A stretch of 64,000 bases of DNA from the IMG/VR virus record IMGVR_UViG_3300025446_000005; one strand, given 5' to 3'. This stretch comes from an uncultured virus (IMG/VR IMGVR_UViG_3300025446_000005). Lineage: Duplodnaviria; Heunggongvirae; Uroviricota; Caudoviricetes. Made by a program: the position numbers and the translations under genes. This document shows positions 1 through 64,000 of this stretch, one piece after another; position 1 is the stretch's first letter; each line of letters starts with the position of its first letter. Under the pieces are notes generated by a model. It saw only the letters and a program-made list of their open reading frames with translations. It made no database searches and was not told the DNA's origin.

Positions 1-1320
1 TTCCTGGTCGGCGGGTGCGTCCGGGACCTGCTCCTGGGCAAGGAGCCCAAGGACTACGACGTGACCACCAACGCCCGGCCCGAGCAGGTCATGGAGCTAT
101 TCGTCAACGAGGCCGAGGTCCCGTCGCCGGAAGTCAGCGACAAGTCCCATGGGCCCTTCAAGCCCTTCAAGCCCTTCGGGGACCACGACGTGAAGACCAT
201 ACCGGTGGGGGCGGCATTCGGGGTCGTCACCGTGGCAATCGACGGCATACCGACCGAGGTGGCGACCTACAGGGCGGACGGGGACTACGCCGATGGCCGC
301 CATCCCAACGTGGTGTTCTACGCCGACAGCGCCAGGGAAGACGTGTCCCGCAGGGACTTCACCATCAACGGGCTGCTGTCCCTCGGGGAGATTTTTCCTC
401 CTTCCCCGGCCAGGGAAGGAATGGTAGGACTGGCGGCCGCAGGAGGCAAGCGCTACCACATCCGGGACCACGTAGGCGGGCTCGACGACCTCAAGGGCAA
501 GATCATCCGCTGCATCGGCGACCCGGACAAGCGCTTCGGGGAGGACGCCCTGCGGATGCTGAGGGCGTGCCGGTTCGCCGCCCAGCTCGGGTTCGAGGTC
601 GAGGAAGGCACGAAGGAGGCCATCAGGAGGAACGCGCCCACCATCGGGAAGGTGTCGACGGAGCGGATCGCGGCGGAGCTCCTGAGGCTGGTGTCCAGCC
701 CCCATCCCATGAAGGGCCTCGTCCCCCTCATCGCCACGGGGCTCGTGGACCACATCCCCCTGCTCGACAAGGTAATCTACGGGGCGGGGCTGTCGCTGAT
801 CTTCCGCCATTTCCATGCCCACCCGACCGACGATCCCGCCACGGGGATGGCAATCATCACGCGGACGGCAAGCGGGGAGGACGTCGTCTACCTGCTGCGA
901 GGGCTCAAGCTGTCCAACGATTTGCAGGACGAGATCAACGGCATCAAGCTCGTGCGAAGCACGGTGAGGGGGACGTACGACATCGACGACCCCCCGTACT
1001 TCAAGCGGCTGATGCGGACGCCCGGTGCCGCCAAGGCAATCACCCTGCTGGAACAGGACATCGAAATGGGGGACGAGCACCTCAAGGACAAGGTCGCGTA
1101 CCTGAAATCGCTGAAGCCCGAGGACATCAACCCCCCGAGGCTCGTTACGGGGGACGACCTCCTGGCCATGGGGATGGCGGCGGGCCCCGGGTTCGGCGTC
1201 ATCCTGCGCGCCATCGAGGAGGGGCAGCTCGCCGGGACGCTGAAGGGACGGGACGAGGCCCTCGAACATGCCAGGAAAATGGCATCGAAGGACGAAGCGA
1301 AGGAAGGCAAGGAGGCATGA
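1..1320 (+). CDS. CCA-adding enzyme / poly(A) polymerase family tRNA nucleotidyltransferase, 5'-truncated by the window edge
   Basis: Frame open from base 1: FLVGGCVRDLLLGKEPKDYDVTT (GGxVRD, DxD), then RRDFTINGL, EDALRMLRACRF, STERIAAEL and a C-terminal LVTGDDLLAMG..GP.FG.IL motif typical of class II nucleotidyltransferases. Confidence 0.92.
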   Translation, partial: FLVGGCVRDLLLGKEPKDYDVTTNARPEQVMELFVNEAEVPSPEVSDKSHGPFKPFKPFGDHDVKTIPVGAAFGVVTVAIDGIPTEVATYRADGDYADGRHPNVVFYADSAREDVSRRDFTINGLLSLGEIFPPSPAREGMVGLAAAGGKRYHIRDHVGGLDDLKGKIIRCIGDPDKRFGEDALRMLRACRFAAQLGFEVEEGTKEAIRRNAPTIGKVSTERIAAELLRLVSSPHPMKGLVPLIATGLVDHIPLLDKVIYGAGLSLIFRHFHAHPTDDPATGMAIITRTASGEDVVYLLRGLKLSNDLQDEINGIKLVRSTVRGTYDIDDPPYFKRLMRTPGAAKAITLLEQDIEMGDEHLKDKVAYLKSLKPEDINPPRLVTGDDLLAMGMAAGPGFGVILRAIEEGQLAGTLKGRDEALEHARKMASKDEAKEGKEA

Positions 1321-1661
1321 TGAGATTCGACATTAACGCCCGCACGGTAGTATGGGTCGGGGCGAGCATACAGAAGGATTCCGTCGTCATCTTCTATGAC
1401 AGCCCGCCGTCTTCCTGGTACGATGGCCCCGCACCAGCGGCAGAGGGATGCGGGGAGGAAGAGGACTGCGCGACGAAGACCAGCGTGGAAGGGCTGCCGA
1501 AGCCGGAGCCCAAAAACTACTGGCTGGACGAGCTGGACTACGACGTCCACGCCATCACCGTTTCCCGCAAGGCGGCAGCCAGAAGGTTCAGCCCGCTGCC
1601 GTCCCACGGGACGCTGGAGATCGTGGAGTTCGAGCTCAAGAAAAGGGGAAGGCGCATATAG
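1317..1661 (+). CDS. hypothetical protein
   Basis: ATGA overlap with the upstream gene, preceded by AAGGAGG; C-terminal part of track ORF 15..1661 (MMRFDINARTVV...). Confidence 0.6.
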   Translation: MMRFDINARTVVWVGASIQKDSVVIFYDSPPSSWYDGPAPAAEGCGEEEDCATKTSVEGLPKPEPKNYWLDELDYDVHAITVSRKAAARRFSPLPSHGTLEIVEFELKKRGRRI

Positions 1662-1682
1662 GCACAAGCCTGAGGAGGGGCC

Positions 1683-1880
1683 ATGCCCAACAAATCCAAG
1701 AAGCGGATGAAGCCCCGCCCGGCATGCTGGCCGGGGGAGAGCCTCAACTTCCGCATGTGGAGGGAGGGGAACAAAGCCACCGTCATATGCGAGAAGTGCA
1801 GGGGCATACTGCTCGTCCTTACCGGGCAGGCGGCGGACGTCCTGTCCCTCATGAAGGAGCACAGATGCAGGCAAAAATAG
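1683..1880 (+). CDS. small hypothetical protein with CxxC
   Basis: GAGGAGG RBS, 65 aa, ICEKCRG. Confidence 0.55.
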   Translation: MPNKSKKRMKPRPACWPGESLNFRMWREGNKATVICEKCRGILLVLTGQAADVLSLMKEHRCRQK

Positions 1881-2251
1881 GAAGGCCCCTCAGGAAGGCG
1901 ACGGGGGTGGCGGCTGCGGCGATCCTGTGGCCCTATCCCGAGGCCGCGGCGGGGCTGTTCCTCCTGTGGCTGTTCTGGGACAGCCTCGACAGGATGGCCC
2001 GCAGGACGTATGCGGACTACCACGTGAGGAAGGCCAGGAAGGCCCTCAGGGAGGACCTCCACACCAGGGTGGAGCCGTGCATCATCCCCATCATGAACGA
2101 AAGGATCAGGGCGGAAAGGGAAAAGAAGGAAAGAAGCAGGCAAAGACGGGAGCGCCTGCGGTGCTTCGCGAAGGCGCTGGCGGACAACGTCCTTGCGCCC
2201 TTCCGGGCGAACGTCGGCACATGGAGGAAGACCGATGAGGAAGGCGGATGA
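1865..2251 (+). CDS. hypothetical membrane protein
   Basis: AAGGAG then ATG at 1865; hydrophobic N-terminal stretch followed by a charged helical region. Confidence 0.5.
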   Translation: MQAKIGRPLRKATGVAAAAILWPYPEAAAGLFLLWLFWDSLDRMARRTYADYHVRKARKALREDLHTRVEPCIIPIMNERIRAEREKKERSRQRRERLRCFAKALADNVLAPFRANVGTWRKTDEEGG

Positions 2252-2369
2252 GGTCTGCACGAAGTACGCCCTCTGGGCGACCTCCAGCCCGCTGAACTAC
2301 GTCCTCGGGTTCGTCGTCCCCCTGGCGGCATTGGTGATCGGCTTGGTGTTCCTGGCAATGCAAGCATGA
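2235..2369 (+). CDS. small membrane protein (44 aa)
   Basis: GGAGG upstream; MRKADEVCTKYALWATSSPLNYVLGFVVPLAALVIGLVFLAMQA; below the ORF-track size cutoff. Confidence 0.45.
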   Translation: MRKADEVCTKYALWATSSPLNYVLGFVVPLAALVIGLVFLAMQA

Positions 2370-2381
2370 CCGGAGGAAAAA

Positions 2382-2621
2382 ATGAAGATGCACGTCCTTT
2401 CGATGCTGTTCGTCGTCCTGGCAGTGGGATTCCTGGACTTCTGCCTGCTTGCCGGGGCCATCGTGTTCAATCCCCCCCAGCTTTCCCTGATTTGGCTCTA
2501 TCCCCTGATGTCCCTCGTATTCTTGTTCATCAACGTCCGCGACGCCAGGCTGATCCGGGAAAGGCACAAGAGGGAACGGGGATTCGGGCCGAGGGCATGG
2601 GACAATCCGGGGCAGCCATGA
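2382..2621 (+). CDS. small two-TM membrane protein
   Basis: GGAGGA RBS, two hydrophobic segments and a basic C-terminus. Confidence 0.55.
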   Translation: MKMHVLSMLFVVLAVGFLDFCLLAGAIVFNPPQLSLIWLYPLMSLVFLFINVRDARLIRERHKRERGFGPRAWDNPGQP

Positions 2622-2697
2622 ACATGCCGACGACCAAGGGTCCGATGTGGGTCATATCCCAGGATCGGGTGCAGCTCTGGAACGGGGACGTGAAGTT

Positions 2698-5600
2698 CTA
2701 CGACGTGCCCAATCCCTGCAAGTTCGACCTGCCGAACAGGCCCCTGCTGCCCGAGGAGGCGGAAGGGGGGCCCGACGTTTTTTTGCCTGCCTGTAAGGGC
2801 TCCACGTCCCTGTCGTACACGTTGTAGTCCGTCCCGCCCTTCCGCCACGTCACGGTCAGCAGCCTTTCGGCACCGCCGTGGAACTCCCTGCTCTGCTCCG
2901 GCGTCAGCCTGCGGACGGCCTTGACGACGCCCCTCATGCCGTCAGCCTTCCGGACCACCTCGCTCCCCATGTCCCCCGGCCTGGCCAGCGACGGGTCCGC
3001 CAAATAAATGCGGGACGGGTCGAACACCGCCACCTGGTCGCCATCCAGGAGGCGTCGGATGCCCATCCCCTTGTACCACACGGCGTCGAACCTGGACTTG
3101 AGGCTGTCGGTCAGCATCTTGGTCGCCGCCACCCGGTCGACCCTGGCGACCTCCGGGCTGTACCCGTTCTTGATCCACCACTTCATCATGGTGTTGGGGG
3201 AGCCGAAGTTGATGGTCTCCAGCCTCGGGACGTCGAGGTAGTAGGACCTGAGCCCCCTGGTGGTGCCGCCGTTGAACGCCTTGGCGATGGCCTTGCTGGT
3301 CGTGAAGTAGATGCCATACCCAAGGTGGTGGACCGGGGCTGGGAGCCCGAGGGCATAGTCCGTCTTCCCCTCGTACCCATGCTGGATTTCCGCCGAGTTG
3401 GCCTCCCCCTCGAAGACCTTGAACCCCTCCCTGTCGATGCCCGCGGCGGCCTGCGGGGTGGTCCCGTGCCATACCGGCCCGAACATGCCGCGGTCGACGG
3501 CATCCTGCGGGGAGACGGTGCGGTCGGCGGGGAAGGCGAGCTTGGTTGCCGACCCCGTGATCCCCCCCATCGGGCTCCTGACCCATTCGGCGGCGCGCTC
3601 CACAGTGGCGTCCCTTATCGTCCCCCTGCCGTACAGCGTCACCTCTACGATCGCGCCGGCCGGCAGCCTGGCCAGCGCCAGCTCCACCGTCTTGCGGGCC
3701 TTGGCGTACGCCTCCATCTCCCACTTGTCGTTCTTCCCCCAGACCTTCCTGACCGCCACGTGGCCCTTCTCCAGGGCCGCCCCCATCGTCGCCTCCTGGT
3801 CCAGGTAGCCGAGCCCCTCGTCCTTCCAGACCGGCCCCACAAGGCCGAAGTCCACCGCCGAGTCCCCGTGCCCAGCCTCCGCCATCTGGCGGTCGTCGTA
3901 CTCGTGCCAGCGCCCCCCGGCCTCCAGCCAGCCGCTCCTCTGGAACGGGGCAAGCTTGGGACGCCTTGCCGCGGCCGTCTTCTCGGGCCCCCACACGCTC
4001 TCGTAGGCGTCCTTGAGCGGCACCGGGAGGCTGCGGCGGGAGGGGCTCTCCATCTCCCTCGGGTAGTTCCGCTCCATGAACCTGACGAGGTCGTCCCCGA
4101 CGAGCGTGATGTCCGCCGCAACGTCCTCCTCGGAGAAGTAGTCCCCCGGCTCCAGGCCAAAGGGGAGGTCGTAGTCGACGTTCCTCTCCCCGCGCAGGCT
4201 CTGGACCTCCGGCCCGGCGTGCCTGTCCTCCCCGAGGTACCGCTGTATGGGCCCGTCCAGGTCCGCCACCACGATGGTGAGCTGCCCGTGCCTCCTGATG
4301 TCGTCCGGGGTGGGGTCGTGCCCCACCGCCCTGCGAACCTTCGACCTGATCCAGCGGGGCATCTCGTCGAAGTACGCCGCCCCCCCTCGGTCCTTGATTT
4401 CCTGTATGGCATCCTCGCTATCCGTCGCCCCCTGCAGGCACTCCTCCACCCACTTGCCCATCTGGGCCCGTACACCCTGTTCGACGATGGAGGCGTCCTC
4501 GTCGGCGGTCCCGGCATGGAACAGGACCATCTGGCTGCCGGGGTCCACGGACCTGATGATGCGCTCCGCCTCCTGCCAGGTGCCGGAGGCTAGCTTGAGG
4601 AAGGGCCCGCCATGCTGTGTCGCCGTTTTCCCTTCTTCCTCGTCGAGGGCCTCAAGGCATTCCCTCGATGCCAACAGGATGTCGTCCCCGTCCGGGTAGT
4701 TGTCGGGGATGATCCAGCCGGGCATGCTGGAGTTCCGCATCGCGTCGACGATGTCCTCGGAACCGTATGCCTCCATGTTGACGCCAATCATCTCGCAGAA
4801 CTTTTCCATTTCCTCCTTGCCGTCGATGCGGGGGAGTCTGATGGGACAGATGACCTTGTACCGGAGGACCTTGCCGCTTTCCTCCCCGCCGTGCCAGTCC
4901 TGGAAGTGCTCGGCGACGGACTCCGACGTGCTGAACCAAGCGGGCATCTCGATGCCGGACGGGTCGAACCTCTGCGAGGTGCCATGGTAGAGGACGGTGC
5001 CCCTGGGGAGGACCTGAGTCTTGCGCCAGCGCCGCCACCATTCGCCCGCCGCCGCCTTGCGCAGGGCGGACCCGTCGAACACGTAGACCGACTCGGGCTG
5101 GCCCCTCCCCTCGTCCAGCCACACGGCCTTGCATCCCCTTGCCTTGGCGTCCTGCACGGCGACGTCTATGGCGTCGGGGTCCCCGGCATACGGCGGCGCG
5201 GCGGGGTGGAATATGCCGTCCTTCCTCATCCTCGCCCGCCTGAGCTCCTCCGTCCTGCCGGTCTGCGTGAACTGGGCCGCCCACGCCTCGTCCGGGGACC
5301 AGTACCTCCCGCCCTTCTTGGACCCCCCACCCTCCCCCCTGAAAAGCAGGATGGTGCCGTCGTCCGCCGCCTTGCCGGGCTGGTGGGCCTGCTCCACCAC
5401 GAATTCCCCCCCGTACCTCTCCTTGAACTGGGCAAAGAAGTCGGGCGGTATTTCCCCGTAGTGGATCACCAGGACGGTGGGATTCTTCCAGTCGTCCCCC
5501 TTGTACTTCCTCCCGTCCCTCACCTCCACGACCGCCAGGATGCGGTTGGAGCCGGAGTAGCCTATGGGCTCCGTGATCCTGGCGGTATCGCGGTTGTATG

Positions 5601-8600
5601 CCTCGCCGGGGCGCAGCGGGCGGGCGAACTGGCGAAGCGCCCTGGTGATTTTCTCCACGGCGTCCCTGAAGGCCGCCTCGCCCTCCTCCGGCGAGGGGAT
5701 GAGCGCCTGGACGTCCGGTATGCTGTCGTACTCCACGTAGGGGAACGCCTTGTGGTAGGCGTGGCGCAGGTCGTAGGGCTTGGACCTCTTGGCCTCGTGG
5801 GCGGCGATGCGCAGGAGGGCGGCCTCCCATGCCTCCGGCAACAGGGCGCGCAGGCGCTCCTCCATGCCGGGGTGCAGGCTGCCCTTGTCCTCGCCCGGCA
5901 TCTTCCACTTGAATGCCAGGCCCCGGACGGCGTCCTCGACGTACTTCCGCCTCTCGGCGTCGGCGAACTCCTTCCACGACCCGTCCTTGCCCAGGAAGGT
6001 GGGGAGGGAATAGTAGGTGTTGTCGCTCAGGCGTCCCAGCGGATGGCTGAGGTAGAAGACCACGTCGTCCTCGTCCAGGTACATGGTGTTGGGCTGGAGC
6101 TCCATGCAGACGACGACCTCCCGCCCCTCCTCGTTGTGGTCCTTGGGGGCGCTGGCGGCGGTCATGAGGTTGCGGGCGACGTACGTCCCCCCGTAGCTCA
6201 CCCGGCTGACGCTCACGGCGCTGGCGGCGGCATCCTCCCCCCAGTTCCTCTCCTTCGGGTCGGGGATCAGCCCCTGCTTGAGGATGCTGCGCAAATTCTT
6301 GATGCTGCTGCCGTGGTACCAGACGGACTTGGGGGCGGCGAGCTTGGGCGGGATTGGCTTTTGGGTCGAGATTGCCTCGGCGACGGCCTTCGTATCGTAG
6401 AATTCCACCCCCGTTACCGCCGTCGCGGGAATCGTGCCCTCCAGGCTGCTCACGTCGGGGTTATGCCTGTCAAGGAATTGCACGCCCTTTGTCGGTCTGA
6501 ACAGGACTAGTGCAACCCGCTTAGAGTTCTCCTGCCGGGCCTTCCGCAGGCCCCATCCGAGGGCCACCCTCCTGTCGGTGCTGATATAAATATGCCCCCC
6601 GCCTGCACCGCCCGTATAATCTGCCTTCAGGGCCGGAGGAACCAATCCATCTTTCTCGATATCCTTTGCGGCAGCGGGCGTCGTCCCGTGATACCAGATG
6701 GACTCGGGAGCGGCGGTCTTGGAGGCGGTCATCCTCCTATCGGACGGGTCGAACCCCTTGCTGTCGACTGCCTTGATCTGATCGGGGCTGAAAACAACGT
6801 ACTCGACGTTGGACTTCCCCCATTGGTCTTTGACCCGGTTAATGATGCCGTCGTATCCCGCGCCCCTGATCCTCTCCGGATGGCGGGAGATGATCTGCTG
6901 CAGGCTCTTGCTTCCATCGGCGGAGCGGAGGTCCTTATAGATTCCCTCGACGCCCCATCCCAGCCTTTCCAATTCCTCCCTGGGACCAAGAAGGCCGGAA
7001 TCAAGGAGCGCCTGGGCATTCGCCTTCGTTTTGACCGTCAGGTCCAGCGGGTTCTCGATGCGCAGGTACACCTCGAACACATGCGGGTCGTAGCCGTCGA
7101 TGATGCGCTTCTGCCCGAGCATCGGGTCGTATTCCACGCGATAGGTGAACCGCTGGGCAAAGTTCTGGTCCGGAGTGAAGAAGAACCCCACCTTTGCGTC
7201 GGCGGCCTCGGTGTTCCTCCCCTGCATTCCGGGGTTGAACGCCTCGAAGGGCACCCGCTTGCGGTGTATGCCGCCCATGACCTCCTCGGGGATGACCCCG
7301 GGGTTCTGCTTGTCGAACCTCTCCATGGTATCGACCCATCCATCGAGGTGCTTGTCCACGTCCTCGTCGCCCGGATAGGCCTTGCCCATATGGTCGAAGG
7401 CTAGGCGCACCGCCTTCTTGAGGTCGTCCACCCACTCGGGGCGGTAGTTCTTCCCCCTGGGGCTACCGTGGTACATGACCATGGGGGTGCCGTCCGGGTT
7501 GACCACCTTGGACTTGCCGAACCAGGCCCTGAACTGGGGCGAGTCGGTTACGGCGACGGTGGTCTTGGATGCGGTCACGTGCTCGTACTTGGGCCTCTGC
7601 CACCTCGACGACCCCCTCAGCTTCCAGCCGGTGACGCGGACCGGGGCGTCGTGCCTGAGCGTCACCTCCTTCTCGTCGGAATGGCGGAGGTTCGCCCAGA
7701 CGGTGCTGGCCCAGTCGACGTCCTTGAGGGCCACCTCCCCCCGGAAGACGTAGGTCTTCAGGCCCCTGCTGTACTCCGTCCAGTCCTCCTTCTCCCATCC
7801 CCCCTCCTCGGCGAGGACGGAGTCGGCGTCGTAGGGGACGGCATGGCCTTCGTCCCACGTCCAGTAGATGCCGAACCCCCGCGTGTAGGGATAGCGGTCC
7901 GGCATCTTAACCGCACGGTAGACGACGAGGGGATCGGGAAGCCCGTTGCAGAACTCCCTGAACTCCTGGTACCTGCCGAGGTAGGCATCGCCGTACCAGC
8001 GCTCGTACTCCTCGGCAGCGGGAAGCTGGGAGGGCATCCCGACCCCCGCCATCAGGGAGTTGTACGACTCCTTCCCAGCGGCGGCCTTCCCGGTCGGCAG
8101 CCCCTGGTACGAGTCCACTGGGACGTACGCCAATATGGCCTTGTCCCCCCTGATCTTGCCTGCCGCCACGCGGTGGTTGCCGTCCCGTATTCTCCCGTCG
8201 CCATCCATCACTATGGGCGGAATGGGGGTTTCCATCCTTGCATACTTCTCCGCAAGGGATGGATCGTAGTCGTCCCCCGCTTCGAGCTTTTGCAGGGACA
8301 CCTCCTTGAGGACGTAGTCCCCCCCTGCATCCAGGCCGACCAACTGCTCGGCGTAGGTCCTGTCCTTCCACTCCGGGTGCTGGGACATGACGTAGTCGAC
8401 GACCGCCTGACCGCCGATCCTGTCCCCGGCCCGGGCGGCGACCCTGGTGCTCCCGCCCAGGTTTTCCAGCCATTCTATGGCAACCTCGGGGCCGTCGAAC
8501 TCCCGGTACATCTTGAGGTAGCCCCCCCATTCCAGGGTTATGGGGACGCCTGCGGGAGGGGGATGATCCCTCAGCAAGGAGATGACGTCCTGCTTCTGGC

Positions 8601-11600
8601 CGAGGTTCAGGACTTCCATGTAGATTTTCTCCCGGGCGGAGCACCCGCACCTGGAGAGCCAGTCTGTGGTCACCCTTATCGCCCCCTCCGCCGCCCACGC
8701 TTCGAGGCCGAGGCTCTTGGCCAGCAGCGGATGGGTGTCCAGCTCCTTGGTGAAGGGATGCAGGACGCCGCCGACCACGAGGCCTCCAGCCTTCCAGAAT
8801 TCCTCGTCGCCTGCGGGGATCGAAGGGTCGGCGGCCGTCTTGGAGGGGTCGAAATCGGGGTTGAAGACGACTTTCCCCTTTGGGTCCCTCACCCAGACGA
8901 CATTCTCGCCGCCCTTCGCCTCCCCTATGTACTCGAACAACTTCCTCAGGGTCACCCTCCCGCCCTGTACTAACCAGCCGGACAGGTCGCTGCGCTGGTG
9001 GACTATGTTCAGGATCTTGTCCACGACCTGGAGCTTCGCCTCCGCGGTCTTGGCGTCGTAGAGGTCGAGCGCCAGCGTAGTAAGCGGCCCAGTGGCGAAG
9101 TCGCTCAGCCTCCAGCTTCCCTCCTCGTCGTCGAAGAAGCTGGGAAGCAGGTCGAAGTACCCTTCCGGGACCTCATGGTCGAGGACCTCCGCCGCGAACT
9201 CCTCCGGGCTCCACGACGTGTGCCTGCACAGGATGGTGTTGACCTCGATCTTGAGGATGTTCTCCGTGACGATGTCGGCGATCTCGTCCATGCCCGCCTG
9301 GTCCCGGACGATCCCCGCCTTGGCGTAATCCTTCCATATCTTCATCAGCCTGGCGGCCGGGACGACCCTCCACCGCTGGCGGTAGTTCTTTTGGAACAAG
9401 TGCTTTTTGGTGGGGCGCTTGCCGGGCATGGCATAGTCGATGCCGTCCCCGACCACCTTCTTGTACTCGTCCAGGATTTCCCTGGCCACCTCGTCCCGCA
9501 GGTCGGCGTCGGCGTACATGGCGGCATCGGTAAAGGCCGCCTTGGAGGCGGATGCGGTGACATACTGGTAGGGCGGGGCCTTCCATCCGTCGCCTTCGAA
9601 CCTCGGATTGAACCATCTCGTAAGGCGTACCCTGGCCCCCCGCCTGAGCCGGATTTCCTTTTCCTCGGACGAGGTTACTATGGCGGTATACCCCCAGTCC
9701 ACGTCCTCCAGGGCGACCTCGCCCTGGAAGATGTGGCGGACGCCCTGCCGCTGGGCCGCCGGGCCATACGGCCTGGCCTTGTCGAAGTCCCACGTCCAGC
9801 ATACCCCGAAATCTTGGCGGCGGGGCAGGACGGACTCGGAGTCCAGCTTCAGCGCCCTGTAGACGACGAAAGGGTTGGGGAGCTTGAGGAAGAATTTGCG
9901 GGTTTCCAGGTACTCTTCCAATGCCTCGGGCGAAAGGTACTCGCGCATCACATCGACGTCGGGCAACTGGCTGGGGACCCTCACCCCCTCGAACAGGGAC
10001 ATCAGGTCGCCAGCGGCTTCTTTGGGTGTGCTGGCTGTGACCGCCATCCCCCCCGACAGCCGCGTCCACCTGCCCCCGCCGCGGGCCTTCCACCCGTCGA
10101 CCCTGACCCTGGCCCCCTCCTTCAGCCTGACCTCCTCCTCCTCGGGGATGACGGTGTTCAGATAGGCGGTGGGGACCCAGTCCACGTCGTCGGGCGACTC
10201 GATCACGCCGCGAAAGACGAAGACGTACTTGCCGACCAGGTCCTCGCCGATGTAGGAGCTATCCTCGGACAGCGACCAGTAGACGCCGAAGCCCCCCTTG
10301 TTGACCTCCTTGCCCCAGTCCGGGGAGTCGAAGGACAGGGCCCTGTATGCCGCCAGCGGGAACCTGAGCGCCCCGAGCCTTTCCCTGGCGGCCTCCCACT
10401 GCTCCGTGAGGATGCGGAGGGCCGTCTGGTCCTCGTCTTCCTTCCTTGTCTGGTTGCGTTGCGATACCGGAATCCTGCTGACGGCATCCTCCACCTTGCC
10501 CCAGTCCACCAGCTCGTGGGGCTCGACGTGCCCCCATTCCAGGACCTCGGCGACGGACGGGAAGCCGGTCGGCCCCGAGGCCTTCTTGGGGCCGCGCACC
10601 ACCGATAGCTGCATCGGGTCAACCTTGCCCCTGACCCTGGCCCCATGCCCGATGGCGAGGCTCTCGGCGAGCGTGTCGCCGACCTCGGCGTTCCCGTACA
10701 TCCGCTTGTTGCGGAGCTGGTCGGGGTCCGGGAGCAGGCGGCGGGCGGTGACGGTGACGGCATAGACGGCTATCGGGGTAGTGGGGCCGTAGGCCAGCTC
10801 CCCGAATGTCTTGGCATGCCCGGGGAACACGGACAGGTAGACGAAGCCCGGGGAGGACTGGATCGACTTCGCCCGTCCGGCGCTGGTCGGGAGGAGGCCC
10901 TCCTCCATCACGGGATGGCCGGCGTCGGTGCCGTGGTAGAGGGTCACGAACCGGTTGGCGTCGCTGCGGAGGAACTGCCCCAGCTCCTTAATCCTCCTGG
11001 GGGTCGGCATGCCGTAGAATACGTCGTGCCACCTGGGGTCGGAGGAGAAGTCCACCGCCCCCTCCCAGGCCGCCGTCTTCGCGGCGGCCTCCTTCTTCCT
11101 CTCCGAGTGCGGGTTCTCCACCAGCTCGAAGAAGTCCGCCGACCTGTCCGTCAGGGGGTCGTCGTAGGACCAGCCCTTGTCGCCGATGGCCTCCTTCTTG
11201 CCGAACGCCCTCTTCCAGCGCGAGAGCCACTTGCCCGCGTCCCACGGGCTGTCGAACCTCTTGTAGACCGAATGCCCGAGGCTGCGATCCTGTATGAGCT
11301 CGATGGCGACCTCCGCGTCGTGGTTGATGCTGTCCAGGGCCTCAAGGATGCGGTGGCGCGGGCCTGCGGCGTCCGTCGCCTCGAAGCTGAGATGGCGGGA
11401 GGTGCCTATGACCCTGACGAGCCCTTCGTCCACCGCTTCCTCCAGATTTTCATACCCCCACCGCTTGGCATCCTCGTTGTGGGCCGTGCTGTATACGAAT
11501 GACCCGTCGAGCTTTATCCATCCATTCGATATTTCCTGCAGGCCGCCCACCTTGGCCACGCTGGATGCCGTCCGGTCACGTTGCTGGGTCACTTTAGTAC

Positions 11601-14600
11601 TGGGAACGCCCACATAGGCGCGAATGGTCTCGTCGCCCCTGTCCCAGGCCGCCGTCGCCCGGTGCATGCCGTCCACGATGCGCCCCCCTATCACTACAAT
11701 CGGGGGAAACTCGGCGTCCATGTCTTGGTATTCCCGGATAGCCTCCAGGTCCTTAGAGCCTGTAGAGGTCGTGGAACAGTCCGGTATGTACAGGTCCTCA
11801 AGGGGGATGTCCCTGAGGACGTATCGGCTGGCGCTTGATTCGACCAGCTTCAAGAGGTAGTCCAGCCCTCCCGCCTTGCCCTCTACCCCTCCTCTATGCA
11901 ACTTTGCGATGTAGGAGGTTATCCATCCGGCATCGGCCTCCGGTGGATAGAAGGAATCGCCCGCCTGCCTGGGCATGGTACTTCTCTGCGGCGTGACGGT
12001 CGCGAACTTGTCGTCTTTTGCTTTGCACAGGATAGACGAGGTCTTCATAGGCTTTAAGACGATGACATCTTCTTCCTTTACCTCGATGGGATAGCCGTAT
12101 TCCCAGCTATACGCCTCCGCTTGGTATAGACCATCGACTCTAAACCTTCTTGAGGGGATGCGAATGACAACGGGCTTTCCTCCTTTGGATTTAATGAAGT
12201 TCCTGGCGTACCAAGCGGCAACTGGTTCGGTTGAAAACCACGTTCCGGCCCGCAGGCCCACCTTGAGGATATCCCCCGTGTATGTGCTGGTGGTGCCGTG
12301 GTACAGGAATTCCGGCAATGCCTTGGCCGCTTGCTTGACCAGGGTGCTTCTCTGCGGCGTGACGGTCGCGAACTTCCCGCCGTCCGCCTCGCCCAGGACG
12401 GTGCTGATGCCGTCGTTCATGTATTCGTCGTATATCCTGAAGTGGCTGTCCCACCATTCGTCCTCGGGCTCGTCGGCGGCGTTCCTGCACCCGATGGTAT
12501 GTGTTTCCACCCACCATCCGTCGACGACCTTGGAAGTGCCGCACGCCTCCGCGGATGCGCCCGCCAGCATCCTCCCGGCCTCCTCCAGGACGTGCGGAGG
12601 AGGAGGCGAGCTGGCGACCTTGCGGTGCTGGCGGACCTCGATGGCGGGGTCGTAGCCGTCATGGTCGACGAGGCTCCGCCTGACCTCCTCGGCGTCCGCC
12701 GCCACGGCGGGAAGGCTGTCTATCTTCTGCCCGTCGAGGTAGACGTCCCACCAGGGAGCGGCGTCCTCCCGCAGGATCATGGCGTGCTCCATCATCCTCT
12801 TGGCCGCAACCTCCTCGGGATCGGTCATGTACCTCCGGAAGGACTCCTCGTCCACGAGCTTCGCCAAGTCGGTCTTGACGACCTGCCTCTTTCTGACCGC
12901 GTGGAGGATGTGGGCCCCCTCCTCCAGGATGGTCCTGATCATGTCCTCGGGGCCGAGCCTGGGATTGACGAACATCGCGGGCTCCCCGCGGAACCTGCCC
13001 GCCCCCCCGAAGAACTTCACGTTGGGGTTCTCCACGACCTTGCCGCCCTGTATCGGGCGATCCAGGGCCACGACGGGGACGTCCAGCACCCCCTCGTACA
13101 GCGCCCTGACCTTCCTGCCGACCAGGAGGTCCCCGAGGGTGCCCGCGATCTCCCCGAGGGGGCTCACGGCTATCCTGCGGACGAACCCGTAGTCAAACTT
13201 GGATGGGAAGGCCGTCCGGCCGGGCTGCCCCATGTACCTGTCCCCCGCTTCCTTCGGAACGGAGGCGGCCTTGCTCGTTTCCACCTCGGCATGGTCGGGG
13301 CCCGCCGCTGGCCCCACCGGGGCTTCCTGCACCTCGACCTTCTTCTTGTACAGGGAACCCCTGTCGGTGCCCTCCGCCTTGCAGATCGGGCAATGGCGGC
13401 TGAGGCCGCCAGCGTCCTTGAGTTTTCGCTCGAACCCCCTGGTGACCCCCTCCCATATCCTCGCCACGGTGAAGCTGATGCCGCGCTCCTTGGCGACCTC
13501 CATCAGCCTCACCCAGGACGTGCCCTCGTAGTGCCTCTTTATCCTCGCCATCGGGTCGATGGCGAACCCGCAATAGTGCCTGGTGGCCGCCTGCGACCCG
13601 TGGGGGATGCCGCCGCCAAGGAAGTGGAGCAGGTAGACCGCCCCTAGCTTGCCTTCGTCGGCCGGTGCCCTGGCATACTTGTCCTTCTTCATCTCGCGGA
13701 GCAGCTTGTCAACGTATACCTGGGTGTCCACGGGCTTGCCCACGTTCGTGACCTGGGACGGGTCGAACACGACGAACTCCATGTCCGTAAGGGCGGCTAT
13801 GTCGGTATAGATAAGCCCGTCATGGCCCGCCCTCAGCGCCATGCGCGCCACGGAGCGATCCACCCTGGCCCATTCCTCCTGCGTCTGGGGCGGGCCCGTG
13901 TCGTCGGAGAGGGCCTTGTCAAGGTCCTCCATACCGGGAAGGCCGGTCAGCTTTTTGGTGGCGTCCCATTGGTCCTCCGCCACCAGCGGGTTCGCCATGC
14001 GCAGCGTCGCCACGACGTAGTGCGTCCCGTATTCGGGAGCGGGATCCTCCGAGAAGAACGCCCCTCCCTCCCCCCACTTTATCCTTCCATCGGCCCCCGT
14101 GACGTGGTATCCCTTGAAGATGGCGGGCCTTCCGGTGCGGAACCGTCCCTTGTCGTACTTGAAGGCCGTCATCGTCCTCCATGCCTTCGGGGCCGTCCTC
14201 CATCCATAGCCTCCCTTCTTCCATGCCACGATGAGGGGATGGACGCCCTCCTTCAGGCGAATCTCCCGTTCCTCCTCCCCCGTGGAAGGGGCCATGTTGG
14301 CCTCGAACGTGCCCTCCCAGTCGATGTCGTCCCTGCCCACCTGGGCCTTCAGCAGGATTTTTTCCGTCCCCAGGCCGAAGCTTCCCCAATGGGCCTCGGC
14401 GGCGGCCTCGTCCCACGACCAGAAGATTCCGATCTTCTTGGGATTGACGGCCTTCCTTCCCCCGACCAGGGACAGCATCCGGTAGACGGTCAGGGGGAAC
14501 GTCCATCTCCCGTGCTGGCGCAGCAGCTCGTCGTAGCGGCCCTTGAGGTGCTCCTCGGCGTTCCCGTAGATCCACTTCGCCTGCTCCTCCTCGGGAAGGG

Positions 14601-17600
14601 CGTCGAACTCCCTCGTCTCGTCGACGTCGGACGGCTCCCACTGGTCCCACGAGTCCACGTCCCGCACCATCCCCTCGATGCCGCCGTGCTGGCGCTTCCA
14701 TTCCTCCCATGACGGCATCCCCTCCATGATCCCCGCCGTCTTCGGGTAGAGTGCGCCCTCGTCGATGTAGTATCCCCCGTCGTCCCCTTCCCTTTCCTCC
14801 GGGTCGGTGAGCGGCCTGTCGGCCTCCCCAACGTACCCCTCCGGCGTCATGGCCCACATCGCGTCCTCGGTCAGCCTCGTCCACTGTCTGCCGTCCCAGA
14901 CTTGCAGCCGGGCGGCGGGGATGCTCCTCTCGGTGAAGAAGGCGTCGGCGACGGCGTCGCCTGTCCCCACTTCGTCGGGCTGGACCTTCAGGCGCTTTGC
15001 CTCCTTGGTGCGGAGGATCACGGGGACGAGGCCATCCTCGACCGGGCTGTCGGAATTGTGGTATGCCCACTGGACCGCCCGCTGGTACCAGAAGCCCACC
15101 CCGCGCCATTCGGTCAAGAAGCTCCTTCCCTTCGTGTGCCAGCCATAGAGCCCCCCGATGCTCGCCGGGTGGCCGGTTTCAAGCCCGAGCCAGATGATGT
15201 CCTCCAGCCGGTTGAAGTAGGTCACGTGGTAGAGCCAGTCGCCGGTGGCCGCCGTCTTTGCCTGTTCCTCCAGCTCCTCCAGGGAAAGCCCCGTCCTGTT
15301 CCCGTCGATGCACTCGGGCTGGGTCCCGTACCCGCCGATGGCCTCCCCCTCGCCAAGGTCCGGGAACTCGTTCTCGCGGTGCGGCGTCTGCTTGTGGGAG
15401 GCCGTGACCATCTTGTTCATCGTCCTGAAGTCGTTGTCCTTCGGCTCCTCGATGCCAGTCAGCCGGATCCTGGCCCCGGGCACCAGGCGTATCTCGTCCT
15501 CGTCGGGGTCCTTGGCGTTGGCATGCAGGGTGCCCTCCCAGTCCACGTCGTCCTCGCTCAGCACCTCGGCCCGCAGGGTGACGATCCCCCCTTCCTCCCC
15601 CCCGACGCTCGGCGTCCATATCGACGACGGGCCCCAGTAGGACTGGGCGCTGTCTACGTTGTCGCTCCAGTATATCCCCACGTTTTCCAGGTTGACTTTC
15701 TTCCCGGCAGGCACCTCCAGTTGCCGGTAGACCGTCAGGGGGAACTTTATGGAGTTGAGGTACTCCACTTGGTCCGGAAGGGCCCATTCCCGGATTTTTA
15801 AGTCAGCGCCTGCACTCAAGCCAAGGCCCTCCAGGTATTTCCTGGGCGAGCGGGGCATCTCGACCCTCCGCCTGGCGGACGCCGTGACGGGCGCTTTCGG
15901 GGCGAGGAGCGGGCTCCCCGGCTTGGGCTCCTTGCCTGCGGTCGGCGCGGGCACGAGCCACCTGCGGTACTGCTGGAAGTTGGCGACCGCCCAGTCCACC
16001 GCGTCCTGGAGGCGTTCCGCCTCGAACACGGGCCTCCCGTTGCCCCCCTCCGGCAGGCACCATTTCCCGTATATCTCGCAGATGGAGACGATGTCCCTCG
16101 CGTCCCTGCCCCAGAAGATGACCTGGTCCTCCTCGTCCCCGTAATGGTGAATCCTGATTCCCGATGCCCTGAAAAGCACGGCATGCTTGCCGTATTTCCC
16201 CTCGATGCGCCCCGCCTCGTCCGCTGGGACGGCGAAGTTGTATCCCCCGGTCTTGGCCTTGTCGGTGAAGTAGGTGATGAGCCCGAGGCGGGCCAGGTCC
16301 CACATCCCCCTCGTGAACCCATGAAGGGATATTTCGCCGGGCTCGTCGGTCTTGTGGACGAGCCACTGGTTCCTGACGATGCCCTCGTATTCCATGTGCA
16401 TGAAGGACGGGGCGTCCATGGGATCATCATCCACGGCCCTCATTCCCTCGTCGCTCCTCAGGAACTGCTCGCACATCGCAGGCGGCAGGCCGGAGAACAT
16501 GTCGTTGTCGATGAGGTCCTCCAGGTCCTTGGGGGCCTTCCAGCCCTCGGGCAGCTCCTGCCCGGATAGCCAGTCGAAGAAGCGATGCGGGAACTGGCGG
16601 GCCAGCTCCTCGCCCTTTTCGGCGTCCGTCATCGTCAGGTAGCCTTTCAGCCACGCGAGGTCCTGGCGCACGAACGCCTTCTTTAGGCTCCCCACCTTTG
16701 CTCCGTCCGGATTGCACTGCGGGCAGGCGCAGCACGGGCACTTAGGGTCGCCGCAGAAGGCGTGGTACTTCTCGTGTCCCGGCTGTCCTGGCCGGACGAC
16801 GTTCACGTCCGGCTTCCCGAACTGGTCGTGCGTCCCGTCGATAACGGTTCCGTCCTTGAGGACGTTCCATACGTGGTCGAGATGCCCGAAGTTCGGCCTC
16901 CGCCCGTGTGGGGCGGGAATGCCATCAGGAAGGTAGAAACCGCCTTCGATGCCCCAGCCGAATTTCTTGGACGCCGCCTCCGACACGAAGCCGCATTGCC
17001 CTTCGCTGGCCGCCGCGGAGGCGCTCTCGTCCATGCGTATGCTCCCCCGAATCCTGCGGAGGGCGTCCAGCACTTCGGGCGTCGGCATCGTTTCCTTCCC
17101 GCTGGCCGTAATGCTAAGGTCATCCGGATCGAATGTCCCGGTGTTCCTGTCGGCGGACTTGACTTGGCTGGGGCTGAAGATAACATAAACGTCGCTTTGA
17201 GTCGCCCCGTCATAGACGTCCCTGGCGATGATGCCGTCCCGCCCGTTCTTCTTTGCCCAGTCGAACTCCGCCTTGCGGGGGACTATGCCGTCGAGCACGA
17301 GCGGGTTTTCGATCTTGAGGTACACCGCCATGACATGGGTGTCGGTGCGAAGCTTCCTGTTGTACATCCGGGCTTGGCTCTTGGCCTCTTCCTCGGCCTT
17401 CTCGATGGTGGGGTAGGGGCCGACCGAGAAGATCGGCTCCTCCCGGAGGGTAAAGACCGCCGCATAGAACTCTCCGTCCTTGCCGTATCCCTGAATGCTT
17501 GCCTCGTCCGCCTTCTTCTTGGGGCCCGAGTCAGAGAAGAACCTGGCATTGTCCTTGCTGGACGTGAACCAGATTCCCTTTTCGACACCCGCCGCACCGG

Positions 17601-20226
17601 CCCACGAAGTGCCTGCCATGCCCAGGTCGAACGACGACACCCACGGGGACTTGCTGCCATGGTAGACGACCAGCGGCCTTCCCGCTGCATCCACCACCCT
17701 GGAGTTTCCGAACCACGCGTCCAAGGCTGGCGTGCGGATCGGCCTTGCCGCCGCCTTTTTGATTCCCTCCGTACGGTAGGGCGGCACCCTGGAGATTCCC
17801 TTCTTCACCCCCTGCCACCGTGCGGTCGGGGAGATGCGCTTCTTGAGGTAGGGCAGGAGGTCCTTGTACCGGTAGCGCTCCACGGCGCTTATGTGCTGGG
17901 GGCCGACCGGCCCGCGCTTGAGGTACACGTCGATTTCGTCGTCGCCCAATCCTACCCTCGGCTGGAGGTCCATCCCCGCTCCCCTGGGGTCGTCTATGCG
18001 GACGAGGAACACGTCCGGCATCCTCCCGGGCTCCTTCTCGGGATCGATGCCCTCCTTGAGGCCCTTGCCCAGGGCATCGCCGAGGGCATAGTATATGGCC
18101 AGGCCCTTGTCCGGGGTGGCGTACGCCGTCCCCCAGAACTTGCCGGGCACGAGGCCCTTCTCCTTTATGGAGTAGGCGGCATCTTCCGACGTCCCGTGCC
18201 AGGCCGTGCCCACATTGCCCGCCCTTCCCGCCGCTTGTTTGTTCTCGGGCGCGAACACGGGCTTGAAGACGTTGAGCTCGATGCTTATCGGGACGGTGCC
18301 CTGCCCGACGAACCTCTTGTAGTTGCTCGGGCTGAACAGGACTATGGAGTCGAACCCCCGTTTCTCCGCCTCCTGCTTCATCCTGGCGTCCAGGAAGAAC
18401 CTTGCGGCCACGCCAGCATCGTCCGGGATTCCCCCGAGGCCGAGATCCCGGAGGATGCTCTCCTCGTCCCCCACGAGGGGATTGGCCACGTGGACGTGGA
18501 GCGGGGCGTCTAACGGCCTGCCCCAGAACTCCGCCTCCCTGAAGGTGGAGGCGAGGAACTGCCCCCTCTTGCTATATGCCTTGGGGTCCTCGGGCGGGAC
18601 ATGCCACCAGTCCTTGGAGTTGATCCTGCGCAGGAGGGCGTCCATGGCTCCCCCGCCCGACGAGCTGGCCGTGACGGAGGTCAGCCATCCTTCCCGCACG
18701 TCGGGCTGCCCCCACATCTCGTCGAACTTGGCCTCCAGCTCCGGCCCCCTTGCGATTGCGTACCCGCCGTAGGGGGAGATGCCCGCCTTGCACAGGAACC
18801 TGCGGTCGGTCGTTTCGACGAGCTTGTACTGGCCCGGGTCCTGCAGCTTGGGGGTCGCCAGCAGCTCTTTCTGCTTCTGGGAGAGGTGGGCGGAATATTG
18901 CCACAGCCGGTTGTTGTTCCCGTAGGGATACCTGTGGAGGAGGACGTAGAACGGCTTCTCGTCGTATTCCACCACCATCGCTTGGTCGGATTTCTCCGTT
19001 ACGAAGTCCTTGCCGTACTTGGCGTTCCAGCGGTCGGCGACTTCCTTCCAGGACCTCCCGTGCCCGCCCATGACGCCACTCAGCATCTTCACGGTCTGGG
19101 GGGTCATGCCCTCGTTGAGCTTTCCCTGCCAGTAGACGAGCATCTCCTCGTGGTGGGCAAGCTCATGGGCGAGGATGCGCCGAAGGGTTTCATCGTCCCC
19201 GCAAATAGATTTCTGGAGGGTGATGACGGTGTTGGGCTTTCCAATCGTCCACCTGCAATCCCCCAGCCAGCGGGACTTTATGTTGTTCACGACCTTGAGC
19301 TCGGGAACGGGGAGGTCCCCCCGGACGTCGGGCATCAGGGACGCGAGGACGTTCCTGACCTGCCCGTAGTCCATGGCCTTGGCTACTATGCCTTTTTGAT
19401 TGAGGGACTTGCGCAGCTTGCCGCCCTCGCCCGTGGTGCCGCTGCTGGTTATCTTTTCGCCCGGGAACTCCTGCCCAACCTTCTCGTACATGGCGGTGGC
19501 CACGCCCTTGCGCCGCCAGGCGGGATCGACGAAGACGTACTGCACCCACACCTCGTCCCTGTATTCGGAGAAGTGCAGGTAACCCACCTTGACGCCCCGC
19601 CTCGTCTCCGTATGGCCGCCCTTGCCATCAGGGACGGACTTCCACGCCCCGGCGTCCTCCCCGGCCCATGCCGTGACCCTGCCGAAAAGCTCGTCCCTGT
19701 GGGCGTCCACGATTTCGAGCTGGCAGGTGAATGCGGGCGTCCCAGTCGCCTTTTTCGGGCGGGCGGGTTCCTGGGGGACGAGCCACTTGACCATCAGGGG
19801 GAGGGTGGGCTTCTCGCCCTCCTCGGCCCATTCTCCGCCTGCCATGCCCACGTGCTCGAAGCCGTGGCGTTCGTACCATTTGGCCAGGTTCATGCCCTTG
19901 AGCGCCCTAACGTTCTTCTCGTATATGCCGACCAGGAGGACGACGGCGTCGCATCCCATGCGCCTTGCCTGCCGGGTAAACCTTTCCAGCGTCTTGTTTC
20001 CCCAGCCCTCGCCGCGAGGGGAGGCGAACATGATGTCGATGACGCCTACCTTCTTGCCGGACAGCATCCGCACAAAGCCCTCGGGGTCGGAAAGGTGCTC
20101 GTTGTCGGCCCATGCCTCCAGGTCCGGGTCGTTTTCCAGGATTCCGCCGATTAGGTCGTAATGAGGCGTGTTATAACTGATTTCCTGCCATGCTGTCCTG
20201 AGGAGCGGGTTTTGTGCGATGCGCAT
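2698..20226 (-). CDS. giant multi-module (polyvalent) protein: ~20 ADP-ribosyltransferase-like domains, 2 GNAT, SprT-like zincin, papain/transglutaminase-like, GIY-YIG, 2 ParB/Srx-like and unknown modules
   Basis: Uninterrupted 5842-codon ORF with protein-like composition. Motifs include RGEGWG/WYERHGF and VDPAWRRKGVAT (GNAT), HELAH...HG (SprT), WFGNSRVVD..GRPLVVYHG...VIFSPSQVKS (ART-PolyVal-like), five YR...GxxW[ST]...ExE units, VYLLHF...HYCG (GIY-YIG), and PPIV...DGxHR twice (ParB/Srx). Confidence 0.9.
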   Translation of the reverse strand: MRIAQNPLLRTAWQEISYNTPHYDLIGGILENDPDLEAWADNEHLSDPEGFVRMLSGKKVGVIDIMFASPRGEGWGNKTLERFTRQARRMGCDAVVLLVGIYEKNVRALKGMNLAKWYERHGFEHVGMAGGEWAEEGEKPTLPLMVKWLVPQEPARPKKATGTPAFTCQLEIVDAHRDELFGRVTAWAGEDAGAWKSVPDGKGGHTETRRGVKVGYLHFSEYRDEVWVQYVFVDPAWRRKGVATAMYEKVGQEFPGEKITSSGTTGEGGKLRKSLNQKGIVAKAMDYGQVRNVLASLMPDVRGDLPVPELKVVNNIKSRWLGDCRWTIGKPNTVITLQKSICGDDETLRRILAHELAHHEEMLVYWQGKLNEGMTPQTVKMLSGVMGGHGRSWKEVADRWNAKYGKDFVTEKSDQAMVVEYDEKPFYVLLHRYPYGNNNRLWQYSAHLSQKQKELLATPKLQDPGQYKLVETTDRRFLCKAGISPYGGYAIARGPELEAKFDEMWGQPDVREGWLTSVTASSSGGGAMDALLRRINSKDWWHVPPEDPKAYSKRGQFLASTFREAEFWGRPLDAPLHVHVANPLVGDEESILRDLGLGGIPDDAGVAARFFLDARMKQEAEKRGFDSIVLFSPSNYKRFVGQGTVPISIELNVFKPVFAPENKQAAGRAGNVGTAWHGTSEDAAYSIKEKGLVPGKFWGTAYATPDKGLAIYYALGDALGKGLKEGIDPEKEPGRMPDVFLVRIDDPRGAGMDLQPRVGLGDDEIDVYLKRGPVGPQHISAVERYRYKDLLPYLKKRISPTARWQGVKKGISRVPPYRTEGIKKAAARPIRTPALDAWFGNSRVVDAAGRPLVVYHGSKSPWVSSFDLGMAGTSWAGAAGVEKGIWFTSSKDNARFFSDSGPKKKADEASIQGYGKDGEFYAAVFTLREEPIFSVGPYPTIEKAEEEAKSQARMYNRKLRTDTHVMAVYLKIENPLVLDGIVPRKAEFDWAKKNGRDGIIARDVYDGATQSDVYVIFSPSQVKSADRNTGTFDPDDLSITASGKETMPTPEVLDALRRIRGSIRMDESASAAASEGQCGFVSEAASKKFGWGIEGGFYLPDGIPAPHGRRPNFGHLDHVWNVLKDGTVIDGTHDQFGKPDVNVVRPGQPGHEKYHAFCGDPKCPCCACPQCNPDGAKVGSLKKAFVRQDLAWLKGYLTMTDAEKGEELARQFPHRFFDWLSGQELPEGWKAPKDLEDLIDNDMFSGLPPAMCEQFLRSDEGMRAVDDDPMDAPSFMHMEYEGIVRNQWLVHKTDEPGEISLHGFTRGMWDLARLGLITYFTDKAKTGGYNFAVPADEAGRIEGKYGKHAVLFRASGIRIHHYGDEEDQVIFWGRDARDIVSICEIYGKWCLPEGGNGRPVFEAERLQDAVDWAVANFQQYRRWLVPAPTAGKEPKPGSPLLAPKAPVTASARRRVEMPRSPRKYLEGLGLSAGADLKIREWALPDQVEYLNSIKFPLTVYRQLEVPAGKKVNLENVGIYWSDNVDSAQSYWGPSSIWTPSVGGEEGGIVTLRAEVLSEDDVDWEGTLHANAKDPDEDEIRLVPGARIRLTGIEEPKDNDFRTMNKMVTASHKQTPHRENEFPDLGEGEAIGGYGTQPECIDGNRTGLSLEELEEQAKTAATGDWLYHVTYFNRLEDIIWLGLETGHPASIGGLYGWHTKGRSFLTEWRGVGFWYQRAVQWAYHNSDSPVEDGLVPVILRTKEAKRLKVQPDEVGTGDAVADAFFTERSIPAARLQVWDGRQWTRLTEDAMWAMTPEGYVGEADRPLTDPEEREGDDGGYYIDEGALYPKTAGIMEGMPSWEEWKRQHGGIEGMVRDVDSWDQWEPSDVDETREFDALPEEEQAKWIYGNAEEHLKGRYDELLRQHGRWTFPLTVYRMLSLVGGRKAVNPKKIGIFWSWDEAAAEAHWGSFGLGTEKILLKAQVGRDDIDWEGTFEANMAPSTGEEEREIRLKEGVHPLIVAWKKGGYGWRTAPKAWRTMTAFKYDKGRFRTGRPAIFKGYHVTGADGRIKWGEGGAFFSEDPAPEYGTHYVVATLRMANPLVAEDQWDATKKLTGLPGMEDLDKALSDDTGPPQTQEEWARVDRSVARMALRAGHDGLIYTDIAALTDMEFVVFDPSQVTNVGKPVDTQVYVDKLLREMKKDKYARAPADEGKLGAVYLLHFLGGGIPHGSQAATRHYCGFAIDPMARIKRHYEGTSWVRLMEVAKERGISFTVARIWEGVTRGFERKLKDAGGLSRHCPICKAEGTDRGSLYKKKVEVQEAPVGPAAGPDHAEVETSKAASVPKEAGDRYMGQPGRTAFPSKFDYGFVRRIAVSPLGEIAGTLGDLLVGRKVRALYEGVLDVPVVALDRPIQGGKVVENPNVKFFGGAGRFRGEPAMFVNPRLGPEDMIRTILEEGAHILHAVRKRQVVKTDLAKLVDEESFRRYMTDPEEVAAKRMMEHAMILREDAAPWWDVYLDGQKIDSLPAVAADAEEVRRSLVDHDGYDPAIEVRQHRKVASSPPPPHVLEEAGRMLAGASAEACGTSKVVDGWWVETHTIGCRNAADEPEDEWWDSHFRIYDEYMNDGISTVLGEADGGKFATVTPQRSTLVKQAAKALPEFLYHGTTSTYTGDILKVGLRAGTWFSTEPVAAWYARNFIKSKGGKPVVIRIPSRRFRVDGLYQAEAYSWEYGYPIEVKEEDVIVLKPMKTSSILCKAKDDKFATVTPQRSTMPRQAGDSFYPPEADAGWITSYIAKLHRGGVEGKAGGLDYLLKLVESSASRYVLRDIPLEDLYIPDCSTTSTGSKDLEAIREYQDMDAEFPPIVVIGGRIVDGMHRATAAWDRGDETIRAYVGVPSTKVTQQRDRTASSVAKVGGLQEISNGWIKLDGSFVYSTAHNEDAKRWGYENLEEAVDEGLVRVIGTSRHLSFEATDAAGPRHRILEALDSINHDAEVAIELIQDRSLGHSVYKRFDSPWDAGKWLSRWKRAFGKKEAIGDKGWSYDDPLTDRSADFFELVENPHSERKKEAAAKTAAWEGAVDFSSDPRWHDVFYGMPTPRRIKELGQFLRSDANRFVTLYHGTDAGHPVMEEGLLPTSAGRAKSIQSSPGFVYLSVFPGHAKTFGELAYGPTTPIAVYAVTVTARRLLPDPDQLRNKRMYGNAEVGDTLAESLAIGHGARVRGKVDPMQLSVVRGPKKASGPTGFPSVAEVLEWGHVEPHELVDWGKVEDAVSRIPVSQRNQTRKEDEDQTALRILTEQWEAARERLGALRFPLAAYRALSFDSPDWGKEVNKGGFGVYWSLSEDSSYIGEDLVGKYVFVFRGVIESPDDVDWVPTAYLNTVIPEEEEVRLKEGARVRVDGWKARGGGRWTRLSGGMAVTASTPKEAAGDLMSLFEGVRVPSQLPDVDVMREYLSPEALEEYLETRKFFLKLPNPFVVYRALKLDSESVLPRRQDFGVCWTWDFDKARPYGPAAQRQGVRHIFQGEVALEDVDWGYTAIVTSSEEKEIRLRRGARVRLTRWFNPRFEGDGWKAPPYQYVTASASKAAFTDAAMYADADLRDEVAREILDEYKKVVGDGIDYAMPGKRPTKKHLFQKNYRQRWRVVPAARLMKIWKDYAKAGIVRDQAGMDEIADIVTENILKIEVNTILCRHTSWSPEEFAAEVLDHEVPEGYFDLLPSFFDDEEGSWRLSDFATGPLTTLALDLYDAKTAEAKLQVVDKILNIVHQRSDLSGWLVQGGRVTLRKLFEYIGEAKGGENVVWVRDPKGKVVFNPDFDPSKTAADPSIPAGDEEFWKAGGLVVGGVLHPFTKELDTHPLLAKSLGLEAWAAEGAIRVTTDWLSRCGCSAREKIYMEVLNLGQKQDVISLLRDHPPPAGVPITLEWGGYLKMYREFDGPEVAIEWLENLGGSTRVAARAGDRIGGQAVVDYVMSQHPEWKDRTYAEQLVGLDAGGDYVLKEVSLQKLEAGDDYDPSLAEKYARMETPIPPIVMDGDGRIRDGNHRVAAGKIRGDKAILAYVPVDSYQGLPTGKAAAGKESYNSLMAGVGMPSQLPAAEEYERWYGDAYLGRYQEFREFCNGLPDPLVVYRAVKMPDRYPYTRGFGIYWTWDEGHAVPYDADSVLAEEGGWEKEDWTEYSRGLKTYVFRGEVALKDVDWASTVWANLRHSDEKEVTLRHDAPVRVTGWKLRGSSRWQRPKYEHVTASKTTVAVTDSPQFRAWFGKSKVVNPDGTPMVMYHGSPRGKNYRPEWVDDLKKAVRLAFDHMGKAYPGDEDVDKHLDGWVDTMERFDKQNPGVIPEEVMGGIHRKRVPFEAFNPGMQGRNTEAADAKVGFFFTPDQNFAQRFTYRVEYDPMLGQKRIIDGYDPHVFEVYLRIENPLDLTVKTKANAQALLDSGLLGPREELERLGWGVEGIYKDLRSADGSKSLQQIISRHPERIRGAGYDGIINRVKDQWGKSNVEYVVFSPDQIKAVDSKGFDPSDRRMTASKTAAPESIWYHGTTPAAAKDIEKDGLVPPALKADYTGGAGGGHIYISTDRRVALGWGLRKARQENSKRVALVLFRPTKGVQFLDRHNPDVSSLEGTIPATAVTGVEFYDTKAVAEAISTQKPIPPKLAAPKSVWYHGSSIKNLRSILKQGLIPDPKERNWGEDAAASAVSVSRVSYGGTYVARNLMTAASAPKDHNEEGREVVVCMELQPNTMYLDEDDVVFYLSHPLGRLSDNTYYSLPTFLGKDGSWKEFADAERRKYVEDAVRGLAFKWKMPGEDKGSLHPGMEERLRALLPEAWEAALLRIAAHEAKRSKPYDLRHAYHKAFPYVEYDSIPDVQALIPSPEEGEAAFRDAVEKITRALRQFARPLRPGEAYNRDTARITEPIGYSGSNRILAVVEVRDGRKYKGDDWKNPTVLVIHYGEIPPDFFAQFKERYGGEFVVEQAHQPGKAADDGTILLFRGEGGGSKKGGRYWSPDEAWAAQFTQTGRTEELRRARMRKDGIFHPAAPPYAGDPDAIDVAVQDAKARGCKAVWLDEGRGQPESVYVFDGSALRKAAAGEWWRRWRKTQVLPRGTVLYHGTSQRFDPSGIEMPAWFSTSESVAEHFQDWHGGEESGKVLRYKVICPIRLPRIDGKEEMEKFCEMIGVNMEAYGSEDIVDAMRNSSMPGWIIPDNYPDGDDILLASRECLEALDEEEGKTATQHGGPFLKLASGTWQEAERIIRSVDPGSQMVLFHAGTADEDASIVEQGVRAQMGKWVEECLQGATDSEDAIQEIKDRGGAAYFDEMPRWIRSKVRRAVGHDPTPDDIRRHGQLTIVVADLDGPIQRYLGEDRHAGPEVQSLRGERNVDYDLPFGLEPGDYFSEEDVAADITLVGDDLVRFMERNYPREMESPSRRSLPVPLKDAYESVWGPEKTAAARRPKLAPFQRSGWLEAGGRWHEYDDRQMAEAGHGDSAVDFGLVGPVWKDEGLGYLDQEATMGAALEKGHVAVRKVWGKNDKWEMEAYAKARKTVELALARLPAGAIVEVTLYGRGTIRDATVERAAEWVRSPMGGITGSATKLAFPADRTVSPQDAVDRGMFGPVWHGTTPQAAAGIDREGFKVFEGEANSAEIQHGYEGKTDYALGLPAPVHHLGYGIYFTTSKAIAKAFNGGTTRGLRSYYLDVPRLETINFGSPNTMMKWWIKNGYSPEVARVDRVAATKMLTDSLKSRFDAVWYKGMGIRRLLDGDQVAVFDPSRIYLADPSLARPGDMGSEVVRKADGMRGVVKAVRRLTPEQSREFHGGAERLLTVTWRKGGTDYNVYDRDVEPLQAGKKTSGPPSASSGSRGLFGRSNLQGLGTS
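6311..6714. repeat. imperfect 29-bp direct repeat pair (6311-6339 and 6686-6714, 25/29 identical)
   Basis: ccgtggtaccagacggacttgggggcggc versus ccgtgataccagatggactcgggagcggc; encode AAPKSVWYHG and AAPESIWYHG. Confidence 0.8.
11981..12375. repeat. perfect 29-bp direct repeat pair (11981-12009 and 12347-12375)
   Basis: cttctctgcggcgtgacggtcgcgaactt occurs twice, encoding KFATVTPQRS both times. Confidence 0.9.
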
Positions 20227-20335
20227 CGTAGCATATCTCGCTCGACGGCGGGACCGGGCAGGCTTGTACGCCGTCTTCGGGGGCCTGGAGCCCCTGATTG
20301 AGAAATGGGAAGTTGAAGACTTGGAAGAAGAAAGG

Positions 20336-20863
20336 TTAGGGCTTGGCGGGCTTGCAGCAGTGCTTGCGGAGGCTTCCCTTCTTGGCGTAGAAGGACGCCC
20401 GGTGGCCGTTGGCGTACTCCTCCCTGCGCTCCGTCAAGAGGGGCCTCGAAACCGGCCAGTACGCCATGCGGCAGCGGCGTCTTTTCAGCGGCTTCCCGTC
20501 CCTCGACGTTTCGATGGCGAGTATCCCCATCACCAGCTCCTGCGACTCCTGGGCGGAGGCCAGGTCGGCGTCTCCGAAGCGGGTGTCGGAGAAGTTCGGG
20601 TGCGTGTGGATGGTGCCGAGGAAGCTCATCCCCGCCTCCCTGGCGTCGTCCTCGTGCTCGTCGAGCTCCGAGTCCTCGTACTCTATGGAGCGCCGGTGCC
20701 CCTTGTGCTCCATGCGCACGAACGCCACCACGTAGAGGGTGTCGCCATGTATCCTTCCCCAGAGCGCCTCGACGTATTCGTTGGGATAGTGGCCCAGGGC
20801 GCGGCGGCGGAACTTCCTCTCCTCCTTCTTGTCCACCACGACCTTGAAAAAGGGAGCGAGCAT
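20336..20863 (-). CDS. JAB/MPN (JAMM) domain metallopeptidase
   Basis: YPNEYVEALWG (catalytic Glu region) and LGTIHTHPNFSDTRFGDADL (HxH...D); GGAGG RBS and TATAAT upstream. Confidence 0.8.
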   Translation of the reverse strand: MLAPFFKVVVDKKEERKFRRRALGHYPNEYVEALWGRIHGDTLYVVAFVRMEHKGHRRSIEYEDSELDEHEDDAREAGMSFLGTIHTHPNFSDTRFGDADLASAQESQELVMGILAIETSRDGKPLKRRRCRMAYWPVSRPLLTERREEYANGHRASFYAKKGSLRKHCCKPAKP

Positions 20864-20883
20864 CCCGAGGGTCCTCCAAGACT

Positions 20884-20891
20884 ATTATACC
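20884..20891 (-). promoter_or_regulatory. candidate -10 element (GGTATAAT) upstream of the JAB gene
   Basis: Minus strand reads ccaaGGTATAATagtcttggagg about 20 nt before the start codon. Confidence 0.45.
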
Positions 20892-20932
20892 TTGGTCCGG
20901 CCTTCCCGGGCAGGAATTCCGCGAAGCCAGTC

Positions 20933-21814
20933 CTAGTCCATGAATCTAAGGGTCTTGATGTACGAGGAGCCGATGATTTCGCAGGCCGAGGACGCCTTGA
21001 CTTCCTGGCCAGCGCCTTCTTCCTTGCCTTCCTCTTCCCCCTCCTTTTCAGGAGGACGGAAGAATGCGCACCAATCGTCGTAACCTACCTTGACGGCCCC
21101 ATCGGGGAGCTTCTTCTCGGGCTTGATGTCCGGGTCCTTCATCACGGCGGGGTGGGAGCACGAATCGACCTCGTTCCCGTCCTCGTCCTTCGAGTGGGGG
21201 GTCCGAAAATGGCAGTTCATGCACGTCGCCGGGCCATGCCCGGCGAACCCGGTGAGCCTCGTCCCGATCCTGACATTTTCCGCCCCATCGGCCAAAGCCA
21301 TGGCTCCCTCCTTGGACGCCCCCTTTTCTTCCTTTTCTTCGTCGTCGACGGTGCCCGGGCCTTCCTTGACGGCTTCCTGGTGCTTCTCGATGGCGGGCCT
21401 CAGGTCGTCCAGTTCGACCTCGTGCACGTCCCCCAGCCTCTTGTCCCCCCATCCCTTGGGATAGTGCGCCAGGTAGAGGGCCTGGGCCTCCTCCAGGCTG
21501 TTGCACCCGAGGACCGCCTTGTACTCGTCCAGCGCCTCCCCGTCCTCCTTGAGCTGCTCCACTATGTAGGCCTTTTCCGAGTCCCTGAAGGGCCCTATGT
21601 ATACGTCCAGGGGCTCCTTGTCGCCCTTGGCGGAGGTGTCGTCCACGAAACCGTAATCACAACGCATTTCTCTTCTCCAAGGTTTCCCGTCTTTGTCCTT
21701 GCCCTCCCGGATCGATCCCCTGGGCCACTCGACGATAATGTCCAGGCCATGCAGTTTGACGTTGTGGTGCTGCGGGAGCTTCCCCGTCACCCGAAAGCTA
21801 GATTCCAAATCCAT
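20933..21814 (-). CDS. inorganic pyrophosphatase-like (InPase) domain protein with a C-terminal 4-Cys domain
   Basis: GLDIIVEWPRGSIREG..DGKPW..EM.CDYG....GDKEPLDVYIGP...DEYKAVLG....EEA..LYL.HY matches the InPase domain of phage polyvalent proteins; C-terminus CMNC...C...WC. Confidence 0.75.
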   Translation of the reverse strand: MDLESSFRVTGKLPQHHNVKLHGLDIIVEWPRGSIREGKDKDGKPWRREMRCDYGFVDDTSAKGDKEPLDVYIGPFRDSEKAYIVEQLKEDGEALDEYKAVLGCNSLEEAQALYLAHYPKGWGDKRLGDVHEVELDDLRPAIEKHQEAVKEGPGTVDDEEKEEKGASKEGAMALADGAENVRIGTRLTGFAGHGPATCMNCHFRTPHSKDEDGNEVDSCSHPAVMKDPDIKPEKKLPDGAVKVGYDDWCAFFRPPEKEGEEEGKEEGAGQEVKASSACEIIGSSYIKTLRFMD

Positions 21815-22033
21815 GCGCCCCCCTGATAAAGGACTTGAAAATCACGGTATTATGGGACGGGATTAAGCAGTGGGAAAGGCGGGAAGGAAAGGCAAGGGAG
21901 AAGGCGGACCAGAACGAGCCGAAGGATAGCCCGCATCTCGGATAGGCAGTCTACGAAACCCTTTATTAGCGATGCAATCTCATCCGAGAAAACGATTTGG
22001 CAAAGCGGCAATCCGGCCGCACGAGGAGGAAAC

Positions 22034-23257
22034 TTGAAACATCAAAAGCCAAGCAAGAAGGAGCTCATAGCCGAGGCGAAGGCCCTTTTCGACAAAAACG
22101 ACCGGAAGCCGTTCAGCCGCGATTGGTTCCGTACCCATAGCAGGTTCGGCAACAGGTGGGGAGACCAGTTCGCCAAGTTTGCCGCATTCATGGAGGAGGC
22201 CAAGCTCCCCACGGTGGGAAGCACCTCCGACACGTCCCTCCCGCCCGAGCACCAATTGGAACTGGAGAAGGAAAAGGTCAAGGCGAAGCAGGCGGGCGTG
22301 GGGGCGCGGCTCAAGAGCGCCACCGAGCGCATCGTACTGCTGGAAAAGAACCTGGAGGTGGCCCTCTCGCTGAAGAAGCACAACCCCCAGGTAACCATCA
22401 TCGCCCCCAAGACCCCGTCCACGGGGTCGGAGTCGGTGGCGGTGACCATCGCCAGCGACTGGCACATCGAGGAGAACGTGGCCCCGGCGACCGTAAGCTA
22501 CAAGAACGAGTTCAACCTGAAAATCGGGGACAAACGGGCGACCAAATACTGGCAGGGCGTCCACAGGATGTACGACATCCTCAGGAGGGACACGGCGATA
22601 AACACCCTCGTCGTGGCGCTGCTCGGGGACTTCATCACGAACCACATCCACGAGGAGTTCCTGGAGAACAACAACCTGCTCCCCATGGAGGCCGTCTACA
22701 AGGTCGAGGGGATGCTGAGGAGCGGCCTCAAGTTCCTGCTGGAGAACGTCGAGAAGGACGTCAGGTTCGTCATCCCGTGCCACTACGGGAACCACTCGCG
22801 CACCACGGAGAAGACGCGGGGGGTCACCGAGGCCGGGCATTCCCTGGAGCGCCTGATATACTACCACCTTCGGGACCTCTTCGAGGGCGAGGACAGGCTC
22901 CAGTTCCAGATAGCCGAGGGCTACCATTCCTGGATCGGGCTGTTCGACAACAAGTACCGGATCAGGTGCCATCACGGGCACGCCATCAACTTCAACGGCG
23001 GCATCGGGGGGGTGGAGATCCCCATCAACCGCGCACTGGCGCAGTGGGACATGACGCAGCAGGCGGACCTCGACATATTCGGGCACTTCCACCGCCTGAT
23101 CGACAACTCGAAGTTCGTGATGAACGGCTCCCTGATAGGCTACAACGACTTTGCCGTCAGGATTCGGGCCCCGTACCAGAAGCCCCAGCAGGCGTTCTTC
23201 CTGGTCAACCGCAAATGGAACAGCAAGTCGGTGTTCACGCCGATCTTCCTGGAATGA
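22034..23257 (+). CDS. calcineurin-like metallophosphoesterase
   Basis: SDWH, LGDFI, GNH, HHGH and GHFH motifs in canonical order; GAGGAGG RBS before the TTG start. Confidence 0.85.
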   Translation: MKHQKPSKKELIAEAKALFDKNDRKPFSRDWFRTHSRFGNRWGDQFAKFAAFMEEAKLPTVGSTSDTSLPPEHQLELEKEKVKAKQAGVGARLKSATERIVLLEKNLEVALSLKKHNPQVTIIAPKTPSTGSESVAVTIASDWHIEENVAPATVSYKNEFNLKIGDKRATKYWQGVHRMYDILRRDTAINTLVVALLGDFITNHIHEEFLENNNLLPMEAVYKVEGMLRSGLKFLLENVEKDVRFVIPCHYGNHSRTTEKTRGVTEAGHSLERLIYYHLRDLFEGEDRLQFQIAEGYHSWIGLFDNKYRIRCHHGHAINFNGGIGGVEIPINRALAQWDMTQQADLDIFGHFHRLIDNSKFVMNGSLIGYNDFAVRIRAPYQKPQQAFFLVNRKWNSKSVFTPIFLE

Positions 23258-23298
23258 GGGCGGCCTGCGCCTTCCGGTGCCGATGGTATTAGCCTAGC

Positions 23299-24618
23299 AT
23301 GCCCAGATGGGCCTACTACAACGAAATCGATCCGTTCTGCGCGGAATGGCTGCGCAGGCTCATGGCGGCGGGCCAGATTCCCGAGGGAGAGGTCGATGAG
23401 CGAGACATCAGGAACGTCCGTCCCGACGACGTCCGGGGGTTCGCCCAGTGCCATTGGTTCGCCGGAATCGGGGTCTGGCCCTACGCCCTCCGCCTCGCGG
23501 GAGTCCCCGACGACTTCGGGTGCTGGACCGGCTCCTGCCCCTGCCAGCCCTATTCCGACGCGGGAAGGAGGAGAGGGGCCGCCGACGAACGTCACCTCTG
23601 GCCAGCCTGGTTCTCCCTCATCCGCGAGTGCCGTCCCCTCGTCGTCTTCGGGGAGCAGGTCGCGTCCTCCAAGGTCGTCGGGCAATCTGGCGGAAGGGCT
23701 GCACGCAAGGCTGGCGGGGCTGACGGAAAAGTGTGGCTCGACCTTGTTCAGGACGACCTGGAAGCGGAGGGCTACGCCTTCGGGGCACATGGTCTGGCTG
23801 CCTGCAATCTCGGCGCGCCGCACATCAGGAAACGATTGTACTTCGTGGCCGAGTCCGACCGTGGCGGAGCGGGAACGGCGGCGGGAGATCATCGACAAAT
23901 TGGCAAAATGGAGGCTGGAGAACCACGGGCAGACGACCGTCCCGCTCTACCTCTGCGAGGCGGCGAAGCTGGCGGGGTGGCCGAGCCCCAAGGTCGGGGG
24001 GGCGGACGAGTCCCTGGAGAACTGGGAAAGGCGGAAGCGGACGGAGTACGAGAGGTACCCGGGGAAGGGGATAGGCTCGGGGTCCCTGGGGATTGTGGCG
24101 CAGAAGGCGGGATGGCCGACCCCCATAACCTGCACTGGAGGCGGGGAGAGCGCAGAGGAGAAGCGGGCCAGGGGGAGGACAAAGTCGGGAGGGGGGGACC
24201 TTCAGTCGGCGGCCCTGACGGCGGGATGGGCCACCCCGACGGCCAGGGACTACCGCTTCCCGAACCTCAGGACGTACGAGGAACGGGGCGGGGGGAAGAA
24301 GGGGGAGCAGTTGAACAACCAAGTGGCGCACCTGATCTTCCTGGGGGAAATCCTTGGTCCGATCCCGTCTGGATCTTCTGCCGGGACGGAAGGTACCGCC
24401 CCATTCCCAGGGTGCCTGAACCCCTGTTTTGCGAGGTGGCTCCAGGGCTTGCCACTGATCTGGGACTTGTGCGCCATGGCGATACCCAGGTTTATTCGCC
24501 GTTCGTCGAGGGCACGCCGAACCGGAAGGCAAGGTTAAAGGGATACGCGAACTCCCTGTGCGCCCAGGCGGCCGCGACTTTCATAAAGGCCTACATGGGC
24601 ATCCAAGCGCATAGCTGA
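23299..24618 (+). CDS. DNA (cytosine-5) methyltransferase, main polypeptide
   Basis: FAGIG (motif I), GSCPCQPYS (IV), GEQV (VI), HIRKRLYFVA (VIII), RLKGYANSL (X-like). Confidence 0.85.
   Translation: MPRWAYYNEIDPFCAEWLRRLMAAGQIPEGEVDERDIRNVRPDDVRGFAQCHWFAGIGVWPYALRLAGVPDDFGCWTGSCPCQPYSDAGRRRGAADERHLWPAWFSLIRECRPLVVFGEQVASSKVVGQSGGRAARKAGGADGKVWLDLVQDDLEAEGYAFGAHGLAACNLGAPHIRKRLYFVAESDRGGAGTAAGDHRQIGKMEAGEPRADDRPALPLRGGEAGGVAEPQGRGGGRVPGELGKAEADGVREVPGEGDRLGVPGDCGAEGGMADPHNLHWRRGERRGEAGQGEDKVGRGGPSVGGPDGGMGHPDGQGLPLPEPQDVRGTGRGEEGGAVEQPSGAPDLPGGNPWSDPVWIFCRDGRYRPIPRVPEPLFCEVAPGLATDLGLVRHGDTQVYSPFVEGTPNRKARLKGYANSLCAQAAATFIKAYMGIQAHS
23396..24538 (+). CDS. overlapping +1-frame ORF, probable second C5-MTase polypeptide (W-[PA]-[ST]-P repeats and motif IX-like end); true start uncertain
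   Basis: 380 open codons nested in the MTase gene; WPSP, GWPSP, GWPTP, GWATPTARD repeats and LNPCFARWLQGLP..W. Confidence 0.65.
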   Translation: MSETSGTSVPTTSGGSPSAIGSPESGSGPTPSASRESPTTSGAGPAPAPASPIPTREGGEGPPTNVTSGQPGSPSSASAVPSSSSGSRSRPPRSSGNLAEGLHARLAGLTEKCGSTLFRTTWKRRATPSGHMVWLPAISARRTSGNDCTSWPSPTVAERERRREIIDKLAKWRLENHGQTTVPLYLCEAAKLAGWPSPKVGGADESLENWERRKRTEYERYPGKGIGSGSLGIVAQKAGWPTPITCTGGGESAEEKRARGRTKSGGGDLQSAALTAGWATPTARDYRFPNLRTYEERGGGKKGEQLNNQVAHLIFLGEILGPIPSGSSAGTEGTAPFPGCLNPCFARWLQGLPLIWDLCAMAIPRFIRRSSRARRTGRQG

Positions 24619-25013
24619 TGAGCAACCCAAGGGGCATGCCGAACGTATGGGAAGACTTTCCTCAGAGAAAGGACGCCCATGGCAGGCATCTCTGCAAGAA
24701 ATGCGGCAATGTCCTGGACGGAAAGAAGACCGCCTGGTGCGGAAAAGAATGCCTGAAGGCCGTCCTGTTCCTGGTCCGATGGCCGGTGGTAAGGAACTTT
24801 GTCCGCCGGAGGGACAAGTGGACGTGCCAGATGTGCGGGAGGCCGGGACGGGAGGTGGACCACATCGTCGAGGTGGCGGACGGGGGGCTGAGCGTCCCGG
24901 AAAACCTGTGGGTTTTATGCCATGCGGATCATATGGCGAAGACTGCGGCGTCTAGGAAGGCAAGGGCGAAAAGGAACGGGACCGCACCTTCCTCGCCTCC
25001 TGTATCTTCCTGA
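24618..25013 (+). CDS. HNH endonuclease with N-terminal Zn ribbon
   Basis: CKKCG...WCGKEC, then RRDKWTCQMCG..REVDHIVEVADGG...ENLWVLC..DH. Confidence 0.85.
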   Translation: MSNPRGMPNVWEDFPQRKDAHGRHLCKKCGNVLDGKKTAWCGKECLKAVLFLVRWPVVRNFVRRRDKWTCQMCGRPGREVDHIVEVADGGLSVPENLWVLCHADHMAKTAASRKARAKRNGTAPSSPPVSS

Positions 25014-25548
25014 TTTCCTCGCAGTCGGCGCAGGCGGGCCTGCCGCAGACGCCTTCCTGTCCTTCCTTGTCCCTATAGTCCCCGTACTTCCTGCGGACCC
25101 CCTTGGCGAGGGCCACGAGGGCCTCGTCGAACGTGGCCCCGCCGCAGTCCAGGCTGGGATCGTGGTACGGGATGTCCTGGGTCTCGTCATGCCATTGGGA
25201 GGGGTAGCCGTACTCCATCGAGCCGAACTCCAGCCAGCATTCCGGGACGGTGTTCAGCGAGGCGTCATCGTTAACCTTGCCGGAGGCGTCCACCTTGGCG
25301 TAGAAGATGCTGAGGTTCTCCTCGATGGCATGGCGGAGGAGGTGACGCCATTCCCTCCAGCACTTGCCGCCCCCTCCGTGAGCGCTCCCAACCCGATCGC
25401 GAGTGACGACGAAGCCTTTCTTTTCCAGGTCGTCGGCCTCCTTGCGGGAGACCTCGTTGCGCGCCCGGAGGCAGAGCCCGGGGTGATTGTAAAGGAACCA
25501 CCAAGCGTCGTAGGCGCTTCCGATCTTATGGATGCATTTTTTGGACAT
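24952..25548 (-). CDS. hypothetical protein
   Basis: 198-aa ORF with protein-like composition directly after the upstream minus-strand gene. Confidence 0.6.
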   Translation of the reverse strand: MSKKCIHKIGSAYDAWWFLYNHPGLCLRARNEVSRKEADDLEKKGFVVTRDRVGSAHGGGGKCWREWRHLLRHAIEENLSIFYAKVDASGKVNDDASLNTVPECWLEFGSMEYGYPSQWHDETQDIPYHDPSLDCGGATFDEALVALAKGVRRKYGDYRDKEGQEGVCGRPACADCEEIRKIQEARKVRSRSFSPLPS

Positions 25549-25559
25549 ACAGGAAAATA

Positions 25560-28394
25560 CTATGCCCGGGCGGAAGCCTGCCTTACCCAGAAGGCCTTCT
25601 GCTGCCCGCCGAGGCTGACGGTTTCCTTGCGGAACCCGAAGGACTTGGCCAGGCCGTCGTAGTAGAGCCCTATCTTGTCCGCCTCGACCGAGAGGTCCTT
25701 TTCGGCGATGCTCTCCGAGGTATGGATGGCCACGTACTTAATCCCGTTCCTCCTGGCCATCTCCAGCAGGGTGGAGATCGCATACTCGGCCCAGTCCTTG
25801 AACAGCTCCGTGAGGCGGCGGCGTATGCGCTCCATCTCCTCCACGGTATAGCCATGCTGGATGAGGAGGCGTCTTCCGACGTCGTACCTCTGGTGCATGG
25901 TCGTCCTCTCCTCCGGCCCCTCGTCCCCCTCGTCCTCCCCCTCCCCCTCGATCCTCTGCATCTCCTTCGTGATCTTCTCGCGCACGCGGGGATTGATTAT
26001 CCCGGCGAAGAACTCCTCGAAGGTCTCCGCCTCCAGGACGGCCTTCGCCTGGCTGACGGAGTTGATGAGGTCCGTCTGCACCTCGTCCACGAGCAGCCAG
26101 TCCTTGTCGATGAAGTCCAGGCGCAGCCACCCCACCGTGTCCTTGCCCACGGGGTGCCCCGACATCTCGCTGGACTTCCCGACGTAGTCCACGTAGTCAG
26201 ACAGCAGCATGTCCTCCCCCATGATGCCCTTGGCGGAAGCCCCCTGGTTGATTTGCAGGACGAGCTGCTCCGCGTCCCGGAAGGACTCCTCGGGGTCGTG
26301 GTAGGTCTCGTAGGATACCCCGTAGTCCTTCTCCGGCGGCTCCTCCGTCTCCAGCCAGCCCTCTAGCTGGCCGAGGGTGACGGTCGGCCCGTTGCGGCGC
26401 AGCCTGGTGAACAGCGAGGAATTCTGGGCGAACGGGAATTTCTTCTGGAAGTCCTTCCACGGGAGCTCCCGGACGCCGTTGTCCTGGTACCACTTCAGGA
26501 CCCTGGCCACGAGGTCGTGCTCCTTCGACAGGGGGGCTTCGAGAGTTCTGACGTTTTCAAGGACGTCCGCCCTCTTGAGCAGGGAGCTATCCATGCTTCC
26601 CACATGGATGCCTTCGTCCCCGGCCTCGGGCTCGGGAAACAGGCGGCGGTGCTGCGGGGACGGGGTCCAGGGCTCCTTGTATTCCTCCCCCTCGTTCGGG
26701 ATGTGGAACCCCGGAGGCATCTTGGGCTTCTCGCCGAAGTGCTTGTCCATCTCCTCCCTGAGGTAGTCCGAATACCTTTCCTCGCTGAACCAATCTCCTC
26801 CAATGGAGAGATATACGTCCTGGTCCCAGTCCGGTATCCTCTTGCCCTTGTCCTCCACCTGGTCGGCATACTTTTTTGCCCTGGAAAAAGACAGGGTCTG
26901 CCTGACCGGCTGGTCGTCCCCGCCGTATTCGATGTCCGTGCCCCAGTTCTCGCCGTGCCCGAGCATCTCCAGGGCCGCCTCGACCTCGCTTTCCGCATCG
27001 TACTCGCCCGGCTGCGTGGCGGAATACAGCTCCACCGCCCGCTTGAGCGCCTCGCAGGCGGCGGGCTCCTCAGCCTCGCTGTTCCTGGGACGGCGCAGGT
27101 AACGGAAGTATGCTTCGGTGGCCTTGCCGTCCGGGTCCACGGCGTCCAGCAGCTCCTCGACGCTGTCCTTGTCTACGGGAGCGAAGTCGGATGGGACCTT
27201 GCTGGGGTTCTGGTATGCCAGGGCCAGGGCGAAGTTGCCAAGGTAGTTCGGGCTCCTTACGGGGGTCCGCTTGCCTTCCTTCCATTCGTCCTGCTCCTTG
27301 TTGGACCACTCATCCAGGAGGTTGGTCAGTTCCCAGAAGCTGGGGGCGGCGGCGGAATCCTCGCCGAAGTACAGGTCCAGCACCTCCCTTCCTTCTTGCC
27401 TCGCATAGTGGTAGAGGAAGTCCTTCCCGGTGGCCCACCTCTGGACGACGAACACTTCGTCCGCGGGATTCCATGCGTCCTGATCGAACTCCAGGAGCTC
27501 GATGATTTTTGCTACCTGGGGACTTATGGCAAGGGATCCGAGGTCCGGGCGGGCGGCGATCAAATCCCGGTACATCTCGGGGCTCAGGTCGCTCAGCTTG
27601 AAGTTGTTCGCGGGCTTGTAGCCGCCGCCTACGATGCCTTTGATGAGGTTGGAGTCTTTGAGCAATGCGACTATGTAGGGATGCAGCCTCGGCACCGGCT
27701 TGTTGTTCTGCTTCCCCTTCATCTCGCCGAGATAGCCGTTCTTGTTGAATATGAACGTTGCGTGCGGCTCCCACCACGTCTCCTTGCCGACCATCCTAGG
27801 CTGCCGCAGGGACAGGATCTCCTGCCTGGGATTGTCCTTCTACGGGGAGTTCCCGCAGTGTCCCATGGCGTCGGCCTCGTCGGGGCACGACGCCCTGGGC
27901 AGCCTCCACCATGCCCAGCCGTCCGGGAACCGGACGACGATCTCGTCCTCGGGCCTGGGCCTGAGGAGGTTTTTCCTGGCCCTGTTGAACTCTTCCTCCA
28001 GCTTGGGGAAGGCATCCCGCAGCAGGGCCTCGGGGTTCTCGTTCTTGAACGTCCTGGCCTGTATCTCGGGGATCGGAAGGCTCAGGTAGTGTTCCAGTCC
28101 TCCCCGGAGCTCCCCCACGGTGAAGTTCCCGAGCTCCTCGATGTCCTTGGAGAGGGATTGGAGAAGGGCCGAGGCTTGCGGCTGCTGCTCAGGAAGGTCT
28201 GGAAGGCTGGCCGCCATGGCGGCACGGGCCCACCGGAGGAACCACACGATCCTGTCCTGCTTCTTGAGGAAATGCTTAGCCCAGCCTATGCTGGTGTCTA
28301 CTTGGGGCTTAAGGGCGGGATTGATCGCCAGGAGCCCCCTGAACATCTCCCGGTAGTCTGCGGCTTGGACAAGAAACTCCGAACGTAGGTCCAT
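25560..28394 (-). CDS. multi-domain protein (PcfJ-like domain plus a C-terminal LLVDEVQTD domain) interrupted by an in-frame TAG at 27840-27842; readthrough gene or pseudogene
   Basis: ORFs 27840..28394 and 25560..27794 are in the same frame and read through as EADAMGHCGNSP*KDNPRQEILSLRQP...PHATF...GEMKGKQNNKP, a continuous PcfJ-like motif series. Confidence 0.7.
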
Positions 28395-29707
28395 AGTGCC
28401 CCAACTAAAGAGCGGAATAGACTGGATTGGGGCTTGAGCGGGGTATATGGGGTATACGGGACCGAAGCCGGGGCCGGGGCGGGCTGGGGATCGGACTTGA
28501 ACGGGGTTAGGACCAGAGGCTTGATCGGGATTGAGACCGAAGCCTGTACCAGACTGGACTGGGGGACGGGCTTGGACGGACTGGGCGAAGCCGGGGCCGG
28601 GGCGGGCTGGGGATCGGACTGGGACTTGACGAAGGCCAGCCATGCCGCCTGGGACGACGAGCAGAAGCACCTGAGCCCGCTTGCGTTTCGGGCCAGGAGG
28701 GTGCTACGGGACGATGGCTCCAGGGCAAGCGCAAGCACGAAGGCAATGTCGTCGGCGCTGTTGGGATCCGCCTTGCTCCATTGGCTGGCCCACCCTACGG
28801 CCGGCGAGACGACCATCGGTAGGCCCGCCACGGTCATGTCGGCCGACACTATGTTGAAGGTTTCGCTGTAGCTGACCTGCATACCGACGTCGCACGTCTG
28901 CAGCATGCTCAGGAAGGCCGGATGGCCCATCCAGCCATGCTCCACGAGCTGCTGGCCAGTGGCCTGGAACAACGCCCGGAGGTTCTTGAGGACGCTAGCC
29001 CCGCCCGTCTCGACCCGCATGCCATTGATGTGGAAGCGAAGGCTCTTGCCTATCGCCTTCGCATACTTGATTGCTGCGACCGCCTGGGTCAGTTGATTCT
29101 TGAACGGACGGATGGCCCCGAAGCATCCGACATCAAGGACGTCATCGGGGGCCTTGGATGCCGGGGTGACGGGCTGGAACGGGTAGTAGTTGGGGAGGAA
29201 CGGGATTTTTGCCTCCACCTCGGAGTCGGACCATGATGGGTTGGCCGAGCCCACGATGGCCCTGACGTCATTGGCCAGGTTCCGGGAATTGGGGGCGAAC
29301 ACCACGTTCTTGCGCCGGACGTATCCGGTTATCCATTCTATGGCGACACCCTCCTGGGCGAGGAACGGCACGGCGCTGTGCCCCCTGACCACCCATTTGA
29401 CCCGTGGATGCAGCTTCTGGAGGACGTCGAACTTGTCCGGCACGACCCACAGGGCCTCGATGAACACGATGTCGGGCCTGAAGGCCGCCACCTCGCGATC
29501 TATGTAGTTGTTGTCCAGGACCTCGACGAGCCGGGCCTCCACGCCGTTGTCGTTGAGCATCTCCACGATGAACCGGGCGGAGTTGAGGAGGCCGCTGGAC
29601 AAGGTGCTGCTATAGCTCAGAACGGCATCCCCGTACTCTTCCTCGTTCCAGTAGCCAGATGCCCCATAGTGCTCCCGATGCTTGAGGATGAACAGGACTT
29701 TTGGCAA
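28298..29707 (-). CDS. GT-B fold (GT4-like) glycosyltransferase with a Pro/Ser-rich tail
   Basis: VGCFGAIRPFKNQ and QVSYSETFNIVSAD..AGLPMVVS resemble the GT4 donor-binding motifs. Confidence 0.7.
   Translation of the reverse strand: MPKVLFILKHREHYGASGYWNEEEYGDAVLSYSSTLSSGLLNSARFIVEMLNDNGVEARLVEVLDNNYIDREVAAFRPDIVFIEALWVVPDKFDVLQKLHPRVKWVVRGHSAVPFLAQEGVAIEWITGYVRRKNVVFAPNSRNLANDVRAIVGSANPSWSDSEVEAKIPFLPNYYPFQPVTPASKAPDDVLDVGCFGAIRPFKNQLTQAVAAIKYAKAIGKSLRFHINGMRVETGGASVLKNLRALFQATGQQLVEHGWMGHPAFLSMLQTCDVGMQVSYSETFNIVSADMTVAGLPMVVSPAVGWASQWSKADPNSADDIAFVLALALEPSSRSTLLARNASGLRCFCSSSQAAWLAFVKSQSDPQPAPAPASPSPSKPVPQSSLVQASVSIPIKPLVLTPFKSDPQPAPAPASVPYTPYTPLKPQSSLFRSLVGALWTYVRSFLSKPQTTGRCSGGSWRSIPPLSPK
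28463..28620. repeat. 35-bp direct repeat (28463-28497 and 28586-28620) in the glycosyltransferase tail
   Basis: cgaagccggggccggggcgggctggggatcggact twice, encoding SDPQPAPAPAS. Confidence 0.85.
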
Positions 29708-29758
29708 GATACACCCCCGGCTTCATGGCCTTCATTATCGGAAGCAGAAGTCGGAGTT

Positions 29759-30433
29759 TCAGCTCAGGGACGGGGTGTTCGGCTGGTATCCCACTGGGCC
29801 GTCAGGGGGTGGGGGTGGGGCCTCGACGGGCGGAAGAGGGCCAAGGCCAGTGGTGCCATCGGGGCGTACTATCCCCATGACCAGGGAGGCCTCATCCGGA
29901 ACAGATTCTTGGGGAGGAACGGGGGTGGGAACTGGCTGGCCCTCGGGAGGGACGGGACCTGGTTCTTCGCTGGGCGGCTCCGTTTTCCCGGCATCTTCGG
30001 GAGGGCCCCCCTGGGGGCCCGCCTCCGGTGCCTTCTTCGCGGCCTCCTGGCCAGGCTGGCCCTCCTGCATGGTCTCGTAGTAGAACAGGTAGGAACGGGC
30101 GTCCTCGGGCTTGACGCCCTCGGGGAGCTCCCACCTGACGTTGATGGCCTTTCCCTTGAACGACTCCAGCTCCGCCTTGAGGACCTCGACCTTCCCTCCC
30201 CGGTCCTTGATGAGGGCGGCGCACAGGACGGAGAGCCGCTTGCTGGCGTTCAGGGCGCTCTGGTAGCTCTGGGAAATCCTGCCGATGACCGTGGCGGGGT
30301 CGTTGTGCACCTGCCGGAGCTCGCCTTCGAGCTGCTCGGCGTATGCCCGCAGGGACTTCATGAACTGCTTCTTCGCCGTTGCCTTGTACTTCTTGAGCCC
30401 CATGGGCTTGTTTTTCTTCATGCTTCCCCCCAT
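29759..30433 (-). CDS. hypothetical protein, coiled-coil N-terminus and Pro-rich tail
   Basis: 224-aa ORF with protein-like composition. Confidence 0.6.
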   Translation of the reverse strand: MGGSMKKNKPMGLKKYKATAKKQFMKSLRAYAEQLEGELRQVHNDPATVIGRISQSYQSALNASKRLSVLCAALIKDRGGKVEVLKAELESFKGKAINVRWELPEGVKPEDARSYLFYYETMQEGQPGQEAAKKAPEAGPQGGPPEDAGKTEPPSEEPGPVPPEGQPVPTPVPPQESVPDEASLVMGIVRPDGTTGLGPLPPVEAPPPPPDGPVGYQPNTPSLS

Positions 30434-30460
30434 TGAACGAGATGGTCGGAAGGCCCAGCG

Positions 30461-30844
30461 CTACGCCTTGGGTTGCTCGGCCTCATCGCCGCTTTCCGCG
30501 GCCTGCTTTGCATTCTTTCCCCACTCTATGGCCTTCTTGACCATGAAGTCGTAGTCGTCGGGCCCGCAGTCGAACAGGGCCGAGCCCCACAGCTCGTGGA
30601 ACCAATAGGCGGGGTCCTTGTGGGCGGGGTCGGCGGTGACGACCCTCGTCTGGGGATCCACCTTGAACTTGGTGCCCAGCTTGCTGGCCTCGTCCGGGGA
30701 GTCGATCTTGGAGTCGAACAGGGGGTCCCAGTACTGCTCTATGTGCGTGGACAGTTCCTCGTACTCCCGGAGCCCGACCTTCTTGTAGATCACCCCGTCC
30801 GCCTGGAAAGTGGAGCCAACCTTGATTGCATCGAACTTGCTCAT
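30461..30844 (-). CDS. hypothetical protein
   Basis: AAGGAGG RBS before MSKFDAIKVG. Confidence 0.65.
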   Translation of the reverse strand: MSKFDAIKVGSTFQADGVIYKKVGLREYEELSTHIEQYWDPLFDSKIDSPDEASKLGTKFKVDPQTRVVTADPAHKDPAYWFHELWGSALFDCGPDDYDFMVKKAIEWGKNAKQAAESGDEAEQPKA

Positions 30845-30934
30845 ATTCCTCCTTCGTCGACCAAATGCCGAAAATCGAAAAAATACCCTTTTCCAAGGGC
30901 CTTCCCGATGTATATTACTGGCAGGAGAGAAAAA

Positions 30935-31378
30935 ATGCAGGGAATGATATCGGACCCCAGCATGGCCATAAGGTTCATCCTCGGGGGGAATGCCATAGTG
31001 ACCTTCGTGAGCGGCAAGACCGGGGCCAGGTACACCTACAAGGTTCGGGAGGCACCGAAGGCGGGCGACAGGCCTCCGGTGCATTTTGTCGACCTCCTTA
31101 CCGGCCCGAGCAACGAGGACGACTATTCCTACATCGGGATCATCACGCCCGACGAAAGGTTCCTCTGGACCAAGAAGTCCAAGGTGGGGCCGGAAAGCCC
31201 GTCCGTGACCGCCATGAAATGGGTGATGGATCACCTTTCCCAGGGAAACATGCCCCCCATGACCGAGATATGGCACGAGGGAAGGTGCGGGCGTTGCGGG
31301 AGGCTCCTGACCGTGCCGGAATCGGTCGACAACGGGTTTGGGCCGGAATGCATGGGGAAGGCCCTGGCGGGCTGCTAG
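30935..31378 (+). CDS. DUF6011-like Zn-binding protein
   Basis: C-terminal HEGRCGRCGRLLTVPESVDNGFGPEC; AGGAG RBS. Confidence 0.7.
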   Translation: MQGMISDPSMAIRFILGGNAIVTFVSGKTGARYTYKVREAPKAGDRPPVHFVDLLTGPSNEDDYSYIGIITPDERFLWTKKSKVGPESPSVTAMKWVMDHLSQGNMPPMTEIWHEGRCGRCGRLLTVPESVDNGFGPECMGKALAGC

Positions 31379-31896
31379 GGGCTCACCTTCTGCTCGGTCG
31401 GGTCGTGTTCGTCCAGGAGGGAGTCCAGGGAGGACACGTTGCTGGCCTCGTCCCCCGTCTCCACTTCCTCGGCTGCCGCTGGGGCGGTCGGGATGGCCCC
31501 CGCCTTGGCAAGCTGCTCGGGGCTCCTCTGGATCGTCTTGACCCCGGGAGGCCTCTTCGGTCGGTTGGCCCCCTGTGACACCCCGGCGACCTTGGTCACC
31601 GTCTCGCCTTCCAACCCCTTTTGATCAACGAGCTTGACGGGCCCGACGGGTGGGCGTTGGGCCTCCTCGACGGCCTCGGCAAGCCTCTCCGAGAGGAGGA
31701 ATTCGAGCATGGAGCGCCCGGCATCCTCCTCGTGCTTGTGGCATATCTTGAAATACCTTTCCGCCAACGGATCGTTTGCATTAGACGTCACAACAAGGGA
31801 CTCCTTGCATCGAGGATCCTTGAAATCGCACTCCACTGCACACCCACACGACAGGGAGATGCGCACCCTGTATATCGAGAGCCTTTCTACCTTCAT
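31375..31896 (-). CDS. hypothetical protein, Cys/His-rich N-terminus and acidic tail
   Basis: GGGAGG RBS, LSCGC...C...CHKH. Confidence 0.6.
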   Translation of the reverse strand: MKVERLSIYRVRISLSCGCAVECDFKDPRCKESLVVTSNANDPLAERYFKICHKHEEDAGRSMLEFLLSERLAEAVEEAQRPPVGPVKLVDQKGLEGETVTKVAGVSQGANRPKRPPGVKTIQRSPEQLAKAGAIPTAPAAAEEVETGDEASNVSSLDSLLDEHDPTEQKVSP

Positions 31897-31954
31897 TGAA
31901 TTCCTCCCAAAAACTCAACTACTGACTATCAGTACCGCCAATTAGGGGAGAATT

Positions 31955-32695
31955 ATGGCAAGCACGCAGCAATCCGAGCTAAAGGCCATCGAGGCCGACG
32001 TAGAAAAGGCCGTCAAGTGGGGCACCTCGCACATCGTCATGCTGGCCATCATCGCTGGCTGCATGGTCCTGGCAGTCTACCTGTACGATTCCAAGCGGGC
32101 GGACCAGGCCGACGCCCGGGCGGCGACCGCCGATGCGGTGGCCAAGCAAAAGGACATCGACAACGCCGCCTTCCAGCAGCAGTCGGCACGGCAGCAGGCG
32201 GCCCGCGACGCCGCCTACCAGCAGTTGCAGCAGCAGGTGGCGGGGCTCCTCCAGGTCATCGCCTCCCGAAACCAGAAGGTGGCGACGCAGGTCGCCGAGG
32301 CCCCCAAGCTCCAGCCCCCCGAGCTGGCAAAGCAATGGGCGGGCGCGGCCGCCGAGCCTGTCCCGAACATCGACGCTGGCGGCAACTTCGTCGTCCCCCT
32401 CCCCCTGGCCACCAAGAGCTACGTCGCCCTGATCCAGGTGCCGGTGCTGGCCGCCGACGTCGCCGACCAGAAGGCCGCGATGGAAAAACAGGCACAGGAA
32501 ATAGACAACAGGCAGGCGGCCCTGGCATCGGAGAAGGTGGCGCACCAGCGCGACGTCGACGCCTGCAAGGCCGACAAGCTCGCCCTAAACGCCGACTTGT
32601 TAAAGGTCAAAGCGGACGCCAAGAAGTCGAAGTTTCACTGGTTCATCTCGGGCGCGGGAACGGCGGCGCTGCTCATCTTCGGATTCGTGAAATGA
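31955..32695 (+). CDS. membrane-anchored coiled-coil protein, possibly spanin-like
   Basis: N-terminal TM, long Ala/Gln-rich helical region, C-terminal hydrophobic segment. Confidence 0.5.
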   Translation: MASTQQSELKAIEADVEKAVKWGTSHIVMLAIIAGCMVLAVYLYDSKRADQADARAATADAVAKQKDIDNAAFQQQSARQQAARDAAYQQLQQQVAGLLQVIASRNQKVATQVAEAPKLQPPELAKQWAGAAAEPVPNIDAGGNFVVPLPLATKSYVALIQVPVLAADVADQKAAMEKQAQEIDNRQAALASEKVAHQRDVDACKADKLALNADLLKVKADAKKSKFHWFISGAGTAALLIFGFVK

Positions 32696-33729
32696 CGGGC
32701 CTTCGCCGTGGCATCCGGCTTCCCGCCTAGCGGGATGGAAAGATTCGGGTCTATGCCCGCTATCCGGGCGGCGGAAATCCTGTATGCCTCCCCGTGCAGC
32801 CTCGCCAGGTCCCGGTAGGTGGCGGCCCCGGGGCTTTCCTTCCTGGCCCAGTGCTCCATGACGCCGTCCTTGATTATCGTGTAGACGATGAAAAGGCTCT
32901 TGGGCGGGATGACCTCCTTTGCCTTTATGGCCCCCACCACCTTGGAGGCTATCTCCATGGGAAGGTGGATTCCGTCCACGAGGATGAGCTTCTTCACCAG
33001 GGCGGTCACGGTGCGCTGCCTGGCGCGCTTCGGGGGACAGCGCCTCGGCTCGCGTTTGGGGATCGGCACCGGGGCATTGCCCAATGAGGCATGGTCCCCC
33101 AGGATTCCCACTGCCTCCTCGCCAAGCTCCGTGAGGCTCAGGACGAGGGGGCAATAATAGTAGGTCCTGAGCTCCTGGGGAACGTGAGAAAGGTTGAGGA
33201 GGTTGCAGACGGGAGTCTCCAGCATGATGCTCTTGGTCATCAGGGCTATGCGGACCACCGCCCTTCCGTTCCCCATCGCCGTCACCGTCCCGCAGAAGTC
33301 CCTCGTCTCCCCCCCGAGGACGCGGACGAACGTCCCCACGGTCACGCCGGAAGAGTGCTCCCTGAACCGCTTCTCGGCGGCCCTTACCAGGCCCTGCACG
33401 TAGGAGTCCGGCACCGGGATGACGTTGGACGGACGGTTCGAGTCCCCTTCCGTCACCAGCGACACGACCCCCGTGATGGTCTTGAGCCTGAGGAGGCCGG
33501 AAAAGTTGGCGCTGCGCACGAAAAGGTACGTGTCCGCCCCCAGGTCGAACGTGTCCAGGTCCCGCTTGCCGACCGGCACGAACAGCTCCACCGCCTCGCC
33601 CCGGAATATGGAGGGGATAGCCTTCCCAATCCTCCGCAGGGTGGGCTCGATGGTCTTTTCCGAACGCACCTCCAGCATGCACCAGTCCTTGCCTTTGAGC
33701 TTGGAGCAGTCCCCGTAAGTCAAGATCAT
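32635..33729 (-). CDS. NusG-family transcription factor (NGN + KOW) with a C-terminal extension
   Basis: WCMLEVRS, ELFVP, YLFVR, TGVVSLV, VPDSYV (NGN) and VGTFVRVLGGETRDFCGTV...AVVRIALM (KOW). Confidence 0.75.
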   Translation of the reverse strand: MILTYGDCSKLKGKDWCMLEVRSEKTIEPTLRRIGKAIPSIFRGEAVELFVPVGKRDLDTFDLGADTYLFVRSANFSGLLRLKTITGVVSLVTEGDSNRPSNVIPVPDSYVQGLVRAAEKRFREHSSGVTVGTFVRVLGGETRDFCGTVTAMGNGRAVVRIALMTKSIMLETPVCNLLNLSHVPQELRTYYYCPLVLSLTELGEEAVGILGDHASLGNAPVPIPKREPRRCPPKRARQRTVTALVKKLILVDGIHLPMEIASKVVGAIKAKEVIPPKSLFIVYTIIKDGVMEHWARKESPGAATYRDLARLHGEAYRISAARIAGIDPNLSIPLGGKPDATAKARHFTNPKMSSAAVPAPEMNQ

Positions 33730-33750
33730 CCATACCCCCTATCTACTTTG

Positions 33751-34860
33751 CTATATTACCTCCCCCATGAGGACTGCCTTGCTGGAAGCATCGCCGAAGG
33801 CGTTCCCGGAAGTCTTCGCGGACAGGGGGGGCCTACGCACCCTCGCGATGCCGACGAGCTCGTAGACGAGGAGCGGAAGCGCGTCGGAAGGAAGCGACTG
33901 GGCCCCCAGCCACCTGAGGAACGTGGCGTCCGTCTCCCGGATGTTGGGAAGCCCCGAGAACACGACGGAAAGCTCGGATCCCGCCTCGGCCCATGGAGAG
34001 CGGGAGTAGACGGAAAGGAGCCTCTCCACCACCTTGAGGGGCGGGGCCGCGCACCCGGCCTCGTCCGCCAGCCTGGCGGCGGCCTGCTGGTCGCCGGAGG
34101 CGATGGCGAAGAGCGTCTTGAGGCACAGGGCGTCGAGCGGGTCGTCGAGCACGGCCTCGGCGGCCCTCGCCGTGACCTTCCCGAGGGAAGCCGCCATGCC
34201 CAGCCACCGTACGGCGTCGCGGACTATCCCCCTGGAGTGCCCGGCGATCGCGCGGAGGCCATCGGTCTCGTAGTCCATCCCATTCCTTGCGCAGATGCTG
34301 GCCAGGAGCCCCGTAAGGGTAGCTTCGGGGACCCGGGAGAAGGCGAGCGGAAGGCAGCGGGATTGCACGGTCCTGGGTATGCGGTCCTCGTCGGTGGTGA
34401 CGAACATGAAAACGCTGTCGGTGTCGGGCTCTTCGAGGGGCCCGAGGAACACGTCCCACGCCTCCTTGGAAAGCCGGTGCGCCTCGTCGACGAGGGCCGC
34501 CCTGCGCCTGCCCAGCGTGGGCGGCTGGACGGCGCGGTCGAGCATGCCCCTGGCATCCTGCACCCCCGGCTTCTCGGCGGCGTCCGTCTCGTCAAAGTCC
34601 GGGTCGTGCTTTATGCCGTCCTTGTCTATGGACTGGCAGGACAAGCATTTCCCGCACCCCAGGGGATCGTCGCCCGAGCACATGAGGGCGCGGGCCAGCA
34701 GGTAGGCCACGCTCGTCTTCCCGACGCCCCATGGTCCCTTGAGGACGAAGCCCCTCGGCAGGAACTTGCCGACCGTCAGTAGGCTCTTGAGGAGGGAGAT
34801 GACCCGATCCTGGCCGACAATCTCGCTCCAAGTCCCGGGCCTTTGGGCTATCAAGTTCAT
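33751..34860 (-). CDS. dnaX: clamp-loader ATPase, DNA polymerase III gamma/tau-like
   Basis: RPGTWSEIVGQ, GPWGVGKTS (Walker A), C..CGKCLSC Zn module, DEAHRLS (Walker B), LEEP, TVQSRC (SRC motif). Confidence 0.88.
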   Translation of the reverse strand: MNLIAQRPGTWSEIVGQDRVISLLKSLLTVGKFLPRGFVLKGPWGVGKTSVAYLLARALMCSGDDPLGCGKCLSCQSIDKDGIKHDPDFDETDAAEKPGVQDARGMLDRAVQPPTLGRRRAALVDEAHRLSKEAWDVFLGPLEEPDTDSVFMFVTTDEDRIPRTVQSRCLPLAFSRVPEATLTGLLASICARNGMDYETDGLRAIAGHSRGIVRDAVRWLGMAASLGKVTARAAEAVLDDPLDALCLKTLFAIASGDQQAAARLADEAGCAAPPLKVVERLLSVYSRSPWAEAGSELSVVFSGLPNIRETDATFLRWLGAQSLPSDALPLLVYELVGIARVRRPPLSAKTSGNAFGDASSKAVLMGEVI

Positions 34861-34868
34861 GCCGCTTC

Positions 34869-35318
34869 CTATGCCTGGGCGGGCTGATCGTCGGTCGTCT
34901 GTGCCCGCCTCTGGAGGACCATGGACAGCTTGAGGAACCCGTCCTTCGCCACCTCGCTCATCTCCTCCTGGTAGTCCCCGAGGTCCCTGACGTTGGCCCA
35001 GAAGGAGCCCTTGAGGGCCTTGCTATTGGGCGGCTTCCGGGCGAAGACGAACACCACCACCCTGTGCTCCTCCCGGTCGGGCACGATGGACTCGCAGACG
35101 AACAGGGCATGCTGCGGTTCGACGGCGACTCCGGCCCATTCCACCGTTATCCTCTTGGCGGCGTCCGACATGGACTCGAAGGGGAACAGCGGCCCGATGG
35201 GGATGGTGAGCTTGCCCTCGTCGAATCCCTCCTTGGCCTTCCCAAGAAGGACGTCTCCCTCTTCTCCCAGGATTATCACGGCAACCTCGGCCTGGGGCAA
35301 TCCGTATGCTTTTGCCAT
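34869..35318 (-). CDS. Nudix-fold protein with a degenerate Nudix box
   Basis: VAVIIL..GDVLLGK...LTIPIGPLFPFESMSDAAKRITVEWAG resembles Gx5Ex7REUxEExG but with substitutions. Confidence 0.5.
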   Translation of the reverse strand: MAKAYGLPQAEVAVIILGEEGDVLLGKAKEGFDEGKLTIPIGPLFPFESMSDAAKRITVEWAGVAVEPQHALFVCESIVPDREEHRVVVFVFARKPPNSKALKGSFWANVRDLGDYQEEMSEVAKDGFLKLSMVLQRRAQTTDDQPAQA

Positions 35319-35321
35319 GTT

Positions 35322-35630
35322 TCACCCGTCCTTCTTGACGTTGTCATCGTCATCGTACGATACGACGTGGTTGCGTATTTCCGGGGGAACGACAAACACC
35401 CGGCTCGGCTGGAGCGGCTTGTTGAACGTGTTGATCTGCACGTACACGTCCCCATGGAACAACGCGACGAGCCGCTCCCTCAAGCTCATGTGCCAGCGTG
35501 CCGTCACGACCCCGTTGGCCTCCTTGACGACCGGGAGCGGGAGGTACTGGGGCTGGTCCTTGGCGTAGACCACCTCGGGCGGGCAGAGCCCTGGGATAGA
35601 CCGTAAAAATACCGGGGATTCGGGCTTCAT
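35322..35630 (-). CDS. hypothetical protein
   Basis: AAGGAG RBS; YAKDQPQYLPLP motif; tightly packed in the operon. Confidence 0.6.
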   Translation of the reverse strand: MKPESPVFLRSIPGLCPPEVVYAKDQPQYLPLPVVKEANGVVTARWHMSLRERLVALFHGDVYVQINTFNKPLQPSRVFVVPPEIRNHVVSYDDDDNVKKDG

Positions 35631-35803
35631 AGGCTACTCCTTCTCGATCTTGATTTCACTGCTGTCGGCAAGCTGGTTCGCCGCATCGGTCAGCTTCAAG
35701 ACGCTGCAGGTCACGTAGCCGCTGTCCGCCGTCGAGATCAAGTCCTCCAACCTCGACACCGTTTCTTCGCATACCGTCTTAAGGCTTCTCATCGTCGTTC
35801 TCC

Positions 35804-37108
35804 TTAAACCGTCACTTCGTTGATGTCGGCGTCGGACTCGAACGTCGTCAGGCCGTAGCAGCCCCGCCCGCCATCCAGCTCAAGGGTGTGCATGATGCAG
35901 TCCGACACGGAAAGGACGGCATCGTGGAGGTCGTCAAGCCACAATGCCCAGTAATCCCTGATTTCCAGGCCCCCATGGGCCTTCAGGGCGGCCTTGACGT
36001 GGTGCTTGAACTGGGGCAGATCGAGCCCCCGGAGGAGCGCCGCCCCGGCGTCGAAGTTATTCACGTTGGTCCCCACGTCCACGGAGAGCCGGGGCACGTT
36101 GACGATCCTCTCCCCGCCTCCCTTGGTTTTCTTCACGACGGGATCCACGATGGTCAGGGACGCCCCCGCCACCCCCGAGTCCTGCGTCATCCCGAGCAGG
36201 GAGAAGGCCACGGATGGGCTGGCGACGCCCACGGGGTCGCTGGCCTTGTGGATGCATATCTGGGCCGGGCAGCCAAGGGCGGCGACAAGGCCGTTTCCGA
36301 ACGGAGTGAAGGCGAAGAAGGAGGACACGATCTTCTCGACCTCCCTGTCCTCCAGCTTGTCTATCTCCCCGCGATGGAGCTGGGCAAGCTCGTCGGCACG
36401 GGACCTCATGTCGTTGGCATACCTCGTGGACCTGCTGACGTCGTTGAGAAAGTCGGACGGCCACGAGTAGCCCCCGAAGCTCCAGAGCAGGGAGAAGGTC
36501 TTCGCCCCCAGGCCGTCGAGGAGCTTCCTCAGGGCCAGGATGTCGTCCTTGGAGGTAACCTCGGCATATGTCCGGCCATGCTGGAAGTCCAGGAGGACGG
36601 GAAACTGCTTCCTTGCCATCACCGCGGAGGCGTTGACCTGTTGCTCGACCGCCTCCTTCTCCTTCTTGCCCAGGAACCTGAACGGGCGTCCCATGTTCTT
36701 GTATGCCAGGTCCTCCTTCTTGGAGGTGGGGTCCGTCACGTCCTTCGGCCCGTTGAGCACCGCCCAGAACCCATAGCCCTTGTTTCCGAGGGAGAGGGAC
36801 TCCTGGGAAGGGAGCAGGCCCTTAACGGAGCCGAGGTCCAGGGGCACGGTCTCCTGCTTCTCGATGCCGGCCAGGAACGAGGAGAGGCCCGCGATGGCGC
36901 TGGTGTCCCGCAGGTCCTCGTCGAGCCTCGGGCTCCCGAACGGGTTGATTCCCACCGTGGAGATTTCGTGCAGCTTCGTGACGACGGACGCCATGACCTG
37001 CGATGCTTTCAGCGCCTGGAGGTCGACCGCGAGGTTCGTCAGGAAATCGACGAGGGAGTCGGGCTCCAGCCCGAATACCGACCAATTGCCCCTTCCGAAC
37101 ATGCTCAT
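35804..37108 (-). CDS. hypothetical protein, possibly RdgC-like
   Basis: LGKKEKEAVEQQV...FPVLLDFQHGRTYAEVTSKDDILALRKLLDGLG recalls the central region of RdgC, by eye only. Confidence 0.4.
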   Translation of the reverse strand: MSMFGRGNWSVFGLEPDSLVDFLTNLAVDLQALKASQVMASVVTKLHEISTVGINPFGSPRLDEDLRDTSAIAGLSSFLAGIEKQETVPLDLGSVKGLLPSQESLSLGNKGYGFWAVLNGPKDVTDPTSKKEDLAYKNMGRPFRFLGKKEKEAVEQQVNASAVMARKQFPVLLDFQHGRTYAEVTSKDDILALRKLLDGLGAKTFSLLWSFGGYSWPSDFLNDVSRSTRYANDMRSRADELAQLHRGEIDKLEDREVEKIVSSFFAFTPFGNGLVAALGCPAQICIHKASDPVGVASPSVAFSLLGMTQDSGVAGASLTIVDPVVKKTKGGGERIVNVPRLSVDVGTNVNNFDAGAALLRGLDLPQFKHHVKAALKAHGGLEIRDYWALWLDDLHDAVLSVSDCIMHTLELDGGRGCYGLTTFESDADINEVTV

Positions 37109-37299
37109 TTGTTTTCCCCCTTTGTACTTTTCCCCGACTTGGGTGACGATCTTCTCAGCACTACTTCCCTCACTGCGTGCTCAAATATCACAATGCAGCC
37201 CAGGACATCCCCGGGAACTCCGCGCTCGGTAAGCTCCTTGTTGAACTCGCTCCGTATGTCGCTAATGAGCCGGGCGTCGTGGTCGTTGAACTTCTCCAT
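37105..37299 (-). CDS. small hypothetical protein
   Basis: MEKFNDHDARL..., ATGA overlap with the next gene. Confidence 0.5.
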   Translation of the reverse strand: MEKFNDHDARLISDIRSEFNKELTERGVPGDVLGCIVIFEHAVREVVLRRSSPKSGKSTKGENK

Positions 37300-37304
37300 G
37301 CAGC

Positions 37305-38045
37305 CTAATACTCGAACTGCTGCCTTATGCGGGACGACAGTTCCTTTGCCCATTCGAGCTTCTCAAGGGCCATGCTCGGGTCCTTCTGGGGGCATTCGCA
37401 GGGAACGACGAGCATGGACCTTATCTGCCTCTTTTGCTGTTCCATGGACTCCTCCCCCTGCGCCTCGTTGTCGTACATCAAGAAAAGCCGTTTCACCCCA
37501 AGAATACGGAGGTAGGCGATATGGGCCTTCCCCAATCGCTTGGTGAGGGGGGACAGCACCGGGTAGCCGGGGCAGGCGAGCCGGATGGCCAGCAGGTCGA
37601 AAGGCCCCTCCACGCACATGACCGCCTGCCTCTGGATGATGAGGGTGATCGTCTCGGGATCGTTCCCCAGCCAGTTGGGCCCGAGGTATTTGTTCCTGTC
37701 CCCAATGTAGCGGTATTTCATGCCCTCGCCCATGAGGACGCTTCCTTCCAGCGGCTTGGTCTGGGCGCGGATGACGGCCCCGTCAGCGCCCCGCATGGGG
37801 AAGACGAACGCCGGGCCCGGGGGCATGACCTTGGGGACGTAGAAGCACCCGAGCTGGCGGACCACGTCCTCGAACCTGTCCTTGTAGAGGCCTAGGGTGC
37901 CTTCCCATCCCCTTTCCTCCACGATCTTTTGGATGGTGAGGGATTCCTTGGTCTTGCCGGGAAACTTCTCGGCGATGCGGGCGTAGAGGGCATCGGTCTC
38001 GGCGATAAGCCGAGGCACGTCGGCAAGGTACCAGTCGCTAGTCAT
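37305..38045 (-). CDS. DnaG-type primase catalytic/TOPRIM portion lacking the Zn-binding domain
   Basis: FVFPMRGADG, KYRY, VEGPFDLLA, LMYDNEAQG, KDP motifs. Confidence 0.75.
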   Translation of the reverse strand: MTSDWYLADVPRLIAETDALYARIAEKFPGKTKESLTIQKIVEERGWEGTLGLYKDRFEDVVRQLGCFYVPKVMPPGPAFVFPMRGADGAVIRAQTKPLEGSVLMGEGMKYRYIGDRNKYLGPNWLGNDPETITLIIQRQAVMCVEGPFDLLAIRLACPGYPVLSPLTKRLGKAHIAYLRILGVKRLFLMYDNEAQGEESMEQQKRQIRSMLVVPCECPQKDPSMALEKLEWAKELSSRIRQQFEY

Positions 38046-38460
38046 CCATGCCTCCCATGCCTCCCCTTAACGTCTCCAGCAGCGAGTTCGAAAACTCGTC
38101 CAAGAACCTCGTGACGACCGCCAGTTCTTCCGCCCCCATGTCCGCGGACGGCGGGGTCTCCAGCTTCCCCAGCATCCTGGCAATCTCCTGGAGGCGAAGC
38201 TGCACCGGGCCCCCGTCGGCCGAAAGGTCACCGTCCATGTTCATGAGGTAGACGAAAATCCCTATGTCCCCGGCATTCAGCCGGGGGTCGCTCTCGCCAA
38301 TCAGGACGAATCCCGCTCCCCTCGCGGCCCTTTCCATCATCTCCTTGCAGATCGAGAATGCCCCCCGCTGCTCGGAAGGGATGTCCATGGGCCCGTTCCT
38401 GGACAGGGAGTCGGCTGCCCTTGCCGCCGCAAATCCGTACTTGTAGATGTTCGGAAACAT
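38038..38460 (-). CDS. hypothetical protein
   Basis: GGAGGG RBS, packed in the operon. Confidence 0.55.
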   Translation of the reverse strand: MFPNIYKYGFAAARAADSLSRNGPMDIPSEQRGAFSICKEMMERAARGAGFVLIGESDPRLNAGDIGIFVYLMNMDGDLSADGGPVQLRLQEIARMLGKLETPPSADMGAEELAVVTRFLDEFSNSLLETLRGGMGGMDD

Positions 38461-38469
38461 CGTCCCTCC

Positions 38470-38796
38470 TCAGGCTTCTGTCGCCTTTTGCCAGACGATC
38501 TTGAAATAGACCAAGCGCCCGTTGTTCACTACCCGAATCTTGGTGCGGGCCTGGGATTCGTCGTCGGTATAGCATGGCCTCTTGCAGTCGTAGCACCTGA
38601 ACGGCGGCGGACCGTCATCCTCCCCAGGATAGTATCCGCATGGACACTTCCAGAACTCATAATTATAGACGTTTCCAGTGGTGCGGCCCCGCTCGCAGAC
38701 GGTCATCAGTTCCTGCCCGTCCTCGAACAGGTCCGGCCTGAACTCGGTCAACTGGAAGTCCGTCACGGACGGGTCAATCGTCCTTGATCCCCCCAT
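38470..38796 (-). CDS. hypothetical Zn-ribbon protein
   Basis: CPCG...CYDC; GGGAGG RBS. Confidence 0.5.
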   Translation of the reverse strand: MGGSRTIDPSVTDFQLTEFRPDLFEDGQELMTVCERGRTTGNVYNYEFWKCPCGYYPGEDDGPPPFRCYDCKRPCYTDDESQARTKIRVVNNGRLVYFKIVWQKATEA

Positions 38797-39013
38797 GGTC
38801 CCTCCCTTCTACGGCCTCGCCGAACAGCTCCGCCTGGTAGGGCAGTATCTCGTTGTCCAGGCCCCACTCGTGCGACCGCCCGTCGCTGCGCGGGATTATC
38901 TCGTCCAGGGCCCGGCAAAGCCTGCGCAGCTCCTCGGGATTGTGCCTGTATTCCTCCCTGATGATCCCGTTGAGGAACCTGATCCCGTCTTTGGTGAGCC
39001 TGATTCCTCCCAT
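38774..39013 (-). CDS. hypothetical protein
   Basis: GGAGG before MGGIRLTKDG. Confidence 0.5.
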   Translation of the reverse strand: MGGIRLTKDGIRFLNGIIREEYRHNPEELRRLCRALDEIIPRSDGRSHEWGLDNEILPYQAELFGEAVEGRDHGGIKDD

Positions 39014-39110
39014 GTTTCCTCCATGATCCCGCTCGGGAACTTTCCTCGGGATTGCGCCCCCGTTTCCCCCATATGATACCGTTCGGGAACCCGAGCCCGT
39101 CTTGGCAGGT

Positions 39111-39500
39111 TCAGCGCCCCTCGTGCCCTTCTTCCCGGATGATGTGCTCCGGGACGGCCCCCGGCCTGTCGAAGTAGCCGAGGACGAACAGGAACGCCAC
39201 CAAATCCCGGTACTCCTGGAGAAGGACCTGGGGGTCCCTGAGCATCTTGCTGAACTGCTCGGCAAGCTCCTTCTTGGAGTACAGCGGCTCGAACCTGGAG
39301 GCGTCCTTGCAGAACTCGGGATTGCGGGAGCCGCACCCGTGGCAACCCACCACCTTGCGGCCCAGGACATCCGCGAGCCCGCAGTTGTACGGGCACGGAC
39401 GCAGGTTGCGCCTCAGGAACCTGCGGCGATACCTCCTCACGAGCTCCCGGAACCTTGTGAGTATTTCCTCCGCCGACTTGAGCCTTATCGGGACATCCAT
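39111..39500 (-). CDS. Cys-rich hypothetical protein
   Basis: PCPYNC...GCHGC...C. Confidence 0.55.
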   Translation of the reverse strand: MDVPIRLKSAEEILTRFRELVRRYRRRFLRRNLRPCPYNCGLADVLGRKVVGCHGCGSRNPEFCKDASRFEPLYSKKELAEQFSKMLRDPQVLLQEYRDLVAFLFVLGYFDRPGAVPEHIIREEGHEGR

Positions 39501-39518
39501 GCCATCCCCTGATGTTTC

Positions 39519-40262
39519 TCAATCGAGGCGGGAGGGAGCCAGATCGTACAGCTCGGGCTTTCGGGGAACGCCGACAAGGACGGCATCGGGCCTTGTCCGC
39601 TCGTTTTCTGCCTCCTCCTCGCCAATACCGTCGAATGTCTTGGGCCGCAGGGAGGGGGAAGGATCGCCGGGGACTACCTCGTATATCCGGGTGGCGGCCT
39701 CGGCCAGCTTGGTCTGCCCCGTTATGAGGAGAATGGTGAACCCATAGTCGTTGGCCAGGCTGTGGAGCATGGTCGACACCCTGGAGAGGTTCCTCTGCCC
39801 GTTGATGTTGTTGAAGCACTCGTCGAGGCAGATGAACTTGGCCAGCCTGAACCTCTTTATCATGATGATCCTCAAGAGGAACGCCATGACGTTCTGCACC
39901 CCTCCCCCGAACGTCGTCATGGGATCCCCCGTGACGGTGCCGTGGCGGGTCTTGATCCGGTAGCTGTACCCCCGGGCCGATTCCGTCTTCTCGACTATGC
40001 ACCCGAGGGTGGGGTCGGCGAACACCTGCTGCAGCCCGGCAGTCACGATGCTCTCTATCTTCCCGATGCCGTTGGCGCTCACTACCTCGATGCACCGGTC
40101 GATGAGCCCGAGCGCCCTCTGTAGGGACGACTTTTCCTCCTCTATCCTCCTCACCTTGTCCCGAAGGCGGGATATGGACGAGGACTCGTAGTCGAGCTGC
40201 TGCCGGACCCGGGCCGTCGCCGAGCGGAACGCCGAAACGCGCAAGCCTACCTGCGCTTCCAT
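39519..40262 (-). CDS. SbcC/Rad50-like ATPase, C-terminal half (coiled coil, signature, Walker B)
   Basis: FGGGVQNVMAFLLR (signature-like), FICLDECFNNI (Walker B/D-loop), ILLITGQ...ATRIYEV; no Walker A. Confidence 0.75.
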   Translation of the reverse strand: MEAQVGLRVSAFRSATARVRQQLDYESSSISRLRDKVRRIEEEKSSLQRALGLIDRCIEVVSANGIGKIESIVTAGLQQVFADPTLGCIVEKTESARGYSYRIKTRHGTVTGDPMTTFGGGVQNVMAFLLRIIMIKRFRLAKFICLDECFNNINGQRNLSRVSTMLHSLANDYGFTILLITGQTKLAEAATRIYEVVPGDPSPSLRPKTFDGIGEEEAENERTRPDAVLVGVPRKPELYDLAPSRLD

Positions 40263-40672
40263 CGTCTTTCCTTCCTGAGGCGCTCCCTGGCTTTCGCAAG
40301 CCCGCATTTCGTACGATAGAGGGCCTGGTGCATGCGCTCGCCCTTTTCCTTGAGGTCGGCAATCTTGGCGGACAGCTCCTGGTAGCTTGTCCCGTCCACC
40401 GGGATATAGTTGCCCAGGTATACGGAGGCACAGCGGACTGGCCATTGGTCGACGCACCGCAGGTCGGCCTTGATGGTAAAGTCGTGGTACCCGTGGTCGA
40501 GCAGGAGGCACCGCAGGGCCTCCAGGTCGTCCATGTACATGTACAGGTCGAGCTCCACCCACATCCCGTGCCCGCACGAGCACGTGGTGTTCCACCCGTT
40601 GTCGCGAAGGAGCCTTACCAGCGACCGGATGGGAGCCTCGATGTTGGCATAGAAGCTATTCGGCCTTGGCAC
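40247..40672 (-). CDS. hypothetical protein with a TTCSCGH motif
   Basis: IEAPIRSLVRLLRDNGWNTTCSCGH followed by a C-terminal coiled coil. Confidence 0.55.
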   Translation of the reverse strand: MPRPNSFYANIEAPIRSLVRLLRDNGWNTTCSCGHGMWVELDLYMYMDDLEALRCLLLDHGYHDFTIKADLRCVDQWPVRCASVYLGNYIPVDGTSYQELSAKIADLKEKGERMHQALYRTKCGLAKARERLRKERRWKRR

Positions 40673-40928
40673 TGGGCTTTTCCACCGCCAGCTCCGATGC
40701 TGGGACTCTCCGCAACGGCCCCCCGCTGATGGTGCCGGTGGCGAGCGACTCGACCTTGACCTCGACGTTGTGGTACGTCAGCACGTCGAACGATCCCGAC
40801 ACGTTGCCGGACGGGTAGGCGCTGAACACCACCTCCCCCTGCTCCGACAGCTTGTTGAGTTCGGCCGCGAGCGAGCGGCTCTCGTAGGTCCTGAACGACC
40901 AGACTTTCTTGGTTCTCGTCTTTGCCAT
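40656..40928 (-). CDS. hypothetical protein
   Basis: AGGAAGG RBS, 90 aa. Confidence 0.55.
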   Translation of the reverse strand: MAKTRTKKVWSFRTYESRSLAAELNKLSEQGEVVFSAYPSGNVSGSFDVLTYHNVEVKVESLATGTISGGPLRRVPASELAVEKPSAKAE

Positions 40929-40982
40929 TGGATCCTTCCTTTCGTGGTTCTAATACCAGCTTGCGGGCCATTCCGACTACTG

Positions 40983-41183
40983 CTAGTCCGTCGCGGGCCT
41001 CGGCTCGGACTCTAGCCCGGTCAATTTCATGGCATCCACCACCCCGGCTATCAAGTTCCCGAAGCCTGCCAAGGCCGCCTTTTCGTCGGTACCGTCCTTC
41101 CAGTGCACGCATCCGAACAAGGATTCGTGGTACACGAGGCTTCCGTCGTCCTCGTTGAGGTTTATGGCTATATCGAGCTTCAT
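40983..41183 (-). CDS. small hypothetical protein
   Basis: MKLDIAINLNEDDG..., ATGA overlap with the upstream gene. Confidence 0.5.
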   Translation of the reverse strand: MKLDIAINLNEDDGSLVYHESLFGCVHWKDGTDEKAALAGFGNLIAGVVDAMKLTGLESEPRPATD

Positions 41184-42190
41184 GGCAGCACCCTGAAGTC
41201 CACCTCGAAGAGCCCCCGGCTCATCCTCATGGCGGGGAGGCCCGCCTTGGGGGCCGTCGAGAGCAGGGAGGCCTCCTTGTCCCCGGATTGCGCCAGCGCG
41301 TCGGCCAGGAGCTTGGCGGTCTGGCCAGTGATGCCGAACTTCGCCCACGAGGGCGGGCATTCCCCGAGGCTGAACACCGCCTCGTTGCCGTACTTGTCCC
41401 GGCACGACACCCCCCTCTCCGGGCCGATCTCCACCCTGTCGGTGCCCTCACACAGCACCAGGACGCTGCGAAAGGCCTGGACAAGCCGGACGGCGTCCAG
41501 GCGGGCGGCCTCGACGCCCGGGACGTCGAACACCTGGCGGAGCGGGTCCAGGAACCCGTGGGAGGAGAACGCCCCGACCATCCCGCCCTTGTGGGCTATC
41601 CAGTACCCGTTCCCGCTGATGGACAGGAAGTCGGCGGGGGAGCCGCAGACGAAATCCAGGAAGGACTTGCGGGGGCCGGAGGAGATGTGCCCGAGGGATT
41701 CCGGCACCTTCCACTTGACCAGGCCCGCCTGCGTCCCGATGACTAGCTTGCCCCCGTCGAGGCTCGTGCTGGCCACGGGAAAGGGCGTCACGTCGATCCC
41801 CGAGAACGCCGAGGCGTCCAGCCTTTCCTTGACGGGCTCCCCGACGCTGTGGTACTTGACCCCGGTGCTTCTCTCCCGGACCGTGTGGACGTGCATGAAG
41901 TTGCGGTACGGCCCGTCCACCGACTCTATGCATACGATGCCCCCGTCGTCCGCCGAGAACTCCAGGCTGTCCGCGGAGGCCCGGAGGCAGTCCTGGAGGT
42001 GGCCGAAGGACACGAAGTGCCTGGTTTCCACGGGGTCGAAGTCCCTGGACTGGACGAAGCTGAAGGAGCTGGACCTATAGAACCGGGGGGGCTTCCCGGG
42101 AGGGACCTGGACGGACACGTAGGGGCAGGCGCTGTTGTCGAGCGTCCCGACCATGCGCAGCAAGGGGACGAGGCTGGCTTTTTTTATCAT
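41180..42190 (-). CDS. possible divergent sliding clamp (DnaN/beta-like)
   Basis: 336 aa, repeating helix/strand pattern, third-domain-like LDAVRLVQAFRSVLVL...LLADAL and a terminal VLP; a DnaX-like gene is nearby. Confidence 0.45.
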   Translation of the reverse strand: MIKKASLVPLLRMVGTLDNSACPYVSVQVPPGKPPRFYRSSSFSFVQSRDFDPVETRHFVSFGHLQDCLRASADSLEFSADDGGIVCIESVDGPYRNFMHVHTVRERSTGVKYHSVGEPVKERLDASAFSGIDVTPFPVASTSLDGGKLVIGTQAGLVKWKVPESLGHISSGPRKSFLDFVCGSPADFLSISGNGYWIAHKGGMVGAFSSHGFLDPLRQVFDVPGVEAARLDAVRLVQAFRSVLVLCEGTDRVEIGPERGVSCRDKYGNEAVFSLGECPPSWAKFGITGQTAKLLADALAQSGDKEASLLSTAPKAGLPAMRMSRGLFEVDFRVLP

Positions 42191-42192
42191 CT

Positions 42193-42399
42193 TTACTCCT
42201 TAAACAGCTCAGCGTAGGGTTCTGTCCAGTCCGGCACGGACCAGAAGATGCTTCGGTCAAAAAGGGTAAGGGCGTGCCTGCCAACCTTCTTGAGTGCCGC
42301 GATGGCTTCGGGATGCTTCCCGCCCGCGACGATCTCTGCTTTTACCTTTGCACACACCTGCTCGATGACATGCTCGGCAGCGACTTCCTCTGCGCTCAT
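42193..42399 (-). CDS. small hypothetical protein
   Basis: GGAGAG before MSAEEVAAEH. Confidence 0.55.
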   Translation of the reverse strand: MSAEEVAAEHVIEQVCAKVKAEIVAGGKHPEAIAALKKVGRHALTLFDRSIFWSVPDWTEPYAELFKE

Positions 42400-42415
42400 G
42401 GATGTCTCTCCGCAG

Positions 42416-42425
42416 GACAATACCG
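42416..42425 (-). promoter_or_regulatory. CGGTATTGTC motif, candidate promoter -10 element
   Basis: Identical 10-mer also at 57890-57899 and 60204-60213, each shortly upstream of a minus-strand start. Confidence 0.45.
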
Positions 42426-42439
42426 AGTTTCTAGGAAGG

Positions 42440-45400
42440 TTATATGGAGATGCCCTCGGCATTCGAGTAGCCCGAGCTGCCGTCCCCGGAGGCGGCCTGG
42501 ATGCGGAACAGGTAGGCATGGCCCCTTGCAAGGGACAAGACGGCATTCTCCACCGCCCCGCTCCCGACCGTGGCAGCGAGCTGCCATGTGGCACCCCCGT
42601 CCGTGGAGGACTGGATGACGTATCCGCTGCATAGGTCCGGACGAGTCTGCGTCCAGCCGAGGTTTACTCGTTCCAGGTTGGGCATCAGGGGGTTGGCCCC
42701 GCCGTCCGTAGGCGTGCCGAGGATCGGGGCCAAGGGCTTGCCGGAATAGGCGTCCTCGGGCTCGAACAATATCTCCCCGCTGGTCACGTACTGGTTGACC
42801 AGCCTGGACTTGTCCCACGTCCCCACGATCCTGCCTTGCGATAAGTTCACGAGGGTTTCGTAGGTGCTCCCGTCCGTCCCGATTGTGCCCACGAGCACCT
42901 TGCCCGAACGTAGGTTCTCCACGTTGGCCAACCTGACGAACTGCACGTTGTTAGCCCCGTAGAGCCTCTGCGACGAGAGGCTGATCTCAAGCAGCCCCTG
43001 GACGGAAAAGTCGGAGCTGTCGACCTGAAGGAGGAGGCACCCGTCCGGGCCGGAAAGCACCAGGACCCGGCTGCCCGCAAACCCCACGGTGGAGAATATC
43101 CTGGAAAAGGCAAGTCCGGACAGGCTGTGCAGGTCCAGCACCACGTCTGGGTCATCCGTTTCTACCAGCAGGGTCTGGCCAAAACGGTACACGTTCCCGT
43201 CCGCCCCGAGAACGAGCGTGTAGTCGTCCTCCGTGTGGATTGCGTCCAGGACGAGTGGGGGAGGAAGCGGAGGAGAGGAGGTCGAGCTAGGCAGCAGGGC
43301 CTTCCTAAGCACCGACCCGGGAGTGCCCTCCACGTAGACGATCACCGAATATGGCGAGATCACGACGTAGCGATCCGTGCCATCGAGTATCGAGGTGCGC
43401 TTGACGCTGAAGAAGTCCGTGTAGACGGATGAGACGTCCAAAGGGCCCCACCAGCCCGATAAGGGGCTGAGGGACGGAGGGACGTTGCGTTGCGCTATGT
43501 TTCCCGGCCAGGCGGACCGGCTGAGCCTGAGCGAGTCGTGGGCGGAGAAGTCATACGATACTACGTAGACGAATATGGACTGGGTGACGAGCGCATTGAC
43601 CCCATCGTCGACCGTAAGGCTCCATTCCAGAGTCTCTCCCCCCACCATCGTCCCCCCGGAGGAGAAGGTCAGGGACGCGGTGCCCGTTCCGGTGGCCTGC
43701 ACGGGGGTGCCCTGGATTTGGATCCACGAATACGTCGTGGCGTCGTCCGCGTCCTTGTCACCCGTTATCGAGGGCGATATCGTGGAGTACGAGTTCCTCT
43801 GGACGGTCGGAGGCGGTGGCATCGTTATCACCGGAGGGGCATTGAACGGCACCAGGAGACCGGACGGGGGAGAGGGACGGGACTGGATCACGACAAATTG
43901 GGGGGCCGAGATGGCGTATCCGCTGTCCAGGGCAAGGAGATAGTCGTGCCCCAGGACCTGGGCGGGCGTGGCGAACTGCACAGTGCCGGAAAATTCCGCC
44001 GATGGCGGGGAGGAGGAGGTCCCCGTGGACGTGACGGTCACGATGGCATTGTTGAGGAACGCGGCGGCCTGGAGGCCGTAGAGGAGCACCTGCTGCCCTA
44101 TGGCCAGGTCAGCGGAGTCCGACAGGATCGTCGCGGTGTTGGAGGCGAAGTCGTAGGACGCCCCCGCCACCGCCATGGGCGGATGGTTGGGGGATGCGCC
44201 CGTGTAATCCACCGCCGCCACGGCGACGCTGACCGGGACCTCCGCACCGCCGATGGCCCTGCTCACCAGCAGGGAGGCAAAAGGACCGCTGGCGGAGAGG
44301 ACGATGTCCGCGTTTTGTGGGACCAGGGACCACGTGTACTGCACCGTGTCCCCCGTGTCGGGATCGTACGTCCCGCTGGCGTCGAGAAGGAACGGCATGC
44401 CGCGCAGCACCGTGCCGCCCAAGGGGGAAAGCTCGGCAGTCGGGGGGACGTTGAAGTGCGACACGTAGTACGGCTGGCCCGCCTCGCCCGTGGACTTCTC
44501 CCCCACGGCCGCCCATTTCGTCCCATCGTCGAGCACGGACTTGGTCCCGCGCAGCCAAGTCAGGCTCAGGTCTGCATAGGTGGAGGGGCTTACTATGCCG
44601 AGGCCGACCAGGTCGAGGCGTCCCGTATACAGGGGCCAGGCGAGCGGGGACAGGGCCCAGTGAACGACATCGGACGAGGGAGGAAGCAATGGCTGCCAGT
44701 CGGTCGGGTCGTAGGGAGGGCTGGGCAGGTTGGACAGAACGATTCCCAGGGAAACGTAGAAGGACGGCACCTTGACGGCGCTTCCTGCCAGGTAGCTTTC
44801 CGATGGGTCCCATGCCGGTGCGCTTGCCGGGACGGCCTCGTCCGGCCTCAGGGTGCGCCAGTTCTCCGTGTCCTGCGCGGGGGGCAGTGCCTCGGGATTG
44901 CCCGTTATCCCCTGGAGGGCGATGTAGTAGACCGGGACGGCCACGATGTCGTCCTTGGAATAGGCGGCCTGCAGCGCCCACCATCCCCTGTTGCGGACGG
45001 GCACTATGCAGACGTAGTTGCTGATGACATAGGAAACATTGTCGTTGACATCATAGCTGCTCTGCCATTCCGGCCTGATCGTCGGGACCCCGTAGGACCA
45101 TGCTCCCCGCATGGCATATGCCGGGGAAAGCAGGTAGGACATGCTGGCCCCCTGCGTGAGGGACAGAGAGAGCACGGCCTGGAGGATCGACCCCCCGAGG
45201 GCCGAGCCCGACCCGACCTTCCACGACCAGGGGACGGGGGGCGAAATGGAGCCGTCGAAATGTCCCATGAGGACGTTGCCGACGACGCTGTTCCGCTGGG
45301 GGTCCTGCGTGTAGAAGACCGTCGACGCCGTGCGGGTCGTGCCGCTGGGGACGACCGTCAGGCGATTGTCCGTGTAGCGCGCCGTGAAGGTCGTGAGCAC

Positions 45401-46462
45401 CGTGGCCGGGCCCCACGAAAAGTAGGGCGGAGAGAGGATGCCGGAAAGGGTTAGCTGGCTGACGGTGAAGGTCTGGTCCTGGAACGACACGTCCTTGGGA
45501 TGGCTCTCGTAGTAGACCTCGACCGTGGAACCATCGGGGGAGCATGCGGAGGCGGAGCCGAACACCGGCCCGCTGCGGAACGGGGAGCTGGCCAGCAGGA
45601 ACGGGGGCGTCATTATGGTATCCAGGCTGCTGAGCTCGAACCCGAGCAGGGAATGCCCCGGAAGCCATGTGGCGTACCCCGACTCGAAGGCCGGGGGGCT
45701 GGCGGACTGGGAGTACGTGCCCGGGTACGCATAGGGGGCGGTGAAGTGCCAGCCGTCCGAGGATGCCACCGTGACGGACTGCCCGTTGAGGAACTGGGCT
45801 ATTTGGATGCCCGAGAACTGGACGACCATGCTGGGCTGGAAGTCGTTGTCCGCCGTTACGGTAAGGACGTTGCCGGATATCGAGACTCCCGTGACCTGCG
45901 CCACGGTGTCGATCATGTCCACCGTCGAGGGATTGGTGACGGCGACGACGACGAACGAGCCTCCCGTGGACAGCGGGCATACGTCGTACCCCTCCCGGAC
46001 GTACGAAGCGGTGGCAAGGACCACCGGCCCGACCAGGCCGTCGTAAGGAGGGGAAGCAGACGGAGCATGGGTGTCGAACGTGAACTTCACGAGGTCCACC
46101 GGGATGGCTTCCTGGGACGACGAAAGGTCGCTTCCCGTAAGCCCGGTGCGGTTGTCCTGCGTGCCTATGATGTGAATGTAGCGGCTTCCGTCATAGGCGA
46201 CCACGGGATCGAACGACTCGTTGAGGGACGGGAACGTGTACTGCGCGACCTGGGTAAAGGACCAGCCGGGCCCCGGGTCGGGGGGGACGGGGTTGGACAT
46301 CAGGATGACGAAGGAGTTGTCGGACGGGCGTACTTGGCTGACTACGTACAGGGTGCCGGGAGACGGGGGGCTCCCGGAGCCCGGGACCTCCACGAAGGCC
46401 GCGTTGCCCTCGTAGAGATCGGAAGACCAAGTGACGGAATCAAGAGGAGTAAGCATCGGCAA
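42440..46462 (-). CDS. large virion structural/adhesin-like protein with CBM5/12-like repeats, PKD/Ig-like and FN3 domains
   Basis: Ser/Thr/Pro/Val-rich and almost Lys-free; W....Y..[GND]D.V repeats; LDASGTYDPD..VQYTW and TYSWIQIQG (PKD-like); LGW...SGYVIQ...YLFRIQA...SGYSN (FN3). Confidence 0.75.
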   Translation of the reverse strand: MPMLTPLDSVTWSSDLYEGNAAFVEVPGSGSPPSPGTLYVVSQVRPSDNSFVILMSNPVPPDPGPGWSFTQVAQYTFPSLNESFDPVVAYDGSRYIHIIGTQDNRTGLTGSDLSSSQEAIPVDLVKFTFDTHAPSASPPYDGLVGPVVLATASYVREGYDVCPLSTGGSFVVVAVTNPSTVDMIDTVAQVTGVSISGNVLTVTADNDFQPSMVVQFSGIQIAQFLNGQSVTVASSDGWHFTAPYAYPGTYSQSASPPAFESGYATWLPGHSLLGFELSSLDTIMTPPFLLASSPFRSGPVFGSASACSPDGSTVEVYYESHPKDVSFQDQTFTVSQLTLSGILSPPYFSWGPATVLTTFTARYTDNRLTVVPSGTTRTASTVFYTQDPQRNSVVGNVLMGHFDGSISPPVPWSWKVGSGSALGGSILQAVLSLSLTQGASMSYLLSPAYAMRGAWSYGVPTIRPEWQSSYDVNDNVSYVISNYVCIVPVRNRGWWALQAAYSKDDIVAVPVYYIALQGITGNPEALPPAQDTENWRTLRPDEAVPASAPAWDPSESYLAGSAVKVPSFYVSLGIVLSNLPSPPYDPTDWQPLLPPSSDVVHWALSPLAWPLYTGRLDLVGLGIVSPSTYADLSLTWLRGTKSVLDDGTKWAAVGEKSTGEAGQPYYVSHFNVPPTAELSPLGGTVLRGMPFLLDASGTYDPDTGDTVQYTWSLVPQNADIVLSASGPFASLLVSRAIGGAEVPVSVAVAAVDYTGASPNHPPMAVAGASYDFASNTATILSDSADLAIGQQVLLYGLQAAAFLNNAIVTVTSTGTSSSPPSAEFSGTVQFATPAQVLGHDYLLALDSGYAISAPQFVVIQSRPSPPSGLLVPFNAPPVITMPPPPTVQRNSYSTISPSITGDKDADDATTYSWIQIQGTPVQATGTGTASLTFSSGGTMVGGETLEWSLTVDDGVNALVTQSIFVYVVSYDFSAHDSLRLSRSAWPGNIAQRNVPPSLSPLSGWWGPLDVSSVYTDFFSVKRTSILDGTDRYVVISPYSVIVYVEGTPGSVLRKALLPSSTSSPPLPPPLVLDAIHTEDDYTLVLGADGNVYRFGQTLLVETDDPDVVLDLHSLSGLAFSRIFSTVGFAGSRVLVLSGPDGCLLLQVDSSDFSVQGLLEISLSSQRLYGANNVQFVRLANVENLRSGKVLVGTIGTDGSTYETLVNLSQGRIVGTWDKSRLVNQYVTSGEILFEPEDAYSGKPLAPILGTPTDGGANPLMPNLERVNLGWTQTRPDLCSGYVIQSSTDGGATWQLAATVGSGAVENAVLSLARGHAYLFRIQAASGDGSSGYSNAEGISI

Positions 46463-46519
46463 TCCAAGCTATGCACCCGCCGTAAGCGCCCTGGCATTGG
46501 TCCGTCTTCCCAGCGAGCC

Positions 46520-49006
46520 TCATGCCATTCCCTGCCCGGAACCTTCCGGGCCTTGCTCGGGCTCCTGCTCGGTCTCGTCGAGCTGCATCCCCTTGATGAC
46601 CCTCTTGAGGATGTCGGACTTCGTCAGGATGGCCTCCCCGAGGCTGTTGTAGATGGCGGAAAGCAGCTCGTTGAACTTGCTGTCGTTGACCCCGTAGAGG
46701 TCCTCCTCCAGCCTGCGTTTGCAGTCCTCAGGGTCGATCTCCAGGAACTCCAGCACGATGCTGACCGGGATGCTCCCCTTGCTGTACAGGTTGTACAGCA
46801 TGTCGTAGACGTCCCCGGAATCCCTAAGGGCCAGGCGGGAGAACGACACCTTGGGGTATATCCAGCGGGCCTTCCCCCACTTGTCCATCTCGTAGAAGCC
46901 CTTCTTCATCGCAATCGGGAGGAATATGCCCTGCTCGACGATGTCCGCGAGCACGTCCCGGAACTGGAGGTAGGACGTCTCGATGAGCTGGAGCTGGACC
47001 TTGTTGCCGCTGTACAGCCCCTCGCCGATGAGTATCTCGGGCGAGAACCCGAGGCCGATGGAAAGGTCGGAGTTGGTGTGCTGCCATTCCCCGTCCAGGG
47101 ACAGGAGCCGCCCGTCGCTGCCGATCTCGTCCCACCTGCACTCGTAGTTGACCACGACGCTGTAGTCCGGGTCGGCCTTCGCCTCGTCGACGTGGGCCCG
47201 CAGGGCCAGCACCTCGCTGGTCGGTATCTCGGGGGCCACGATCAGCGTCTTGGGGGTCATGTTGCGGCTGGCCAGCGTGCTCTGCACCTGGCGCAGCTTC
47301 TCGCGGTAGATGACCGTGCGGATGCAGCGCTGGAGTATGGAGCGCCCGTGCAGCTCGTAGTCGGACTTCTTCCTCGGGAAGTGGATGACGTACGACCCCT
47401 TGAACGGGTCCTTGTTGAGCGCCACCTTCCCCTTCTCTTCGAGCATCGCCTTGACCTTGGGGTCTATCTCGGGATCTTCGAGGTAGGCGGTCTTCTGCTT
47501 TTCCAGGGGCTTGTAGTAGATGGTGGCCCCATCGGTCAGCCCGCCCTCGGCCGCCAGCTCGATCTGCTCCGGGGGCAGGACCTGGATCTTGTCGAACCCC
47601 TCGTAGTCCTTGTTCGCCACGTGGGAGAACAGCTCCTCCTCCTCCCGCCTTTTCTCCCGTATTTCCTTCAGTTCCTCAAGTACCTTCTTCTTTTTCTCCA
47701 GCAGCTTGATGACGCGCTTCAATTCCATCAGCTCCTGCTGCTTGGCTATGCTGGAGCCCTGCGATATGGCGTCCTGGACCGGCCCTGCGGCGTCCCCGGG
47801 GGTGGGGGGCCCGGCGGGGAAGCCCCCGCCTCCTCCCCCCATCACGGGGGGCGCTCCGCCAAGATCGTCCATCGGGGGGACCGCCGCGTCGTCGGGCCCT
47901 CCCATCCCCTCGACTCCCGCCAGCCCCGCGTCCCCGAGCGGCGCTCCCTCCCCTCCCGGGGGAGGAGGAGGCGCATCCGCGCCGGCCGGCGGGTCGGCGG
48001 GGGCCGCCGTGACGGAGATGGGATGCTCGTCGTCCGCGCCGTCCCTGGAGATCACCTTGGCAAGCTTCTTGATCCCCCTGGAAAGGCTGGCCTTCTTCCT
48101 GCCTATTTCCTTCTTGACGGCGTCGATGCTCTCCCCGGGAGAAAAGCCCAGCCCCGCCTTCTCGATCTCCTCGATGTCCGAGGAGCGCTTCCTCAGCCAG
48201 GAGGACCTTTTCTCGGGCTGCAGGAAGTCGAGGATGCGGTCCGCCGTGCCTCCCAGCGGGGGGTTCTCGGCGTCCATGCCGGGCTCGGTCCCCTGGGCAT
48301 TCGTTTTCTTTCCCCTCTCCTCGTCCTTCTTGATTACCGCCTTGGCCATGTCGCACGGCTCGACCTCGTCGGACTCCTCGATGAATATGAAGGACTCCCC
48401 GATGTTCCAGTGCTCGCGGACGGCCTGGATGAGGACCTGGAAGAACTTGGTCCTGCTCACCATCCCCTGGAAGTAGTCGTACACGTAGTCGGCGAAGTCG
48501 TCGCTTGAGCACTTCGGCTTCTCCAGCGTCCACTTGGACAGGGGAAGCTCGGTGTGCATGTCGATGGCGCGCCCGACTATGGGGTCGCGGTCGTAGGCAA
48601 GGCGGTAGAACCTCAGCTCCTCGGCCCTGGAGGCGGGAAGCTCAAGGGCGTCCACCGGGAACTCGTAGCTGTAGTAGCCGATGTTGTTGGAGTCGGCTAT
48701 GTCCGCGTTCCCGAGCGTGCCGTCGGAGAACAAGGCGGCGGTCTTGTCGAACCTTGCCAGCTCGTACATCCCCCACCCGGAGGCCCCGAGCGGGAGGCCC
48801 TGGACCGCCGCCTGGCGGATTCTGGAAATCTGGATGTCGGCGATCTCCCCGGAGGACGTCATGGAGGTGCGGGGCCCGGCGGAGGCGAACTGCCTTCCGC
48901 CCTTGCCGGTGGCGATCTTCCTTTTCACCTCAGTGGTGCCGATGCGGAGGTTTGCGCCCCTCTCCCTCTTTCCCAGCCTGTTCTTCGGAGTCTTTTTCTC
49001 AGCCAT
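46520..49006 (-). CDS. probable portal protein with a long low-complexity insertion
   Basis: YDRDPIVGRAIDMHTELP...EHWNIGESF...VIHFPRKKSDYELHGRSILQRC...LSIGLGF resemble the helical core of large-phage portals. Confidence 0.6.
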   Translation of the reverse strand: MAEKKTPKNRLGKRERGANLRIGTTEVKRKIATGKGGRQFASAGPRTSMTSSGEIADIQISRIRQAAVQGLPLGASGWGMYELARFDKTAALFSDGTLGNADIADSNNIGYYSYEFPVDALELPASRAEELRFYRLAYDRDPIVGRAIDMHTELPLSKWTLEKPKCSSDDFADYVYDYFQGMVSRTKFFQVLIQAVREHWNIGESFIFIEESDEVEPCDMAKAVIKKDEERGKKTNAQGTEPGMDAENPPLGGTADRILDFLQPEKRSSWLRKRSSDIEEIEKAGLGFSPGESIDAVKKEIGRKKASLSRGIKKLAKVISRDGADDEHPISVTAAPADPPAGADAPPPPPGGEGAPLGDAGLAGVEGMGGPDDAAVPPMDDLGGAPPVMGGGGGGFPAGPPTPGDAAGPVQDAISQGSSIAKQQELMELKRVIKLLEKKKKVLEELKEIREKRREEEELFSHVANKDYEGFDKIQVLPPEQIELAAEGGLTDGATIYYKPLEKQKTAYLEDPEIDPKVKAMLEEKGKVALNKDPFKGSYVIHFPRKKSDYELHGRSILQRCIRTVIYREKLRQVQSTLASRNMTPKTLIVAPEIPTSEVLALRAHVDEAKADPDYSVVVNYECRWDEIGSDGRLLSLDGEWQHTNSDLSIGLGFSPEILIGEGLYSGNKVQLQLIETSYLQFRDVLADIVEQGIFLPIAMKKGFYEMDKWGKARWIYPKVSFSRLALRDSGDVYDMLYNLYSKGSIPVSIVLEFLEIDPEDCKRRLEEDLYGVNDSKFNELLSAIYNSLGEAILTKSDILKRVIKGMQLDETEQEPEQGPEGSGQGMA

Positions 49007-49039
49007 GGTTCCTCAATAAAGCACCGAATAGCCAGGGAT

Positions 49040-49621
49040 TTACTCCTTGGGCGCGGAGCCCGGGCCGCCTTCCCCGGCCTGGGGCCCAATCCAGTTAAAG
49101 ATGTCCCCGAAGGCCGGAAGGGAGGCCGGAGAGGATTCCCCTCCCAGCCTCAGTATCCCGAACTCCTTTGCTTTCCTGGCTTTCTCCAGGGCCACCTTTG
49201 CCAGACGGACGCGGGCGACGCGGGCGTCCTTCCTGGCCCGCTCGACCTCCTCCTCCATGCGGACCGCCCGCTCCACCTTCTCCCGGCTCAGGGCGTTTAT
49301 CCTGGACAGGGAGGCGCTGGCCGCCGACACGGCGGGAAGGGCGGCCTTCTGGTCCTCCTCGTCCATATTCTCCATCAGCCTGGAAAGCCATCTCATCACG
49401 GTCCGCATGCTTCCCAGGGCCTGGACGGAGCACCCCATCTGCGTGTATACCCTCTGCGAGTTGAGGCGCAGGAGGGCCCTCTTCCTGGACACCTCCGTCT
49501 CCCCGTCGTCGTCCGGGTTTATGTCCACCCGAAACTTAAAAGGGAGCTCGCCCGACTTGAGCCCGAGCTGCTTCCTGGTCCTAAACCTCGGGCGATTGCC
49601 CTTTTCCTTCGCTTTGTCCAT
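49040..49621 (-). CDS. hypothetical basic coiled-coil protein
   Basis: MDKAKEKGNRPRF..., directly upstream of the portal-like gene. Confidence 0.55.
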   Translation of the reverse strand: MDKAKEKGNRPRFRTRKQLGLKSGELPFKFRVDINPDDDGETEVSRKRALLRLNSQRVYTQMGCSVQALGSMRTVMRWLSRLMENMDEEDQKAALPAVSAASASLSRINALSREKVERAVRMEEEVERARKDARVARVRLAKVALEKARKAKEFGILRLGGESSPASLPAFGDIFNWIGPQAGEGGPGSAPKE

Positions 49622-49811
49622 TGAGATGCCTGTAGGTGCTGGGATCGACTCCCGTCCCGAAGCAGAACGGGCAGTCGGGCGCATGCCGGTCGTAGATGCA
49701 CTCCGGCATCACGACGCCCTGTCCCTGGCAATGGGCGCACGGCATTTCCTCCTTGCTCATCCGGTTTGCCAAGTAGACGGCAGCCTTGAACGCAAGCCGC
49801 GAAAGTTCCAT
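49581..49811 (-). CDS. small CxxCxGxG Zn-finger protein
   Basis: CAHCQGQG...CPFCFGTG; GAGGAGG RBS. Confidence 0.6.
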   Translation of the reverse strand: MELSRLAFKAAVYLANRMSKEEMPCAHCQGQGVVMPECIYDRHAPDCPFCFGTGVDPSTYRHLNGQSEGKGQSPEV

Positions 49812-49820
49812 GCTTCCTCC

Positions 49821-49970
49821 TCAGGGATGCACCCGCAGGGTTCCCTCCAGCCAGAGCCTGACGAAAAAGGCGAGGGCATGGCCCATGGCAATGGAGGCGG
49901 ACACGACGACGATCACCACCCCCGTCGCAAAGGTCAGGGCAAATGCTTGCTTGCCATCGCGCCCCTGCAT
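49821..49970 (-). CDS. small membrane protein
   Basis: AAGGAGG before MQGRDGKQAFALTFATGVVIVVVS. Confidence 0.45.
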   Translation of the reverse strand: MQGRDGKQAFALTFATGVVIVVVSASIAMGHALAFFVRLWLEGTLRVHP

Positions 49971-50017
49971 CGCCGTGCTTCCTCCTTTGGCCCCTAATAC
50001 AGGATTGGCAAAATCAA

Positions 50018-53000
50018 TCATTCCTTCTTCTTGAGGAACTTGTCCGGTATGTGGTCCAGCATGGCGTGGATGCAGAACTCCTCCCCGTTCAGGAGCCTGA
50101 CCCACATGGGGTTGGGGCCCTTTCCGATGATTATGCTTAGCTGCCGGTCCCTTCCCCCCCTCAAGTCCCCGAGCTCGAATACCTTGGTTCCCGGTGGCGG
50201 GCTTATTGGGATGGGCTCCGGCGCTGCGGAAGGGCTGCCTGCTGCGTCCGCGGCGGGCTCGGGGATGGTAGGGACGCTCGGGACGAGGGGAAGCGCCATT
50301 TGGGGCGTTTCGAGGGCATGTCCGGCATCGCAGGCCGAGGATTCGGACATTCCCGGGGGAGGGGGGATGAAGAAGGCCCCGAGCATTTCGGGGACGGGGC
50401 GCTGTACCTCGGCGTCCAGGGGGAGGGAGCCGAGGGGCCCGAACGACAGGGCGGCGGGGTTGCGGTCGGCGAGGCCAAGCCCGTTCCTCGCCTCGTACTG
50501 TTCGAGGGTTTCCATCCCGTCTCCCTCGTCGTCCGGGACCCCGTCCAGCCTCCAGAACTCGTCCAGTTGCAGGGCAACCAGCAGGGCGGCCCTCACCGCC
50601 TTGGGGTCGGACTGCCTCGCCTTCTGCTGCCCGTCCTTCCTCCAGAAGCAATGCCATGCTGCGGCGTAGGCGCGCTTATGCAGGTTTTCCTTGAGGAAGG
50701 CGTCCGCCCTGGCCACCCTGCGCTCGTCCCCCGAGGCTATGGCCTTGATGAGGTTCCTGACGGTGCCCGCCTCCCATCCGTCCGGGAGGTAGTTCGCAAT
50801 GGCCTTGATCTTGGTCCAGGCGACGGGGACGTGGTCGTCGTCGCCCGTGACATGGTGCTCCACGTCCCACGAGATGCCGTATTCGGCATCGCATTCGATG
50901 GGCACGGGCCACTTCAGCCTCTCGTGGAGCTTGCGGAGCTTCATGATGCGGGTGACGCGGGGAACGACGAACGGCACGTACTCGTCCTTGACGGAGAAGT
51001 CGATCTCGTCGTGGACCGACACGTGGAGCATGATGACGGACTGCACCGGGGGGTCGGACTCCACCCATGTATGTATCTTGTTCAGGGACATGCGCATGAA
51101 GTCCCCCGCAAGGCCCTGGAGGGGGGCGTTGACGCTCACCCTCTGAATCTTGCCCATGAACTTGTTGTAGTCCATGCAGTTGCGGACCCCGGTATCGAGG
51201 TTCTTCCACATGGAGGAGGCGAGGTTGAAGTACTCGCTCCACGCCGAGTCCCCGGCCACCTTGAGCTCCTCGGCCTTCCTCATCAGGTCCCGGTACTTCC
51301 AGTAGTTCTTCCGCTCCTCTTCGTTCGGGACGTGGAGATGTAGGGCATCCATGGCGGACTGGAAGTTGATGACGCGACCCGTGACGGTGGTGCAGAGCAA
51401 CTGGTCCCGGGCCATGGCCTGCTTCTGCTGGCAGAACGCGAAGAACACCGGAACGCCCTTCCAGTAGTTCTCCACCATCTCCTTCGCCCGCTCCTTGGTG
51501 ATGTTGGGGTCCTGCTTCCGCATGTTCTCGTAGATGGCGTACTCGGTGCCGCCGTACAGGAGGGCAAAATTGATGATCTTGGCCAGGTCGCGGAGCTTCT
51601 TGCGGACTTCCTTGGGGGTCCTGGGGTCGTTGAACTCGGGGAACACCTTGCTGGCCGTGAGGGAGTGGAAGTCGCCTTTGCCTTCGAGGAACTCCTTGAT
51701 GAACTCGGGCTCGCCGGAGCAGTTGGCGGCCGCCCGCATCTCGATGTTTCCGTAGTCTATGGTGAAGAACGTCCAGCCGGGCGGGGAGCAGAACAGGGCG
51801 CGGAGGTTGACGACCTCGTTGGCGTCCATCTTCGCGTCCTCGATGAGGACGCCGAACTTTTCCGCACAGGTCTTGCAGCCGGGCACCAGGCAGATGGCAT
51901 ATCCCATGTACTGCCCGATGTGGTTGTGGACGATGCCCGGGGCCTTCTTGCGCATCGTCCCGCCGTCTTCCCCGACTTCCCGGAAGCAGGACGGATGCAG
52001 GTCCTCCTCGGCATGCTCCTCTATCTGGTCCTCCGGGATTTCGTCCGGCTTGAGGACGTTCCCCCGGACCTTCCACATGAGGTGGGGCTCGACCTTCTTC
52101 ACCGCCTGGGAGTTGAGCCCGAACCCCCCGTCCTTCTCGAACTCCCCGCCGGCCGACGACAGCCGCCCGCCCGCCACCACGTTCTGCTTGAGGTATATGC
52201 GCGCCGTCCCGTCCGCGGGATCGAACCTCAGGTCCGCGGGATGGAGGGCCTTGTAGTCGTTGAACTGCGAGAGGACGGAGAGGAACTCGTCGTCCGGGTA
52301 GAGCTTCTGCAGGTCCCCGATTGCCTCGGCGTCGCAGGATGCCTGGCCCGTGGGGGTCCTCCTCGTCGGCTTCCATCCCTTCACCTCGAAGAACAGCTTC
52401 TGGAGCTGCTTGTTCGACCCGGGATTGAACCTGTCCTTCTCGAAGACCTCGCCCTCGTCGGTATGGGGCTCGGGGTACCCCGCCGCTATGCCCAGGTCGT
52501 AGAGCCGCTTCTCCAGGCCCGCGATCTTCTTCTGGTGCCCCCTGACCGTGCGGGCATGGCGCTCAGTGTCTATGATGAACCTCTGCCTTTCGATCCAGGC
52601 GATGGTGTCGACGAGCTCGTGGTCTATCCTGTGGACGGTCCTCCTCGTCCTTGCCAGGGCATGCATCTTTTCCCACAGCATCCAGGTGCAGATGGCGTCC
52701 GATGCGGCGTACCACAGGGCCAGATCGACCGGGACCCACGAGAACGGGACGTAATGGAACTTGAGCCCGTGCTTCCTTTCCTTCTTCTGTTCCGCGGAGC
52801 ATTGGCAGAATGCCGTCCCGGTGAGGGGGCAAGTCTCGGCCCTGACCCTGGCGATATCTTCGAGCTCGATCTGCTCTATGCCGAGGATGTTCTTGGAGAC
52901 CGCCTTCAGGCCCCCGGCATCCCCCGTGTAGAAGCTCTTGTCCTCAAGGTCGGCCTTGGGGTCGTTGATGTAGGCCAGCACCTGCACGTCCTCGAAGAAC

Positions 53001-53596
53001 GGGTAGGGCCTGAAAACGATTCCGAGCGTGAGGCGCATGACCTCGCGGTCGAACTTCCCGTTGTAGAAGACCAGATGGCATTGGTCGAACAGCCGCTGGA
53101 GGATTCCGTCGCATGCCGCCCGGTCGAGGACCTTGGCGGCGATGCCGAGGCCGATGTCCTGGAACTCGTGGTTGAGGGGGATGTAGACGCCCTTGATCCC
53201 ATCGGCCGAAAGGCATATTCCGGCGACGTCCGTCTTGACCTCGTAGAACTGCTTGTAGGAGCCATCGGGAAGCCTGCGAAGCCTCACGAACAGGCGGGTG
53301 TCGAGGCCGAGGGTTTCCGTGTCCACGGCGACCACGGGGGACGTATGCCCGTAGAACTCGAAGCGGGGGGCGTTGGCGATTACGTCGTCGGCCCACGACT
53401 GGAGGGCCTCCGGCGTGTCCAGGATGCAGAAGGCCTTGGTGCTCATCCAGGGCTTCCTGACCTTGGACACCCCCCCTTCGGCGGCCAGGGAGGCGAGGCG
53501 CTCGCGGAACACGCTCCTTATGTCCCTGGGCTTCGTGACCTTCTTCTTGGCCTTCTTGAGGTCCTTGGAGGTCACGTTTTCAAGGCTCGCCTTCAT
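50018..53596 (-). CDS. polA: family A DNA polymerase with a 3'-5' exonuclease domain
   Basis: VDTETLG, YNGKFD, YAASD (Exo I-III); GGRLSS; IDYGNIEMR (motif A); RDLAKIINFALLYG (B); NAPLQG; VHDEI (C). Confidence 0.93.
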   Translation of the reverse strand: MKASLENVTSKDLKKAKKKVTKPRDIRSVFRERLASLAAEGGVSKVRKPWMSTKAFCILDTPEALQSWADDVIANAPRFEFYGHTSPVVAVDTETLGLDTRLFVRLRRLPDGSYKQFYEVKTDVAGICLSADGIKGVYIPLNHEFQDIGLGIAAKVLDRAACDGILQRLFDQCHLVFYNGKFDREVMRLTLGIVFRPYPFFEDVQVLAYINDPKADLEDKSFYTGDAGGLKAVSKNILGIEQIELEDIARVRAETCPLTGTAFCQCSAEQKKERKHGLKFHYVPFSWVPVDLALWYAASDAICTWMLWEKMHALARTRRTVHRIDHELVDTIAWIERQRFIIDTERHARTVRGHQKKIAGLEKRLYDLGIAAGYPEPHTDEGEVFEKDRFNPGSNKQLQKLFFEVKGWKPTRRTPTGQASCDAEAIGDLQKLYPDDEFLSVLSQFNDYKALHPADLRFDPADGTARIYLKQNVVAGGRLSSAGGEFEKDGGFGLNSQAVKKVEPHLMWKVRGNVLKPDEIPEDQIEEHAEEDLHPSCFREVGEDGGTMRKKAPGIVHNHIGQYMGYAICLVPGCKTCAEKFGVLIEDAKMDANEVVNLRALFCSPPGWTFFTIDYGNIEMRAAANCSGEPEFIKEFLEGKGDFHSLTASKVFPEFNDPRTPKEVRKKLRDLAKIINFALLYGGTEYAIYENMRKQDPNITKERAKEMVENYWKGVPVFFAFCQQKQAMARDQLLCTTVTGRVINFQSAMDALHLHVPNEEERKNYWKYRDLMRKAEELKVAGDSAWSEYFNLASSMWKNLDTGVRNCMDYNKFMGKIQRVSVNAPLQGLAGDFMRMSLNKIHTWVESDPPVQSVIMLHVSVHDEIDFSVKDEYVPFVVPRVTRIMKLRKLHERLKWPVPIECDAEYGISWDVEHHVTGDDDHVPVAWTKIKAIANYLPDGWEAGTVRNLIKAIASGDERRVARADAFLKENLHKRAYAAAWHCFWRKDGQQKARQSDPKAVRAALLVALQLDEFWRLDGVPDDEGDGMETLEQYEARNGLGLADRNPAALSFGPLGSLPLDAEVQRPVPEMLGAFFIPPPPGMSESSACDAGHALETPQMALPLVPSVPTIPEPAADAAGSPSAAPEPIPISPPPGTKVFELGDLRGGRDRQLSIIIGKGPNPMWVRLLNGEEFCIHAMLDHIPDKFLKKKE

Positions 53597-54282
53597 GATT
53601 GCTCATTACTGCCCCGTTCCACTTTCCTGTCGGCAATGGAGGAAAGCTTGTCCTTTCCCAGGGCCCTGGCAAGCTCCAGGGCCGCCTGGAGGTGCAGGTC
53701 CCCGGGGTTTCCCTCGGGGTCCTTCTCCGCGGCGCTGGCGGCCTTTTCGAGGCCGAGGGCGGTGAAGTATATGCGGATGTAGTCCTCCGCGAGCTCCGGG
53801 TCGCGGACGTTCTGCACTTCCCGGCCGGCCTTGACTATGAAGGGCTCCGCCAGGTCCCAGAAGCCCAGCAGGGTTTCCTCCTCGTCCTCCTCGCCCTCCA
53901 GAGGAACGTCCGAGAGGCGGGGGAGCCCCCACTTCTTTTCGAGCCATTGGAGGGCCTGGACGCGGCTTATCTCCATGTACTTCGACGCGAATATGACGGA
54001 GTCGTAGTACATCTTGCCGGGCGGGCACCCGAAGCAGTAGGCGTCGTTGGTCCTGTTGTAGAGGGTGAAGGAGGGGCGGGAATCCTTGCCGTGGAAGGGG
54101 CAACGGATGACGCTGTCCCTGCGCCCCGTGAGCTCGAAGACCACGTCGTCGAAGCGTATGACGTCCCTGGCGCGCTCCCACCTCTCGGGGTTTATCCCGT
54201 TGGCCCCGGAACGGTAGAGCTTCCGGACGGACTCGCGCTCGAAGTCGAGCTCCTCGATTGGCGGAAGCTGCTCTTCTCCCAT
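53593..54282 (-). CDS. primase CHC2 Zn-binding domain protein (stand-alone)
   Basis: CPFHGKDSRPSF....AYCFGC...DSVIF......SRVQALQWL; no TOPRIM motifs. Confidence 0.8.
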   Translation of the reverse strand: MGEEQLPPIEELDFERESVRKLYRSGANGINPERWERARDVIRFDDVVFELTGRRDSVIRCPFHGKDSRPSFTLYNRTNDAYCFGCPPGKMYYDSVIFASKYMEISRVQALQWLEKKWGLPRLSDVPLEGEEDEEETLLGFWDLAEPFIVKAGREVQNVRDPELAEDYIRIYFTALGLEKAASAAEKDPEGNPGDLHLQAALELARALGKDKLSSIADRKVERGSNEQS

Positions 54283-54300
54283 TGTCCGACCTGTTGTGGG

Positions 54301-54609
54301 CTATGCTTTTTGGGCGTTCCCGAACTCGATCTCGAAGCCATCAACCCCTTCGTTGAGCACGCCCACCAAGGTGAGGGTTTCCGCTTGGGTTTTTGCCAGC
54401 TCCCAGAATGCGTCCGAGATTTCTTTCTTTTCCGGGACTTTCCCTACCTCCACAACCTTTGTTGGTCGTTTGGTCTTGAAATCCACATATTCGTCAGCAA
54501 GCAGCTTGTCCGAGAAAGTGACGACGCCCACCGTAGAATCCTTGTAGGTCAGATGGACTTCATACTTTTTGCTGGAGTTTTTCTTGCAGTCAACACTTGT
54601 AAATTCCAC
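54301..54609 (-). CDS. hypothetical protein
   Basis: AGGAGG RBS, GTG start, AT-richer than its flanks. Confidence 0.55.
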   Translation of the reverse strand: MEFTSVDCKKNSSKKYEVHLTYKDSTVGVVTFSDKLLADEYVDFKTKRPTKVVEVGKVPEKKEISDAFWELAKTQAETLTLVGVLNEGVDGFEIEFGNAQKA

Positions 54610-54657
54610 AAATTCCTCCTTTGCCCTTCTTTCTTTTCCATCCCATCTAAAAACGAA

Positions 54658-54858
54658 TCAATCCTCGAACCCGTGCTGGACCGGCGTCCAGGGAGGAGGG
54701 TAGGGTACCGTGCCCTTCCCTTTCATCCATTTCTTGGCCCTTTCCTCGGTGTCGAAGCTGATCGCCTCGTACGGATCGCACGTCGGATACGTCCCGCGCG
54801 AGGCGTACACCGGGCAGGGCGTGGACCCTATGTATTCCACCAGCCATCTGGATATCAT
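54658..54858 (-). CDS. small hypothetical protein
   Basis: ATGA overlap with the upstream gene. Confidence 0.5.
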   Translation of the reverse strand: MISRWLVEYIGSTPCPVYASRGTYPTCDPYEAISFDTEERAKKWMKGKGTVPYPPPWTPVQHGFED

Positions 54859-55151
54859 TCTCCCTCCAGCACCTTTTCGTATTCCAGGAGCAGGGCCTCC
54901 CCCTTGGAGAGGGTTTCCATGAGGCCCAGCATCTCGGTTTCGAGCTTCTTCTTCGTGTCCTCGGCCAGGCGCTGCAGGTCGTCCTCGGAGAGGGCTTCCG
55001 GGGACTCGATGCCGAGCTGCCGCAGGTTGTCGTATACCTGCTTGAGCTTCTGCTCCTCTATCCCGGCGTCCCGGATGGCCTGGTCCCGCTTGCCCGCCAG
55101 GACCTTGACCCTGGCCTGCGCATCCTTCAACTGCTGCTGAATGTCCGCCAT
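54855..55151 (-). CDS. small coiled-coil protein
   Basis: Heptad-rich 98 aa, GGAGG RBS. Confidence 0.6.
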   Translation of the reverse strand: MADIQQQLKDAQARVKVLAGKRDQAIRDAGIEEQKLKQVYDNLRQLGIESPEALSEDDLQRLAEDTKKKLETEMLGLMETLSKGEALLLEYEKVLEGE

Positions 55152-55187
55152 TTGCCCGCCTCCGCTTTCGCTACTTCAGGTCAATAC

Positions 55188-56501
55188 TCAGCGACCGAAA
55201 ACTTTTTGACCTTGTTCGCCGCATACCGGGCACGCCAAATAGCCCCCGCACACGTCGCACTTGGGCCTCGCCGTGCCTCCGGATGCCTTGCTGGCCGCGG
55301 CCCTTCTCCGTTCCTCCTCGGCCTCCCTGACCCCCTGCTCGATTTCCCTGAGCCCCCGTCCGGCCTCCTCAAGCTCCTTCCCCGCCTTCTCCAGCTCGGA
55401 TTCCCCGGATTGGAACGCGGCCCTGAGCGACCGGGCGTCCCTGACGGAGCCCGCGAGGTCGAGGTAGTCGACGGCGGGGTTGAGAAACGACTCGGCCTCC
55501 TTGAGGACGGAGCTCAGCAGGTCGGCATGCTTCCTGGGACCTGCCTCCTTCTTCCTCGCCTCCGAGAGGGCCAGCAGGCCGCGGAGGAGCTTGTAGGCAC
55601 CCACCGAGGACTCCCATGCGGCCAGGGCCTGGTCCAGGGATGCCCCGAAGCCTGCCAGGAAGGCGATCCTGGAGGCGCAGGCGTGCGCCTGGGCCAGCAG
55701 CCCGTCCTTGCGGTGCAGCCTCTCTGCCCCGGACGCGTCGGGGACCTGCAGGGGGGAGAGGATTTCCCCGAGGCGGCGTACCCTTGCCGCCTTGCGGAGG
55801 GCCTCGGCGACGAAGGACAGCAGGGACTCGCACCGCCCGGCCCCGGACTCGAAGCCGTCCACCAGGACGAGCGCCTGCCCGGACGCCTCCGCAAGCCGGG
55901 CGAGGGCCGCCTTGCGCTCCTCCGCCTCCCTGATCTCCTCGGCCAGGGTCTTGGCCTCGGCGTTGCGCTGGGTGATGCGGAGGTTGGCCTCCTTCTTTCC
56001 GGCGTCAAGCTTTTCCGTGCTCGAAAACGCGCCGAGGACCGCGTTGACCTCGTTGGGCTTCCAGCGCTCGGGGTCGATGAGGAACTGCGCCCTGTTCTGC
56101 TCGGAGAATATCGGGTCGATGGTGGTGCCCCCGACCTGGACCTCCCCGAACCTCAGCTTTTCCACGGGCTCGGGAACCTTAAGCTGGAGGGAGGCGAAGG
56201 GGCTGCCGTCGACGACGTACTTCGAGGATCCCTTGCGGGGGCGGGTGGCCCTTATGACGTGCCCGTCCGTCTCGACGGTGACTTCCAGGGGCCCGGGCTG
56301 CCCGTCCTTGACGAACCCTGCGGGAAGGTCGTTGCGGAGCGCCCCCTTGAGGCTCCGGAACACGGAGCTCTTCCCCCGGTTCGAGGGCCCGACGATGAGC
56401 GTCAGGCCCTCGATGACCATCGAGAATTCGTCCCATGGCTGGAAGTTCCTGCCCGTCAGCTTCACAAGTTTCCTATGGCGTCGTCCCGGTGCGGTCGGCA
56501 T
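55188..56501 (-). CDS. SbcC/Rad50-like ATPase, N-terminal half ending in CxxC motifs (likely start GTG 56465)
   Basis: LTGRNFQ, LTLIVGPSNRGKSS (Walker A), FSEQ (Q-loop), long coiled coil, terminal CDVCGGYLACPVCG; no signature or Walker B. Confidence 0.8.
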   Translation of the reverse strand: MPTAPGRRHRKLVKLTGRNFQPWDEFSMVIEGLTLIVGPSNRGKSSVFRSLKGALRNDLPAGFVKDGQPGPLEVTVETDGHVIRATRPRKGSSKYVVDGSPFASLQLKVPEPVEKLRFGEVQVGGTTIDPIFSEQNRAQFLIDPERWKPNEVNAVLGAFSSTEKLDAGKKEANLRITQRNAEAKTLAEEIREAEERKAALARLAEASGQALVLVDGFESGAGRCESLLSFVAEALRKAARVRRLGEILSPLQVPDASGAERLHRKDGLLAQAHACASRIAFLAGFGASLDQALAAWESSVGAYKLLRGLLALSEARKKEAGPRKHADLLSSVLKEAESFLNPAVDYLDLAGSVRDARSLRAAFQSGESELEKAGKELEEAGRGLREIEQGVREAEEERRRAAASKASGGTARPKCDVCGGYLACPVCGEQGQKVFGR

Positions 56502-57843
56502 CGTCCAAATCTATGCTTTCGCCGGGGACGGCGGCCTCCTCCTTGAAGTCCTCCTCGTCGTCGAGGGGGGCGTACTCCTCGTTGACGATCTTCTCCAGGG
56601 AGGCGATTTCCTCCTGCGGGCCGCTCCACTTGAAGCGCCCGCTGTCGTCCGACTTGATGGCCTCCACGATCAGTGCCCGCAGCTTCCCCAGCACCTCTGG
56701 GTCCTCCTTGACGACGAGCGCCTCGACGAGTTCCGTCTTGCTGGCATAGGAGGCGAAGCCCTCCTCCGCCGACTTGCCGACGAACCACCGCTTCTTGTCG
56801 AACCCGATGTAGCCGTAGGCGCATCCGAGCTCCCGGATGCTCATGTTCTCGTCGATCCCGAAATTGGGGCGGATGTAGATGTGCCCCTCGCGGAAGCCCA
56901 TCCCCGTGACCTTGTTCTTGAGCGAGCGCACCCTGACCCGGTTGGCGGTCGGGTAGTTCTTCAGCACGGCCCCCTTGGGCTGGACGAGCAGCCATTTCTC
57001 CTTCTCGTCGGGGATGCTCTTCCATTCCCACGGGCGGACCTCGTTCTCCAGGGTGAGCTCCAGCATCACGCTGGGCGTGAACCTGGCCTCCCTCCCGCCC
57101 GGAAGGGAGTAGATGCGGTTCGTGTAGCTCCACTTGCTGGCGTTGTCGGCATCCTCGTCGATGCGGTCCCTGGTCTGGTTCACCATCAGGAGCGAGCCAT
57201 CGTACTCCAGGAGCCACGGGTGCAGCATGTGGTAGAAGCCCTTGATGCCCTTGGCATGGCCCCCGTAGCTGCTCTTGAAGGCCCGCCCGCTCTCGAAGTC
57301 CTTGCGGGGGATCTTGGTCTCCATGTAGGGGATGGAGTCGTTCACGAACAGGCGCACGCCGAAGTCGGCCATGAGCTGCACGTGCCGCTTGATGGCGTCC
57401 TGGAGGCTGGTCGGCTGCTCGAAGAAGCACAGGCTGGGATCCACCCCCAGCGTCCAGGCGTAGGTGGCGGAAGCGCCCGGCTCGTACTCGAAGATGGCGA
57501 TGGGCTCCTGCATGACCCTCTGGTACTGGGCGGCGATGCAGAGGGCCGTGGTGGTCTTCCCCGCCCCCTCGTCCCCGTGGACCTGCGTGACCCGGGCATG
57601 GCGGGGGAGGCCCCCGAGGCTCAGGACGTGATCCAGGACGATGTTCCCGTAGGGCACCAGCTCCTCCCTGAAGTCCTTGTCGAGGATGCGATAGTCGTCC
57701 TTGACCTCCTTCCTCGCCTCCAGGAACATCTCGCGCCGCTGGGCGGGGGTCCAAAGCCGGGGGTCCGACGACGGACCCTTCTCCCTGGCCTTCTCCGCCT
57801 TCTTGACCCCTGCCTTGCCCTTTGCCTTCTCCTTGTTCTTCAT
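56473..57843 (-). CDS. recA: RecA/UvsX-family recombinase
   Basis: LDHVLSLGGLPR..VTQVHGDEGAGKTT, LGVD, VNDSI, MVNQTRDRI, PGGREARF, VRSLKNKV. Confidence 0.88.
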   Translation of the reverse strand: MKNKEKAKGKAGVKKAEKAREKGPSSDPRLWTPAQRREMFLEARKEVKDDYRILDKDFREELVPYGNIVLDHVLSLGGLPRHARVTQVHGDEGAGKTTTALCIAAQYQRVMQEPIAIFEYEPGASATYAWTLGVDPSLCFFEQPTSLQDAIKRHVQLMADFGVRLFVNDSIPYMETKIPRKDFESGRAFKSSYGGHAKGIKGFYHMLHPWLLEYDGSLLMVNQTRDRIDEDADNASKWSYTNRIYSLPGGREARFTPSVMLELTLENEVRPWEWKSIPDEKEKWLLVQPKGAVLKNYPTANRVRVRSLKNKVTGMGFREGHIYIRPNFGIDENMSIRELGCAYGYIGFDKKRWFVGKSAEEGFASYASKTELVEALVVKEDPEVLGKLRALIVEAIKSDDSGRFKWSGPQEEIASLEKIVNEEYAPLDDEEDFKEEAAVPGESIDLDDADRTGTTP

Positions 57844-57856
57844 GTCAGTTCCTCCC

Positions 57857-58384
57857 TTAGCACGGATGCTGGCCTTCTCTCCCAGCGGAGACAATACCGT
57901 AATGGGCCAGCAGGAGGGCATCCGCCCTCCCGATGTCCTTCTTCCTGGACAGTTGGGATGCCACCTGGGGATAGAGCTGGATCGCCCGCTGCCTGGCGGC
58001 GTCCTTCTCCTTGGGCATGTCCATCATGACTGCCTTCTTCCACGTCACCGGGCTGACCAACGTATAGGGGACCTTCAGGGCGGCGAGCATGCCCCTCCAC
58101 AGCCCATATCCCATGCCGAAGTTGAACGTGGAGGACACGCCCTGGTCCGGCATGGCCGACACCCTCTCCAGGATACAGGAAGTCTCCGCCTCCAGCGTGG
58201 AGAACTCGGACAGGACGGAGGCCATGGACGCCTCGTTGTACTCGTGCCTTATTTTCTTCCCCGACTTGACCTCGAACAGCAGCGGGTCGTACAGGCGGAT
58301 GTCTTTATTTCCGTCATCCAGGACCCGGATCATGGCCAGGCATCCGGTCTGCCCGGGGTCAATGCCGAGGAACGTTTTTCCCAT
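57857..58384 (-). CDS. RuvC-like Holliday junction resolvase
   Basis: FLGIDPGQTG, ILERV, STFNFGMGYG, VSPVTWKK, RADALLLAHY. Confidence 0.85.
   Translation of the reverse strand: MGKTFLGIDPGQTGCLAMIRVLDDGNKDIRLYDPLLFEVKSGKKIRHEYNEASMASVLSEFSTLEAETSCILERVSAMPDQGVSSTFNFGMGYGLWRGMLAALKVPYTLVSPVTWKKAVMMDMPKEKDAARQRAIQLYPQVASQLSRKKDIGRADALLLAHYGIVSAGREGQHPC
57890..57899 (-). promoter_or_regulatory. CGGTATTGTC motif upstream of recA
   Basis: Identical to the copies at 42416 and 60204. Confidence 0.45.
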
Positions 58385-58585
58385 TGGGTTTTCGGCCCTC
58401 CCATCCGCGAGGTAGCAGCCCCCCGCCCCGCCTCCCGCATCCCTCGCAGGGATGGCTGATGTGGCTCAGGCATCCCGGATGCCCGCACGGCTCCCCGGGA
58501 CGGTATTTCTCGGGCGTCAACCATGGGTCTGGAAGTTGCGGCGGGATTTCCTTGGGCTTCTTCATTTCAGTGGGCCGAGGAAGGC

Positions 58586-58861
58586 TCATGCATGCCCGTG
58601 CGTGAGCCTTTTTGCGATGTTTCCCGCATGCGCCGCAAGCCATCCGTTGCTCAGCAGGCAGGGGAGATCGTCGATGCTCTCCACCTCCGACATGATCTCC
58701 TCGACCGCCCCGGAAGGGAGCTTGTCCCGCATGAGGAGGTAGAGGAAGACCACCAGCCTGGAGTCGGCCTCCCGGTCCCCGCTGTTGTAGGCCATGCCTG
58801 CTTGTGCCGTGCTCAGCCCCTTCACGGAGACATCGGAAATCGAGCGGCAGTCTATTGCCAT
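58586..58861 (-). CDS. hypothetical protein
   Basis: AAGGAG RBS; LVVFLYLLMRDKLP.G.VE...LSNGWLA. Confidence 0.55.
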   Translation of the reverse strand: MAIDCRSISDVSVKGLSTAQAGMAYNSGDREADSRLVVFLYLLMRDKLPSGAVEEIMSEVESIDDLPCLLSNGWLAAHAGNIAKRLTHGHA

Positions 58862-58873
58862 GCTATGCTCCTT

Positions 58874-59764
58874 CTACAAATCCTCAATGTTGTCGAGGTT
58901 CGCCTCCGCCGCGCCTGCGGCGGCCCCGGCGAGCAGCGCCTTCCATTCGAGGAGAGTGGCCTTCTTCCCAAGCCTCCTGAACAGCTTCTTGCCGCCGTCC
59001 GCGATGAACTTCTGGGCCGCAGCCTCGACTTCCTTGGCCAGGGCGGGGTCCAGCTTCCAGTTCGCCTTGCGGGCCTTGATGTTGAACTCGTACTTGTTGC
59101 CGTTGAGCGCCATCACGATGTCGTAGTCGTAGACGCTCGTCCCTTCCTCGGGGAGCGAGGAGACGGAGCGGAAGTTGGGACGGGAGAAGTCCACGAATCC
59201 GATCTTCCACTCGATGGGGGGCGTCTTCCCGTCGGGCAGCTTGCGGTTCCCGCTTCTCGGGTCCACGTTGGTGTATTCCAGGGCCAGGGCGATGACGTGG
59301 TAGCGCCCCTCCTCGTCCAGCTTCTGGCAGCAGAAGGCCGGTTCGCCCTGCTCGCTAAGGCAGAGCACCTGCCTCTTGCCTTCCTTGGTCGTCACGAAGT
59401 GACTGCGGTGCCCCCTGGGCTTGATGAACGGCAGGAGCGCGAACCGCACGACCTTGTCGCTCTTCCTTTCGGGGCGGATGCGTTCGAGCCCGTCGCCCTT
59501 CTTCATGAGCTCGGTGTCGCCCCATTCCACCTCGTCTCCCACCGGGTTGCCGTCCTTGCCGCCGCCCTTGGTGGCGGGGGCGGGAAGGTCAATGTCTTCC
59601 TCTGTGGATGCCTTGGCGGATGCCTGAGGAGGAGGCGGGGCCGCCTGCGGCGGTGTCTGGGGTGCTGGAGGCGGGGCCACTGGGGCCGGTGACGGCGCAG
59701 CGGCGGGGGGCTTGCTGGGGACGATGTCATTGAGTTCGTCGTCTACGTCGGAAAATTGTTTCAT
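58874..59764 (-). CDS. probable single-stranded DNA-binding protein (gp32-like)
   Basis: VRFALLP...H...C...CC putative Zn site, YDIVM...KYEF, acidic C-terminal tail (NLDNIEDL); sits beside recA and ruvC-like genes. Confidence 0.55.
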   Translation of the reverse strand: MKQFSDVDDELNDIVPSKPPAAAPSPAPVAPPPAPQTPPQAAPPPPQASAKASTEEDIDLPAPATKGGGKDGNPVGDEVEWGDTELMKKGDGLERIRPERKSDKVVRFALLPFIKPRGHRSHFVTTKEGKRQVLCLSEQGEPAFCCQKLDEEGRYHVIALALEYTNVDPRSGNRKLPDGKTPPIEWKIGFVDFSRPNFRSVSSLPEEGTSVYDYDIVMALNGNKYEFNIKARKANWKLDPALAKEVEAAAQKFIADGGKKLFRRLGKKATLLEWKALLAGAAAGAAEANLDNIEDL

Positions 59765-60177
59765 TTCTGGTTCTCCTTTTGATTTGTGGCTATTTGCGAC
59801 CCTTGGTCGATCTGGTTTTCCGGGCTACCGGAACCCCCGGCCTTCTCCAGCCTGCGGAGCCTTCCGAGGGTCACGAACCTGACCTTGCGTTTCTTGCCGG
59901 TGTGCTTGGTCTCCCCCGTGAGGGGAATCCTCCTGAGGCCCGCTGGCCGGTGACGCACCGTCAGTTTCCCGAACTTGAACAGCTTGATCGCGAACCTGTC
60001 GACGTCCAGGTTCTCCGCCAGGGTGGCTTCGAGGGCCGCCAACACCCCCCTGACCATCTCCTCCGCCTCCTTCTTGCAGAGGCGGGGGAAGGCCTGCCTG
60101 ACCTTCCCCATGAACATCTCAAGGCCTATCCGCGAGCTGGCCATCCAAGGCTTCCTTTCGTTTCTTTCGGCTACCAA
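59761..60177 (-). CDS. HU/IHF-family DNA-binding protein
   Basis: KKEAEEMV...IKLFKFGKLTVRHRPA..RRIPLTGE......RKVRF. Confidence 0.8.
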   Translation of the reverse strand: MVAERNERKPWMASSRIGLEMFMGKVRQAFPRLCKKEAEEMVRGVLAALEATLAENLDVDRFAIKLFKFGKLTVRHRPAGLRRIPLTGETKHTGKKRKVRFVTLGRLRRLEKAGGSGSPENQIDQGSQIATNQKENQK

Positions 60178-60203
60178 CGCCGAACGGGCACATCACCCAT
60201 GGG

Positions 60204-60213
60204 GACAATACCG
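60204..60213 (-). promoter_or_regulatory. CGGTATTGTC motif upstream of the HU-like gene
   Basis: Identical to the copies at 42416 and 57890; intergenic. Confidence 0.45.
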
Positions 60214-60226
60214 AAAAACGGGCAAG

Positions 60227-61003
60227 TCATCTCTGCCATATGGCGGAGACGCGCAGGGCGGCCAAATGGGGGTCCCCCCTCCTCATCCTCCAGGCGGAGA
60301 TTTCGCGGACGGTGTCATGGACCTTAGACGGGTCGAGCGAGAGGCCCTTGAGGTACTTCAGCCTCGACGGGGAGACGGACAGCCCGGCCTTCCTCAGGGA
60401 TTCCTCCTCGCCGGAGAGCACGAAGGCGTACGCCGAGAGGTCCTTGAACAGGGCATGGAGGCGGTACGCTGGGTCGACGCCGGGGGGAATCCACCTTATA
60501 CTATCCTCCCATGGCCCGGGCCAACGCCTGTACGGGGCGGGCACGGGCCCCAGGAGGAGCCATACGGCGTTCCATATGGCCACGCGCACGTCGTCGACGT
60601 CCTCGAATGCGAGGGCGTCCGCACACCGCCGCATCACCTCCCGGTCGACGCCCTCTTTGCCCAGGAGGAGCGCCGCGTGCTTGACCAGCGCCAGCGCCGC
60701 CGCCGACCCCTTCCTGACGGGGCCTATCGACCAGAAGGCGGCCTTCTCCCTGACGGAGGCCGACAGGTCCACCACCCTGGCCGCGGTTATGCACAGGAGG
60801 CACGGCTCCCCCGTGAGGAGGGTGGAGTCGTCCACCGCCTCGGCGAACCGGCACTTGAGGCCGAGGGCCTGCTCGGCGAACCTTATCTGCGCGGGGTCGC
60901 TGCCGACCAGGACGTTGTACTTCTTGGGGTTCTTGCGGGACAGGAGATGGAAGACGGGGGGGAAGTCGGATGCCGTTATGCCGGGCCGGTGCGGTGCGTC
61001 CAC
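60227..61003 (-). CDS. hypothetical protein, possibly a clamp-loader delta (HolA)-like subunit
   Basis: YNVLVGSDPAQI weakly recalls the HolA N-terminus; helical C-terminal part. Confidence 0.3.
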   Translation of the reverse strand: MDAPHRPGITASDFPPVFHLLSRKNPKKYNVLVGSDPAQIRFAEQALGLKCRFAEAVDDSTLLTGEPCLLCITAARVVDLSASVREKAAFWSIGPVRKGSAAALALVKHAALLLGKEGVDREVMRRCADALAFEDVDDVRVAIWNAVWLLLGPVPAPYRRWPGPWEDSIRWIPPGVDPAYRLHALFKDLSAYAFVLSGEEESLRKAGLSVSPSRLKYLKGLSLDPSKVHDTVREISAWRMRRGDPHLAALRVSAIWQR

Positions 61004-61022
61004 ACGGGCTTAATACTGTGCT

Positions 61023-61760
61023 TTAGGTTCTGATTGTTAAAATACGAGTGGCGATTGTCGTGCCCGACTCTTTGAACGTTCCTGGCGGAACGTCCTCGAC
61101 TGTAAAGTCGGCATCCGGGAACAAGACGGCCAAGTCTTGGTCTGAGTGGGGCATTATGATGCTGACCAGGGTGCCCTTTGGTCGGAGCCAGCCAAGAGCG
61201 TGCCTCACATGTCGGATGTCTTGCCCTCTTGTAAATGGGGGGTTCATGACTATCCGATCAAACTTATCATCATCCGAGGCGGGCAAAGGCAAAGCGAGGA
61301 AGTCTGCGACGACGACGTCAAGGCATTTTTCAATCGCTCGGGCGGCAAATTCGGGATTGACCTCGATGCACTGGACGGATACGGCTCCTTCCTGCATGCA
61401 CGCATCCGCAAGGGTACCTTCGCCGCAGGACGGCTCCAATACGGAACATCCGCACACGCTTGCCATCCTTGCCACTCTCTGCGCCAGCTTCTCGGGGGTA
61501 AAGAACGCCTGGAAAAGCTTCTTTTCGTCTATGGAAACCCCAGTCTCCAAGGCGAGGCCCAGCTTGACAAGAGGGCTGCCCTGAAAGACGTGCGTCCTCG
61601 TCTGGCGGCTCCATTTGCCGCCAGCATTCACGAGGACCTTGTTCACTTGTTCGTAAAGCTTCCGCTCCAATTGCCCCGCGGGCAACGCTAGCTGGTTTCC
61701 AGATACGGTGGAACGCCGGAGCACGTCCTCGACTTCTGGCGAAATTTTGGCGTTGGACAT
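61023..61760 (-). CDS. N6-adenine-type methyltransferase
   Basis: QAFFTP, VLEPSCGEG, IEVN, DFL, IVMNPPF. Confidence 0.8.
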   Translation of the reverse strand: MSNAKISPEVEDVLRRSTVSGNQLALPAGQLERKLYEQVNKVLVNAGGKWSRQTRTHVFQGSPLVKLGLALETGVSIDEKKLFQAFFTPEKLAQRVARMASVCGCSVLEPSCGEGTLADACMQEGAVSVQCIEVNPEFAARAIEKCLDVVVADFLALPLPASDDDKFDRIVMNPPFTRGQDIRHVRHALGWLRPKGTLVSIIMPHSDQDLAVLFPDADFTVEDVPPGTFKESGTTIATRILTIRT

Positions 61761-61770
61761 AGCATCTCCT

Positions 61771-62091
61771 CTAGCTCAATTCGGTATACGCTGCGGTCAA
61801 AATCTTGAACTGCTCGGTCGCTTCCTCCAGGGTCATGCGGTTGATGATGATGCGGTCGGGATGGCACGCCATGCTCAGGCGGCGGTAGGCGCTCCTGATT
61901 TCGGCCTTGCTGGCGTTGGCCCCGACACCCAGGATTTCCCGGGCGGTGCGCCTCTGCCCGTGCAGGATTTCCTTCGCCTCGTCCTTGCTCATCCGCTTGC
62001 GGAACGCCGAGCGCCACTGGGCGGGGCTGCCGTAGCCCTCCGCCTCGGGGTCGTAGGTCTTGTAGTTTCCGCCGAAGGGCCGCTTGCTCAT
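61771..62091 (-). CDS. J-domain (DnaJ-like) protein
   Basis: ILGV..NAS.AEIRSAYRRL...CHPDR...FKILTAAY. Confidence 0.85.
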   Translation of the reverse strand: MSKRPFGGNYKTYDPEAEGYGSPAQWRSAFRKRMSKDEAKEILHGQRRTAREILGVGANASKAEIRSAYRRLSMACHPDRIIINRMTLEEATEQFKILTAAYTELS

Positions 62092-62327
62092 TGCGCCGCC
62101 TTTTTGTGGGGCTCGATTTGATAGCGGGTACGGATGACCGTCCCAAAATCGGAGAGACGGCCCGTGTATTTCCTGCCTGCGGTCAACAGGGCCTTGTCCA
62201 CTCCCGTCCCCTTAAAGATTTCCAGCACGACACAGACATGCCAACGGCCGTCCTCGCCGCGTGCCCGCACCTTGTCGCCTTCCTTGACGGTGGTGCCGTC
62301 CGGCAATGTCATGATTCGGTTGCTCAT
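62088..62327 (-). CDS. small beta-barrel-like hypothetical protein
   Basis: VKEGDKVRARGEDGRWH; ATGA overlaps on both sides. Confidence 0.55.
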   Translation of the reverse strand: MSNRIMTLPDGTTVKEGDKVRARGEDGRWHVCVVLEIFKGTGVDKALLTAGRKYTGRLSDFGTVIRTRYQIEPHKKAAQ

Positions 62328-62584
62328 TTCAGCAAGGCCTCGAAGGGCTTCATGTCGGCAGGAATGCTAAGGGCTGCCAAATGCTTGCAGTGGCGGTAGC
62401 GAATCCAACCCATGCAGGAGCATCCCCAATGGCGGCCAGCCTTGTTCTGCGACACGACGTAGACCCGGTTGGAGCTTTCGGACCTGATCTCGAAGCGGTT
62501 CGTCCATTGGGCGTTGTCGGCGAGCTTGATGGTCCCTGGCGGGGTGTAGATGACGATCTGCTGTTTTGCTGCGGCTGCTGGCAT
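62324..62584 (-). CDS. SWIM-type Zn-finger protein
   Basis: SESSNRVYVV....WGCSCMGW....CKHL. Confidence 0.7.
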   Translation of the reverse strand: MPAAAAKQQIVIYTPPGTIKLADNAQWTNRFEIRSESSNRVYVVSQNKAGRHWGCSCMGWIRYRHCKHLAALSIPADMKPFEALLK

Positions 62585-62585
62585 G

Positions 62586-62882
62586 CTATTTCCCTCCTAG
62601 ATTCGACCAAAAATTCCTGGCGGCCTTGACGACCGCTGTGCGCAATCCCGGCACCTCGTCGATGCGGATGCGGTTTCGCCCGCGAGGGCCAGCCAGTTGG
62701 ACTGTGATTATTTGCGACGTTCCGACCATGCGGCGCACCGCCCTGACGCTGGCGTATACCGAACCGGACGAATACCCCGAGACTTCCACGCCGAAGTACA
62801 GGACGTCCAGCCCGGGGAATCGGTCGTCGGGCTGGACCATATTGAGCGCCTCAAGCTTCAATCCTTTGTTCCATTTTTCCAT
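62586..62882 (-). CDS. hypothetical protein
   Basis: MEKWNKGLK..., preceded by GTATAAT and a purine-rich RBS. Confidence 0.55.
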   Translation of the reverse strand: MEKWNKGLKLEALNMVQPDDRFPGLDVLYFGVEVSGYSSGSVYASVRAVRRMVGTSQIITVQLAGPRGRNRIRIDEVPGLRTAVVKAARNFWSNLGGK

Positions 62883-62902
62883 GCTTGGTTTCCCTTCATC
62901 TA

Positions 62903-62912
62903 CATTATACAC
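62903..62912 (-). promoter_or_regulatory. candidate -10 element (GTGTATAAT) heading the 61.0-62.9 kb gene block
   Basis: Minus strand reads cccggtgTATAATgtagatgaaggga in an AT-rich intergenic gap. Confidence 0.5.
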
Positions 62913-62949
62913 CGGGATACACAAATTTTTCGGGGATTCTTCGGGCGGT

Positions 62950-63684
62950 CTAAGCCACTAAGAGCTTTGGTCTTACTGACTGAAACTTCTTATGGGCGGA
63001 AGTAAGCTCGATGAGGAACAGGTCGGCGTCGATCATGTGGAGGAGGACGCGCCTCCCCAAGTCCGTGATGGCGAACCCCTGCGGGGCCCCGGCGACCAGC
63101 CCGTATTGCGCGCCGATCAGCAGGAGGTTCTCCGCCAGTTGGTAGATCATTTTCCTGGAGACCGCCTTCGCCTTGTCACCCTCGACCTCCACCCCATCCT
63201 CGTCCGTGAACTTCAGCCTTATCGCCTCCTCCAGGGGCTCGATGAGGTACTCATGGACGGGGTCGTTGAGCTCCTTGAGGACCAGGATCAGGGCGGCCCT
63301 CACGAACGGGGCGAGGGGCTGCATGATCGTCTTGACGGGGTCGACCATGAACACCTTCACCATGACAGCCACCCCGAAGGTGGCACCCCACTTGGTCGCC
63401 CCGATGAGGGAGGGATGGAAGGAAAACTCCGACATGGTCGGGTACTTGGCGTATTTCTCCAGGAGCTCCCTCTGCCCCAGGACCAGCCTCTTGATCTCCT
63501 CCGGCCCGGAAAGCTTGCCGGTGGCGAGCTGCTTGGCCGTGACCAGGGCCATCATCTCCCTCCTGACCTCCTGGGCGATGACCTTCTGGGCGAACAGGAC
63601 CTTCTTGAGGTCGTCCATCGTGCCGAGGCGGACGAGCGGCCTCGGCACGACGTCTTCCCTGCCTGCGGGCTCCTTGACCATCAT
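62950..63684 (-). CDS. hypothetical helical protein with a possible winged-helix C-terminus
   Basis: AAGGAGG before MMVKEPA; YGLV......FAITDLGRRVL. Confidence 0.6.
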   Translation of the reverse strand: MMVKEPAGREDVVPRPLVRLGTMDDLKKVLFAQKVIAQEVRREMMALVTAKQLATGKLSGPEEIKRLVLGQRELLEKYAKYPTMSEFSFHPSLIGATKWGATFGVAVMVKVFMVDPVKTIMQPLAPFVRAALILVLKELNDPVHEYLIEPLEEAIRLKFTDEDGVEVEGDKAKAVSRKMIYQLAENLLLIGAQYGLVAGAPQGFAITDLGRRVLLHMIDADLFLIELTSAHKKFQSVRPKLLVA

Positions 63685-63807
63685 GCCTCCTTGGCAGGCC
63701 CCCTGCGATGCTTCCTCCGGTGCGCCGCGAACTTCCAGGATTTCCTCGTCCTGTAGCCGCACGGGCACGCATACTTGTACTTGGGCTTCATCCTTCCTCC
63801 TCTTGGG

Positions 63808-64000
63808 CTATGCCGTGGCCAGCAGCCTTTCCGGTGCCCGGAAGACCCTGATGGCCCCCTGCGGGGGCCTGAACGGGACGGGCTTCCCGAAGCGCCTCGG
63901 GCTCCCCATGATGGCCACGTACGCCTGCCCCGTGCTGCCGTACAGGTTCGGGTCGTCGTCGAAGTAGCTCTGCGGCAGCTCCTCGACCGGCATCACGTCC
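63808..64000 (-). CDS. hypothetical protein, 5'-truncated by the window edge
   Basis: Frame is open to the window end. Confidence 0.4.
   Translation of the reverse strand, partial: DVMPVEELPQSYFDDDPNLYGSTGQAYVAIMGSPRRFGKPVPFRPPQGAIRVFRAPERLLATA

Follow-up and report, generated by a model that had tools for sequence, protein, structure and literature searches.

A recurrent Ala-Ser/Ala motif between the modules of a 5842-aa polyvalent phage protein and its possible processing by a head maturation protease

Background

T4 gp21, with its capsid-targeting leaders, and phiKZ gp175 are prohead proteases that process head proteins at motifs ending in Glu, and herpesvirus assemblin sites follow the general rule (V/L/I)-x-A|S. 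Salmonella phage SPN3US gp245 cuts after A-X-E and nearly all of its cuts remove N-terminal propeptides (PMC10052503), and assemblin sites in PrV are YLQA-T and VQA-S (PMC4498786).

Polyvalent proteins of phages and conjugative elements, having 2 to 15 domains, were described by Iyer, Burroughs, Anand, de Souza and Aravind in 2017; these authors predicted packaging and injection of the proteins and proposed that they are processed by proteolysis, favouring embedded zincins as the processing enzymes (PMC5512222). The phage P1 proteins DarB and DdrB are likewise large, multidomain and packaged in the head, and DdrB is processed before packaging (PMC5512222). The available parts of that paper name no junction motif, either for polyvalent proteins in general or for DarB/DdrB, and "linker" has 0 occurrences in its text.

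We report on a gene for a giant polyvalent protein in the window, i.e. the whole analysed stretch of 64,000 nucleotides from an uncultured Caudoviricetes virus (IMG/VR record IMGVR_UViG_3300025446_000005). A sequence-only reading of this DNA had listed 34 short K-x-A(A) and [VIM]-T-A-S strings in this protein as a candidate protease-processing code, converting one gene product into ~30 free enzymes.

Methods

Motif counts were compared with 300 composition-preserving shuffles. Module boundaries were set independently of the motif, as the ends of BLAST HSPs against 32 other giant proteins, and paralogy among modules was judged from the sequence together with the DVDW positions. For head proteins, the relatives compared were the cultured Tunturiibacter phage Tunturi_5 (PP885688.1) and four uncultured phages (G003, G004, G005 and G006); the head genes were taken from G003, since the record of the relative G002 lacks the head module. 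The Tunturi_5 count covers 52 larger annotated proteins in two genome stretches.

Results

The giant gene and its neighbours

The gene and its recognised parts, together with the two genes upstream, are as follows.

2698..20226 (-), giant polyvalent-protein gene, single ORF, 5842 aa, ~640 kDa
20191..20226 (-), N-terminal leader M-RIAQ-NPLL-RTA, residues 1-12, first R-T-A at its end
19468..19596 (-), GNAT acetyltransferase core, residues 211-253 (PF13508, 39.9 bits, cut-off 27)
18694..19404 (-), SprT-like zincin module, residues 275-511 (PF10263, 20.9 bits, below the cut-off of 25.6)
17104..17691 (-), ART-PolyVal module 1, about residues 846-1041 (PF18760, 70.2-73.8 bits, cut-off 31.2)
6757..7248 (-), ART-PolyVal module 2, about residues 4327-4490 (PF18760, 55.9-58.4 bits, cut-off 31.2)
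6154..6330 (-), PARP-like catalytic core, residues 4633-4691 (PF00644, 27.7 bits, cut-off 26.7)
20336..20863 (-), Prok-JAB metallopeptidase-like gene, 175 aa, directly upstream of the giant gene and on the same strand (PF14464, 38.1 bits)
20933..21814 (-), InPase-domain gene, 293 aa, upstream of the giant gene and on the same strand (PF18823, 113 bits)

The giant protein (P0001; the cluster P0002 is identical to it in the protein search) is a polyvalent protein. Several unrelated effector/enzyme domains including ART-PolyVal were identified with Pfam, and the protein is phage-encoded, since the window also encodes a portal, a DNA polymerase, a UvsX-like recombinase and a clamp loader, matches the virus record G001 and is related to Tunturi_5. 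The combination of ART-PolyVal, GNAT and zincin domains in one polypeptide, with an InPase gene next door and in a phage, resembles the proteins of Iyer et al., whereas the number of modules, about 25-30 in 5842 aa, exceeds their 2 to 15 domains (PMC5512222). For 23 of 33 junction-delimited modules no Pfam family was found at E<=0.1, and an AlphaFold2 prediction of residues 3040-4239 from the single sequence (mean pLDDT 33.1) yielded no domain boundaries.

As read from the sequence, the zincin module has an intact HExxH, HELAHH, at residues 354-359 (19150-19167), and the module is also present in P0003, P0004, P0005, P0007, P0009, P0011 and G002. A leader of the form NPLL[QR]-[KRP]-[TF]-A is common to P0003, P0004, P0005 and the first polyvalent ORF of G002. 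G002 keeps the InPase-domain gene at the equivalent place and has no Prok-JAB homologue; the Prok-JAB protein of the window carries an HTHP motif. Near-identical DNA was not found in the phage collection.

A short motif is enriched in the giant protein

All 34 strings listed by the sequence-only reading are present in the order given, in the single ORF 2698-20226 (-). As a junction code the list stood in part: the strict forms are enriched, while 11 of the 34 strings are bare K/R-x-A without a following Ala or Ser, and these are individually inseparable from chance, given the 79 bare [KR]-x-A copies along the whole protein. Between modules the motif has the general form [K/R/V/I/M]-x-A-[A/S], K-T-A-A and V-T-A-S being the commonest. 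[VIM]TAS was observed 8 times against 0.2 expected (shuffle maximum 2), K[TKQAELV]A[AS] 18 times against 2.1 (maximum 9) and [KRVIM]TA[AS] 15 times against 0.9 (maximum 4). No such excess is seen in the remaining 66 called proteins of the record (23,980 aa), where the same three patterns give 1 vs 1.0, 12 vs 9.0 and 8 vs 4.3 expected.

There are 28 strict matches at about 23 distinct junctions, for which ~30 free enzymes is too high a number. The codons vary between copies, as had been noted: 3 of the [VIM]TAS copies encode their Ser as AGC and the other 5 as TCC. Not all [VIM]TA copies are independent, since five of these sites come after DVDW modules that are paralogous and two after ART-PolyVal.

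Candidate junctions coincide with module boundaries

The candidate cut sites are listed below, all on the (-) strand; "HSP ends" are those <=15 aa away.

18664..18675 (-), VTAS, residue 518, after the zincin module; 5 HSP ends
18229..18240 (-), KQAA, 663; strict match, no HSP there
17746..17760 (-), KKAAA, 823-827, before ART-PolyVal module 1; 12 HSP ends
17101..17112 (-), ITAS, 1039, after ART-PolyVal module 1; 13 HSP ends
15877..15888 (-), VTAS, 1447; at an HSP end
15397..15408 (-), VTAS, 1607, after a DVDW-type module; spanned by collinear relatives
15247..15258 (-), KTAA, 1657; aligned strings in relatives KEAAG, KTAGK, KSAAT
13261..13272 (-), KAAS, 2319; 4 HSP ends; the stop of the first polyvalent G002 ORF aligns here
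12610..12621 (-), KVAS, 2536; strict match, no HSP data
12325..12336 (-), KQAA, 2631; at an HSP end
11563..11574 (-), RTAS, 2885; strict match, no HSP at E<=1e-8, looser HSPs end at 2878-2896
11068..11094 (-), double junction KEAA-AKTAA, 3045-3053; strict matches, no HSP data
10576..10587 (-), KKAS, 3214; spanned by one collinear HSP, aligned string in P0003 KTGAG
10012..10041 (-), double junction VTAS-TPKEAA, 3396-3405; at an HSP end, aligned string in P0003 RQVRAAAT
9550..9561 (-), VTAS, 3556, then SKAA; 4 HSP ends
8830..8841 (-), KTAA, 3796; at an HSP end
8077..8088 (-), KAAA, 4047; 2 HSP ends
7567..7578 (-), VTAS, 4217, before ART-PolyVal module 2; at an HSP end, a G002 ORF start maps here
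6709..6732 (-), double junction MTAS-KTAA, 4499-4506, after ART-PolyVal module 2; FTAS and QTAAS in P0004
6334..6345 (-), KLAA, 4628, before the PARP-like module; 4 HSP ends
5047..5058 (-), KAAA, 5057; aligned string in P0006 KQAAG
4585..4596 (-), KLAS, 5211; 3 HSP ends
3970..3981 (-), KTAA, 5416; strict match, no HSP at the site, HSPs end at 5396-5398
3535..3546 (-), weak junction TKLA, 5561-5564, before the last module, which is a separate ORF in G002

The motif signal coincides with the breakpoints at which modules have been shuffled relative to related giant proteins, and the proposed enrichment at boundaries was borne out. Among 138 HSP ends, 45% lie <=15 aa from a motif site compared with 16% for random placement, and none of 2000 random placements reached the observed value. 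The broad motif was counted 14 times in 26 boundary windows (1240 aa), whereas shuffling within each window gave 2.08 +/- 1.45; these windows are barely richer in Ala (0.099 vs 0.090) and Lys (0.069 vs 0.055) than the rest of the protein. Of the 28 strict sites, 14 coincide with an HSP end, an HSP runs across 8, and no HSP covers the other 6.

The motif had been said to mark nearly every module boundary. At least one domain boundary, GNAT/zincin (about residues 275-286), is without a strict motif, and the strict match MTAA at residue 4688 lies inside the PARP-like core, which is conserved in 5 relatives, and is probably not a junction.

Three other origins of the motif were considered. Internal translation starts were rejected, as Shine-Dalgarno-like cores are near 11 of the 28 strict sites against a null mean of 10.6, and so were relic start codons (the M/V of [VIM]TAS), given that 5 of 6 Val codons are GTC, which is no start codon. 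A DNA-level recombination signal is unlikely because the Ser codon families switch and relatives with 43-54% G+C still carry the motif.

The motif in related giant proteins

KTAA, KTAS or VTAA is among the top 4-mers in 7 of the 32 other giant proteins (P0003, P0004, P0005, P0006, P0010, P0013 and P0014), and the motif is retained at orthologous junctions despite varying flanks and indels. At KLAA 4628, for example, the orthologous junctions read KTAA, KVAA, KTAA and KTGA. VTAS 1607 is kept in one of three, as MITAS in P0004, with RVMAY and TVVAY in P0003 and P0005. Distant polyvalent proteins from other lineages have SILAS and RILDQ at the position of ITAS 1039, so part of the [VIM]TAS class may be an old feature of module tails and not a clade-specific cut site.

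In G002 the modules are distributed over several ORFs, the ends of which map to junctions 2318, 5561 and 822/4216 of the giant protein. These separate ORFs retain a short leader and K-T-A at their N-terminus; the ORF for the last module starts M-TNVS-KTA-F at the position aligned to TKLA 5561-5564. The G002 polyvalent ORFs hold the motif 19 and 18 times against 1.3 and 2.9 expected, and the only other clearly enriched G002 proteins are the portal and homologues of the Tunturi_5 proteins gp350/gp328 and gp348.

The motif in head proteins

The sequence-only reading had pointed to similar motifs in the portal and in a protein at 25560-28394. KTAA (88) and VTAA (332) do exist in the portal and are conserved in 9 aligned portals. 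The second protein failed this comparison, the real ORF being 25560-27794 (744 aa), in which [KR]-x-A-[AS] occurs a single time.

46520..49006 (-), portal protein, 828 aa (phrog_16240)
48911-48922 (-), portal site RKIA, residue 29, conserved
48734-48745 (-), portal site KTAA, residue 88
48086-48097 (-), portal site KKAS, residue 304, conserved
48002-48013 (-), portal site VTAA, residue 332, preceding a Pro/Gly-rich insert

A search for the motif in capsid and scaffold propeptides had also been proposed. It was successful in relatives, but the head protease, capsid protein and scaffold of the window phage itself were not found in 114 kb of its DNA, and we therefore infer their features from relatives with a portal identity of 55-72%.

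The closest cultured relative is Tunturi_5; its portal is 56% identical over 70% of the query, and its polymerase-portal region is syntenic with that of the window phage. Nine of its head/cargo proteins (gp328, gp350, gp348, gp332, gp345, gp321, the portal, the capsid protein and the protease) contain 49 K-x-A-[AS] against about 10 expected, and the other 43 proteins contain 10 against about 10.6. In the available parts of the Tunturi_5 paper no virion proteomics or mass spectrometry is reported and neither "protease" nor "capsid protein" is mentioned (PMC11924767).

K-x-A-[AS] is present in the variable N-tail of the protease in G003, G004, G005, G006 and Tunturi_5. In the C-tail K272, A274 and S275 are invariant in a 4-sequence alignment, and Tunturi_5 reads KKVAS; the N-terminus of the capsid protein has QKLAAS in 5 of 5. 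The scaffold-like, portal and ejection-type proteins of the relatives also carry the motif, which is at expectation in the relatives' tail and replication proteins. The protease tails look disordered and the scaffold-like protein is acidic. The G003 protease matches phrog_18299, head maturation protease (1.4e-14), and the capsid protein matches phrog_2522 (7.6e-41).

Among the 310 ORFs of the complete G004 genome the excess is confined to the top 15 (40 vs 6.8 expected), with 44 vs 43.2 in the remaining 295; the per-ORF p-values are modest, the best being 2e-4 among 310 ORFs. BLAST links six of the 25 highest-ranking ORFs to Tunturi_5 head/cargo proteins or to the giant protein, and a seventh is the portal by its coordinates.

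The profiles PF00716, PF04586 and PF03420 (Peptidase_S21, S78 and S77) gave no match at E<=1 in G001, G002, G004 and G005; of these profiles only PF00716 was run on G006 and none on G003, and the S21 search was blank in control genomes as well. The protease profile had 0 matches to PDB sequences at E<=10, and AlphaFold2 with the 4-sequence alignment gave a mean pLDDT of 32.2 for the head protease.

Discussion

Since the same signal is present in the capsid protein, scaffold and head protease of related phages, the giant protein is probably packed into the capsid and cut. We give a probability of roughly 0.55 to the reading that it is a head-packaged cargo polyprotein processed by the head protease. 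The precursor would enter the prohead, possibly through the conserved N-terminal NPLLxKTA-type leader. A head maturation protease of the phrog_18299 type would then cut at or next to Ala, most likely Ala|Ser or Ala|Ala, yielding some 20-25 separate enzymes (acetyltransferases, ADP-ribosyltransferases, a zincin and others of unknown fold) that would be small enough to exit via the tail together with the DNA. In this form the polyprotein idea of the earlier reading is partly supported by the comparative signal in head protease, capsid, scaffold and portal, and by G002 genes that end at three of the junctions.

As in prohead-protease systems, one short motif is found in the capsid protein, portal, protease and abundant internal/ejection proteins, some candidate substrates have multiple sites and there are short putative N-terminal propeptides; that the motif is shared with capsid leader, scaffold and protease sites was observed in relatives only. 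T4 gp21 and phiKZ gp175, which had been cited as parallels, are analogies of principle only, because their motifs end in Glu. The SPN3US motif likewise ends in Glu, and the candidate motif described here has Ala followed by Ser or Ala. Moreover, the SPN3US cuts nearly all remove propeptides, whereas the candidate sites here are between some 25 enzyme modules (PMC10052503). Assemblin sites are alike in having Ala then Ser and an aliphatic residue two positions before Ala, and assemblin cuts its own precursor and the scaffold, as the head protease would here; an assemblin-like cleavage after Ala would be compatible with A-[AS]. Unlike assemblin sites, Lys is commonest two positions before Ala here, and no Peptidase_S21 similarity was found in a search that was blank in the control genomes too. 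DarB/DdrB are much smaller than the giant protein (PMC5512222); a homologue in Tunturi_5, gp350, is annotated as DarB-like. The polyvalent proteins of Tunturi_5 are shorter as well (gp321 1362 aa, gp350 1080 aa).

Thr at the second motif position is found at 91 of 240 polyvalent sites vs 11 of 106 head-protein sites. This difference between the two motif logos counts against the cargo-polyprotein reading, as do the boundary, at least one, without a motif and the modest single p-values in G004.

Alternatively, the motif might be a conserved element that is not cut, e.g. a short strand closing each module or a signal for docking or packaging, and the protein could work as a single 640-kDa chain or be packaged intact, as the N4 virion RNA polymerase is. 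That ITAS aligns with SILAS-type ART-PolyVal tails in unrelated lineages, that several copies sit behind paralogous modules and that N4 vRNAP-like polyvalent proteins are packaged unprocessed (PMC5512222) is in keeping with such an element. We nevertheless consider it unlikely: the motif adjoins at least four unrelated module types, before or after them, is retained while flanks and indels vary, and is kept behind the short leader of separate G002 module genes, and fold capping makes little sense in disordered-looking protease tails and an acidic scaffold-like protein.

Cleavage by the embedded SprT-like zincin, before packaging or after injection, appears quite unlikely even though its HExxH is intact and the module is common to six related giant proteins and G002. 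Metallopeptidase domains were proposed as processing enzymes by Iyer et al. (PMC5512222), and a module-borne protease would explain recurrent junction motifs in distant polyvalent lineages; the evidence here points instead to the head maturation protease. The zincin does not account for the copies of the motif in the scaffold, the portal, the N-terminus of the capsid protein and the tails of the head protease, and its Pfam score is under the curated cut-off. In addition, P0006 (KTAA 6x) and P0010 (KTAA 9x) gave no HSP to the zincin module, and P0007 and P0011 have the module and no enriched 4-mer; this mismatch is weak evidence because the proteins may be partial loci.

The neighbouring Prok-JAB metallopeptidase, suggested by its position, Pfam score and HTHP motif, is very improbable as a dedicated processing enzyme, given that G002 retains the InPase gene, zincin and motif without it and that nothing connects JAB enzymes with the motif. 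Finally, a functionless product of Ala/Lys-rich background and duplicated modules, which the 79 bare copies, the 11 loose strings and the [VIM]TA tails of the five DVDW and two ART-PolyVal paralogues might suggest, is close to refuted by the enrichment and boundary tests, as no whole-protein or within-window shuffle reached the observed counts, boundary composition is barely different, and the motif is conserved across changes in Ser codon and G+C content.

Other giant polyvalent proteins have recurrent junction strings of their own: DIRFR 7x in P0015, IRFQ(Q/E)G 4x and VRFQQG once in P0017, [VI]LFQ 8x and PLFQ once in P0019, PSILxS 8x in P0008 and FSNR 4x in P0030. We tentatively suggest a clade-specific junction code, in which each lineage might insert the recognition site of its own head protease, here K/V-x-A-S/A, between cargo modules. 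If so, modules would evolve as cassettes bounded by cut sites, and the sequence of an uncultured phage would suffice to read off which enzymes it injects and what its protease recognises.

In the literature covered by our search we found no report of an Ala-Ser/Ala rule or of a junction motif in polyvalent proteins. The prediction is directly testable in Tunturi_5, a cultured relative on an Acidobacteriota host. If the cargo-polyprotein reading is true, an Ala-Ser/Ala specificity, near that of herpesvirus assemblins, would join the Glu-type rules of T4-like and phiKZ-like phages, the junction rule would identify all other packaged proteins of this phage lineage from their sequences, and the host would receive about two dozen separate enzymes from a single gene at the moment it is infected.

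The phage and its relatives

The window encodes a portal, a PolA-type polymerase, a clamp loader, a UvsX-like recombinase and a RuvC-like resolvase, and its first 20 kb match the virus record G001 at 99% identity. As G001 is a 114-kb fragment with an estimated completeness of 36%, the window belongs to a jumbo phage whose genome is some 300 kb or larger. Also encoded, along with the clamp loader, are a tRNA nucleotidyltransferase, a ribonucleotide reductase and an 1180-aa glycosyltransferase-methyltransferase fusion (window 61-1320 (+); 33751-34860 (-); locus L003). The nearest named relative is Tunturiibacter phage Tunturi_5, a myovirus of 308,711 bp that infects a member of the Acidobacteriota; the portals of Tunturi_5 and the window share 56% identity over 70% of the query (Bacillus phage G gives a distant match, 32%), and the polymerase-portal region is syntenic between the two phages. 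The terms 'protease', 'capsid protein', 'mass spectrometry' and 'polyvalent' do not occur in the available text of the Tunturi_5 paper (PMC11924767). Among the uncultured relatives (G002 to G006), G002 is 317 kb long and has a portal 72% identical to that of the window. The G+C content is 64% in the window, 58% in Tunturi_5, 54% in G002 and 43% in G004.

A giant polyvalent protein

The giant protein (P0001) is encoded by a single uninterrupted ORF, the codon-position G+C pattern of which agrees with that of other genes of the same 64% G+C sequence. Two genes on the same strand precede it:

Window 2698-20226, (-), giant protein, 5842 aa
Window 20336-20863, (-), Prok-JAB gene, directly upstream of the giant gene
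Window 20933-21814, (-), InPase-domain gene, upstream of the giant gene

The InPase, itself a polyvalent-protein domain, keeps its position in G002; the Prok-JAB gene is not kept there. The giant protein was scanned against Pfam in 23 overlapping 500-aa chunks.

Table. Domains predicted in the giant protein (residues; Pfam score)
GNAT core; 211-253; 39.9 bits, cut-off 27
SprT-like zincin, HELAHH at 354-359; 318-403; 20.9 bits, under the cut-off of 25.6
ART-PolyVal, first copy; about 846-1041; 70.2 bits
ART-PolyVal, second copy; about 4327-4490; 55.9 bits
PARP-like core; 4633-4691; 27.7 bits, cut-off 26.7

Split at the junctions listed in the sequence-only reading, the protein yields 33 modules, of which 23 matched no Pfam family at E≤0.1. 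Judged by its predicted domains it is a polyvalent protein as described in the available text of Iyer et al. 2017 (PMC5512222), and is far longer than the polyvalent proteins of 2-15 domains given there. Five paralogous modules of ~130-160 aa, to which no function is assigned, share FPLTVYR-like and D[VI]DW motifs, and a [VM]TA tail follows every copy (residues about 1490-1607, 1895-2021, 3270-3398, 3430-3558 and 4085-4219); these modules are repeated in relatives too.

The motif is enriched at module boundaries

All 34 junction strings listed in the sequence-only reading are present, in order, within the giant ORF. Most conform to a signal of the type [KRVIM]-x-A-[AS], mainly KTAA and VTAS, which we scored in a strict and a broad form. 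Enrichment was assessed against 300 shuffles of the giant protein, with the other 66 proteins (23,980 aa) as the comparison set.

Table. Motif counts
[VIM]TAS; giant protein 8 (shuffle mean 0.2, maximum 2); other 66 proteins 1 vs 1.0
K[TKQAELV]A[AS]; giant protein 18 (shuffle mean 2.1, maximum 9); other 66 proteins 12 vs 9.0
[KRVIM]TA[AS]; giant protein 15 (shuffle mean 0.9, maximum 4); other 66 proteins 8 vs 4.3

Since the excess is found in the giant protein and not in the other 66, the motif is specific to the protein and not a property of the proteome. Its codons vary, as had been claimed: the Ser of [VIM]TAS is encoded by AGC in three copies and by TCC in five, hence the constraint acts at the protein level.

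We retrieved 33 giant proteins of comparable length, one an identical cluster (P0002) and 32 others, relative to which the modules occur in shuffled order (BLAST). A contig of 180 kb also encodes the identical protein. Module boundaries were set without reference to the motif, as the ends of BLAST HSPs at E≤1e-8 (69 HSPs, 138 ends), and compared with 33 broad-motif sites. Of the HSP ends, 45% lie within 15 aa of a site (random placement mean 16%; reached by 0 of 2000 placements), and 55% of the sites lie near an HSP end, against 29% for random placement (reached by 4 of 2000). The 26 boundary windows together cover 1240 aa, 21% of the protein, and hold 14 copies of the broad motif, compared with 2.08 ± 1.45 (maximum 7 in 1000) in within-window shuffles; the motif is thus commoner at boundaries than an Ala/Lys-rich background predicts. 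Ala and Lys are hardly more frequent in these windows than elsewhere in the protein, so the motif cannot be put down to linker composition.

Fourteen of the 28 strict sites coincide with an HSP end, as 25% of all positions do; eight are spanned by HSPs (49% of positions) and six have no HSP (23%). Seven of the eight spanned sites fall in stretches collinear with a relative, and at five of them (1657, 4499, 4503, 4628 and 5057) the relative has a motif-like string in the aligned column (KEAAG, FTAS, QTAAS, PKTAAP and KQAAG, respectively). At site 1607 only one of three relatives is motif-like (MITAS; the others read RVMAY and TVVAY), and at site 3214 the aligned string is KTGAG. The eighth, MTAA at 4688 inside the conserved PARP-like core, is probably not a junction. 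The claim that the motif marks nearly every boundary thus holds in part: many HSP ends lie near sites, but 11 of the listed strings are no more than [KR]-x-A, a pattern with 79 occurrences in the giant protein, and the strict motif is absent at the GNAT-zincin boundary near residue 280.

Junctions in related giant proteins

KTAA, KTAS or VTAA rank among the most over-represented 4-mers in seven of the 32 other giant proteins, for example P0010 (KTAA, 9 vs 0.13), P0006 (KTAA, 6 vs 0.08) and P0005 (KTAA 6, KTAS 4); the remaining 25 lack this. Orthologous junctions keep the motif and vary in their flanks, as ahead of the PARP-like module (PKLAAP, DKTAAQ, EKVAAP, VKTAAP and VKTGAP), and an N-terminal leader, NPLL[QR]-[KRP]-[TF]-A, is found in P0001, in the giant proteins P0003, P0004 and P0005, and in G002's first polyvalent ORF.

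The polyvalent locus of G002 consists of ten ORFs (about 10,800 aa in total), with the modules split over six large ORFs of 1566 to 3027 aa (record 155250-186479; L033-L035). Some of these large ORFs are separated by ORFs of HNH-like (175868-176539) and GIY-YIG-like (159947-160813) type, which may be homing endonucleases that split the polyvalent gene. The first polyvalent ORF ends where junction 2318 (SKAAS) aligns, another begins M-TNVS-KTA-F where junction 5561 (TKLA-F) aligns, and a third begins where junction 822/4216 aligns; junctions are therefore points where the chain can break into separate proteins. From these alignments, retention of K-T-A after a short leader when a module is its own gene is not the behaviour of a mere spacer.

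The motif in head and cargo proteins

Head genes were not found in G001 or G002 and are present in Tunturi_5 (annotated) and in G003, G004, G005 and G006. Of the G003 head proteins, the protease hits phrog_18299 'head maturation protease' (1.4e-14) and the capsid protein hits phrog_2522 (7.6e-41). In five aligned proteases K-x-A-[AS] lies in an otherwise variable N-tail just ahead of the conserved core (GKTAAT, WKTAS, LKIAA, HKQAS/IKIAA and QKTAA/KIAA), and the variable C-tails read KKVAS, AKAAS, AKAAS, TKIAS and TKAAS; K272, A274 and S275 are invariant in a four-sequence alignment. The capsid protein begins QKLAAS in five of five cases, in a region that is conserved throughout, and acidic scaffold-like proteins have 6-11 broad matches each. 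The expectation that the motif would recur in capsid and scaffold proteins is thus borne out in the relatives (Tunturi_5, G003-G006). Nine aligned portals have K-[TVI]-[AG]-[AG]-L ahead of the conserved core and [IV]-[TLK]-[AV]-A ahead of a Pro/Gly-rich insert.

This insert (portal residues about 335-430; window about 47700-48010) is a long Pro/Gly/Ala-rich low-complexity stretch of variable length in all nine relatives. A 1340-aa protein with a PKD-like domain adjoins the portal (window 42440-46462 (-)); it has no motif excess, and the equivalent protein in Tunturi_5 carries a minor tail protein annotation.

We surveyed 52 larger annotated proteins in two stretches of the Tunturi_5 genome, adding group sums from the per-protein counts. 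Nine head/cargo proteins together have 49 K-x-A-[AS] where about 10 are expected: the 'ejection protein' gp328 (10), DarB-like gp350 (9), gp348 (8), gp332 (6), gp345 (5), polyvalent gp321 (4), portal (3), capsid protein (2) and the protease gp331 (2). In the remaining 43 the count is 10, with about 10.6 expected; among them are the three tail fibres gp337, gp341 and gp342 (0), the sheath (1) and the DNA polymerase (1). In the complete genome G004 (310 called ORFs) the 15 lowest-p ORFs have 40 matches vs 6.8 expected and the other 295 have 44 vs 43.2; individual p-values are modest (best 2e-4). Six of its top 25 have BLAST matches to gp350, P0001/gp321, gp328, gp345, protease or gp348, and a seventh is, by coordinates, the portal. 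In G002 the polyvalent ORFs have 19 vs 1.3 and 18 vs 2.9 expected, and otherwise only the portal and the homologues of gp350/gp328 and of gp348 are clearly enriched. The gp350/gp328 type is represented by P0037 (G002 42857-50044; L028), a Lys/Glu/Ala-rich protein of 1604 aa with nine broad matches, the N-terminus of which is like gp350 and the C-terminus like gp328; its neighbour is a 583-aa gp348 homologue with six.

Discussion

At the level of sequence, our comparisons establish that the motif is specific to the head and cargo proteins of this lineage and placed at module boundaries. The proposal that the giant protein is a polyprotein cut by a phage protease gains from the motif being shared with the head protease tails, capsid and scaffold of relatives, and the cleavage itself is a putative step; we give processing of a packaged cargo by the head maturation protease a probability of roughly 0.55. 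Some observations run contrary to it: at the second position of the motif, Thr is found in 91 of 240 sites of polyvalent proteins vs only 11 of 106 head-protein sites, and the ITAS that follows ART-PolyVal lines up with SILAS and RILDQ in polyvalent proteins from other lineages.

An uncut linker or docking element is unlikely, though the foremost alternative, and fits poorly with the N-terminal K-T-A kept in separate genes and with the motif in protease tails. Somewhat less likely still is cutting by the embedded zincin, which would leave the motif in capsid, scaffold and protease unexplained and whose occurrence is out of step with the motif (P0006 and P0010 show motif enrichment without a zincin HSP; the giant proteins P0007 and P0011 show the reverse). 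The Prok-JAB gene product, absent from G002, is a very improbable processing enzyme, and chance, excluded by the shuffles, is hardly worth entertaining. Internal translation starts at junctions (11 of 28 sites vs a null of 10.6) and relic start codons (five of six Val codons are GTC) were rejected.

Other giant polyvalent proteins have recurrent module-end strings of their own: DIRFR seven times (P0015), IRFQ(Q/E)G four times and VRFQQG once (P0017), [VI]LFQ eight times and PLFQ once (P0019), PSILxS eight times (P0008) and FSNR four times (P0030). ART-PolyVal tails often read NRGTFDPxxP, followed by the recurrent string. Such strings may form a clade-specific junction code, with a separate protease site for every lineage; an ancient module-tail element or a module-borne protease could equally lie behind them.

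Polyvalent proteins and the idea of their processing (PMC5512222), and motif-coded head-protease processing of ejection proteins (PMC10052503), are already published, as far as the available texts go, and a jumbo-phage review touches polyvalent proteins only in passing in its available text (PMC7824862). Literature searches outside subscription journals turned up neither an Ala-Ser/Ala rule for phage head proteases nor a motif at the junctions of polyvalent proteins.

Phage and herpesvirus head proteases share a fold, and herpesvirus assemblins generally cleave at (V/L/I)-x-A|S. Sequence searches for S21, S78 and S77 (PF00716, PF04586 and PF03420, E≤1) gave no match in G001, G002, G004 or G005, nor, with PF00716 only, in G006; the S21 search was blank in the control genomes too. 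The motif pattern (protease itself, capsid, portal and ejection proteins) is that of T4-like and phiKZ-like phages; according to the available text, the protease gp245 of Salmonella phage SPN3US cleaves after A-X-E, and its substrates are the capsid protein, the portal, abundant ejection proteins and gp245 itself (PMC10052503).

Under processing by the head protease, the polyvalent precursor would be taken up into the prohead and cut at or beside Ala, most likely Ala|Ser or Ala|Ala, the Ala|Ser bond being proposed because of the herpesvirus assemblin sites (YLQA-T and VQA-S in pseudorabies virus, in the available text of PMC4498786). About 20-25 module-sized enzymes would then be injected with the DNA.
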